Below, piece by piece: positions 1 through 56,600 of a stretch of DNA of 56,600 nucleotides; position 1 is the first letter of the stretch; each line of letters begins with the position of its first letter. Location: the NCBI GenBank assembly GCA_001938485.1, contig MQRK01245662.1:17595-74194 (forward strand). The letters are read 5' to 3'. A model generated the notes under the pieces. The model was given only the letters and a program-made list of their open reading frames with translations, made no database searches and was not told where the DNA came from. Position numbers and translations under genes: made by a program. The DNA comes from Girardia tigrina. Its lineage: Eukaryota.

Positions 1-951
1 CGAAAAAAATTAATAGATTAATTTGGGTCGAGATAATTAAATTAAATTAACAGGAAAATTTGTTTTAGAAATGTGAATTGTTATAGTAATAAATTTTTGG
101 TGGTGTTAAATTATGGCTTAAGAATGTGATAATAATGAAAGTGGCATAAACGCTACTTACATTATTAATAAGAAATTTTCCAAAATGTAATATTTATAAA
201 TATTACTTATGCAAAATTTTAATCTATGAATAAATAGAGATATCATAAATAAATTCTCAAAAAATAATTGTAAATAAAAGAAATATCGAAATAAATTATA
301 GATTAAATAAAAGAAATTATTTTATTTAATTTCTAATACTACTTGTACAAATTGGAAAACAATTTTTTGTACATTTTTGCGTTGAAAAGAATTAATCTCT
401 CTATGTTTCAATTATTCGAATCGGAAAAAGTTTAATTTTAATGCGTTTAAAAAAAATAAATATAAAGCAATTTTCAAATAAAAAAATATTTAAATTAGTT
501 TAAATATTACAAAAATCGAATATTTCCATAAAATTAATCGGTAAGAATTATTTGGAAGAAATACAATTTTTAAATTTGTCACAAAATTTGATTTAGAAAT
601 ATTTTATGTATGTTAAAATACTTTTGTGTTTGACCTTTAAAAGTCGTGATCTTTTATCGAATTTAAGAATACTTTCGAATTCAAAACATGAATTAAAAAC
701 AGTACAATAACATATCTTAATCGGAGAATCTTGTTAATAATAAATATAAATATAATCTCAATAGAAATGTTGTGTCATTTAGAAATTCGTTTGGTGTAAA
801 TAAATTTTAATTCATCTTCCAAATATAATTAGTATTTTTTGTACAATTAGAACAGACATATGAAACACTTCAGTAATTATTTCGAGATATAACATTTATA
901 TCATCTAAAGCATTTTAAATTTTGTGAAACATTTAATATAACACAACTCTA

Positions 952-2380
952 ATGGCAGGTAATCAATTCGAATGACTCAAGAAAGATTGTTTAATTCTTT
1001 GAAAATAAGAAGAAATATTGAATTTACAATCGATGGTGATTGTGACAGAGATATGCTTTGTGTGATTTGTGAGAATGTATTGATGAATGCTCATTGTGGT
1101 CCTTGTGGGTGTCGATATTGCCTAGATTGTGTGAGAGAATATTTGAACGGAGAAGAGAAGATGTGTCCAGGGAATACAGACGAATGCCACGAGGAATTAT
1201 TGGATATTGATAGAAATGTTTGTGTAGATGAACTGATTAATATACAGCTTTCCAGAGTGATTGTGAAATGTCCTCATTTTAATTGTCAGTTCAAAGATGA
1301 AGTGAGGAGAATACAAAGTCACTTTGAAAAATGTGGTTCTTTATCAACGACTTTAATGTTTCAAAATGGGAACATTAGCGATTCGAATACATTCAGTGAT
1401 GTTCAGAGAGACAAAATTCTGAGAGAGGTTTTATTACAATCAAAATCAATGCAAGAATCAATGAACGATATGAGAAATGAAATGAATTTACTGAAGAAAG
1501 ATCTGAGTGATTTGAAAAAAGAAAATGTGAATTTGAAAAAGGAAATTGAATCAATGAAGAGAGATAAAATTATTGAAAAGTAAATATTGATTAAATTTGA
1601 AACTCATTGATATAATTATTTCAGAAAATTATTGACGACAATCGATCAGAAAATGTGAGAGAAATTCGTGAGTTACAAAAGAAACTGGAGGAAGCACAAA
1701 ATATTCTCAAAGAAGAACAAGTATCGATTTTAATATTTGAATCGTTTTGATTTTTTGTTCAGATAAAATCGAATAAGAAATATGAGGATATAAATGGAAA
1801 ATTAATTGATTTAAAATAGATATTGACATCAAGAAATAAATCGATCTCAGATTTAGAAAATAACGTGAGATTGATGAAGAATTTCAAGGAAAAATTCGGA
1901 GAATTTGTGTGGAGAATCGATAAATGGAGTCATAAATTAGAACAAGCGCGAGCGGGAATTACTGAAGATTTATACAGTGAAGCATTTTATTCTCACAGAA
2001 ACGGATATAAAATGTGTCTCTGTGTGTTTCCTAGTGGAGATGGTGTTGGTAAAGGAACTCATTTGAGTGTTTATTTTCATTTGATTCCAGGAGAATTCGA
2101 CGATATTTTATCGTGGCCCTTCAAACACGACGTAATATTTGAGCTGATCAATCAGCACTCGACACAAGCTCATATCACAGATGAGATTAAATATTTGAAT
2201 AATCAGGGACATGTAGTATATCAAAAGCCGATAATTATATGTAATATAAAATTTTTAAATATTTGACGTAGTAATCCAAAATTCGTCTCATTGAACGAAT
2301 TATCGAATAATCTCTCATTGATCGATAAAGATCGAATAATCATCAGATGCAGAGTTAAGATCGATGCAGATCTGATTTAG
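952..2380 (+). pseudogene. TRAF-family pseudogene (RING, TRAF zinc finger, coiled coil, MATH); 3 exons: ~952/972-1579, 1625-1720, 1763-2380
   Basis: RING CVICENV...CGCRYCLDC, TRAF-type ZF CPHFNC...HFEKC, coiled coil, and MATH domain FVWRIDKW...YSEAFYSHRNGYKMCL...GKGTHLSVYF...WPF...PKFVS...IIRCRV. GT-AG introns at 1580-1624 and 1721-1762. Lesions: phase mismatch at donor 1, in-frame TAG 1817-1819, in-frame TGA 2264-2266 (the frame continues to TAG at 2378-2380), upstream ATG 952 one base out of frame. Confidence 0.88.
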
Positions 2381-2791
2381 GTGCGCCTCAAAAGCTCTCT
2401 CAATTATCGATTGAAATTTGTGATTGGATGTAAAACGTGTTGTGATAAATAGAAATATAATTTAATCGATTTATTTGTCATTTACTTTCTGATAGAAATA
2501 ATTTATTCTTTAACCCCAACCAAAAAATGAAGATGAGTGAATCAAATACAAATTGTAGATCGATTATATTCGCTGATGAAAATTCTTTTTATTTGTGTGT
2601 AGTTTAAATTAATTGAGCTTTATATGTATTTAAATTAATTCTTTTATTATCGATTTTATTTTTTATTAATTAATTTTGATTTATTTCTAATTATTTTTTA
2701 TTTATTTATTAAAAAATTATTTTACATTTATTTTTATTATTTGTAAATATTATTTTATATTTTTAATTTTCGCGAAATTGTTGTTAATTCA

Positions 2792-2828
2792 GCCTGAAGA
2801 TGGGGGAAAATCCACCGAAATATATTGC
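2792..2828 (+). ncRNA. Minimal type-I hammerhead ribozyme, PLE-associated (HHR1)
   Basis: gc-CTGAAGA-T-GGGGGA aaa TCCACC-GAA-ATATAT-T-gc: intact core, stem II, palindromic stem III, 2-bp stem I. Confidence 0.8.
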
Positions 2829-2916
2829 AATAAAATTTGATTTTAATGGCGTTCTTAATTAATTTAAAACTATTTACTTTATTTAAATTTTAATATGAAT
2901 TTAAATTTTAATAATT

Positions 2917-4320
2917 TTAAATTTGAAACGATTTAATATTTATTATTAACCATTTCTTGGTTTTCCCAGTTTTGATATCTGATCTAATCTGTTTTATCAC
3001 GTCATTATCTTTCTGCCATTTGAATCCTTTGGATTCATCGTCTAACGCTAGAATTCTTGTTTTAACTTTACCCTTCTTAGGTTCCTCATGCATAGTTTGA
3101 CATTGTACACACATTTCACAGGAATTTCTCTACATTGCATCGGCGTTAGAGTGTTTTTCACCTTTCCGGTATTCCATTGTCATATCCAACCCACTTAGAA
3201 AGTTTATCCAAATTTGAAATTTCGAAGTGATTGAGTTCTTTTTTCGTCATCATAAAGGTAATGGCTTTATGATCCGTTCTTAATAGAAATTTCTTGCCAG
3301 ACAAATAGTGCTTGAAGTGTTGTGTAAAATAGTAGATTGCCAACAGTTCTTTTCTCGTAATACAGTATCCCAATACATGTTTGTTCATTTTGTGGGATCC
3401 ATACGCAATCACTCTTTATCTTCCATACATATCTTTCTGCGATAGCACCGCGCCAATGGTGTCAAAACTAGCGTCCGTGTCCAATATGAATTCTTTTCCG
3501 AAATCTGGGTATTGTTGTATAATCTAGGTATAATCTGGGTATAATCTAGTATTGTTGTATTGATTATCTTTTCCTTTAATTTTTGAAACGCTTTGTTGCG
3601 TTCTTCCGTCCATATTAGCTTTTTTTCTTTATTCTTTCCGCATAGTCCTTCCAATACTTTTGAATACTTTGCATAATCTTTTAGGAATTTCCTGTAATAG
3701 TTCGTTAAACTTAAAAAGCTTCTCAAATGTTTTACACATGAAGGATTCTGAAACTTACTAATCGCAACAATCTTTGTCTGATCTGTTTCTATGCCATCTC
3801 TACTGATCACATATCCCGAAAACTTTGTCTTTTCAACCAAAAAGTGACATTTATCTGGATTAATTCTCAGACCCCATTGCTTTATTTTACTAAATACGTG
3901 TTCAATTCGTCTGATGTGTTCTTCCTTGTCTTTTGCAAAAATTAATATGTCGTCTAAATACACAACTGCCTCTTTCCAATTTAATTCACTCAAAACTCTT
4001 ACCATTAGTTCTTAAAACGTTGCTGGTGCCGCTGCAATTCCAAATGGCATTCTCTTGAAACAGTATTGGCCATCCTTTGTTGAAAATGCTGTTTTGACTT
4101 TTGATTCATCTTCAAGTTCCACTTGATGGTATGCGTTTCCTAAATCGATTGTGCTAAAATACTTTGCTCCATTTAGTGTATTCAGCATTTCCTCAACATT
4201 TGGCATTGAGAATGCAGGTCTAACGGTGATTTTATTCAATTGTCGAAAATCTACACACACTCAAATGTCAATTTCTCCTTTTTCCAAACACTAACTAGAG
4301 GGGAATTCCGTGGTGACCTG
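2917..4320 (-). mobile_element. Decayed Ty3/Gypsy pol fragment (RT, RNase H)
   Basis: SPxNSPLV, CVDFRQLN, YFSTIDL, MPFG, VYLDDIL, ELLAI and LRTDHKAI motifs across frameshifted ORFs 4012-4260, 3409-4005 and 3158-3412. Confidence 0.93.
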
Positions 4321-4333
4321 CATTTTTTCTATT

Positions 4334-4860
4334 TGAGGAATGTTTTAAATGTTTGATGTTTTGTGTTTGAATGTTGTATGTTGATTTAGAATTGTGTCTC
4401 TCCTACCCAGATTGATGATTGATATTTGAATTCTTATTATCTAAAAAAATGTAATTTATTTTTTATTTCAAATAATTTTAAAATTTTAAATAAGATAATT
4501 TAGTTTTACAATTTGTAATAAATAAATCAAATTAAGATTTTTAAAATAATAATTAAACATTTTAATTTTTATCCAATAAGTTTTGAGTAAATATTTTAAT
4601 AAATTAACTATTTCTCCATTTGCTAAACAAATTATAAGAATTAACTAATTAGTCAATTTAGTTTACCTTGCACTCGTATGAAAGTTTTGACAAAGATTGT
4701 CTTAAGGAAGATCCAAATTGTTTTGTAAATAAAAATCCGAAAATTCAAATCGGTGTTATTAATATTCATTAATATCGTTTTTTTCATAATTTCGATTAAT
4801 ATTGTTTAGTTTTTCCTCGAAATGTTTTGGTTTTCGATAAGGTTTCACTAAAACTTCACT
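4334..4860 (+). repeat. Unclassified dispersed repeat terminus, copy A
   Basis: TGAGGAAT at 4334, TGTGTCTCTCCTACCCAGATTG at 4393-4414, then an AT-rich tract alignable by eye to copies C and F. Confidence 0.65.
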
Positions 4861-4898
4861 AAAAATAAATTTTAAATAAAAGTATTAAAAAATAAGTT

Positions 4899-6500
4899 TG
4901 TTTTAATTAACAAGATAAAATAAGAATTATTTATCTTTTTATCAAATTAAATATAAATAAGTAAATTAAAATAAATAAAAAAGATAAATAAGTTAGTTAG
5001 AATAAAAGGGTAATTTTTATACTGAAATAATTAGATTATTTTAGAAATAAATAGAAAAATTTTTAAATTAACGAAGTAATATAAAAAGAGGCTTAATTAT
5101 TTAATTGAACGCCCATACTGACTCTAAAAAAGAAAAGGAAACAAGAAAATTTTTATTAAAGCCAGAAATCATTTCTCGTAGAACAATTTTTATTTCCCGT
5201 AGAACAATTTTATTGTTGTGAAAATTAGCTCAACCGCATAACAGTTGATAAGAGCTAATATAAAACGTGAAATCGTCGTTAACAAAGTTGACAGAAGACA
5301 GAGAACTGAAAACTGAAATCTGAAAGTACGAACAGTAGAACTTAAAATATAATTTATATATTTCCGTAAATATATTTTTATATATTTTTAGTAAAATTCT
5401 CTGTGGGCAAAAGAATCATCTTTTCTCACGCTACCAAAAATAAAAAATCCTAAATAGGATAAGTTGCTTTTAAATATTCTTGATTAAATCACCGATCAGA
5501 TTTTAGATTGTATATAACCAATAAATATTTAAATACAAGTCTTGTTTGTTTTAACTTCCTTTCACATTTTAAAAACTCACCTTGTATCCTAACAAATTTG
5601 GCGCCCAATGTGGGCTCGATTTTGAAAAATATTAAATATTTGAAATTTGGTAATTTTGTTTTCAAGTACAGGCAGATCACAAATAATACATGTAGTGAAA
5701 TTTACATAAAATAAATTGTAAAAATAGATTATACACGTACAATTATCACACGGAGTATAACACGAAGTATGTCCAATAACGAGAATAAAAATTAAAAACC
5801 TCAATTAAAATCATTAGAATTTTTACCTTTAGAGCCAGTTTCAGGAAAGCCTGAAGAATTTGATAAGTATTTTAAGGATTATAAAAGCTATGCAAACGCG
5901 AGCGGTTGGGGAGAAACCGAGATGGCGCGTAGATTGCCTCTTTATTTAAAGGGATATACCATACAAGCTTTTAATGCATCCGAGCCAATGACGACTATTG
6001 ATAAAATTATTGAGAAATATAGGTCTATTATAGTTGTAGACGTCGAATTAGGAAAGATATACGTGCATAATTTTAGAAATAGGAGGCAGAAACAAAATGA
6101 AAATGTTACGGAAAATAGTTTTGCGCTAAAAGAATTAGTCGAAAAAGCATTTGGAAAGGATACTAAAGTGGGATCAATAATTATTGACCATTTTTAAATG
6201 GTATCCATGGACATATTAGAGATGCTCTAGTTTTAGCAGATTATAAGGATTTTGATGAATTGATACAAAAAGCCCGACTGGTTGAATTGAATAATTTGAA
6301 TAAAAGTAAACCTATAGAAATTGGAGCAACAGGCCCAATATTTAAAAATGTAGATTCGATAAATAATCAACAGTCCGGTGGCAGGGCTGATGGCAATTCC
6401 TCGAATCGATATAATAATAACAATAGAAATAATTCATACCAAAATGGTGGAAATAATTACTGAAAAAATAATCGAGAAAATAGTCGAGGATATAGTAATT
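4899..6500 (+). mobile_element. 5' part of an LTR retrotransposon: LTR, tRNA-Lys PBS, decayed gag
   Basis: LTR ends ...CCTAACA at 5594; PBS TGGCGCCCAATGTGGGCTCGA from 5599 matches the tRNA-Lys(CTT) 3' end; gag-like frameshifted ORF 5769-6500 (YANASGWGETEMARRLPLYLKG). Left LTR boundary approximate. Confidence 0.8.
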
Positions 6501-6924
6501 TTTTAAACGTTTAAACGGTCTTCGTTTAGCAAATTAAACGTTTAAAATTTTAATTATAAGCTTCATTAAAAACAATACCTTTTCTTCAATACAATACATC
6601 TCGTTTTTAAAACTTTTGTTTTCGAAAAAATTTAGAAAGTTAAATATAATTTAAATAATTTTACATCTATCAAAAAAATTTACCGGAAATTTTGATGCAA
6701 TTCTCAAATATGATATTAATGCCACTTTTCATATTTTGTATTTATAGTCCCACAAAAAGCTCAATAGATTGGGACAATGTGTTCTTTTCGAATGAATATA
6801 CCTTAGGTAGCGTGATAAGTTTCAAGAGTTTTGAAATACGAACTTAATAACTATACGCTCGTTTATAAATCGCTAAACGTCTTAAAAATTGAAAACGTTT
6901 AAACGTGAAACGTGCACACCTCTA
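6500..6924. mobile_element. hAT-like MITE remnant, one intact end
   Basis: Right end ...AAACGTTTAAACGTGAAACGTGCACACCTCTA; AAACGTTT subterminal repeats near both ends. Confidence 0.5.
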
Positions 6925-6952
6925 TATACAAGTGAATTGATTATTAATTAGT

Positions 6953-6991
6953 GACCTGAAGATGACGATAGATCCGTTGAAATATATTGTC
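6953..6991 (+). ncRNA. Minimal hammerhead ribozyme (HHR2)
   Basis: gac-CTGAAGA-T-GACG atagatc CGTT-GAA-ATATAT-T-gtc; 3-bp stem I gac/gtc. Confidence 0.8.
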
Positions 6992-7883
6992 TATAAATAT
7001 ATTTTTTTAATGGATGAGTGTTGTTTTTAATATATTTATTGTTTTTAATTTTCTTTACTTTAGATTATTTTATGATTCGTATGTGACTTTTGGGTGTGGG
7101 AAAAATGTTTTTTTTCTAAAGTTCCTCGTGAGTCATATATGACTCATTGGACAGTTAAGATGTTAAATTCAGAATTATTTATTATTTTAAAACGATTATA
7201 ATTTATTACCCATGTGACTACTATGGGTCGCTAGGGACTCGAAGTCAGCTTTAACCATGTACAGATATATTATTTTATAATTTAAGCTACTGAAACCTAA
7301 TGATATTCACGAAGTACTATAGCAGAGTATGACTCTTATAAAACCGTTTGTCACTAAACACTGAAAGTTATACTGTTCAAAAAATATTTAAACTAATTTT
7401 GCTTGGGGTCATTAGACATCTCAATAGTACTTAGAATTTTCAATTGATTTCTATCGACAACCCTCAACAAATAATCTTTCCCTTCCTTTTTGATTTTAGT
7501 TTTTTACCGGCCGTCAATTTCATTATTTATAATCACATTTAATGAGACGTCAACTAAAGGTTGAGCACCATATGTAAAAACCAATTGAAACATATTTCTT
7601 CTAAATAGTCAATAATTTCTTATACATATAAAACTGAGTAATATCAACATTTAATCAATAATAAAGAGTAATATCTATATTTAATCAATAACATCACAAC
7701 AGATCGCACATCTTCGTAAAAATCAAAATTTCATTCATGACAACTAAGTATCACCATAGGAAAAGAGAGAACCGCACATTTACGATCCAAAGTGAACAGA
7801 CAAATTCACTTTTATATATCATCACCAAAAAAAGAAAAGTGCTCACTAAATGTTAACTTGAAAATTACTTAAATAGTAAAATC

Positions 7884-8048
7884 TCAGGCGTCATGAGTGC
7901 TGGTAGTACTAGCATCCGCGAGAGCGGAAGCTGCAGCAGCTTGGCGAGCGATTTGTAAGTTCCTAGCGGCTCTAATGGCACCAATGCTACTCCTGTGCAT
8001 ATCTTGCCGCTGATCATTTGTCATTCTGAACGCATCGATCACCCGTAT
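7884..8048 (-). CDS. PMCA: PMCA alternative terminal exon, distal (IRVIDAFRMTNDQRQDMHRSSIGAIRAARNLQIARQAAAASALADASTTSTHDA*)
   Basis: ttttcag acceptor, phase 0. IRVIDAFR matches the second half of the PMCA calmodulin-binding domain (IRVVxAF). Confidence 0.85.
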   Translation of the reverse strand: MRVIDAFRMTNDQRQDMHRSSIGAIRAARNLQIARQAAAASALADASTTSTHDA

Positions 8049-8349
8049 CTGAAAATGTTTAGGAAATATAATGCTACTGAAAGTAAACTGGTTTGATTTA
8101 CTGAGAGATCAATTTGTTACATACTTGCATGCTACCCTCAACTATAAAAAACCGTTTACCAAGCATATCCAGTACTCGCAGAAATCATCAACTAATAGAT
8201 TTAAATACAGATATTAGTAATCATGCTCATATGCAGATGAAGAGGAAATATGGCTACTTCTAGTATCGGTCAATCATATACACATAAGTGTCAAAGAGGC
8301 TAATCCTCTTCCACACAGTCTCTAAGATAATGATGAAAATAATCCAGCA

Positions 8350-8676
8350 TCACGAGAACTCAGTGCTGAGACTCCTTGTCTCTTTTAGTCGTGAAATATT
8401 TAAATGAGGCAGTTGATGATGAAATTGCTGATGCAAATTTGGATTTTGATATGAATTGAAAAATTGTTGTGATCTAGTAGTGTTGGCACCAAGTAGATCA
8501 TGTTGGGAGTTTTGGATTGAACAATGCACTGGACTAACGGAATCGGCCGACAAAGGGCGCGGATGCGACAGACTCGTCCTCAATCGCAAGCGTCTTTGTT
8601 GCCAAAGCTGTAACTTTTGTTGGTCAAAAGAATGTCCTTCCTCCAACGTACATTTGAAAGCTCGCACGACTTTCAA
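8350..8676 (-). CDS. PMCA: PMCA alternative terminal exon, proximal (LKVVRAFKCTLEE...SLSTEFS*)
   Basis: ttttag acceptor at 8677-8678, phase 0. LKVVRAF matches the second half of the CaM-binding domain; 108 open codons. Confidence 0.85.
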   Translation of the reverse strand: MKVVRAFKCTLEEGHSFDQQKLQLWQQRRLRLRTSLSHPRPLSADSVSPVHCSIQNSQHDLLGANTTRSQQFFNSYQNPNLHQQFHHQLPHLNISRLKETRSLSTEFS

Positions 8677-8937
8677 CTAAAATCATATATAAAACATAAT
8701 TTGATTCCATTAGAAAATAAATTTCACATGACAAACCATAAAAAACAAAAGCTTTGAAAAATAAATTAATTGTTTTTTTTCAATAATAGTTGAGCACTGT
8801 CTTTCATAAATTAAGACTCAATACTTTGATTATAATTAAAAAATATAGAAAATAAAGATAATATAAATAAAAATTTAAAATAATGAAAAAATATAATTTA
8901 CGTTTATTAAAACAAGAATAATATTTTTCAAAACCTT

Positions 8938-9467
8938 TGTTTTATTGTGCGAGAACAAATATTGAATGGGACAACAATACGAGTCGAATGTGTTGCACTG
9001 TTTCACGACTGAGTAAAGAAGAAATACGATTGTCTTTAGAGACGATTGAAACAAACAGAATCCGACAATTCATTCAAACAACAAGAAAAACCAAGATTCG
9101 TGTAGGCAGAGTTCATGTTACATCTGTCTTTCAAAGATCCTCTCCTCAGGATCCTTCGGCTACCCCAGAACTCTAATCATTTTAACAAGAAAAGGAGAGT
9201 GCTTGCGTAAAGCATATTGCATATCGTTCTTGTGAAGAACAACAATCTGACTCTTGTCTTGGATTCCCCGGAGACTCAGTTCTCCTGGGACTGCGCAATG
9301 GCTCTTCTCAGGATATCACAAAGAGGTCAACGGATCCCGCAGAAACAAATCTTGGGGATAAACATGCTTCGATTTCCCTTAAGCATTTTTACAAACAAAC
9401 TAAAGCGAATACATTTATTTTATATCGAATTTATTGATAATTTAAACAAAGAAAAATATTAATTACA
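8938..9467. mobile_element. Possible solo LTR
   Basis: GC-richer island bounded by TG...CA, with an AATACATTTATTTTAT tail resembling the solo LTR at 35796-36095; no clear TSD. Confidence 0.3.
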
Positions 9468-11402
9468 TTTAAATTGAAAAGGTTCTTTTGGAAACTCAAT
9501 GCATCAATTTATAAAAATTATTTTAGGAAATATATATGTTATGACCCCCTCCATCAAACATCCCCTGTCCATACTAACTAGGCGTGTTTTATAGCAACTG
9601 CTCTATGAACTACTCCAAGTCAAAGGTTTTGTGTTAAATGTTCGTTCATGGAAAAACAATATTAAACAGAGAATTGAAACAGAACAGAAATTGAAACCCA
9701 TCTAGCCTTCAGATTAGGATTCAGGGAATGAATGGGGGACCATTTCACTCAGAAAATACCTACAATAAGTCTTTTTTGAAGCAAAGCTTATAAAAAATCC
9801 CTATAAATTCGAAATGTACTGTAAATGATCTCTCATCACAAGGTCAAAAAATGTATCTTACTTTACACTTATTAAATCCTTTATGATTTTGATTGTTTTC
9901 CTCATTAGACATATTTTAGTGCGTCCCTTAAGAGAGGATATGTAAGAGCGAGATGTGATGAATTAACAATTGTCTATGATTCTTTTATATGTATAATAAA
10001 ATAAATTTCAGGGACTTGTTGATTGTATGACTGTAATCGGAGTTAGAAGCGGATAAAACAGTTTTATATATAAGAAAGTTACCATGACTAAATAAATAAT
10101 AAATCTTTTATTTGACTTAAACTATTTATTATTATCAGTCATCATTAAAATTTATGAATAACCAAGAGACAAAAAATAACATTTAATAAATTCTATACAT
10201 ATTCATTGATAAAATTAACTAAATTTGAGTAACAAAAACCCTAATAAGCATAGTATTTTTTCTAACCTTATATCATAATTTTAAACTACATTAAAATTCG
10301 ACTATCAAAAATTATATTGTTTTCTATTATATGGCAGAGATTGCATAAACGAACAAAGTGATTCAACCAATCAAAATAAAGCATTTGGCAAAATAGGTGC
10401 CATGACCAGCCACACTGACCCGTCTCAATTACAGAACACGCATTTCATTCGACTGATAATTGTAACGCAAAGAACACTTTCGAAGAATCATAAATAAACT
10501 AAAATTCTTTTACTATACAGTATAACCTCTACATTTGGCAAAAAATGAGAAACGCCAAAACAGAGTTCTTAACATCTCCATTATCTTTTTCTCCAATTTT
10601 ATATTCCAATAATGTATCAATTTCACTCTAAGTAATCATAAAAAATCTTCTTCCTCCATAAGATCTGAAATATCTACATTAAAATATTAAAACTCAATTT
10701 AGAGTGTTTCGATTGATTTTCAAAAGATTGTTTTTTAAAGGTGCGTAAAAGGGAAATTTAGCCAATTTCAGTTTTTTGCAATCATCAAATATAAAATTTC
10801 ATATCATATATGTGTATGTATCAGGAATGAAAATGTATATTGCTTGCAAGATTATCCCTCCCTTTATATGTTTATTGTTTTTACCTATACATAGATGTTT
10901 ACTTATTCCTTTCAATCTATTGTCGATACCATTGTAGTACAGCTTGATTTATTACTGACTTTGTTGTCTCTGTCTGGCAAGAATAATAACATTGTTTCCG
11001 GTGCTGAGATTGTACTGAAGATCAAAGATGGAGAAAGAGTGTGTGTAATTGCTTTTATTTGTGGTAAAATATACGCAAATAATATATATGTATTATCTTT
11101 TTCATTCCAATGTTCAATATAAGCTAACAAGTCTAAAGATTGTAAGATGAGTCTAGGATCAAATATTAAAAAAATCTACAACTCAAACCGAAAGTATTGG
11201 AATAAATCATTCACAGATGAATAAGATAGGTTTTATTTAGCAAAATTTTATTCATATAATTATGAAAATAATACGTAATGGCTAATTTTAGTTTAACCAA
11301 ATATTAAAAAGAAAAAACATTTTCAAATAGAGCCTTTATTGCATGATTGATTACATAATCACCTTTCTCATATATAAGCTGCAAAAAGCCAGTGTTAATT
11401 TA

Positions 11403-11439
11403 GTCTGAAGATAGCGGGTAATCCGCCGAAATTAATTAC
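11403..11439 (+). ncRNA. Minimal hammerhead ribozyme (HHR3)
   Basis: gt-CTGAAGA-T-AGCGGG taa TCCGCC-GAA-ATTAAT-T-ac; the palindrome changes to ATTAAT and stem I to gt/ac. Confidence 0.78.
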
Positions 11440-11868
11440 AAAAATAAATTGTGAAACATGGCGTTCACTTTTTAATAATGAATATCAATTGCCATTATTT
11501 TTTACATTCCTTAGTAAACAGAAAAAACTTAAAAAAATTAAAGACTTCATATAATGTAATTTATCCTCATATTTATACTTAATATTATACTGAATTCGAG
11601 GAGGAATTTTTGTTCTCTCAATGAAGAACCCCTGAAGATATTCTGAGAACGACATATACAATTTATTTTCTACGCGAAATAATCGTGTATTTAATAAAAA
11701 TGAAAAGAAATGTCATTGCTCATTAAATTTATTTTCAATACAAACTGACATCTTCATTGTTATGAATATAAAGTGATTAATTGTTGCAATGACAAAAATT
11801 ATTACGCCATATGCATTTAAAACAAACTTTAACGTGATTGGACCTTCACATTATTTTATTATGCTTTA

Positions 11869-12435
11869 CAGGGTTTTCAACTTAATTTAATCCGGTGTAT
11901 AAATAATTTAATCCGTGCATTATTTATACATGATTTTTATGTGTTTCAAATTTAAAAATAAAAATAAGAAAAAAGTCCTTAATGCTTTTGATTTAAATGT
12001 TTTAAAATATAAAATTTTAGTTACAAAACCCATGTAATGCAAAATATCAATGTTTTAAACAAATGCAAACGTATCTGATGATGAACGGTGTCTTATTTTA
12101 TAAAATACGAAGAAGAGCACAAATAGTGAGGAATTAAGGGCTGCAATAAAGCAAAGCGCAGATTTTATATCTGAAAACGATGTAAAAATTATTTTCAACA
12201 TATGCACAAATTTGCAGTTAAAGGAATAAGAAGAGAATAATTTTGTTACAGTAATAAATGTAATTAATGTAACTGATTTGTTTTGTTTTTCTAATTTATA
12301 TGTTAAAATATATTGTATGTAATTCTATTTTTTCTTGTTTTTTTTTGTAAAAATGAAAAACACATGAAAAGCATGTATAAATAATGCATGGATTAAATTA
12401 TTTGCACACCGGATTAAATTAAGTGGAAAAACCTG
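11869..12435 (+). mobile_element. Tc1/IS630-type non-autonomous element with ~80-bp TIRs
   Basis: TA-CAGGGTTTTCAACTTAATTTAATCCGGTGT... is inverted at 12358-12435. The interior holds a transposase C-terminal-like remnant (ELRAAIKQSADFISEND). Confidence 0.75.
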
Positions 12436-12746
12436 TTTGATCAATGATTCGTTTCAATAATCCTTTGATAATTTGTATAAAATTATTTAAAATCTTTATT
12501 TTGATCTTGACATCTTTGAATATTGGGTAAAATCGAACTACTTCAACTCGATTGTGTATGTTCTGAAATACTAGCAGTAAGATAATTTTTTATAAAGTTG
12601 GTTTGTATTATCAATAAATTTAATTGTAAATAGATTTTTGCACGTTTGTTTCGTTATTTTGAAAGTTCAGTGCTATGAACGTTACGTATGAAGATGACAC
12701 AAGTAGGCAGTAACAAGCCTTAGGGTAAATTACGTGACTAAACGAC

Positions 12747-12821
12747 TCATGGTCTATTATTTAGGAGTCTACTAAAAATTATGGCCGCTCGCCTTCTCTT
12801 TTCGATAGTGCCAGTATTTTC
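12747..12821 (-). CDS. PMCA: Candidate additional PMCA alternative terminal exon
   Basis: ttttttgattcag acceptor. Phase 0 reads ENTGTIEKRRRAAIIFSRLLNNRP*; if joined after the 71-nt exon it reads KILALSKREGERP*. No homology support. Confidence 0.35.
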   Translation of the reverse strand, partial: ENTGTIEKRRRAAIIFSRLLNNRP

Positions 12822-13229
12822 CTGAATCAAAAAATAAGTTTATAATACTATTAAATGTAGAAAAATATTATTGATCTGTATTTAAAAAAACTTTTTTATT
12901 ATTTTATTTTTAATTTGGATATTAAATTCATCTTGTTATTTTAGAAATGATAAATATTTACATTAAAATTATCAACGTAAATGTTTATTTGCTAGTTTAT
13001 TCAAATTATTCTAAGACAGAGGCTTATTATTTATTTTCCCTGTATGATCTAACCCCTAAGGAAACATCCTCAAATTCCCACAAGACTCTCCATAATCCGG
13101 ACACCAATGACAAGGGTTAGAATGGTCATTAAATAAAAAGTTATAATAACGTGATATTCAATGATTATCTCTATTTTCAACTATTATTCTAAAATATTAA
13201 TAATAAATATGAAATGAATAAAATCTCAC

Positions 13230-13300
13230 TCTGTTTCCTCAAGTCCCGTATAAAGGATTGAAGTCAGCGAGGTCGTCGTCATTGCCGTCATCCTCTTCTT
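13230..13300 (-). CDS. PMCA: Candidate 71-nt PMCA cassette exon (KKRMTAMTTTSLTSILYTGLEET)
   Basis: ~80-nt pyrimidine-rich AG-free zone before tandem AAG acceptors, gtgaga donor at 13229, GC-richer than the flanks. Confidence 0.4.
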
Positions 13301-13527
13301 CTTTTGGCATTAATGTCGAGTAAAGAAATGAGGTGAGAGGTGTCATGAGAATGTTAATGAAAGGATAAAAAAGAAAAGGTAAACTATGTACATAGTAAAT
13401 TATTAATAATCATGCATGGATAAAAGCAAAAAGCTACAGGTGCATTTTCGTTGTTTTTTTATTAATAAAATAAAAATCAAGCTCTCTATGGAAAACAATG
13501 CTCTAATGAAAATATAAATAAACTCAC

Positions 13528-13536
13528 CGTGTTCAT
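13528..13536 (-). CDS. PMCA: 9-nt PMCA microexon (M-N-T)
   Basis: Minus strand ttttctatcattttcttttcag|ATGAACACG|gtgagt: consensus acceptor and donor, phase 0-0, matching the upstream LQTQ exon. Confidence 0.65.
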
Positions 13537-13658
13537 CTGAAAAGAAAATGATAGAAAATATTTCAAATAAAAAACCAAAAAAAGAAAATAACAATTAAAG
13601 AAGTTTACAAAATCAATAAAAATAAATAACGATTATTTATTATAACAAAGATATACGT

Positions 13659-14050
13659 TGTTGTAATCAACTCAATAATAAGTTGTTTTATCACGAGTAA
13701 CACAAGGTTCCAGTCTAGTTATAGAGCTTGAAAAGGACAACCAAAAAGAGAGTTATTATGAATAAAATACAGTACAACTAGACCGGGAACCGAACGACGA
13801 GACGAAGATCAAGATGCTGATGCATTCAACGATAACTCGACAGTAATCCATCAATCGCTCTACAACGAAAACGGCGTCTCTTCACAGAGATGTTCGCCAA
13901 ATCTTTCCATTTCACCTAACAACGAGTCTCTATTCGGTCGCTGGGAATTGTACTGCCTCCGTCTTAATGTGTATCGACGGATCGACGTCATCCGCAGTCC
14001 TTGTCGGTCAAGGTTTTGTGCTTGCTCCTGGCGCTTCAAATTTAATATCA
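13659..14050. mobile_element. Possible solo LTR
   Basis: GC-rich island with TGTTGTAA...TTAATATCA ends; no convincing TSD. Confidence 0.35.
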
Positions 14051-14159
14051 ATTTTACTTTTATTTTACTTATTAACTTATCTTCTTAATCAAAGAAATTC
14101 ATTTTATACTTTCGTTCATACAAAACAAAACTTGATAATATTTATTCAAAAAGAGAGTA

Positions 14160-14790
14160 TATGTGAGGGTGCTTTGAAAAGTTCGCAAATGAAATTGTCA
14201 TATTCTCTACTCAATCTCCTTTAGGTGAAATTCCCTACATCTATCAAAGCTCTTTTGTCATTTCGTCTTCTTCTCCAAGTTTTCAAAAATAATCTTTGAC
14301 ATCCTCTTTTATTTCTTCTTCTGTAGGATATTTCATTCTGTGATGAAACGATTTAGTTCATTCAATTTTCCCATTGCGATCACACTTGTTGTGAAGTAAA
14401 TTTTCTTGATGGGAAAATTCTTCCCATTTTGCAAGTCAGGTATTTTATCATACATGTTTTTATCCATGTTGTTGTTAGCATGATGTTAGGCACCTTAACC
14501 GGATGTTTGGTTCATCGCCTGTTCTGTTAAATCGCCTGTTCTGCTTACCAAAAATATTCCAATAGGCATTTTCATTCGATGTACACCTCCAACAAAAGTA
14601 ATAGAGTTCGATAGTAACTTGAAATCATTTTGCCGCCAAAACTTCAAATCACTCGCCTTACCAGTTTATCTTATTGTTTGGTCTTTGGGAAGTGTTAGTC
14701 AAATAGCAATATTCCCTTTGTCCTCTTTCGCGAAAGAGAACATTTTCCTAAAATGATGTTTGTTGATTGATGTTGGTTCTCAGGTATGTG
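14160..14790 (-). mobile_element. Highly decayed mariner remnant
   Basis: TIR-like TGTGAGGGTGCTTTGAAAAGTTCGC at ~14162; fragmentary transposase-like translation on the minus strand. Confidence 0.45.
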
Positions 14791-14849
14791 AAAGTTAACT
14801 CAAGTTTTGCATGGTATAAAAATTCAACATGACCAATGATTTTACTATA

Positions 14850-15830
14850 AAACTAGATGAATCAGAAATCTCTGAAGGTTTCGATTTGTTATGCGAGAAG
14901 AATTTTTCTGAAATGTTTTCAACCTTATTTATACATTTATCATGTGAAATGTTTTATCATCCAGATGCCAACATTTATTCCGGATTTTAATAATAGACTT
15001 TAATATTCGAGTTAAAAAAAGGATTATTCGAATTGAAGAAGTTCATTCGGATACACCTATCAAGCATATTGAAAAAAGAAAAAGTAGTAAACATATTTTT
15101 GATTAATCCTGCAGTCATCTTAAAAACGCATTATGACTCCCTTTTTTTGTGAAAAAGAGCGATTTTTCAGACGAAGTACCCTCAATATCTGATTGGATAA
15201 GAAATATTTTTTAATTATCTAACATAATCCAAATAGGGTTGAAGTTTTATTACAAAATACATTTTGGATTTTATGTTTTTTTCTTTTAAAAATAATATCA
15301 CAAACATTTAAATCTAAAATTTTTTTGTATTAAATCTCCAACCGCATTTGGATTATGTTCGGATATCATATACCAATTTACAGGTAGTGTTTGAAGTGGA
15401 ACATACATTGGAGAGACGTGCCGTCATCTATGTAAGAGAATTCAAGAACATGGTTGTAATGGGGGTGGAAGTAATATTGCAGAAAACAGAAAGGGTTGCA
15501 ATTCGATCACATATATACACATAAATAACTTTTAAATTCTGTGTCCTCGTTTTACTAACTATTGCGAGAGACATGTGAATCACTATATATCATCATAAGA
15601 TAAAAAATAAAGCATATCAGATCTCTAGATCCTAAAATTAATGAGCAAACAGGACTCTCGACAACCCTATTAAACATCGTTTGATAACATAACAATCCAC
15701 TGACTACATAATCACTGCTTCCTATATATTTTTATTGAGACTTGACGATGACGGTTATACCGTCGTAATTAATTGTACTGAAAAATAAAAATAATTTTTA
15801 CAAATTGAGCGTTTTCCTATTGATTTATTC
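14850..15830 (+). mobile_element. Penelope-like element remnant (GIY-YIG endonuclease end plus degenerate HHR)
   Basis: 15371-15450 reads YQFTGSV*SGTYIGETCRHLCKRIQEH; IRSLDPKINEQ at ~15615; hammerhead at 15740. Left boundary approximate. Confidence 0.75.
15740..15776 (+). ncRNA. Degenerate minimal hammerhead ribozyme (HHR4)
   Basis: ac-TTGACGA-T-GACGGT tat ACCGTC-GTA-ATTAAT-T-gt; perfect stem II, two core substitutions. Confidence 0.65.
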
Positions 15831-18059
15831 TTTGTATCTATTCTTTGTATTTTTTATATTTTCACGATTATTCGTCAACATAATTAAGTCGTAACTGCTA
15901 TTTGATATATGAAAGAAATAATAATTCGAAAAATTCATCATTGAAGAATTGGAAATTTGGTTTTAACATTGGATTAAAGATATTTTGGAAATGTTTTGTA
16001 TATAGTCATAGAAATCAGACACTGTGTAAATTGTGTTTATAAATAAGACATATTACATTAACCATAAATATCGACAAGTCTTTCCTGTAATTAATAAAAC
16101 TGAAACAGGGATGGTGGAAGGGTCTCCCAGTTGTAATATCGATTTCGGAGATCTCTAATCGAGGATTCTGCTTTACTCAATAGGCGATTTTTGTGAGGAT
16201 CTTCGGTGAAAGAGACTTCTGCACCATCCACTGTGAGGGGTATGATTTAGTCTATCAAGATCCGAATTTAAATTGAATCACGCATTTATACACAATCATA
16301 TATGTTGGAGCAATAATCCCCAACTTTGGTGCGTATATTTATTCGACCTGATTCTGCTATCAGTGCTTCACTTTGTGAATTGTTCAAAGCACCCACATAT
16401 TTTAATTTATAACTTTTTATTAAAAGCAAAACTAATATAACTAAATCGAAACATTTACTAAAAATAATTTAAAAATGATTTAATTATATTGATTTTAAAA
16501 TTTAACCTTTATTTTATGATCAGTATCCGAAGATTGTAATTACATTTCAGAGACTCCACGTTAATCGTTTGTATATGTTCATTACGAAAATCTTTTTTTT
16601 ATTATTTTAAAATGTCTTTAAATTTAATGGAGAAAGAATAATTTTGAGATTTGCTTCAATAGTTTGGAAATGTCCACAAATGTTCACAAGAAAGTATACA
16701 CAAAATGATAGTAGAAATAGTGGTAATAAAATACGCCTTACTCTTTATAAAAACTTATAATTTATAGTGACGGTATTATGAAACAGCAACATGACCTATG
16801 ATCAAATTTTTAAAAAAGCATTAATTAAAAATTTATTAGTAATACCAAATTAGTGTTTACGAGACTCATTAAAGTACAAAAATGGATATCTAAAACTGGA
16901 CTACATTAACCTGTGGTTTGTGCCAAATGGTCGAATCAAAAGAGACGGAAATTAATTATTACAAAATTTATTATTCTAAAATACAATAAATACAAAATTC
17001 TACAACGACATTCCAAAACTTTCCACTAATTTGGAATAATACACTTTCATTAAAGAAATTTATTGTGTTAAATTAATTGTAACAAAATTTAAAACTTTAT
17101 ATGAAAAAGATTTTGACAATTTATAAAGTTTTTTATTACTGACTTTACCATTTTTTTAAATTTATTTTAATTAATTTAATGACAGATTATCTACAATTTT
17201 CTGGTAAAAAAAGGAAAAATAAATATCCGCTGGAAATGACGCTGGATTAATTTATATTTTATTGTCCGTTCCTGATTCTTTTAATACAATATTCATTTTA
17301 TTTAAAGCTAGCTTTTCTGTTATCTTCTAAAAGAACTGGGCGTTTAAAAACATGTTTTAAAGGGGGATAAGTGTCAGCAAATGGAGCCTCATCCAGCCGT
17401 ATCTCCATGTGACGTAACATCAAACTAAAAAACATAGTTTATTACATAACATATAACCTAAAAGTATACATTAATGTGGCAGAATGATTCACCAACTGAT
17501 ATTTCCTAATAATAAATTCACAAGTTTCATCCGAATTAATTGGACTAAAAATCTTTGGAATATTTTTTTAAAATAAGTAAAAAATGTAATTTGTTCCGTC
17601 GCATTTTTGTGGGGTGAAATACGAAAAGATTGTTGTAAATTTCTATTAAACGCATGTTGTGTTAAATACATATTTTTGATCGTCTTAATCTCTATTTGCA
17701 TTTATCCTGTGCCGAACTTCTCATGATCGAGTACACATCACTCATTTTAAGCAATTCTAACTGTTAACATAGTTTGAGAAGTCGTAAACAATACGCAAAT
17801 GTGCGTGCATGGTTTTGTAATTAGACCTACTCAAATGAAATCGTGCTAATTTAAAATTCTTAATAAGCTGTTTGAGACTGTATTTTAGTTTGGACAAAGA
17901 TTGAAGTGGTAATCTGGCATAATATGAGTAAAATTAATATTGAATTTGTTAATTTTAAGATTTTTATCTAACAACGTAGTAGTTATTAAGGCATACTTGG
18001 GAAATAATACTTAATTAGTTTGCATTGCCCTTAAATCAATGTTGGTTTTCGCATACTAT

Positions 18060-18320
18060 TCAGTGGCCGCGGTCAGACAAGCATGACCTGACCCAGGTAC
18101 CATGTAAACCTGTACCACATCTCCCATGGTCGGATGGTTGGTGACTAAACCAGATCCTTCACCCAGAGCACCCTAGATGAAGAGAATGTGTGGACACCCA
18201 ACAGAATGAAAAACAAACCCTGTAAAAGAGCGGATGAGCTCCTTAGAGCCAACGGCTATAGACATCTGAAGAACTAGGCGCAACCAGGTTGTTTGCTTAC
18301 TGAGTCACTCAAAAAATATG
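18060..18320 (+). mobile_element. Probable 5' UTR fragment of an RTE-type non-LTR retrotransposon
   Basis: Structured GC-rich island. GAAAAACAAACCCTGTAAAAGAGCGGATG...AGAGCCAACGGC resembles RTE 5' UTRs from memory; not verified. Confidence 0.35.
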
Positions 18321-18784
18321 CAAAACCTAAGTGAATAATTGGTGCATAATCCCACGGCCCAATGGCTACGGTTAAAAAAATTTGAAAGACGACAGCGCAT
18401 TGGATAAAAATAAAACCTTTTTCAAGTCATGCTTCTATCATAGCGTCATTGTGGGATGTATTAACTAGAAATCCACTGATTCAGTATGGAGAAATGTTAG
18501 GTCCCTTTGCTTCGATAAATCATAAACTATTTTCTCAGAAGAATATATGCTCAATTTCCATTTATGTGCAATGAATTATTACGGATTAAACATATACAAA
18601 AGTATAATTTCGGTAGGTGATTTACTAATTTTTTTTTAGTGATTTAATCTTCAATTTTGAACAATATTTCATAAAAGGTTGGTTGAAGGGATATAAAATT
18701 GGATCTAAAATCTTAAAAGGTTCATGATTTTTCTATATCCAAAATTTGTTTGAAATAAATTTGTTTGAGATAAAACAGTCAGTG

Positions 18785-19100
18785 TGAGGGAAAAATTCTG
18801 ATTTTGTGAGTTTTTTGTTTATATGCTGTTTAGATTGGTGACTCTTCTACCCAGATGGGATTGATATGTTATTGATTAATTAAAAGTATTATAATTTGAA
18901 ATTTTTATATTATTAGTTGAATACAAAGTAGGTGTTGATTTAAACAAAAGCAGTTTTACATTAATTGTTTTATTATTATTTTTTTCAATTTTTCGTTTTA
19001 AGAAAACGTTTTATAAATATTTTAATTTATTTTTGAATTTCCTTTATTATTATTTTTTTAAATTAATTTTCACCAACTGGAATCAGCGAATCTACGATTT
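18785..19100 (+). repeat. Unclassified dispersed repeat terminus, copy B
   Basis: TGAGGGAA at 18785; GTGACTCTTCTACCCAGATGGGATTGATAT from 18838. Confidence 0.6.
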
Positions 19101-19519
19101 TAAAAATTATAAATATATTTAACAATATTTAATCTTATTTATTTTTATTGAATAAAAAAATCAAAAAAGGAAATTCAATTCTCAAAAAAAATTATTTTTA
19201 GTCTGATTATTTTAATTAATTGTTGAAGCTTCACTTAATAATAATTATTTCATGACTTAAAAATTTTTTTCATTTTTAATTAGTCTCAATGAGTTTACTA
19301 TAAAAGTAAATATTATTTCTGTTTCAATTAACCATTTAATTTTCTATTATGAAAATATTTCTTGTTTTAATGGGAAAAAGAAAATTTATTTAATTAGAAA
19401 AAATTGATTATATTTGACTTATTTGGTACTTTCATTTTATATTGTACAATAAAATATTATTTATATATTTTGAGGTGAATTATTGAGACTTTTTATATCT
19501 ACGTTTTCTTTCTTCATAT

Positions 19520-20501
19520 AAACTGTAATTTAATTATTAGTTGACATTCTGGTAAGCGTGGAGGACAAACGCTAGGAGTGAAATGGCCATGAAAATTTTC
19601 AGGTATCAATTCTTGGGTCGTTCTGCTGCATGAGATGATTCTGAGTCTTGATGAAAAAGATGCGGCTTCAGACGTGCTACAGTAGCTATCCAAGGTTTTA
19701 CAACTATAGCTAACACCTCTGGATAAGCCTTGTCGTTGAGCTTGGCACTTGAAGTAAAAACAATAGGGAGTCATCACATCGCCTTCACTACTAACAATGA
19801 TGAGAACCATCACTTATGCTGGAAATCTGAAATACATGGTCGTAGATATATCATCAGGGCTTTTACACAGCCTTCGATCATTTTTGTGGTTCACTTTCTG
19901 GTCCTAAAAAGGTTCTTCTCGTCGAAGAAAAACCAGGTCATTTCTGAATCCTTGGAATGTTTGAGCTTGTTCAGAATGTGCTTTGCTCACTTTAAACGGT
20001 TAACCTTGGTTCCTTCTGACATGATCTTTCATCTTCGCATCACGTATGATTTTTAACGGAGGTCATTATGAACCGCATGTCAGATGGTAGCATAATCAAT
20101 GTGCAACTCTCTGACCAGTGACCTCATCGACTTTTCAGGGTCTTCTTTGATTGCAGTTTGTACTCGGATAATAAAATGTAATTGTTTTGTACTGTCAGAA
20201 CGTCCACAATTTCTTTTCCTTTTGAAACTTCCACTGCATCACCCTTTGATGCTTCTATTTTTCTCCGAACTTTGAATGCTAAATATTGGGTAACTTTGAA
20301 AGATGCAATGGATTTTGAATCCAAGTGTCCCGCAGCCAATGAGACAATATCTGAATGCCTCTTCATTTCTTGTTTAAGTGTAGGTTTTGTCATGTCTAAC
20401 TGCAAACAGAAAAAACTGTTGCGACAACACACAGGAAAGTTTTCAATATTAATATCAAAAGTTTGTGGACTTCAAGTAGTGGTTTATCAGTGTAAGGTAT
20501 A
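19520..20501 (-). mobile_element. Decayed maT/DD37D-type Tc1-mariner transposon
   Basis: DEKNLF..DQK..NDR, VMVLIIVSSEGDVMTP, FHQDS and PSVCPPRLPEC motifs in broken frames. Confidence 0.75.
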
Positions 20502-21334
20502 TTAGTTTAGAAGTTAAGTTATTTTACATTTATCTTTCAGTCATCTGTATATCATCAGTAATTTAATAAAATAATAACTGTGTCAAGGGTCCTATCCCAC
20601 AAGAAGTCTTGCTTTTACCTATAGAAACTTATTGAATTTCTTCTTAAATTGTGGAATTTTATTTATATCTGAGTATATTTTAGTAACTTGCTAAATTCTA
20701 ATTAATAATTAAGGATTTTAAACAATAGTTGTGAACATAGTTTATATAAGGAAGAATTATTTGTTATTAAGTCATGAAATTAAAAGGATGTTATAACTAA
20801 GAACAATAAGACGCTTAAGTAAGATCTTATTTCGGGAACAAGGGGAAGAGTAAAACTTTATTCAAAATTTTTCCAAAACAGTTAATTCAAATTTAACTTA
20901 TTAATCTTTTATATAAATATTATCGATTCAATTCCAAAATTCCAGGTCCATTTGATAATCTTTAACCTATGTTCTTCATTCTCTTCCTTCGGCTCTGGTT
21001 ATACAATTTTTATTATGTTTCCTTCTGAGACAAAAACAATCAATTTATTCTAAGGACCAAAATCTCGATAAGCAAGAATAACTATAATCATTTATTCAGC
21101 CATGTTTCTTATGCTAAAACGTATTACATTATCCATAGTATATCTACTCAGTTTCATTCTGAATTTTCCAAACTAAATTTATTATATTTTTAAACAGAAA
21201 TCGGAACATTTCTTTATGTGTTTGTAAGGCATCGTTTTTTTGTTTAAACATTTTAAGTACCTTTTCTAAGGAACAGAACTTTCAATGTAATGATGAAAAA
21301 AAGGTCATATTATGGCTGTCACAGTTAAAAGAAA

Positions 21335-21532
21335 TTTCATTGGTCATAATTAAAATGAATATTAATTTTAAATCATTTAAAAATTTACAACAATTTTTAA
21401 ATTAAAAATGAATTTAAACATTAAACTTAAATTCAAATTAATTACTTCATGATACTAAGAATCAAATAATATTCAGTTATTTGGATGGTAGAGACACAAT
21501 CGCAAGTCAACACACAACATTCCAATTCCTCT
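21335..21532 (-). repeat. Unclassified dispersed repeat terminus, copy C (inverted)
   Basis: TTGGATGGTAGAGACACAATCGCAAGTCAACACACAACATT is the near reverse complement of 48362-48414. Confidence 0.65.
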
Positions 21533-21569
21533 CTGTTAATGGCGGTGTGTACTGTCATACGCTACGAAA

Positions 21570-22131
21570 GATCAGCTCAATGAGATACAACAACAGCAAT
21601 TGCCATTCCCATGTACACTATGCAAAAAGTCTTACAAAACGAAGGAGTGGCTGACCAGGCACCTCTACTGGGATCATAAATTGGAGGAGACAGAAGAAAT
21701 TGGAGAAACGACAATGACACCAGCGCAAACCAGTACAAACACAGAAGAAAGAGTCGTAGAAAACCTCAACATTTCAGGCAACCAGATTCAATCCGTGACG
21801 GACCCCCGACTATCTCAACGGCGGTGGAAGAAGCGATAGGTACTGAAGAAACACATCTGACTTTTGGGATTGCAAATCTAACTGCAAGGGGAGAGTTCAG
21901 ATGTTCATTTTGCGGCTGTACGAAGTCCACGAATACAGCCAAAGGTATGCAGAACCATGGCTATACAACCCATGGGTGGTCGTTTCTCACAGGGAAGCCG
22001 AAAAGATCTCGGAGACCGAAACTATCCGATCCCGTAGGAGGCCTATCGGGGGCTGCTAGTGATTCTTTAGTTTGGGTGGACCCTCTAAAGAGCCTAGAGG
22101 CTCAATACCATTCGAAAGAGATGGGAGGCCC
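21570..22131 (+). mobile_element. Short insertion encoding two C2H2 zinc fingers, probably a derivative of an R2/NeSL/R4-type non-LTR element
   Basis: CTLCKKSYKTKEWLTRHLYWDH and CSFCGCTKSTNTAKGMQNHGYTTH in two frameshifted ORFs; flanked by the 11-bp direct repeat ACGCTACGAAA (21559-21569, 22132-22142). Confidence 0.55.
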
Positions 22132-23421
22132 ACGCTACGAAATAATTAATCATCTACTGATCCTGTTTATTTGAAATTGGTTTTTTAATATTAATGTGAT
22201 TGATATTGATGTGATTTTGTTAGAAACTTTTGATTTATTATCCTATTTTGGAGACGTAACATAGAATTTATCATCAAACAGATTGATGCCCTTTTCGACT
22301 CCATAATATCTTAATTTTATGGTTTGGACATATTTCATTCAGGTAGAGATTTGGTGCTATTTCTCAAGTTTTTTATTATTTTTTTGTTTTTCACGCCGAA
22401 TGAGTCGCCCGTCCCTGTATTTCCATATCACGGAGAGAATATTGCTACAAAGATCATTTCTTATTATGAATCCTTAGAATAAATCAATATTTTTAGGTGA
22501 AACACATTCGTTGAGTTTCTGATCACGGATTTCGATAGTCATTATTTGATACAAAGTTTCATCTTAATATTTTCGCGATATGATTCTCCTTTTTTACTAT
22601 TTGACTCAATACTTTTATTTAATTTAACAGTAACTCCACAGAAAAATACCACATCAAAGACAATGTCATGTTCACCGAGGAACAAACATGTTTTTTACAA
22701 CATTAAAACCACAATAACCCAAAAACAAATATCATTCAAAATCGAATGGTAATTAATTTTCGTAGTCAATTTTATTTCGACATTAACATCACCAAACAAA
22801 TCGCTTTAGTATTTCATAATAATGATAATTACTTTCAAAAATATGAATAATAATAAATAATTTAATAATAATTTTAATTGCTTCTCATTCTAACTTCTCC
22901 ACTTCGTGTACTTTTGACCAAACAAACAAATTAAAATTGAAAGTCCAAATTTATAATAAATCTTTATCAATATTTATTATATCAGACTGAAGAAACAAAC
23001 AGTGCATCATTCTACTGTAACAAAAATGATAAATCATTATTAAACTGAACCATCAAATTACCTTTGATCGGCTACAATGGCTCCATACCTTTATTGGCTC
23101 AAGCTCAAAGTTTGTTATTCGGATACTTATCGTAATAAATAATGTCGTAAAAATTTAACGGAGCCGAGCTAGGTAGTTCATTATTTGAAGGTTCGTATTG
23201 TTTTCTAATTCAAGATAATGGAGTCTCGTAATTTATTTTAATTATATTAAGTTCTTAAAATCTAGATATTATCAAAATAATTTTAATTAACAAACATAAA
23301 ACATTAAGGTATTTAAGTTAACAGTATAATATTTAATATACTAATATGATATAATTCGAGCTAATGGTTTTGCTTAACTATATGGTATTCTCCCATAAGT
23401 CGAACATTTTAATCTAAGTAC

Positions 23422-23658
23422 CTGTGTTTGTAATCGAGATAAACCTCGAATCCACAAGATTTGACCCGACCGAACTATATCATCTTCTTCTGGTGAAGGA
23501 GAGACAGGTTCTTCATCTTTTTCTTCTTCATTATTCATATTTTCGTAATTAACACCTTCTGTTAGGTCTTTCCGGCGACTAGCAGAAATAGGAATTTTCT
23601 TCTTCTTAACCCATGGAAGTCTTTTTGGAACTACAGTGTTGGGAACTGTGATAAGAAT
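23422..23658 (-). CDS. PMCA: PMCA exon: post-TM10 region and first half of CaM-binding domain
   Basis: tttacag|ILITVPN...IVRSGQILWIRGLSRLQTQ|gtact; 237 bp, phase 0-0. Confidence 0.95.
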
Positions 23659-25145
23659 CTGTAAAAAAATTGATTTTTGAATTAATTTACACTTTCATTT
23701 AGAATGTAAACATAATTTTAAACATCTAACTAACAATTTCAAAACAAAACATATACAAAATGTAAAACATGTATAATCAATGTGTGATATATCAGAAGAT
23801 ATCCACCATCAGCCTACTCAGAATCATAAGATATGCTGAGAATGATGGAAGTGTCTTACAATATATATCGAATATTTGGTACGTACAATTCCCCATCAAA
23901 GAAGTAAAACATTTTGTGATTATTTTTTAGTTTTCGGTCATTTTCGGCAAAAAGTTCATATGGCATATCTTTCAGTGCGATACACTTTCTTTGTAAAGGC
24001 TACGGAACACTTTGAAACTTTCTTTGTCAACGACATTGGCAACTCAATACATTGTCTTTAAACTTAGAAACCCCTTTATCATTGACTAGGTTTGAGAATA
24101 ATAACGAAAACACACAATCCTTTTATATAATGTAAAGGATTTTAAAATAAATTCTTTCCATTTGATTGAGTTTAGAACATCTTTTTCATTTTCATCCTAT
24201 GAGGAGGTAGTTAAACTTTTAATTTCGGCAAGTTTTTTCATTTTTTAATTTAAAATTTTAACAAAAATTAAATAAAATACGTAAAGTATAAGAAAATACA
24301 AAAATATTTAATAAAACTAAAAAAAGTTAAGCAGGTTTTAAAAAACCAAAACAATTTAAAAAAATCTAAAATGTTTAGAATAATCAAAATCGATTTATTT
24401 TAATAGGAAATTAATTAGTGAAAGTTTTAAAATAAGAAATTTTAAATTAATAATAAAAACAATAAACGGAGTAAAATTTATAATGTTGAATTTATAAAGT
24501 GATTAAATTAATTTGTTTAAATTCACTGTTCCAGTGACTGCAGATTTATTCAAATAAACATTCTGCGTGTCTTAATCTTTTTAGTTGTACAAGAATAAAA
24601 TTATTTTGACAGAAATTGAAGTTAAGTTAAATATTTTTACAAAGTAGACCATTGTAGAGATAAATTTTAAATAGTGAAAGTTTAATAAATCTTAACAAAA
24701 TAAGAAATTAGATTTTAAAGAAAAAAATAATAAATGGATTTTGACGAAATGATTAAATTAACGAGAAGAAATTTGTTAAAATATGTGTGTAATTTTCATT
24801 CACAGTTTTTTTGAAAAATACGTGTGTGGAATTATGATTTCTAATATTGAGTCAAACATTATCGACTATAATATTAGTGCTACTAACACATCCAATAAAT
24901 AACAATATAAAATATTTTAAAAATCAATTTAGTTGTACAAACCATTGAAACTTTATCTTTTTGACCCTTAATGGAAGGAAAATTGTAGCCTTATAAAGAA
25001 TTGTAAACATCATTCATGCTTAGTAACAAATTTTTTAAATGAAAGATGTTAAAGAAAGAAATAAATCTGTAATTATAAACTAATACCAAATTTAACAAGA
25101 AATATGAAAATTATAAACATTTACTTATGGGTATAAAATATTCTT

Positions 25146-25147
<2 letters not shown>

Positions 25148-25189
<42 letters not shown>
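25148..25189. repeat. (TA)n microsatellite
   Basis: About 20 TA units; other (TA)n tracts at ~32600-32644, 38150-38182, 49136-49162 and 56483-56500. Confidence 0.95.
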
Positions 25190-25195
<6 letters not shown>

Positions 25196-25307
25196 TGTTT
25201 TACAAAATTTATGGTTTTTTAAAATCAGTAACAAGCGGAACAAAAAAATTATTTCAAACCAAAAAAGGGTAAATGAACATTCAATTATTTATTTTCGTGG
25301 TACTTAC

Positions 25308-25415
25308 CTGACCCCAAACCAATGTCCCAAGCCCGAAGAATACGCACCATAACCAATGATCAGCATCTAATGGGGAAGTACTTAAAGCATATCCTCCAAA
25401 TTCAATAATAATAAT
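25308..25415 (-). CDS. PMCA: PMCA exon (TM9-TM10)
   Basis: tatag|[36 protein letters not shown]|gtaagt; 108 bp. Confidence 0.95.
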
Positions 25416-25467
25416 CTATAATGCAAATCAAATTATCAAGATATAACAAAGTATAATTAATACTTAC

Positions 25468-25685
25468 CTGTGAAAGAATCGTAGCTACCCAAATAAAAAC
25501 AAAAATAACATTTCTTCGAAGGCCTTCAAAAATATTTCTTTGGCCGTGGATCTTCCTTGCATTTATTTCATTGAAAAGAGTCATCATTACAAATGTATTG
25601 AATATTGCCGTAAAGTGTTCAGTAGGTTTTGATATACCTTTATCGGCCAGACCGCGACCGTTATCAACATCGAGCAAACGTTCGC
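25468..25685 (-). CDS. PMCA: PMCA exon (TM8-TM9)
   Basis: tgtag|..ERLLDVDNGR...HFTAIFNTFVMMTLFNEINARKIHGQRNIF...LSQ|gtaagt; followed by a 52-bp intron. Confidence 0.96.
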
Positions 25686-25762
25686 CTACACAATCGTAAT
25701 TAGTACATAAATATAACCTATATTTTTGTTTTCAGTTGCATAATTGGTTATATATACATATA

Positions 25763-27049
25763 TTAGGGTGAACCAAAAGTCTTTTCGTATTTTCTACGTC
25801 TTTTTGTTCAATTGTTTCTAATTACCAAATAAAGATATTTTATTTACATGTGTTATATGATTTTAAAGCTCTTGAACTGCTCTATCACAATATATATTAA
25901 AACTTCTAATTAGTTGTTAATATAATTTTTGTGGTCTTTTAGAAAAATAATGGAAAATTTTAAAATTCGTGTTCTTTTACGCCATTACTGGAAACAAGGC
26001 TTAAACGCAACTGCAGCAACAAAGAAGATATGCGAAGTTGAAGGCGATAATGTGGTCTCAAATCGTACTGCACAAAATTGGTTCAAAAGGTTTAATGAAG
26101 ACGACATTGACCTCGGAGACAATGCACCTTCAAGCCGACCTATCACAGTATATTCCGGAGTAATTCGTGAAGCCGTCGAGACAAATCCGTCAATAAGTAC
26201 TCGCAGATTGTCGGCCGAACTCGATATTCCTCAAACATCCATTGTACGACACATTCACGCTCTTGGCAAGATCAATAGACGATGCCGAGAAGTGCCTCAT
26301 GAATTGACACAAATTCAAGCCGTAAAGCGTTTCAAAACTTGTCAAAAATTGCTTGAAAATCCGCACAATGACCGTTTCATCCGTCGAATTGTAACTTGCG
26401 ATGAAAAGTGGGTTTACTTCAGTAATTCAGACCAACAAAATCAATGGTTGGACCCAGGACAAATGGCGCACCCGGTAGCGAAACGAGATCGTTTCTCAAG
26501 GCAGGCACTTTTGTGTGTTTGGTGGAATTTAGAAGGCGTAATTCACTTTGAGCAGGTTCCAAATGGTCGTACCATCGACGCTGACCTTTACTGCGCCCAA
26601 CTTGATCGAATGTATGCAGCACTTGGCGAGAAATACCCCGCTTTGATCAATCGAAAGCGAGTTCTTCTACAAGAGGACAATGCAAAACCGCACACCGCCA
26701 AACAAACAAAAGAAAAAATCAAAAATCTCGACGCCTTTGAACATCTTGCACACCCAGTGTATAGTCAGGATCTTGCGCCATCCGACTATCACCTTTTCCG
26801 CTCTATGGCACACTTTCTTCAAGGTCGCAGCTTCAATAATCTGGCCGAGGTCGAAAACGGATGTCACCAGTTCTTCGCTTCTAAGAACAAGGATTGGTAC
26901 CGCAGCTGGATCGCACAACTATCCCGTAGATGGATTCAAGCTATAGATTTAAATGGTCTTTACTTTGAAACTTAAATGTTTTTTATTTGTTGTAAAACTA
27001 TGTTTAAATTTTTAATAAAAAATACGAAAAGACTTTTGGTTCACCCTAA
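25763..27049 (+). mobile_element. Full-length mariner transposon with perfect ~30-bp TIRs
   Basis: TTAGGGTGAACCAAAAGTCTTTTCGTATTTT at the left end and its inverse at the right; TA on the left flank, TG on the right. Confidence 0.97.
25950..26975 (+). CDS. Mariner transposase, uninterrupted ORF (341 aa)
   Basis: EVPHEL, TCDEKW, EDNAKPH and YSQDLAPSDYHLF motifs. Confidence 0.95.
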   Translation: MENFKIRVLLRHYWKQGLNATAATKKICEVEGDNVVSNRTAQNWFKRFNEDDIDLGDNAPSSRPITVYSGVIREAVETNPSISTRRLSAELDIPQTSIVRHIHALGKINRRCREVPHELTQIQAVKRFKTCQKLLENPHNDRFIRRIVTCDEKWVYFSNSDQQNQWLDPGQMAHPVAKRDRFSRQALLCVWWNLEGVIHFEQVPNGRTIDADLYCAQLDRMYAALGEKYPALINRKRVLLQEDNAKPHTAKQTKEKIKNLDAFEHLAHPVYSQDLAPSDYHLFRSMAHFLQGRSFNNLAEVENGCHQFFASKNKDWYRSWIAQLSRRWIQAIDLNGLYFET

Positions 27050-28397
27050 TGTAATTGGTTATGATATAAAATTAATAAATTACTGAATAAAATTGTTTAG
27101 AATCTTTCATTGAGAAGAGGATCGCTTTACTATGTATTAAAAACAAGTAAAAATTTAAAAAGTTTAGTTTTCTCAGCAACAGAAGAAATACAATTACAGA
27201 AATTGGTTTAATTTTACCAATAAGGAAATCATTTTTAATCAAGAGATACATTTTATTCATTTGGTTAAAACTGTATCTTACCATTTAATTTAAACTTAAT
27301 TTATGTTTATAAATTTTATGGAAAACTGCTACAAAAAGTAAATGTAAAGATATTAAAAGATCTTCAATGCTTTAACAAAGACTTCTCAGTCATTCTATAT
27401 GCAATAAAATGCTTACTATTCATACACAGTTAATCGGAAAGGAATGATTCAACAACAGTTGTATAGCTTACTTATTTAACTACAATGTGTGCTAATTGCA
27501 GCAAAATGAAACATTTTAAGTTGCGATAGTCAAAGTATTAATTAATAATTCCAGTACCTTGAATACTTCCTTTTACTGGACGTTTACTTCTAAAAAAATC
27601 AAACTTAATAAAATATGTGCAAAAAACGTCTCTAGTGAAACATTAATTGACCTGGCATTTTAAGAATGGTATAAATCATGTTTGTTAAGAGAAGCGAAAA
27701 TAACCCGATATTGTTGATAATAATAAAGAACAAAGTTTTCAGGGAAATTAACAATTGATACAACTTGAAAAACATTAGAAGATTGAAAAAGAAGGACACG
27801 AGAAATTACGCAGATGATGGCAGTCGAGATTAGCAACTGTTAATATACCAAGGTAGATATATGAACTATTTTGTAACATTTGTATGGTTCACTGATGTCA
27901 AAAATTGGTGTAAAATTTCAGAAGAAAAAGTTGAATTTCAGAAATATTGCTGAAAACATTTTGCAATTTAGATTTTTTGCCTCAGCAAACTATCAAAGCG
28001 CCTTTGTAGAGAAAATACAAACTTGTAAGCTGTACAAACTATCTTATCTTTTGTGTTAAGAAATTTATTTTGGAATAATTATGAAGATGTATAACGATTG
28101 CCAGGAATATAAGAACTAAAGCAAATGTATCAAGGCCAAATAATTTCTCATATCAATTTTTTAAACCAAAAATATAAAGTAATCTTTCCATGCTCTAATT
28201 CTTTCAACTTAACCACCATCTGTGAGATGGGCATGACATAGGTATAACATCATCATTGAATATAAAAGACAACCAAATCAACCTCACTTTTGTAATCTAA
28301 TGAAATGAGATATCAGATATCATAATTGAATAGCGAATGCTTTTGGAGTCTAAGAAAATCCATGAGAGAATTTAGAAGTTATTCATTCATTATTCTT

Positions 28398-28930
28398 GTG
28401 AAGAATATTTTAAATTGGGTATGTTGAGTTTAGTATTTGGAAATGTGTTTCTCCCACCCAGATGGAAAATTGATATTTTTGATGTTCGCGATGAATAGTT
28501 GTTCGGACATAGTTGGAATTTTAAATTGCAATATAAGATACATTAAAAAATATTTAAAATATTATCCCGTTTCAAATTTTAATATCAAAAATTTAAATAA
28601 AGTAAATAACTTTTAACTAATTTTTAAATTGATTAAATTAATGTTTTTTCTTTAAATACAATCATTTTTAAAATTAAATTAATATTTAGATAAAATTTTT
28701 TTACGGAAATTATAAAAGAAGAATTTTTAAAAATAAAATCTGAAAATCATTTTAAATGAAAATTTGTTCAATAAAATGTTTATTACCAAGACATTAACAA
28801 AAATTTATCAATTTAGCGAGATGTCGAATTTTGAAAGCTTGGCTGAGAGTTGTCCAAAAAACAATTCAAATTGTGATGAAAATACATGTGTGAAAACCCA
28901 TTTTGGTTTTTCTTAATAATTCTCATTCAT
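28398..28930 (+). repeat. Unclassified dispersed repeat terminus, copy D
   Basis: GTGAAGAAT at 28398; TGTGTTTCTCCCACCCAGATGGAAAATTGATAT from 28444; short MSNFESLAESCPKNNSNC reading at ~28821. Confidence 0.6.
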
Positions 28931-30726
28931 GCTTTATTCATACACTTTCCATTTGCCTCTTCGCTTTAGTCGACATAGAAACGCAGACGTTACTATGACA
29001 AAATAAAATCAAAAATCGTATTTACCAGCACTACCGAGAACGATTTATCACAACTTCACATCCTTTACTCTCAAGGAAAGCCGTTGTTCCTTTGTATTTT
29101 ATTAATGAATTAAAATATTAGAATTAAATGCAAATCGAGTTTCCTATTCCTTCAAATGATATCTCAATTTACATCCTCCCGAAATTAGGAAAAAAATAAA
29201 GTAAAATAGAAATAGAAGATTTCATAGAAACGATGTATTAATTATCAACAAAAAACGATCTTTTTTTTATAAAAAATATTTAATAAAAAAATAAAATCCA
29301 TAGAAAACTCATAAAAATTAAATATCTTAAACATTAAGTATCTTTCAAAAACAGTTTTAAATTAAAATTAGTGAAATAATAACATATTTATATCAACCAG
29401 GGCAAAACAAAACTGAGGTAAGGGGTTTTATACTTTTCTAATTTAATTACATTAGGGGGAAATGTAAAGCGTTTTTCATTCAATCATTCAATATCGAAAC
29501 ACCGAATAAGTATTAAAGTAAATTAATTCTCGAATACTATAAAAAACTCATAGGAATGTAACTTGAACATGAAAGTTAAGCTTGTGTAACCTTATTTATA
29601 ACATTTCTGTTTTCGACGACCCTGAGACTCATTATTGAGGTTAAAATTCCCTTACCACTAACCAATTTGAGACTATCTGCTGCGCTGTGACATTTTATCT
29701 GAATACACTGTTGATGTTTCGCATGGTTGTCTGTTGGAAATCGAACTTTATATTAGTTTGAATTTCTGCCTTTATCATTTTTTAAAATACTGATTATTAA
29801 AACAAGTTATCAATAAATATTAATTAATTTTTAATGATGTTTTCAATAGCCAAGATGTGCAGCAATCAAAAAAATAACTGAGAAACAAAATGATTAGTCA
29901 TTGTCAAATCATAACTATTTGAATTTTTGGTAATCATGCCTACATATTTCATACTTAACAACCTAATAATTATTATATTTCCACACCTATTAAAATTGTA
30001 ATTCAAGATTTTTAAATATTTAAAATTATTCGGAAATATGAACAAATCTTCTTAAGATAAAGATCATCCTTGTATCGGATCTGTCAGCTTTTAAATTTGG
30101 TTAAAGAATTTCCTTCACGCAGTTCTTCAACTTCATCCATTGACAATAATTGAGGACTTTCATACAGTGTTGAACAATAGGAGGAGACTGTAGATAGAGG
30201 AATCCAAGACTGAACTAAAAAGTATCTACAAAAGAACTTCAACATCATCTCATTCTTCCATCTTCTTAGTGGCTGTCTTGATACCATGAATTAATTTCTT
30301 GTAACATGAACTCTCTGAAAACCAATTCTTTAATCCTTCTACCTTTGAAGTTCTCATCACAAAAGAGTTATCATTTTATTACAAGATTTTTATTCATTCT
30401 TTTGTAAGACAAATTGGATGAATATCGGTCTTTTGAAAACTAAGACTGCATAGAAATAAAAAAGAGTTAAAGAGGATCACAAATGATTGAGTGTATCGGC
30501 GGAATATATAAATCGTTGCAAAGCAAGATCTTTACAAGTCCAGCGTAGTCGGTACGTTTATCCTTAATCATCAACATTTAAAGAGAAAAATGATTTTTTT
30601 CCAGTATAAAATCTTCTTAAACAACACAAATTCTAACATTTAGTAATAGTTCTAAAATAACAAATGCATTAAGAGCAAAATTATTGAGTTATTAATGAAA
30701 GTATTGAAATGAAATTCTTAACTCAC

Positions 30727-30940
30727 CAGCAATTAATAGGTAGAAAATGACCAATAATTGATAAATGCCCTGACCGATGATGTACTTTAGCATGGGCCGA
30801 GTAATGAGTGGTTTCGTTCGACCGTACGGCGCTCGATCCAGCAACTCTTCTCCCGGTAACTCCGTTGCCAATGCTAATGAGGCTAATGTATCCATTATCA
30901 AATTAACCCACAACATTTGCACTGCCTTTAATGGACTGTC
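30727..30940 (-). CDS. PMCA: PMCA exon (TM6-TM7)
   Basis: caacag|[27 protein letters not shown]...PYGRTKPLI...LIAG|gtgagt. Confidence 0.97.
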
Positions 30941-31387
30941 CTGTTGGTTATCAAAAATTATAATTTATCACAAAAACTTAATTATTTATAAATTTAAAAG
31001 TAAAGTTACATATTTAGAATAATTTGAGACAAATGTATGACTTAACTATTTAATTTGCCCTCTTATCTTGAAAAGTTTTGCCTTAGAAATGCTAGTTCAA
31101 TAAAGGTTCAATAAAAGTTCAATTAAACATCATCCTTTTGTAAACATTCATCAAACATGAAAAATGTATAAAAATCACCAGAGCGGATTATAAATTAAAA
31201 AAAATATAAATCAAACTAATAAAAAATTTAAGTATTATACATATTATACATTTTTCGTATTATGTATAAACTTTGCATTAATACATAGAAGTAGCTTATT
31301 ATTCCATGGTGGATTAATCAAATCAATTTCTATATGTAGGAAAAGGAAAGTGTTTACCACATCTGTAGTTCATTTTAATGTGTCGAA

Positions 31388-32596
31388 TTAGTATGGGGAA
31401 AATGCGGGTTCTGGATCAAGGCCGGGGGGAGGCCGTTGCCATGGTAACGGTCACGGTTATCATAGCAACGGTTCCGATCACTTTAGAAACGGTTCCGGTT
31501 ACCATAGCAACGGTTCCGGTTCACTTGGAAACGCTTCTGATTGGTTCCAGGTTCCTTAGCAACAGTTCTGATTGGTCCTTGGTTCCCTAGCAACGGTTCC
31601 GGTTCACTTGGTGACGGTAACCAAGGTATTGGTTACCATAACAACGGTAACCAAGGGACGCTTTTCATTGACAACGGATACAGTGATTCAAGACGGTTGT
31701 AACCATGGTAACGATTACCGTATCCATAGCAACCGTGACCCTATCACTAAGGAAAGTAGAAAAAAGTGCTAATCGATTGTTGTACAGTGCCCAGATGTGC
31801 TAATCGATAATTTTTAAGTGTTAATCGATATTGCACATTGTGCCGCGCATTTCTAATGTGCTAACACAGTTCTTTTCAAGCTGCACATGTGCAAAAGTGC
31901 AAAAATCTATACATGAAATTTTTCAAAAGTATTAGTGTCAAAAATCGATATCATGTGTTTGATGCACATTTAGATTCTCTATCTGAATATGTAATTAGAA
32001 ATTTCATATATTGATAACTTTTCCCTATAATTAACATTTTCGTATATATATGAAACCCCTGTGATATATGTATGTTTTTTACCATCAAACAATTCCACAT
32101 GAATCGCTCAATGTACCTCATCATCAATCACAAGTACCATGGTTACCGTAACCAAGATACATAACTTTTTATTTTACAAGGGTATATAAGGTGAAGAATG
32201 CAAAATATGAAAAATCTGTTTGGACACATGGAGCCATAGGGAGTAACTCATATATGAATAGTCAGAATATGATCTTAGATTTTTGAAAAAAAATCAATAC
32301 TTAGTGCTCTTTCGAACATATGCACATTATGTGTGCAAATATTATATTATAGATATGTATTATATTATGATATTATACTGTTATCAACCAATATCGTATT
32401 AACCATTCAAAACATTACCGTGTCCTAGGAGATATTGTCATGCATCCATCATGTCAATGTATTGCATTCATTATGTCAATACAAAGGTGAACATGTAAAA
32501 AATACAGAAAATATTGAATAATATATAAATATTACAATTAATATATATTACAATGCCTAATGAGCGTTATATATAATAACATTACGCTATATGAAA

Positions 32597-32647
<51 letters not shown>

Positions 32648-34640
32648 ACATTACACTGTCTAAATATGTAAAAATAATTATATAGTTTTTTAGTAATTTG
32701 TTTTAATGTGTCACTTGTAGTAAATAAACACAAGGCGGGATTTTGAATTTAGAATTGCAGATTCTTCAAATAATGAACAGGGTGGGACTTTGAATTGCTA
32801 ATTCTCTAAATATAGCCGATATTTGGTACAAAATCATGTCAATATGTTTTACACTTTCCTGGCTAGGTAGCCAGTCCTGGCTATCTTAGGATAGGCTAGA
32901 GTACTCCACTGTATTCTTTTTCAATGGAAAATGTTGAATAATGTGCTGTAAGGAGCCTAGGTTAGCCCATGCTAGCCTAGGCTAGCTTTTGATCAATCCA
33001 ATTTACCTACCATATCATCAATATTAGTATACAATCTATGGAAGTCATAAATGATTATGGTCAACATATTAATACTATGGATATATATGGATATGAGCGA
33101 TATGTAGTCTGTTATGTAATAGAAAGACGTGCAATTGCGCAATTATTCAACCCTTTCGTTGACTGTGATTTCTTTATGTTATGTATATCAATATATGACT
33201 AGAGGTAATTATATGTCTTTATCATTGAAAAAAATTTATATATTACATGATTTTACATGAAAATCATATATTATTCTATGTTTTTCAGTAATTTATGTAA
33301 ATTTTTATATATACATTCTTACAAAACCTATAAATAGTTTACACACTACATATAGATTATAGCCTCCCTAAGCTTACCTAGATCCTGTCTAGGCGTAGTG
33401 CAGCCTAGTGCTACATATAACACATATATTGCATTAACTTTGATGAATCAAGTCTCAATGTCTTTTATGGTTGATAAAGTATATTTTATGGTTGATGATA
33501 TGCTGATAAGGTATATGGTAATTTATATGGTTGATAGTATGGTTTTTAAGGTATTTTGATGGTTAATATGTCAATTTTGATGATTGTTGAGGTATATTTG
33601 ATGGTTAATAGTATGGTTGATGATGTATATTTGATGGTTGATGATATGACTGGTAAGGTAGTTTGATGGTTGATATGTCAATTTTGATGGTTGTTGAGGT
33701 AAATTTGATGGTTTATAATATGCTTGTTGAAGTACATTTGACAGTTGATAGGTATATTTGATTATTTTTATGGTTGTTGAGGTAAATGTGATGGTTGATG
33801 ATATGGTTGTTAAGGTATATTTGATGTTTCATATGCTGATTTTGATGGTTGATAGCATGATGGTAATGTTTGGTAAGGTAGTTCTTTTAGTACTTTATAT
33901 ATTATTCAGCATTTTCTGTATTTTTTACATGTTCAGCTGTGTATTGATATGATGAATGCAATACGTTGACATGATGGATGCATGACAATATCTCCTAGGA
34001 TACGGTAATGTTTTGAATGGTTAATACGATATTGGTTGATAACAGTATAATATCATAATATAATACATATCTATAATATAATATTTGCACATATAATGTG
34101 CATATGTTCGAAAAAGCACTAGGTATTGATTTTTTTTCAAAAATCTAAGATCATATTCTGACTATTCATATGAGTTATTCCCTATGGCTCCATGTGTCCA
34201 AACAGATTTTTCATATTTTGCTTTCTTCACCTTATATACCCTTGTAAAATAAAAAGTTATGTATCTTGGTACTTATGATCATGGTACTTAATATATTAAG
34301 TTATATTAAGTACCATGGTTAAGTACCATGGTCATGTAATCATGGTACTTGTGATTGATGATGAGGTACATTGAGCGATTTATGAGGTATTGTTTGATGG
34401 TAAAAAACATACATATATCACAGGGGTTTCATATATATATATACGAAAAAATCGAGTTTTCAGCACTTTTTTGAGAATTTCAGAAATGTTCGAAAAAATC
34501 GATATTTCAGCACCTTTTTCGAAAATGTTGATGTGGAATTTAAATGTACGTATATGGGTTTCTATTCAAGTGCATCAGCACATTTTTGATATTCTGCTTC
34601 CTTGTACCTCTAAAATCGATGTGCATTTTCAATAAAATAT
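31388..34640. mobile_element. Non-coding foldback or Polinton-TIR-like element with internal ~500-bp inverted repeat
   Basis: Highly similar inverted arms at ~32037-32535 and ~33890-34450; GC-rich X-box array at the left; degenerate ATGGTTGAT repeats at 33467-33880. Family not identified; outer boundaries approximate. Confidence 0.6.
31435..31733. promoter_or_regulatory. Cluster of RFX X-box-like motifs with CCAAT boxes
   Basis: GTTGCCATGGTAAC, GTTATCATAGCAAC, GTTACCATAGCAAC, GTTCCTTAGCAAC, GTTCCCTAGCAAC, GTTACCATAACAAC, GTAACCATGGTAAC, GTATCCATAGCAAC, plus two CTGATTGGT. Confidence 0.6.
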
Positions 34641-35795
34641 CTTTTTTGAGATAAAATTTTTAAAATTTAGTACTTGTGTTGAGGTAATATTTTAATATTT
34701 ATAAATAAAAATATAAAAAATTTAAATTAATAAAATTAATTAATAATATAGAAGGTCAGTTTGATCTTAATTATAATTTTAAGTTTTCGGATAAACATCC
34801 GATCCCGATCAGATCATCCAGTTAATTGACTGGATCAAATTTTGATCTATATAAATATCGAAAATATTGAACTGAAATAGTTGATAAAAAATTGAACTGA
34901 AATAATTGAATTGAAAAGTTTGTTTTTTAAAAAATGGAGAGAGACTATTGATTTACAAAAAAAGGTAATTATAAGAAACTATTTAAAATATCTATATTCA
35001 ATATATATTCACGCTGTAAAGTGATACAAATTTAAAAATTAAATCAACCCGAGTTCTCGCTAAAGGCTCTCGGTTTTTTCAAATATAAAATCAGCCAGGG
35101 GCCAAATAAAATATTACTTTTTCGTCAAACATTTTTTTATATTTTCACTTGTAATTTATTTGAAGTAAATTATTTTAAATTAATTATTGTAAATAAATTA
35201 ATGTAAATTATTTATTGTAAATAAATTAATGTAAATTATTGTAAATTATTTGTAGTTATATAAATATATTTTTTTATAACATCAGAGTTCTTTTCCAATT
35301 TTAATAAACACAAGTAACACTCAACACTTGTTGTAACCGTCACTTTTCATTAATACAAAAAAATTAAACGAACGACTTTCTGAGAAAATTTCTATAGATT
35401 TATTTTATTTCGTATGTTTTTTAAAATATTTAATAAATAATAGTATAAAAATTTTAAAATTATATAATAATTATGATAAATGTTTAAAAGATATTGTTCC
35501 TTCAGATCTGAAGACCGGACGGTCGTACCAGATACATGTCTGTAAATACAGGCTTGGGTCATTTAAAATTATTTAGAATGATCATTATTGAAATCTTTCT
35601 CTTTTTAATTTCATCCCAAATAAAAGTCAAAAATTTCAGTCAAATAAAAAGTTTATTTTTTCCAAAAATAATACAAATTAAGCAACTTGGAAATAGCAAA
35701 TGTAAATGTACTACTTAGAAAATATTCCTAAGTCGTAAAAATCAAAATATTCGCCTTCAAAATAAACTCATTATCAACTAGCACTTAACAAGTTG

Positions 35796-36095
35796 TGAAA
35801 GGGGGCGATTCTGTCTTCGATCGTTCCCCTGGTCACACAATCGATTCCAATGGAGACTGTCTCAAGTAGCAGCATTTTGTAATGGCGCTCGATGGACTCC
35901 ATAGCATCGGTAGTCTGTCTTCGGAATCGATAATCACGTGCGCTACACGAAGTGTCGAGGGGACAATGTGTGTCGAGGCGCTCGACAGTGAAGACCCATT
36001 AAAGCGGACCGGCGATTCAATGTAAGAAAATGATTTGGTAGACGCATATTAAAAACAAGTGACGAATTAAATACATTTATTTTATGATATTTACA
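35796..36095 (+). mobile_element. Solo LTR (300 bp)
   Basis: TGAAA...TTACA ends, 4-bp TSD GTTG on both sides, ATTAAA motifs in the 3' part. Confidence 0.65.
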
Positions 36096-37869
36096 GTTGC
36101 TCATTCAAACGTGGAGTTCATTACTTTTTATCATTTAGTTCATTTGAACAATTGTCAATATTTTCCTCAGTTGTTATTTTTTATAATTTTGTAATTAGTT
36201 CATATTTTTTGATCACCATAAGCCATTATTATTCGTCTTTAAATCTTTCAGACATATTTATAGTAATCTCATTAAATAAATTGCCAAAATAATTCGTTTT
36301 TAAATCGACTCAGAAATTCATTAAATGAAATTCAACAATAAATTTTCCAGTTCAGTGAAATTTTTCGATAACAATAACTTGATAATAAATTGCAAATAAT
36401 TTAACAATCAGCAAATCGCTAAATCCAAATTATGAAACAAATAAATTCGACAATACGAATCATAAAAAGTTTGACAAAAAAAATCCTAAGTCAGTTTAAT
36501 AAAATTTTGATTTAAAATCACTTAACCAATCAGAGTGAGTAATTTCATTCATCAACAAACCAGCACAAATTCTGACTCTCTCACGGCTTGATGAGTCATC
36601 GGTGGATACACACGAGCAGCTATACCCAAAAAAAGGCTTGTTTGTTCAGGTTTTTAATTCAAGTAATTATTTAAGTATTGCTTATTTATTTTTTTAAATT
36701 AATTATTTAATTTTATCATTTATCATATAAATATCTTTTATATATTTGGCAAGTGAAAGCGGTAAATAATCAGCAAATTTTTAAAGGTTCAATTGAAACA
36801 ATTTAATTCAATCTAAACTGTCTTCGGGAATAAGAGATGTTTCAATATAAATAGCGATAAAAAACTATTATAAATAAAGATTTATTTCGAAACAGATACT
36901 TTAATTAAAATAATTTAAGAAAATGTTGTTTTCAATACGTTAATTACCCAAAACCTATTCCCGAACCACAAAGTATCCCCCCAAAAATAATTTAAATTAT
37001 GAATATTCTAGAAAATTATATATTTTATTATTGGTAAAATAAATACAAGTTTTAATAAAAAGATGTTATTTTATAATTAAATTGAACTAAACGACATCAA
37101 GACCAACTTATTGAAGTACAAAAGGGAGAAATAAAAAATTAAATAGAAAAGTGATTATTTTTTAATGATAAATGAGAGAGAAAGAGAAAGAAGAATTATT
37201 CCTACCGGGTTTTCCATATGAATGCATATTAGCAGTGAGTGCGTTGCTTGAAGAATTATATGACTTCCTAATTAGAAAAGAGATTCAGGAAATAGGAGAA
37301 ATATTTATTGAACAAGCAAGTAATCTATTTACCAACACTATTTGATGGGTCTTCTTTGATAATGAATCGAATAAGTTCTATTTCTGAGGAAAGAGATTCA
37401 AAGATAAAACGGATCACCTATCATGAGACTTAGTCAATAAAAAGTCTCAGGGGGGTAATTAGTTTTCATAGGGAGAATTATTTATTCATATTGTTCCTTT
37501 TGAGACTATTCTGCTGTATTAACAAGTTGGGAGACAATGAATTTGCTGTAAGACAAAATTTTATGTCTGTCGAGAAACAAGAAACGATGTTTGATTGTCT
37601 AATTTAATTTAGATTATGTTTATTTTCTCTAACTGATTATAATTATCGAGAAAAAAAGCGAAAAAAATACTTCTTCGGCATAATTTTCTTTTCTCTAATT
37701 AATTCAGAGAAATAAGAAAAAAATAAATAAAATAAATTCTAATATTTATAAATTAACAAATTTCCTAATATTAACCAATCAGAAATTGGCAAAAGAAAAC
37801 TAAATTATTTTCTCTGAAATTTCAAATTGATTTCTATAAAGAGAACGAAAGAAAAAAAATGAAGAAAAT

Positions 37870-38147
37870 TAAATTTTTTTCTAAATATTTTATTTATATT
37901 TCTTGAAAAAATAAAAAATATATTATGTTATTTATTTCTGATTGGAAATAAAAAATATAATAAAAAATAAGAGTAATGATCTTCATAAAAATAAAAAAAA
38001 TAATAAACTAAGTATAATTTTTTTACAAATTTTTTTACTTATATTTCTTGACAAAAAATATTTAAAATTATTTGTTTAAATGAAAAATATTAAATATAAT
38101 AAAAAAATAATAGTGAAGATCTTCATAAAAATAAAAAATAATATATT

Positions 38148-38185
<38 letters not shown>

Positions 38186-38320
38186 CTACATATTTTATTT
38201 ATATTTCTTGAAAAATAAAAATATATATATTGTAATTTTTTTAATTAATATATAAAAATAATAATAAAATAAAAGTAAGGATCTAAATAAAAATAAAAAA
38301 AATAATAAATGATATATTTT
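37870..38320. repeat. AT-rich degenerate tandem repeat (~150-bp unit, ~3 copies)
   Basis: Recurring ATATTTCTTGA...GATCT(TC)ATAAAAATAAAAA blocks at ~37896, ~38041 and ~38201. Confidence 0.6.
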
Positions 38321-38863
38321 TAGATCAAATGCCTTTCGAAAGACTCTCACTTGCCAATCTCCATCTTATCTCCCGGCTGTTGTTGCTGCCCATATGTCCC
38401 CACTCCCGGCAGCACTAATTTCAGTAACAAATCCCACAACCGTCTGCCGGGTTATTATTATTAATAAATATTTAATTTAAAAAGAATAGTATTTGACATT
38501 TCCATTGATATCGAGGCTCTCATTTCCTGTTCAAACGGATGCAATTAAACTTCTGTCTTTCATCATTCAGAAGGCTTTTAACATTGAATAAAATATAATT
38601 TCGGATGGAGCCGATAATAATTTCATTTAGTAATAAATTTAATTTTAAGGTCTGTTTTATTTAACTAATAATTTTTTTAATTGCTAAATAAATATTTATT
38701 ATATTTTTAAATTGAATTTTATGAATTACTAAAAATTTAATTTTAAGTTATTTTCATTTGATTTTATCTAATAAAATATTTTATTGATATTAAAATTCGC
38801 CATGGAATTTATTTAACATCAAATTCATTAAATATAAATAAACTCTTCCAATTGATTGTTTTT

Positions 38864-39250
38864 GTAAGGAGTATTTAAAATTGTATGTGAATGCACTATG
38901 TTGATTTAAGCATGTTGAACCTAGAATAGTGATTCTCCACCCAGATGGAAATCGATATTGTTTGTTCGACTATTCGAACATAATTAAAATAATAATAAAG
39001 AAATGATAATAATTTGATAAGTTTAAACTTTGGAAATTATTAATATAAACCGAGTTTAACATTTTTAAGAAAAGAAAAGTACTTAATGGACATAAAATTA
39101 AATAATGAAAATTAAATTTAACTTCATTTTACAATTTGATAAAAATATTTTTATTTAGAGGTCTTAAAACGAAATGGTTAAAATTATTAATTTTATTAAA
39201 AGTAAAAGAACTAGAAGACATCGGTTAAATAAACTTATATTTCAATACAA
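38864..39250 (+). repeat. Unclassified dispersed repeat terminus, copy E
   Basis: GTAAGGAGT at 38864; GTGATTCTCCACCCAGATGGAAATCGATAT from 38929. Confidence 0.6.
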
Positions 39251-39903
39251 AAATACAAATATATATATATAAGAAAGTATTGCGTAATTACGCAATAAGA
39301 TCTGACCCGCCAATGGGAGGGTTAATTTCAATTACACAACACTTCTGTGCGAAATCGCTAATTTTTGTTGCGCAATTGCGGAACATATTGAATATATTCT
39401 AACTTTAAATATTTTAGAAAAATTGTTCGAATATTCATAATTATAAAAACAGAAATAAAATCCATTAGATATGTCAAACGGTGAACGATATTTTGAGAAT
39501 TATGATGACTCTAAATGTGATACTAATAAATTTTCTAATAATAATTGTCTGAACGCTCTCATTATTTATTCTTTTAATAAATTTTGACAGAATGATTTTT
39601 TACTGTCCTGAATCATGTTTCGTAGGGGGAGACTATATGAAAAAAATCTTCCCGACTAACTGTTTATAGGGGATATTTGGAAGATACCATCTCTCTTTTT
39701 ACATGCAATGAAACTTTAAAATGTTCCGCAAAATATACCCGTGTGGTTTTAATAATACTTTTAATGTATATTTTTATAAAATAATTTAAATATAATTTTA
39801 TTATCATTATTTGTATTATTAAAATTGTGAACTATAGTTGTCTTTTTTGTTATTATATTTGTGAATAGTAATTAATTTATCCTTCAATACTAGTGATCCA
39901 TAC

Positions 39904-40266
39904 CGTGATAAAACAGGCTCCTGCAAATGCCACAACAATAGCGACGAAATTGACCGTCAATTGAAACTGGAGAAACTTGGATATTGAATCGTAAACGTTT
40001 CTGCCCCACATGACCGCTTTAACGATACTTGTAAAATTATCATCAGTAAGAATGATGTCTGAAGCTTCTTTAGCAACATCGGTACCGGCGATGCCCATTG
40101 CAAATCCTACATCTGCTTTTTTAAGAGCAGGACCATCATTAGTTCCATCTCCTGTTACAGCAACTACTTCTCTAGAAGGGTTCAAATGACTTGCGATAAT
40201 TCCACTGACTAAAGTATATTTGTCTTGAGGGGAAGAACGAGCGAGTACACGCAAAGACGGCCATAC
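39904..40266 (-). CDS. PMCA: PMCA exon (P domain hinge and TM5)
   Basis: ctag|[17 protein letters not shown]...[38 protein letters not shown]...FLQFQLTVN...CFIT|gtatgg. Confidence 0.98.
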
Positions 40267-40546
40267 CTAGAATTTTAGATAAATAATTGTTAATTGAGTA
40301 TTAATAATATTTTTTATTTTTATTATTTGTTGTTAATTTATTCAAATATAAAGGATACTCACAAATTTAAATTTAAACATTCAAATTATCTTTTATATTT
40401 ATATCAATATAGACTCAACAACAATACATATTATGGTTTAAATGAATGAATAATGATCCTTATTTCATGAAGAGAATAATGATATTATTATCAGATACAT
40501 CCATAAAGCAATCTTCTTTTTGTACTCAAACATTCTTTTAACATAT

Positions 40547-42485
40547 TGTGGTACCGACAGCCGGACCGAATGGCGACGGCCAGCACCGCTTAGACGTGCC
40601 GGGACTTGGTGCCCGAGAAGATCGCCGTATCGGTTTGAGTGCATCGGTGTGTCGATCGGGTCCGGCAACCATCGGTCGATACACCATGGGATGTCGGTCC
40701 TGCAATCGGCTCGCGGCGGTTCCGAGTTGTGTCTCGATCCCACGTGACGATCGGTTCCGTTAAGGTCGACGGTTAGTTCGATCGGTCGATCGATTTGTTT
40801 TTTATCGTTCAAGAAGATGATATCATAACACATCGTTCAAAACACGAAATTATAGACTTTTATTTTATTTCATTTAAAATATTATTCGATCCAACATTAT
40901 TTAAACAATTGTGTGATCAAATATTATTTAAACAAAACTGTAATGTTATTTTGTGTCATATTCGAACACCACATGAGCCCCCCCCCCCGAAGAATGCAGA
41001 GCATGGGGGTTGTTGCATTGTGGAGGGCTGCTGGAAGTAGGAGGGGTTCGAGAATGAATATTCCTCGAAACGCGGTGTGTTGCAGTGTTGTGTTGTTCAT
41101 GTTAAGTTTTGTTGGTTTGTTTGTATGTGTGTTATGTGTAGTGTTGTGGAGGTGTGTTGTGTGGAGTGATTGTTGCGTGATGTTGTTGTTGTTGTAGTGG
41201 TGTGTGGTTTGTTTGTGATCTGTTGCTGTGTGATGTTGTGAATGTGTATTATAGTTGTGTTGATGGTGTGAGGTCGTTCTGCGTATGATCTTCCTTTGAG
41301 ATGGTTTCTCGTGATCTTCGTGACTAATGGGCGCGTTGACATTGTAGCTTTCTTTTTGGGGGAGTTTTTGTTATCCGGTTTTGCCTTGGTTTCGTCCTGG
41401 ATCGAATCTTCCAAGCGCAGACATGGCTTGAGCTTGCAAATATTCACGGTGGCCTCCTTACCAAATTTTAGCTGTGTTGTTATCTAGTGCGATGGTTATG
41501 AGCTTATGTGGTCCTGTGTAGCGACTTTCTAGAGAGTTCGTGGTTTCCTTTTGGAGCCAGCGAACTTTGATGTTGCAAGTTCTTTCGGGTCGAAGATGTG
41601 CTGCCCATCGGGTTTTGGTGATGTTCTGTTGGCTTGCGAAAAGTGTTCACGCGCCGTTTTTAACATCTCATTGTTTCTTGGTGCCCCATTGAAGAATAAC
41701 TCGTCGTTTAGTGAGGTGTTTGAGCCGAAGAGCATTCGTGCGGGCAATGCATATCTGCTATGGGGAAATTTTCTCCAGCCTAGCAAAATGAGTAGTAACT
41801 GCTTCACCCAATTGTGTTTCTGTGCTAACATTCTGAATGAGTTCTTCAGGGTGCGGTGGAACCGTTCTATCAGGCCGTTGGTTTTTTGGTGGTATGCAAT
41901 GTCCTGATTTTCTGGATGCCCAATCGTTTAGTTAGGTCGCTGAATAACTCTGACTCGAATAATAACTTTGACCTGTTCGAATGCTACAATCGACCAAGAT
42001 CTTGAAGTGTTCCAAAAAAGCGGTCCCAATGATTGGTTGTGTCACACCGGAAATGGTGAATGTCTAAGTGAACTGATTTCTCAATTGGGGCAACGTGATA
42101 GTGAGCTGTACAGTGCAGTGCGTGTAGATGGTTGTACCGTTAGTGGTGATGAGGTACTGATGGAGTTGTTTCAAGAGGCACATGAACTTGTGAGGAATAA
42201 TGGAAACAGCGGATCGATACGCCATCGGATGTCGGTCCCGCGATTGGCTCGCGGCTGTTCCGAGTTGTGTCTCGATCCTCACTTGGCGATCGTTTCCATT
42301 TCGGTTGATGGTTTGTTCAATCATTCGATCGATTTGCTTTTTATCTGTCAAGAAGACGATATCATAACACATCGTTCAAAACACGAAATTATAGAGATTT
42401 ATTTTATTTAATTTAAAAAGTTGTGTGATCAAATATTATTTAAACAAAACTGTAATGTTTTTTTGTTTCATATTCGAACACCACA
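40547..42485 (-). mobile_element. Internally deleted Ty3/Gypsy element: partial 5' LTR, protease, integrase, PPT, 3' LTR
   Basis: 3' LTR 40547-40973 (TGTGGT...ACCACA); poly-G PPT on the minus strand at ~40977; integrase AYHQKTNGLIERFHRTLK and RYTGP; protease SAVSIIP...QPIIGTAFL; truncated LTR ~42210-42485; TSD CATAT/CATGT. Confidence 0.92.
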
Positions 42486-43269
42486 CATGTATTAGAATAT
42501 AAATTTGTTTTATGAGTGTAGTCACTCTTATTATTATAGATAAAATCAAATTGGATCTAAAATTTCAATTTCGTTTAATCACAAAAAACAATTCAATCAA
42601 TAAAAAAAATTATTTTAACAAATGGCGTTTACTTTACAAAGAAACTAATTGACTGAATTTAATCGGATATCTTGATTTGATTTGATTACATAAAGACTAA
42701 TTAAAATCAACACTAATATTTATAAATATTCAAATCAATAAATATTAAAAAAAATACATGTATATTTTTATGTATATCAAAAATTCATTTTGTTTTTAAG
42801 GATTATTATATCTTGTATAAAAATGTCTATGTTTAGTTGATTTTCGTCTAATTCTTTTTAAAAAATGCAACTTGTTTTCCAAATCGAAAAACTAACAGTA
42901 AAAGTCAACAATTAACAATGGAGATTCAAGTTTAGATGGAAAACATTGTTTCATTAACATAAGCAAAGTAATAAAAACTTTCGAAAATAACATTCCTATA
43001 TTTAAGGATGTAACAGGAAAACTGTTAATTATTTTTTTTTATTTTGTTATTTAATATAAAAATATAAATAAAATATTTAATATATTTTATAATTTTCAGA
43101 CACACAAAAATGAAATAAAATAGAGAGCGATTGTCAAAATATTTTATGAATAATAATAATAATAATAATCCTAATGTTAGTAACAACACCATTAATCATC
43201 CAGGGGAAATAAATAATTTAGGTGAACGAGATTTTCTGGTTGATCCGATCAGGGAAATATTGATCAGCA

Positions 43270-43343
43270 CTTGTGCTTTTGTCCCATTTGGCCAATCAGA
43301 TCCCGATTTGGCCCATATGTCCCTGCTGCCTGTTGCAAGCCCA
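43270..43343. mobile_element. hAT-like MITE end; second copy in opposite orientation at 44679-44745
   Basis: AATCAGATCCCGATTTGGCCCATATGTCCCTGCTGCCTGTTGCAAGCCC matches the reverse complement of CAGGGCTTGCAACAG... at 44679. Confidence 0.55.
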
Positions 43344-44399
43344 ATTTAAAATTCTGATTTTAATTGATTTGTTTATATTAAACTTGCTTTTCAGTTCATT
43401 AAAACAAAATCATTTTTAATATTCCTGTGAAATCAAAATCGATAAGTCCCAAGCGCTTAATGACTTCATTCACTCCCGGGATTAATATTGGTTTAAATTG
43501 TCTTAGTAATTATTAAAGAGAAGATTTTTGTTTTATTTAGCTGACTATTGATTATAATTAGCCACCGAGCGTTGCAGTTGAACGACACAGAGACAATTAA
43601 TGGGCTTCCCGTTTAAGATCACATTTGCTTTGAGTGCTTTATAATGACGAGTTATACAACTGTAAATTATATAATCCTCCATATCTCTTTACTATTCTTC
43701 TTCTGACGCTCTTCTTGATGTTGTTAGGACGAACTTTCTTCTTCCAATATTTCATATTTTACCAATGATGTGATTCTGATACGAAGGAGCTACGGCTCAT
43801 TCAGAAACAAAGATGACTTGGGAAACAACAATACAATTTCTGCCCTCGATTAACGCCGTACCCACATATGATATTTTATAATAAACGCCAAATTAAATAA
43901 TACAAAAATACTTACAATCATACACAAACAATCAAAAACCGGTATATTTTTTGTGAAGGACAGGTTCACTCTTAAAATTTTTAAAATAATTAATTTTTAT
44001 AAATAATCTCTAAAATAAGGAAATATTTAAAATCAAAAGTTTTCTAAACAATTATAACTAAAACATTAAGTTTAAAATGATAAATATCTTTTGTAAAGTT
44101 AATTACACCAATTCATCTTGTATTTTAAAATTCGTAAATTGTATTTCAAATAATAACAATTGTATTTTAAATTCATAAATTGTATTTCATAAAATGTAGA
44201 CATGTAAAACAAATGAAACGACTAGATAGCTTATCAGTATTTATAATTCCATATTTTTATGTATAAGGAATATGGTCAAAAGAAAACGAAAGTTCCTCAG
44301 AAAAATTGTTTAAATAATTGTTATTTGTGTTATTAAATAAAATTTGGTGTTAATGAATCTTAATTTTGATCAAGAACCCAACAATTTTATTAATTAAAA

Positions 44400-45240
44400 A
44401 GTATTTTATCATGAACTCCTATTTTTATGTAATCCAAGTCACAAATTTCCTCATTCCTATCATCGTCTTCGTCTTATAGGCTGGCTTTCTAGCCGATGTA
44501 TGGTATACCTTCTTGCACTGGGTGCATCAGTTTATCTCGAGCTGATTCTGTGACTTCACTTTTTCTAGTACAATAGATGACGTCAGAATCGGATGAAGTA
44601 ACGCCGCACAATTGAAAAGACTTGAAAATTATTTCTGGCGGCACATTATTCCCTGCTTTTTTATTCATTTTTCTGTCTCAGGGCTTGCAACAGACAGCAG
44701 AGACATATGGGCCAAATCGGGATCTGATTAACCAAATGGGAAAATTACTGGAACACGAGGATTTCCTGAAGGTTTATAGTCAGCTGGTCGACTTTTGTCT
44801 TGTAACCAGTTTTCATAACATTTGTAATACCTGTCTTTGAATGACGTTACATATGAGAAGCTTTCAAAGCATCTTAATTTTCATCATAATGAGTCCCATA
44901 CTAGGAGTCTCTGATGAAAGGCATAGTTACCTCACACCTTGGTAATCCGCATCGTAATGTTGTTCGGTTTAATCAGACTATTTTCAGACAGTTCAATGAT
45001 GACGCCTCATATTCCTTCCAACTCCGTTGGCATTATTTTTCCTTTAAACACGAAAAAAAAGAAAATTTACTTCCATTAGCCGTAGTAGACATTTCCATTT
45101 CTTCATTAATAACTTTACGTTATCATTTTGAGACTTTGCATACTCCAATTGATGCATCGAGATCTGAAAACTTTCCATTGGCTTCCTGTTGTCTCTACTG
45201 GCCAATCCCTTTTTCCTCAACATAAAACTGCGTTGCTAGT
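44400..45240 (-). mobile_element. Decayed pogo/Tigger-like transposase remnant
   Basis: NNVPPEIIFKSFQLCGVTSSD followed by an acidic tail, typical of pogo C-termini; the rest is broken. Confidence 0.5.
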
Positions 45241-45605
45241 GAATGAGTTCCCTTACTTTTTACTTAGCCGACTTATGGTCATATGATCATTTGCTGGAAA
45301 TTCTTTTTTATACAATAAGCCTTAATATTGTGTATTTTTAAACAAATTGTTATTTTCTTAAATAAAAGTTCATTACTTTTAATAAAACAAACGCTTTTTA
45401 TAAATACACAAAGTCATTTATTAAACGTCGAGATATAAAATCTAAATAATACTTTAATTAACAAGCGAAATAAAATTCGAGCTGTCCTGTCACAGATTTT
45501 CAAGAATGTTAAGGAAAATACTTTTAAATGGAAAACTTCATTTTTTTATAAGACAGTATTTTTAAAAGCAAATGTTTACGATTAATAATAGTTTTAGTAG
45601 CTTAC

Positions 45606-45937
45606 TTTATCCATCAATTCTTGTCTCACTTCTCCAGTTTTTGGGCTTCGTATTCTCTGATTAAATTCCTTTCCTTCCAGCACTAAGAAATCATCCCCAG
45701 GTTTGAGAATTCCGCATTTTGTAGCAATTGATCTGGCAGTGTTGACGTTATCACCTGTGACCATTCTCACTGTGATGCCGGCCTTCTGGCACTTTGCAAT
45801 TGCGTTTGGAACTTCTGGACGAACAGGATCTTCAATACCAACAATGGCAATACATGTTAAACCAGAAATCACAAGAGATTCGTTTTCAAAATCGGGTTCT
45901 TCAGTAATTGTTGATTCATTTATGTCGCCGCGACCGT
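45606..45937 (-). CDS. PMCA: PMCA exon (N/P domain)
   Basis: tattag|..GRGDINES...[52 protein letters not shown]...LMDK|gtaagc. Confidence 0.98.
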
Positions 45938-45979
45938 CTAATATATTGTTAAAAATTAAAAATTAGATGAATGAATTAC

Positions 45980-46122
45980 TAAAAATTAAATTTTTATAAG
46001 CTATTCCAATGGTTCTTAACCCATTTGACGCCATAGGTTCTATAACGGTCTGGACGATTCTGTCTTGATCTGCTTTTGTGAAAGGAACTACATTGCCGTT
46101 CGTTGAGACAATGTAAGAGCAC
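45980..46122 (-). CDS. PMCA: PMCA exon (N domain); the 5'-most exon found in this window
   Basis: tatcag|.CSYIVSTNGNVVPFTKADQDRIVQTVIEPMASNGLRTIGIAYKNLIF.|gtaatt; 42-bp intron 45938-45979. Confidence 0.96.
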
Positions 46123-46539
46123 CTGATAAATAAAAAATATTTACCATTTATTAAGATTTATTTTTTTGAAATACACTTCATAAAAGTGACTTTAGCTTAT
46201 TTCATTTTCGATAACAAATATATCATATCACTTTTGGTAACTCGTTTTACAAAAGGAGACATAATATTTAAACTGTGCCTGAGACAACAAAATGTCAAAA
46301 GTTAAGCAAACCAAGAACTTTTTCCTATAATATCATATGCAAAATCATCAAACATTTACACAAGTCAGTTTTGAAATCGCAAAGATGTAAAATAATTTTC
46401 AAAATCAAATTTCTATGGATTTGTATCGATCAGAGAAACTTATAGAAATCGGTTAAATTTAAAAAGTTAATGCTTAATAATGGCAACTGCTTTAACAAAA
46501 ACAATCGCTAAATTTACCAAAACATCTTTAAATAATTAT

Positions 46540-46710
46540 TCCGGAACAGATTCAACATCTACTTCAATTATCCCTTCCCACTTGTTTGGCAGCAGGTCAA
46601 ATCCATCTTAGAAACAATAAACTCTTTTAAGGAGGCCACAAAGTCTTTAAGATGTTTTAAACATTGATCGCGATCCAATTTATCATATTCTGATTAACGA
46701 AAGCGTTTCT
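46540..46710 (-). mobile_element. Mariner transposase C-terminal remnant
   Basis: DQCLKHLKDFVAS...DGFDLLPNKWEGIIEVDVE resembles mariner C-termini. Confidence 0.55.
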
Positions 46711-46907
46711 TTGGGGAAAGTACAGATCAAAAGTACTCTGTACTATCTGATCAATGGCACTTTAAAAGCATTCTGTAAAAGCTTTTAGTTATTACAATCA
46801 AAGTCCGATCTTTAAACTAAGGAATAACTGGTGAGAACATATCGTAATGGTATTTCAAGTATGTTAGTTACGTTAATAAAATATGAACTATAAGTAAGGA
46901 ATAAAAG

Positions 46908-46994
46908 TTAGGTTAGGTTAGGTCTTAAGACCTAAACCCTAACCCTAACCCTAACTCTAACCCTAACCCTAACCCTAACCCTAACCCTAACCCT
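46908..46994. repeat. Interstitial telomeric repeats: (TTAGG)3 head-to-head with (CCCTAA)9
   Basis: Read directly; perfect 18-bp palindrome TTAGGTCTTAAGACCTAA at the junction (46918-46935). Confidence 0.92.
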
Positions 46995-48331
46995 TAAATC
47001 AAACAAATTTCGAAAGAATTTAATAATAATTTCGCTGAATCCAGATATTTCAAAAAAAATTAAAATTATATTAATTTCGTAAAATATATTTTTGACAATT
47101 CGATTTTTACTTATTTTTTTCATTTTTAATTCACTTTTTTATTATTTTACAAATTATGCATTTTAATTCCTTTGGTTTAAATTTATAATTTAATTCATTC
47201 GATTTATTTTTTATTCTTAATTAAAAAAATATATCGCTTACTTTTTATATTAATAATTGGGATTTAAAAATATCAAAATTTTAATTTATTTAATTCTTAC
47301 TTTTAATATCAATTTTCAATTTTTCAGCTATTTAACGTCTATTTTGACCGCTACTCTTTATGATATATAAACTTCATTTATGATTGATTTTTTTGTTTTA
47401 TAAGAGAGATAAAAAAATTAATAAATGATAATCTTTTTATGATTCATTATAAATTTGGGAACTTTCTTATTAAATAAATATATAAAAAACTTTAATTAAC
47501 TTAGATAAAAAGAAGGACAAAGTAATAATTTAGATCACAAAAACAGTTTACGTCTTTTGAAAGAAGCTAATAAATCGAATAATAATCATTTTTAGAAAAT
47601 AATTATTTGACAATGATTCATTGAGTCAATTATTCGAATCGATTTGCCAAGTCATCGGTCAATCAGTGCGTCAGCAGAGATATCGAGGCCAGAAAGAAAT
47701 TCTGAAGTCAAATTGATTGACCAATCAGAGCGAGTATAGTGGACGATTGGATTTAATTATCTCAATTACGAAGTTTTTAAACTCCAGTTTGACAATATTT
47801 TACGATTTGCTGATTTCTGATTAACGATTTTTTTTAATTTTCAATATTTATTGAAATTTTGAATATCTGAATTTTTGTATTCACTTATTTAACTACTGTT
47901 TAGAAATAAAGAATTTTAATTGATTCAACTTTTAACATTTATTGAAAAGATTTATTCTTTAAATATTTTCGGATTTGTCTGTATGAGCTTGAAATTTTAT
48001 TATCGAATATGTCTGAACAAGTGTTTTTGAGTGACAATTTTTATTTTTTTTTCTTTCGATTTGATTATCAACAAATTGATCGTAGTTGTTAAAAATGAAA
48101 ACATAATTATTTAACGAAGTGATAAAATCGAAATTATTGTACAAGTTTATTTATAGAAAATTTTGAGCATTTTTAAATAAATTGTTACGATTTTTTTCTT
48201 TGAAAAGAAAATATTATTTTGTTGTTGATCGAATTTCAATTCTTTTTGAAATCGACTTCGTTTTCTTGATTTGATTATGATTAATGATAAAAATGATGTG
48301 AATTATTTATTGACCACCGAAATTTACGTCT

Positions 48332-49130
48332 GTGAGGAATATGCGGCGTGTAATTGTTTTTTTAGTGTTTAAATGTTGTGTGTTGATTTGGGATTGTGCC
48401 TCTCCTAACCAGATGGATTATCAATATTTTAATTCTTATAATCTGAAACTAATTTATTTAAATTTAGATTTAATATCCAAATTTTGAATTTTTATTATTG
48501 CAACTATTAAATAATTTTATTCATTTTATTTTTGTAAATTTTTAAATAATTAAAATCAAATTAATGTTTAAAAATGACTATAGAAATATTTTATTTAAGC
48601 CAATAAAATTTAAATTAAATATTTTTTAATAAAATAATTTTATCAAGTATAGTTCAGATTATAATGAGAGATATTAAAAATTGAGTGAAAGCAATACTAT
48701 TGATCCTCATAAAGATGATAAGAAATGTGAATGTAATAAATGTTCTGTCAAATGTGAGAGTTCTCTTAACAATGTTAACATATTTTTTGTATGTTTTCTG
48801 TTCAAAACATTTGATATGTTTTCTACCTGATTAAATTATATGTTTGATAGTCCGAACAGATTTTGGTTTCATTTATTCCAGACAATATACACCTTGCCAT
48901 AAAACAATCATGAATTTAATTTTCATGTTTCTCACTTGAAAACAATTAAGTAACCTACAAAAAAAGTCGCATTGATATATCATATAAATATGTTATATTT
49001 TAAAAATTTTTGGGAAAAAGTCTCATGCGATGCATTATTAATTAAAGCGGTTAGTCCAACAACTAATATCCAACCTTGTGACTCATCAACTTTGTCGAAA
49101 GTGTTTACAATGTTAACATATTTTTTTGTC

Positions 49131-49163
<33 letters not shown>

Positions 49164-49260
49164 AGCTTAATAGCTAGGATCAGAAATACCTGATGATGAC
49201 GGATATTCCACCGAAATATATTGTATCAAAAAAAAGTTTTTTTAATTTCAATAGTGTTTG
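48332..49260 (+). mobile_element. Terminus motif copy F joined to PLE endonuclease tail and hammerhead (candidate non-autonomous PLE derivative)
   Basis: GTGAGGAAT at 48332; TGTGCCTCTCCTAACCAGATGG at 48396; YFKNFWEKVSCDALLIKAVSPTTNIQ at ~48996; HHR at 49186. Confidence 0.65.
49186..49226 (+). ncRNA. Minimal hammerhead ribozyme (HHR5)
   Basis: atac-CTGATGA-T-GACGGA tat TCCACC-GAA-ATATAT-T-gtat; 4-bp stem I, stem II partly mismatched. Confidence 0.8.
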
Positions 49261-49769
49261 TTATTTATAATAAAATACATTATTATTTTTAATCTGGCAA
49301 GCAAGATGTTTTCCAAAATATGTTTTTCTTTAATTTTAAATGATTTAATTGAAAATTGCTGAATAACGAAAAATAATCCTTGAGAACTGTCATGTTGATC
49401 TTTATTAGATATTGGAATCGTATTTCCTTTATTTTGTGTCAAAGAGGAGGAGAAATAATACCGGGACAGGAAGAGAGTTAATTGGAAAATAAAAAAACAG
49501 ATCTGAGAAATATAATACATATTTTTACAGTCATTCTGACACTCGTTGAGCGTTTCCTATTTCTTCTAATTTTCTTTGCCAAAATAATTAATGGATCAAA
49601 AAATGAAACAAATTCATAAAAATGGCAATTCTTTCAAATAATCTAAAACGCCATTTAGTAAAGCGCCATTCTGAAAAATTATTAATTTGACACTTTTTTT
49701 CGTAATATATATCTGTGGATATCGTGGCGCAAAATTTTTGGATTTTAAATTAAAACGATTTCCTCTAAT

Positions 49770-51020
49770 TGCAACGGATTATTTTGATTTTCAGTAGTAC
49801 TAATGAAGTTATGGCCTCGTTTGATATTGTAAATCTTTTCATTAATGTTCCTTTGTTGGAGACAATTGATTTATGTTGTGATCTTTGGAAAGCTAATACT
49901 GGTGAGCATGTCAATATCAATGAAATATCTTTTCATGAATTGCTGACTTTTGTAATATTAAGTGAACATTTTCAATGATAATTGGTACAAACAAATTGAT
50001 GGTGTTGATATGAGGTCTGCATTAGCACCAACGCTTTCTTCGTTTTTTTTCGAAAAATAGCATGTAAATTGTATGTTGATAATATTTTTCTTATTTTCAA
50101 AGACCGTAATCATATGTTGCCCTTTCTATCGTATATGAATTCTTTACATCAAAATATTATTGATATTATTCTCAGTTGATTTTCAAAAGAAAGTTTTTTA
50201 CCGTTTTAGATTTGTTAATGAAGATGAAAGGTAGTCATTATGAGACAGAAATTTAGAGAAAGAAGACGGACACTGGGTTATATAAAACTCATAAAAGCCT
50301 TTAGCTAGCTGAGTATGATAAAAGGTTTGAAATATAAATCTTGATCTCTGCCTTCAACATCTGTGAAATCTGATGGTAGAATAAATAAGTTAACCGAACT
50401 TTTGCATATTTATGGCTATTTCAAACCACTTCTTTAAAAAATTAAGAATTGAGACAATAGAAAACTTAATAAATAAAGAATTCTAGAGAAAAGATGAATT
50501 AAAACCCTAAAAAATATCTTACTGAGATTTAGGTATTGGATAAACTTTATTGTTCCCTATTCAACTCGTATTAAAAAACTTAAGTCGTCTATTTAAATTA
50601 CAAAAACTTAAATCAAAATTTATTTAGTAATAAGACTCCAACTCCTTAGTTTGTGTTCCAAACTTGTTTATCAATTTTCTTGTAATCGATGTAGTGCTAC
50701 ATACATTGGAGAGATTTCTCGTCATCTCTGTAAGCGGATTCAGGATCACAGACGATTGGGTAATGATAGCAATATTGCTGGAAGTTTGTAGGTCAGATTT
50801 GACAATAAACAGTTTTAAAATATCGTGCAGTTATTTTAAAAAATATTGGGAAATGGTCTCTTGTGAGGCACATTTGATCAAATCACTTAATCCATCAATT
50901 AATGTCCAAACACGCCTCTTCTCCATTTTGTTGAAAGTATTTAATTAGCTATTACATAAACTGATTTTGAAAATATTGAATGAAGATAGTGAAAATTCCA
51001 CTGAAATATATCGCAAAAAA
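49770..51020 (+). mobile_element. Decayed Penelope-like element (RT plus GIY-YIG endonuclease)
   Basis: MASFDIVNLFINVP, WYKQIDGVDMRSALAP, YVDNIFLIF, RKKTDTGLY, VYQFSCNRCSATYIGEISRHL and EAHLIKSLNPSINVQ in broken frames. Confidence 0.9.
50978..51014 (+). ncRNA. Degenerate minimal hammerhead ribozyme (HHR6)
   Basis: ATGAAGA-T-AGTGAA aat TCCACT-GAA-ATATAT-C-gc, directly after the PLE ORF end; C3 is mutated. Confidence 0.6.
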
Positions 51021-51920
51021 TAGGAAAATTTTAAATTAATACAATTTTCAGATTCAAACTGTGTTTTTGATTAAATTAGTAAGAAGAGCAATTTTTAAAT
51101 ATCGAGTTCCTGCTTAACTCTTATCCATCAACTGAAATAACAAAAGAAGATTTCCCGTTAAACTGAAAGTAAAAAAAAACGTAGAACGAATAATTAATTA
51201 TCTCTTTCAACTAAAATGATAAATGTTTACATTAAATGTTTTCATTCTACAGAAAATTATAATCAAAACAATGTGTAAATAACCATTGAAACCGGAAGGA
51301 GAGAGAAAAGGAAACTTGTGTTCAACCTTTGATGGAAGAAACATTTTTCCCAGTTTTAGAAATCGTGCAGTAATTTTACAAGTACAAATTTTATTTTATT
51401 TTTAATTATAATTCGTAAAACGATCCGTTTGCGTCGATTTTACTGAGACAGTCGGTACTATTAATGGGGAAAAAAGTAAACAAATATTTTTCAAATGAGC
51501 GCATGTTTACATAATCGTCAATATGTCGACGTAGAATGTCCTTTCTTTAAAGAAGAATGTGAATTATTAGTTTGCTGAGAAGCAAATCCTCGCGAGTCTT
51601 CCTGGAGTTGTCCTTTGATTGGTTGTCGAGCTCTTCCTCGGCCTCCCAACCCGAGTGTGTTCGACGTCAGGGGAAAATTTTCTCAAATCTCTCTCAATAC
51701 AGACAAAACCCAAACTTGTTGATATCAAAACTTATAATTTCTAAGCCAATATAAAATTTTCAATTGAATTTCAAATGAATATTTTCATATCTTTCAAAAT
51801 ATTTTTTTTACGAAAATCAATTAAGAAATTATTATTTAATTTTATTTTTAATAATTTAAATCGAAATTTTTATTAAATAAACAAAATTAAAAAATGCCAT
51901 TTTTTGGAAAAAATTTTTTT

Positions 51921-51957
51921 ACAATATATTTCGACGAAATATCAGTCGTCATCAGGC
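51921..51957 (-). ncRNA. Minimal hammerhead ribozyme (HHR7)
   Basis: Minus strand gc-CTGATGA-C-GACTGA tatt TCGTC-GAA-ATATAT-T-gt. Confidence 0.75.
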
Positions 51958-51984
51958 ACTTCTGATCTTATCTGTCAAGCTTAT

Positions 51985-52281
51985 GATCCACAGACATTAC
52001 GCATAAAATTTATTACACATAAAATTTATTACACATAAAATTTATTACACAAAATTTATTACACATAAAATTTATTACACAAAATTTATTACACACAAAA
52101 TTTATTACACATAAAATTAATTTATCATAAAGTTTATTTAGCATCAATTAGCAATAAATTTTATGCAAATTGATACTAAATAGATTTTATGCTTAATAAA
52201 TTTTATATAAATTGATGCTAAATAAACTTTATGCTAAATTAATTTTATGTGTAATAAATTTTATGTGTAATGTCTAGGTAC
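51985..52281. mobile_element. MULE/Foldback-type MITE
   Basis: Inverted arms built of CACATAAAATTTATTA subrepeats; 9-bp TSD CAAGCTTAT at 51976-51984 and 52282-52290. Confidence 0.8.
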
Positions 52282-52842
52282 CAAGCTTATATATACACAA
52301 TTGTGATTTCGTCACTAATTATGTAATTGTTGCTTCACGTAAACACTTTTAACAAAGTTGATGAGTCACCTGAATTCACATTAATTTAATTATTCATGTC
52401 TGACACTAGACTCTTTCCTAATAATTTTTAAAATTGTAGCATAGTACTTTAGAATTATTTATTTCAACAGTAGTTTTACAGTACTTTTTATGTTCAATAA
52501 TAATACTACTGTCACTTTTATTTTAATTATTATTATTTAAAATTATTTACTGTTGAAGAATGATACATTTCAATTTTTTCATACATTTCGGATTAATACA
52601 CCAGTAATACAAAAGTCAAGAAGAGTCGAAATAATTGTTATTTCACTACGGCAACAGAATTAAAGAAGGAAGGCAAGAATATTTTGGGGTTTCCTAATTT
52701 GAAAATTCACTGGCAGAAGTATGTAGAGTAATAAAGCTCAGAAGCCGAGAGATAAATATTTGTTGATTTACAAGTCTAATGCACATTTAATTTTGTTACT
52801 GTTTTCCTTTCTTGTTAAGTCTTAAGATTTGTTGATTACACC

Positions 52843-54030
52843 TACGTAGTGCGTCCAAAAGTATCCGGAATGAAGGTTTAATTATATCAATTTATTTATT
52901 TCTTGAGATATATTCCTTGAAATAAAACTGAAATGCTATGTGTATGTATTCTATTTTTGTATACTATCATTTTTTCGCCATAATTATGTATTTTCTTTTG
53001 GAATTTTGTAGTGTGATAAAGTTTCTTGTTTCGATGAAGTTTTTAGCAAAGGAAATTTTTGAGATGAGGAATGTATACCATCATAAAAGCCCATCCAAAA
53101 CTACTATTGAAGACTGGATCGCACAGTTACAGAATGATAGACAAAGTGTTTTCGATGAGAATAGTACCGAAAGACCTTTGAAAATAAGCAAAATCCTTAA
53201 AGAAAAATTTGAAAATATTGTCAAAATTGACAGACGCATCACAACAAGAATGCTCTTCAACATATTGAATGTGAGCAAAGGAATTTTAGATTTCTTAATA
53301 AAGTCTATAGGTATGAAAAAACTTTCTTCCCGATTCGTTTCACGCTTCTACATTTGAGCAAGTTGTAGATATTTTTCTGCAAAACATCGTGACAGTTGAT
53401 GAAACCCCGCTTTTTCTGTATCTACCGGTTATTAAACAATAGTTTAATGAGTCAACATTCTTAAACGGGACAAGCTTAAAGAAGCTAGGTGCACCAACTT
53501 TCCGACGGAAATCTCTCATGATTAGGATTTTTGGGATTTCCATAGTGTGCTTTCAAGAGATTTTGGTGGCAAGACTGTTAAAATTAATTCCTGTTTCTAT
53601 GTCGAGCAAGTCCAGAAAACTAGGAAGTTTAGACGAAAATTCAACATATGCAATATCTTTTTTCTCTGAGACAATTCCCATATACACACAAGTACATTCT
53701 CAATAAGTGGGTTTCCACAGCATCCAACATCATCTTTATTCATCGGACTCAGCTCCGAGTGATTTTATTTGTTCCTCCATTTCAATAAACACCTAAGACC
53801 TGTCTCCTCAAAAGAAGTGTTAAGATATGGTGAAACAATTCTTGGTGAATCAACCATCTATTTTCTACAAAAATGCTTTCTTGGAGCTGGTATGACACTG
53901 GTAGAAGTATGTACAGAATAGGGGGTCCTATATTGAAAAATAAATACCTATACAACCCATTAATGTTGGTTAAAAATATTATTCATGTGTCATGTTCTTT
54001 TCTACTTGATTCCGGTTTTTTAATTGCTTT
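52843..54030 (+). mobile_element. Decayed mariner transposon
   Basis: TIR-like TACGTAGTGCGTCCAAAAGTATCCGGAAT; MKKLSSRFVSR, NIVTVDETP and HHLYSSDSAPSDFICS remnants with stops and frameshifts. Confidence 0.85.
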
Positions 54031-54138
54031 TCCACACAAAAAAGTGTTTAACTTAGACGATCAAAATTTAATCATAAACGAAAGTGAAATAAGTGATAAA
54101 AATAAAACTCAAAACTTCATTTGAACATATTTTCTAGG

Positions 54139-54387
54139 TTAACAGAGCCGAATTTACTCGGGTTGGTGCAAGTGGTAAGTTGACATTAGTACCAAAAATA
54201 AAAAAAATCTGTATCAAACATAAATGAAAAATTCTCAAAATTCTCAAAATCTCAAACGGCCCTCACTGTGTATTCTCAGTTGTGTAGCTTACCAAAGTTC
54301 TGTTATTTCGTGGTAAAAGTACATATATTAGATAAATATATCGAAAGTATGGCGAGCGAAATCATCCCTGGCAGCGAATGGGTTAAT
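54139..54387. mobile_element. piggyBac-like MITE remnant
   Basis: Right end ...CCCTGGCAGCGAATGGG-TTAA. Confidence 0.45.
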
Positions 54388-56600
54388 TAACAGAATTTCT
54401 GTCCCCCCTGAGCCATTTACAATTTTTGGATCAAATTTTGTAATTATTTATTAAAAATCTCAAAGTCGTCTTCGTAATAACTTATTTCTTCATTTTATAA
54501 TCTTTTATTTATAATTTTATTAATTTTCGCGATAAAATGTTTAATATTTTTAAAATATATTAAATTATTAATTTTAATTGATTAATTTTATTTTTTTTTA
54601 TTTAAAATAAATTATTTTTATTAAAAAATATATTGATTTCATTATTTAATTATGATATTTATTAGTGATTATTTATTTATTTATTTATTTTAAAATATTT
54701 ATTATTATTTATATACATAAAATATTGTTTATTTTAATTTGTCATTTTTTTTAATTTTATGTTATGGATTATTGGTAAAGTTGAAATAAATCATAAAAAC
54801 GGCTCACAGTGATTACGAGATATATTTATATTCTTGCCAAATGTTCCACAACCTTCAAAAGAAAGAATTATTGTTTATTGCTGCAGTTTAAACTGGGAAC
54901 ATATGGATGTCAGGTGGTAAAATAAATATTTGTAGGCCGACACCAGTTTGACTTTTATGGCCCAAGTTCATTTGGAAATGTCCAAGTTGAATTTCGGATT
55001 GAAAATCGTCCAAATAAATTTTAGAGATTCGCAGGGGAATGGAACCAGTAAAAAAGCAACATTTGTTTATTTTCTGTTTTGATTATAAATTTTCGTAGCA
55101 AGTGTAAAACATTTTATTCGATTATAAATCCATTGGTACAAAATATAAAACTCGTTTTTGCGTAAATAAACATGAGACAGATTCATCAGTTGCCATTTTG
55201 ATGATGAATGTCACCCTTTAATCCTTCTGTAGACCCTTAACCTTGGGTTGGCAGGAACACATTTTCATTGACCATAAGTTGTTAACATTTATTTTCGTAT
55301 TTCAAATACTCTGTAGTAACCATTAATATTTTAGATCAAATTAAACTAAATCATACACATATTTATCATATACACATTTATAATACATGTATAAAAAATT
55401 CAATACTTTTTTCTATTAAAAATCAAAGGTGAGGATCGAATCTAAATGCAAAACGAAAACATAAAACGAAAGAAAAAAATTCTCATGTACATCTATGTGG
55501 TATGAATACAATTTTCCGACTACAAACTAATTGATTTCCTTTTAAAAATAACTAAATATTTTTATTAAAAGATAGACGCCAGAAGTGATACAATAAACGA
55601 TAAGTATATAACAGTGTATACAGGATGTATACTACAGCTGTATGATACAGCCTAGCCAATGTGATTTGAATATGTAATAAAACTTGAATATTATGATACT
55701 TTTTGATGTAAAGTAGCTTATTTTTGTTATATGCCTCTGGAGTTTCCAACGCGTACACCAGTATTTTCTTTATAAGCTGAAAAAATTTTCAGAATGACAA
55801 TTTTTATTCAAAAGCATTCATTTATGTAGTTATAAAAGGGATTATCGCACCAATGGCATGCTTTAACATCTTTTAATTGTGATAACCCACCTTTATTTCC
55901 GATAAACCTACAACAACTGCCATAATTATTGCTTCTATAACGTATTTGATTAAATGATGTTAAATAACCGTGCTCTAGTAAGTTTCTGAATACAAGATTT
56001 CAGATATCCGCGCACTTGAAAGAAAATTAGAGGGAACGTTGCTTGTGAGGTGATTATTATTTACAGAACATTTAAGTGGAAGCGATTCGAAAAACCTACG
56101 AGCAAATCAGAAATGATGATTCAGAGACTTCAGTACAAAAGTAGCTCATGACACTTGTATTTGGTGGCATTAATTGGGATAAACGTTATTATTTCTTGGT
56201 TAATCACGGAAAAGCAATAAATATGGGTCTACATGACGAAGACGACTTACACTCCCCCCAATGGACGTGTGACGAGCACACCATATACTCAGAAAAGGAC
56301 ATTTAAATAACTAATTGGAATAACACGGATAATCGGATGTCCCAAGAAATTTGTAAAAAACAGCTCACGATACATTTAAAGATGTAGGGTTTTCTTTAAG
56401 GTATATTTGGCCAATATTAGATATTTTTATATTTGTTGATATAAAAACGATGCATTACAATTAGTGTTAAAATGTTATACGTATATATATATATATATAT
56501 TTCGAAAATATAATTTGATTAAAGCTTTTTTAATACAACTATTGGACATGTTTCGATGTTTATATACATCATCATCAGCAATTTTCTATTGAATTGTTTG

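What the first reader, a model, noticed from the sequence alone, without database searches (positions are those of the whole stretch)
2792..51957. Family of seven minimal hammerhead ribozymes with covarying stems and palindromic stem III
Seen: seven loci (2792, 6953, 11403, 15740, 49186, 50978 on +; 51921 on -) share stemI-CTGANGA-Y-stemII-GAA-palindrome-H-stemI'. Stem I covaries (gc/gc, gac/gtc, gt/ac, ac/gt, atac/gtat), stem II differs in sequence but still pairs, and stem III switches between two palindromes (ATATAT, ATTAAT). At least four sit directly after a GIY-YIG endonuclease tail. Established: Penelope-like elements carry minimal type-I hammerheads whose palindromic stem III lets them cleave as dimers. 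Inference: this is an all-A/U stem III, mostly AUU-cleaving variant with an extra pyrimidine after A9, and the two palindromes would define non-cross-dimerising subfamilies.
Basis: partly seen in the sequence, partly recalled or inferred. Interest (0 to 1): 0.8.

Follow-up and report, generated by a model that had tools for sequence, protein, structure and literature searches.

The report
Penelope retrotransposon minimal hammerhead ribozyme copies

Summary
All seven loci carry a 33-nt CUGANGA / stem II / GAA / 6-nt palindrome / H17 motif. The strict pattern gives 5 hits against 0.04 expected, and the covariance-model E-values are 1e-12 to 1e-15. Two copies have inactivating core changes: 15742 (U3, U13) and 50980 (A3). 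An eighth copy at 56578-56545 (-) carries an ACAUGU palindrome and a GUC site.

In the 1.43-Gb source genome the motif occurs about 54,000 times (control about 3,800). Four perfect palindrome classes account for most of them:
- AUAUAU: 12,619
- AUUAAU: 12,521
- ACAUGU: 10,139
- ACGCGU: 2,642

Stems I and II covary strongly: 85.7% of cells pair, against 28-60% when partners are slid.

In near-intact copies the motif lies 74 nt after the stop of an RT + GIY-YIG ORF, about 33 nt after a TATA box, and 8-35 nt before the element's 3' end. Four window copies follow endonuclease remnants; the others are 5'-truncated.

All of this matches the Penelope-like-element minimal hammerheads of Cervera and de la Peña (2014), including the extra nucleotide after A9 and the palindromic helix III. 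The "all-A/U variant" is a sampling effect. Non-cross-dimerisation is plausible but untested, and stem I contributes to it too. The scan has noted the same thing elsewhere in this genome (for example s1-701277, s1-689054). This is a new member of a known kind, of low interest.

The parts
2794..2826 (+). Minimal hammerhead with an intact core, AUAUAU palindrome and AUU site; predicted cleavage after 2826. Family A copy with one stem II mismatch relative to the family consensus.
   Evidence: 63.3 bits; family consensus seen
2827..2861 (+). 35-nt 3' terminal stretch ('tail' region) of the family A element. Homology to the family starts about 22 nt before C3, so this copy is a roughly 90-nt 5'-truncated solo insertion.
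   Evidence: comparison with the family A copies
6956..6988 (+). Minimal hammerhead with an intact core, AUAUAU palindrome and stem I gac/gtc. A TATA-like box lies at 6923-6929.
   Evidence: 55.4 bits; family partner L039
11405..11437 (+). Minimal hammerhead with an intact CUGANGA/GAAA core and AUUAAU palindrome; position 10.1 is mutated to A. A TATA box lies at 11371-11378.
   Evidence: 58.5 bits; family partners L043/L055
15742..15774 (+). Decayed hammerhead copy (C3 to U, A13 to U) with an AUUAAU palindrome.
   Evidence: 53.3 bits
15296..15571 (+). GIY-YIG endonuclease remnant of a Penelope-like element, upstream of the 15742 hammerhead.
   Evidence: tblastn E 1e-18; Pfam GIY-YIG E 5e-4
48999..49073 (+). 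Endonuclease C-terminal tail remnant, upstream of the 49190 hammerhead.
   Evidence: tblastn E 1e-5; paralogy with 50634-50945
49190..49222 (+). Minimal hammerhead with an intact core, AUAUAU palindrome, stem I auac/guau and two stem II mismatches. TATA box at 49158-49165, extended into a (TA)n run.
   Evidence: 61.6 bits
49802..50921 (+). Degraded Penelope-like ORF (RT motifs through the GIY-YIG endonuclease), flanked on both sides by hammerheads (49190 and 50980). This is the pLTR-ORF-pLTR layout.
   Evidence: tblastn E 8e-30 and 8e-32; motifs read
50980..51012 (+). Decayed hammerhead copy (C3 to A) with an AUAUAU palindrome and H17 = C.
   Evidence: 59.1 bits
51923..51955 (-). Minimal hammerhead with an intact core, C instead of U after A9, and an AUAUAU palindrome. 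It is convergent with the 50980 copy.
   Evidence: 56.7 bits
52385..52516 (-). GIY-YIG endonuclease remnant upstream (on the - strand) of the 51955 hammerhead.
   Evidence: tblastn E 2e-4
56545..56578 (-).
   Evidence: CM 24.6 bits, E 0.001; sequence; same family as 10,139 genomic copies

Best explanation
These are the minimal type-I hammerhead ribozyme motifs of Penelope-like retrotransposons (PLEs). In this genome the motif sits in the 3' untranslated / pLTR region. It lies 74 nt after the stop codon of the RT + GIY-YIG ORF, about 33 nt downstream of a TATA box (in the AU-palindrome families), and only 8-35 nt before the point where inserted copies end. Because reverse transcription starts at the 3' end and often stops early, every 5'-truncated copy longer than about 70 nt carries the motif. 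This explains the roughly 50,000 mostly solitary copies and the eight in this window, which come from at least five families. Four still have endonuclease remnants, and the others are truncated or too diverged for the endonuclease to be detected.

The inferred mechanism follows published work on such motifs. One copy cannot close helix III. Two copies pair through the 6-nt palindrome at 15.1-16.1, and through intermolecular stem I, to build a double hammerhead with two active sites that cut after H17. This is probably helped by the element's own protein, and it would serve to process PLE transcripts.

Shown here: the motif, its covariation, its abundance, its palindromy and its position in the element. 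Inferred: dimer cleavage and its biological role. The copies in this window are decaying fossils; each carries 1-3 pair-breaking or core changes relative to its family consensus.
For: Motif above chance: 5 hits against 0.04 expected.

Genome census, with the reversed-pattern control in brackets: 53,846 (3,771) for the general pattern. By palindrome class: ATATAT 12,619 (19), ATTAAT 12,521 (41), ACATGT 10,139 (5), ACGCGT 2,642 (0). G at position 17 gives only 2,941 (843) and no amplified family.

Covariation on 61 distinct copies: 85.7% of cells paired against 28-60% when slid; 121 double-change cells against 32 or fewer; 0 of 500 shuffles reach the observed value.

A PLE ORF lies upstream in family A copies. 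RVT_1 scores 2e-9. The GIY-YIG block reads ...VYEFSCNGCNATYIGET... and the ORF stop lies at -74. Relatives are PLE-type RTs of flatworms, rotifers and shrimp.

Window remnants of RT/EN lie upstream of four hammerheads.

A related PLE in another organism's contig is flanked by two hammerheads of the same build (L105).

A TATA-like box lies at -32 to -39 in 31 of 61 distinct copies, against 9% in the control.

The literature describes the same features: PMC4209133, PMC6765202, PMC8557442, PMC11167929.
Against: No Rfam hammerhead model reaches its threshold. The best is RAGATH-1-hammerhead at 12.5 bits, E 6.8.

Nearest-neighbour energies put homodimeric double hammerheads at -0.4 to +6.8 kcal/mol relative to two monomers, so dimers are not favoured on their own.

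A genomic 'fossil' test found no insertion whose 5' end starts at the cleavage site: 25 tail copies have a non-T base before the tail and 664 have T, and all 25 are hammerhead variants, none with unrelated flanking DNA.

Published work reports low in vitro activity, and cleavage is dispensable for PLE insertion in vitro (PMC4209133, PMC11167929).
Confidence: 0.9

Rival explanations
1. [quoted passage not shown] Cleavage would be incidental or vestigial.
For: The motif lies 8-35 nt from the 3' ends of insertions, which is next to where reverse transcription would begin. No insertions start at the cleavage site. Dimers are energetically marginal. Published data show protein-assisted cleavage and insertion that does not need cleavage (PMC11167929). 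PLE clades without hammerheads proliferate well (PMC8557442).
Against: Every family keeps the full catalytic core, including C3/G8, GAAA and H17 not G. The palindromes have been exchanged for other perfect palindromes. A simple binding site would not need either feature.
Confidence: 0.12
2. The solitary copies (2794, 6956, 11405, 56578-) are non-autonomous retrozyme-like elements that make small circular RNAs, rather than truncated PLEs.
For: Animal retrozymes carry type-I hammerheads and have been argued to derive from PLE pLTRs (PMC7229834; bioRxiv 10.64898/2026.07.22.740005). These four copies have no detectable RT/EN upstream.
Against: There are no short tandem units. Spacings are 0.9-4.4 kb and the flanks are unrelated. 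The 2794 copy matches family A only from about -22 to +35, as expected for 5' truncation. Truncation points in other copies are scattered: -29, -22, -18, -6, +2.
Confidence: 0.04
3. The motif is a chance match in AT-rich DNA, or another small RNA such as a C/D-box snoRNA (the motif contains UGAUGA).
For: Weak Rfam snoRNA matches at E about 1-5.
Against: Counts are 14- to over 2,000-fold above the reversed-pattern controls. Both stems covary. There is no D box or terminal stem, and the motif is tied to a retrotransposon ORF.
Confidence: 0.01

Closest known systems
Minimal hammerheads (min-HHRs) of metazoan Penelope-like elements (Cervera and de la Peña 2014, PMC4209133; Lünse, Weinberg and Breaker 2016, cited in PMC6765202)
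   Same: Type-I topology and a short stem I. An unpaired nucleotide lies between A9 and 10.1. The G10.1-C11.1 pair is conserved. There is no helix III hairpin but a palindrome at 15.x-16.x. The motif sits in the pLTR next to an RT + GIY-YIG ORF. There are thousands of mostly solitary copies per genome, grouped in covarying families, with opposite-strand pairs.
   Different: Only details differ. Stem II is 5 bp here, against 7-8 bp in Schistosoma. Stem I is as short as 2 bp. There are four co-existing palindrome classes, two of them pure A/U with AUU/AUA/AUC sites. A TATA box lies about 33 nt upstream in the A/U classes.
Anolis Poseidon PLE (PAc) hammerhead and 'tail' (PMC11167929)
   Same: The hammerhead lies close to the internal start sites of reverse transcription. 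Two classes of 3' ends are seen here, about +8-10 and +35 after the cleavage site, which resembles the optional 30-40 bp tail.
   Different: In PAc the ORF starts inside the hammerhead; here the hammerhead follows the ORF stop by 74 nt. The two 3'-end classes rest on few copies.
Non-LTR retrozymes of animals (PMC7229834)
   Same: Type-I hammerheads with a weak helix III that act as dimers, and a probable PLE origin.
   Different: Retrozymes are short tandem repeats that yield circular RNAs. No such tandem units occur here.
Rfam hammerhead families (RF00163, RF00008, RF02275-7, RF03152)
   Same: The CUGANGA/GAAA catalytic core.
   Different: None of the curated models scores these copies above noise, because helix III is missing.

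Membership tests
Hammerhead ribozyme (minimal type I, PLE class) | Catalytic core C3-U4-G5-A6-N7-G8-A9 and G12-A13-A14, followed by A15.1...U16.1 | tested here: met
   Intact in 6 of 8 window copies. 53,846 genomic matches against 3,771 in the control.
Hammerhead ribozyme (minimal type I, PLE class) | Helices I and II supported by compensatory changes | tested here: met
   61 distinct copies: 85.7% of cells paired against 28-60% when slid; 9 of 10 pairs show double changes; 0 of 500 shuffles reach the observed value. The alignment was fitted to the model, which favours the structure somewhat.
Hammerhead ribozyme (minimal type I, PLE class) | Cleavage-site nucleotide H17 is not G | tested here: met
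   Families carry U, A or C at position 17. G17 gives 2,941 matches (843 in the control), with no amplified family.
Hammerhead ribozyme (minimal type I, PLE class) | Extra unpaired nucleotide between A9 and 10.1, and a G10.1-C11.1 closing pair | tested here: met
   U in 39 of 40 distinct variants and C in one. G-C at the closing pair in 46 of 57 scored copies.
Hammerhead ribozyme (minimal type I, PLE class) | Self-complementary 15.1-16.1 segment that allows an intermolecular helix III | tested here: met
   Four perfect palindromes make up 37,921 of 53,846 matches. In an unselected listing of 100 matches I counted about 81 palindromic, about 10 single-mutant family members and about 9 noise.
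Hammerhead ribozyme (minimal type I, PLE class) | Self-cleavage after H17, as a dimer | not testable with these tools
Energies make dimers marginal.
Hammerhead ribozyme (Rfam curated models) | Score at or above the gathering threshold of an Rfam hammerhead model | tested here: not met
   No hit at gathering threshold. The best relaxed hit is 12.5 bits against a threshold of 56.3. This is expected for motifs that lack the helix III hairpin.
Penelope-like element | [quoted passage not shown] | tested here: met
   On the L061 minus strand, a 369-aa RT part (RVT_1 2e-9) overlaps, in another frame, a 286-aa part with the GIY-YIG block, i.e. one frameshift between them. Homologues carry RVT_1 plus PLE-associated domains.
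Penelope-like element | Hammerhead-bearing repeats (pLTRs) flank the ORF, in direct or inverted orientation | tested here: met
   Window 49190 / ORF remnant 49802-50921 / 50980. L105 has an inverted pair around a related ORF.
Penelope-like element | Optional 30-40 bp 3' 'tail' from two reverse-transcription start sites | tested here: inconclusive
   Family A copies end at about +35, and two end at about +8-10 after the cleavage site. The sample is too small, and no more genome sequence could be fetched.
Non-LTR retrozyme | Short (about 170-400 bp) tandem units, each with a hammerhead | tested here: not met
   Spacings are 0.9-4.4 kb, and flanks are unrelated beyond about 20-40 nt.

The most novel reading that the evidence does not exclude
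The palindrome at 15.1-16.1 together with the intermolecular stem I could form a family-specific 'dimerisation code'. Co-resident PLE families in one genome would then cleave only with their own kind, or with the other pLTR of the same transcript. In the A/U families, the TATA box would place the transcription start at the 5' edge of the upstream hammerhead. The capped 5' copy and the complete 3' copy would then differ in competence.
Probability: 0.15. Interest if true: 0.5.

Novelty: new member of a known kind. Interest (0 to 1): 0.2.

Why it matters
It adds one more genome, probably a flatworm-like invertebrate judging by the named protein relatives, in which Penelope-like elements have spread tens of thousands of minimal hammerheads. 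The four co-existing palindrome classes, the TATA spacing, and the absence of insertions starting at the cleavage site are useful small data points for an open question: what these ribozymes do for the element. Nothing here changes the current picture.

Tried and rejected
- Rfam at gathering threshold on the whole window, and at E up to 10 on three slices, found no usable hammerhead hit.
- DNA and protein self-comparison of the flanks showed no shared unit behind the roughly 4.3-kb spacing of the first four copies. They belong to four different families, so the regular spacing is taken as coincidence.
- I first suspected that the ATGGCG about 25 nt downstream was a start codon of a small gene. 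I rejected this: the element ends there, and flanks diverge after it.
- Unconstrained RNAcofold dimers were uninformative, because any hairpin can open into a duplex. I replaced them with an explicit evaluation of the double-hammerhead structure.
The 5'-boundary test was therefore done by pattern counts and was negative.
- The organism was not identified. The best protein relatives are unnamed metagenome contigs at 63-70% identity.
- Masked N runs were left untouched.
Full report
**1. The observation**

Reading the seven loci shows the same 33-nt layout in each, in this order:
- 2-4 nt that pair with the nucleotides following the motif (stem I)
- CTGANGA
- one extra pyrimidine
- a 5-bp stem II with a 5-nt loop
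- GAA
- a 6-nt A....T palindrome
- one H nucleotide

The copies align without gaps. A strict pattern finds five of them against 0.04 expected from dinucleotide shuffles.

Two copies have lost core positions: 15742 has U3 and U13, and 50980 has A3.

On the seven copies alone, 78.6% of the proposed pairs form, against 24-47% when partners are slid.

A covariance model (R1) later found an eighth copy at 56578-56545 on the minus strand. It has an ACATGT palindrome and a GUC site.

**2. How common it is**

The window is part of a 1.43-Gb assembly in 255,254 contigs. The model's best 150 genomic hits all score 58-67 bits, and many are identical.

Pattern counts, forward plus reverse, with the reversed-pattern control:

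| Pattern | Matches | Control |
|---|---|---|
| General motif, any four inner letters | 53,846 | 3,771 |
| A/T-only inner letters | 28,876 | 847 |
| ATATAT | 12,619 | 19 |
| ATTAAT | 12,521 | 41 |
| ACATGT | 10,139 | 5 |
| ACGCGT | 2,642 | 0 |
| G at position 17 | 2,941 | 843 |

Four perfect palindromes therefore account for about three quarters of the net signal. In the unselected list of 100 matches, I counted about 81 with one of these four palindromes. About 10 were family members with a single change, and about 9 were unrelated noise.

No amplified family has G at position 17.

**3. Structure**

Aligning 61 distinct copies from the window and 49 genomic loci to the model gives:
- 85.7% of cells paired, against 28-60% for slid partners
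- 121 cells with changes on both sides, against 32 or fewer for slid partners
- 0 of 500 shuffles reaching the observed covariation

Distinct families use different pairs:
- Stem I: gc/gc, gac/gtc, tgtt/aacg, attg/caat, gt/ac, gaa/ttc
- Stem II: GGTGG/CCACC, GACGG/CCGTC, GGCGG/CCGCC, GATGT/ACATC, GGGAT/ATCTC, GCCAC/GTGGC

These keep G10.1-C11.1 in most copies and a U after A9 in nearly all.

The alignment was fitted to the model, which inflates pairing a little. The family-to-family exchanges are plain in the raw sequences.

**4. What carries it**

- In the most abundant young family (A), the sequence upstream of the hammerhead encodes the end of a GIY-YIG endonuclease. The stop codon lies 74 nt before C3.
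- One near-intact copy (L061, minus strand) has a 369-aa RT part (Pfam RVT_1, 2e-9) and a 286-aa part that overlaps it in a different reading frame, so one frameshift separates them. The second part carries the GIY-YIG block.
- Its relatives are PLE-type reverse transcriptases. The named ones come from Schistosoma, Trichobilharzia, Sparganum, a rotifer and a shrimp. The best hits are unnamed contigs at 63-70% identity, so the host species stays unidentified.
- Searching the window with this ORF finds four remnants: EN at 15296-15571, EN tail at 48999-49073, RT through EN at 49802-50921, and EN at 52516-52385 (-).
Hammerheads 49190 and 50980 flank one degraded ORF in the classical pLTR-ORF-pLTR layout.
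- The copy at 2794 matches family A only from about 22 nt before C3 to 35 nt after H17. It is a 5'-truncated solo insertion.
- Truncation points in other copies are scattered, as expected for target-primed reverse transcription that stops early.
- A related PLE on another organism's contig (L105) is flanked by an inverted pair of hammerheads of the same build. They have a U after A9, an ACATGT palindrome and stem I gg/cc.

**5. Position in the element**

- A TATA-like box lies 32-39 nt before C3 in 31 of 61 distinct copies, against 9% at random places. It is present in the A/U-palindrome families but not in the main ACATGT family.
- If the box is used, the transcription start falls at or just before stem I. 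This is an inference.
- Downstream, family A copies stay alike for about 35 nt and then diverge into unrelated DNA, or continue into the 5' part of the next unit. Two copies end after only 8-10 nt.
- This resembles the two reverse-transcription start sites and the optional 'tail' reported for a lizard PLE (PMC11167929). My sample is small.

**6. Does the genome record cleavage?**

If cleaved RNA were copied to its 5' end, some insertions should begin exactly after H17.
- For family A, the 25-nt tail sequence is preceded by T (H17) in 664 copies.
- It is preceded by another base in 25 copies. All 25 are hammerhead variants (H17 changed, or a 3-nt insertion), not unrelated flanking DNA.
- There is therefore no sign of such insertions. 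This neither proves nor excludes cleavage.

**7. Dimers**

In a double hammerhead both the palindrome and stem I pair between the two copies. I evaluated that explicit structure with nearest-neighbour energies:
- Homodimers lie between -0.4 and +6.8 kcal/mol relative to two folded monomers.
- Heterodimers between families lie at +5 to +23 kcal/mol.
- One pair of ATATAT families with compatible stem I is the exception, at +0.9 kcal/mol.

The specificity comes from stem I as well as the palindrome, and even matched dimers are marginal. This fits the low in vitro activity and the protein assistance reported in the literature (PMC4209133, PMC11167929).

**8. Comparison with what is known**

Cervera and de la Peña (PMC4209133) described minimal hammerheads in the pLTRs of metazoan PLEs 'from cnidarians to arthropods'. 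They reported:
- thousands of copies per genome, mostly solitary
- grouping in covarying consensus families
- a conserved G10.1-C11.1 pair
- palindromic 15.2-16.2 positions
- pairs on opposite strands
- weak cleavage only as dimers

Reviews (PMC6765202) and later PLE work (PMC8557442) repeat this picture.

Every feature of the present finding falls inside it. The only local details are a 5-bp stem II, a very short stem I, four co-existing palindrome classes and the TATA spacing.

Rfam's curated hammerhead models do not score these copies, which explains why they look unannotated.

**9. Limits**

- No RNA evidence could be obtained.
- Masked N stretches, and GC-rich stretches next to them in a few fetched loci, were left alone.
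- The scan has already noted hammerheads 180 times in this genome, including the same reading elsewhere (s1-701277, s1-689054).

**10. Verdict**

It is a new member of a known kind, of low interest. The one idea still worth a bench test is family-specific dimerisation.

Noticed in passing
window 972-2377 (+): TRAF-like gene pieces: RING finger plus coiled coil at 972-1583, and a MATH domain at 1823-2266 (Pfam 3e-26). The family A PLE fragment begins only at about 2772, some 400 nt further on.
   Followed up: partly
window 3158-4260 (-): Remnant of an LTR-type retrotransposon pol (RVT_1 5.5e-14, weak RNase H-like hit), just downstream of the 2794 hammerhead on the other strand.
   Followed up: no
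window 31950-32490 (+) versus 33936-34630 (-): An inverted duplication of about 0.5 kb; the translated pieces are 87-98% identical across strands.
   Followed up: no
window 40400-42600: A locally GC-rich stretch (41% against 28%) with internal direct repeats at the protein level.
   Followed up: no
window 6923-6929, 11371-11378, 15723-15729, 49158-49165: A TATA-like box 32-39 nt before C3 is conserved across otherwise unrelated A/U-palindrome families: 31 of 61 distinct copies against 9% in the control. In the 15742 copy the box is only 19 nt away, because of a deletion relative to its family consensus. The box would put the transcription start at the 5' edge of the hammerhead.
   Followed up: partly
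G000 contigs C21358, C43231, C62123: Head-to-head inverted pairs of family A tails, always 77 nt apart. Two copies truncated at about the same point inside the hammerhead (near A9) are joined back to back. These may be one amplified unit or haplotype duplicates.
   Followed up: no
G000, 14 places listed: A sub-family with a 3-nt insertion (GCG) directly after H17, which duplicates the first stem I nucleotides.
   Followed up: no
window 49140-49165, 56480-56500; L024: (TA)n runs adjoin several copies, and one family A copy ends directly in a (TA)n run. This fits the (TA)n target preference reported for some PLE clades (PMC8557442).
   Followed up: no
window 51990-52060 (-): A short tandem repeat (16-nt unit, about 3-4 copies) lies between the endonuclease remnant and the 51955 hammerhead.
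   Followed up: no
L015, L027, L062 (fetched loci): GC-rich stretches unlike the rest of this genome lie next to masked N runs. I did not analyse, compare or search them further.
   Followed up: no
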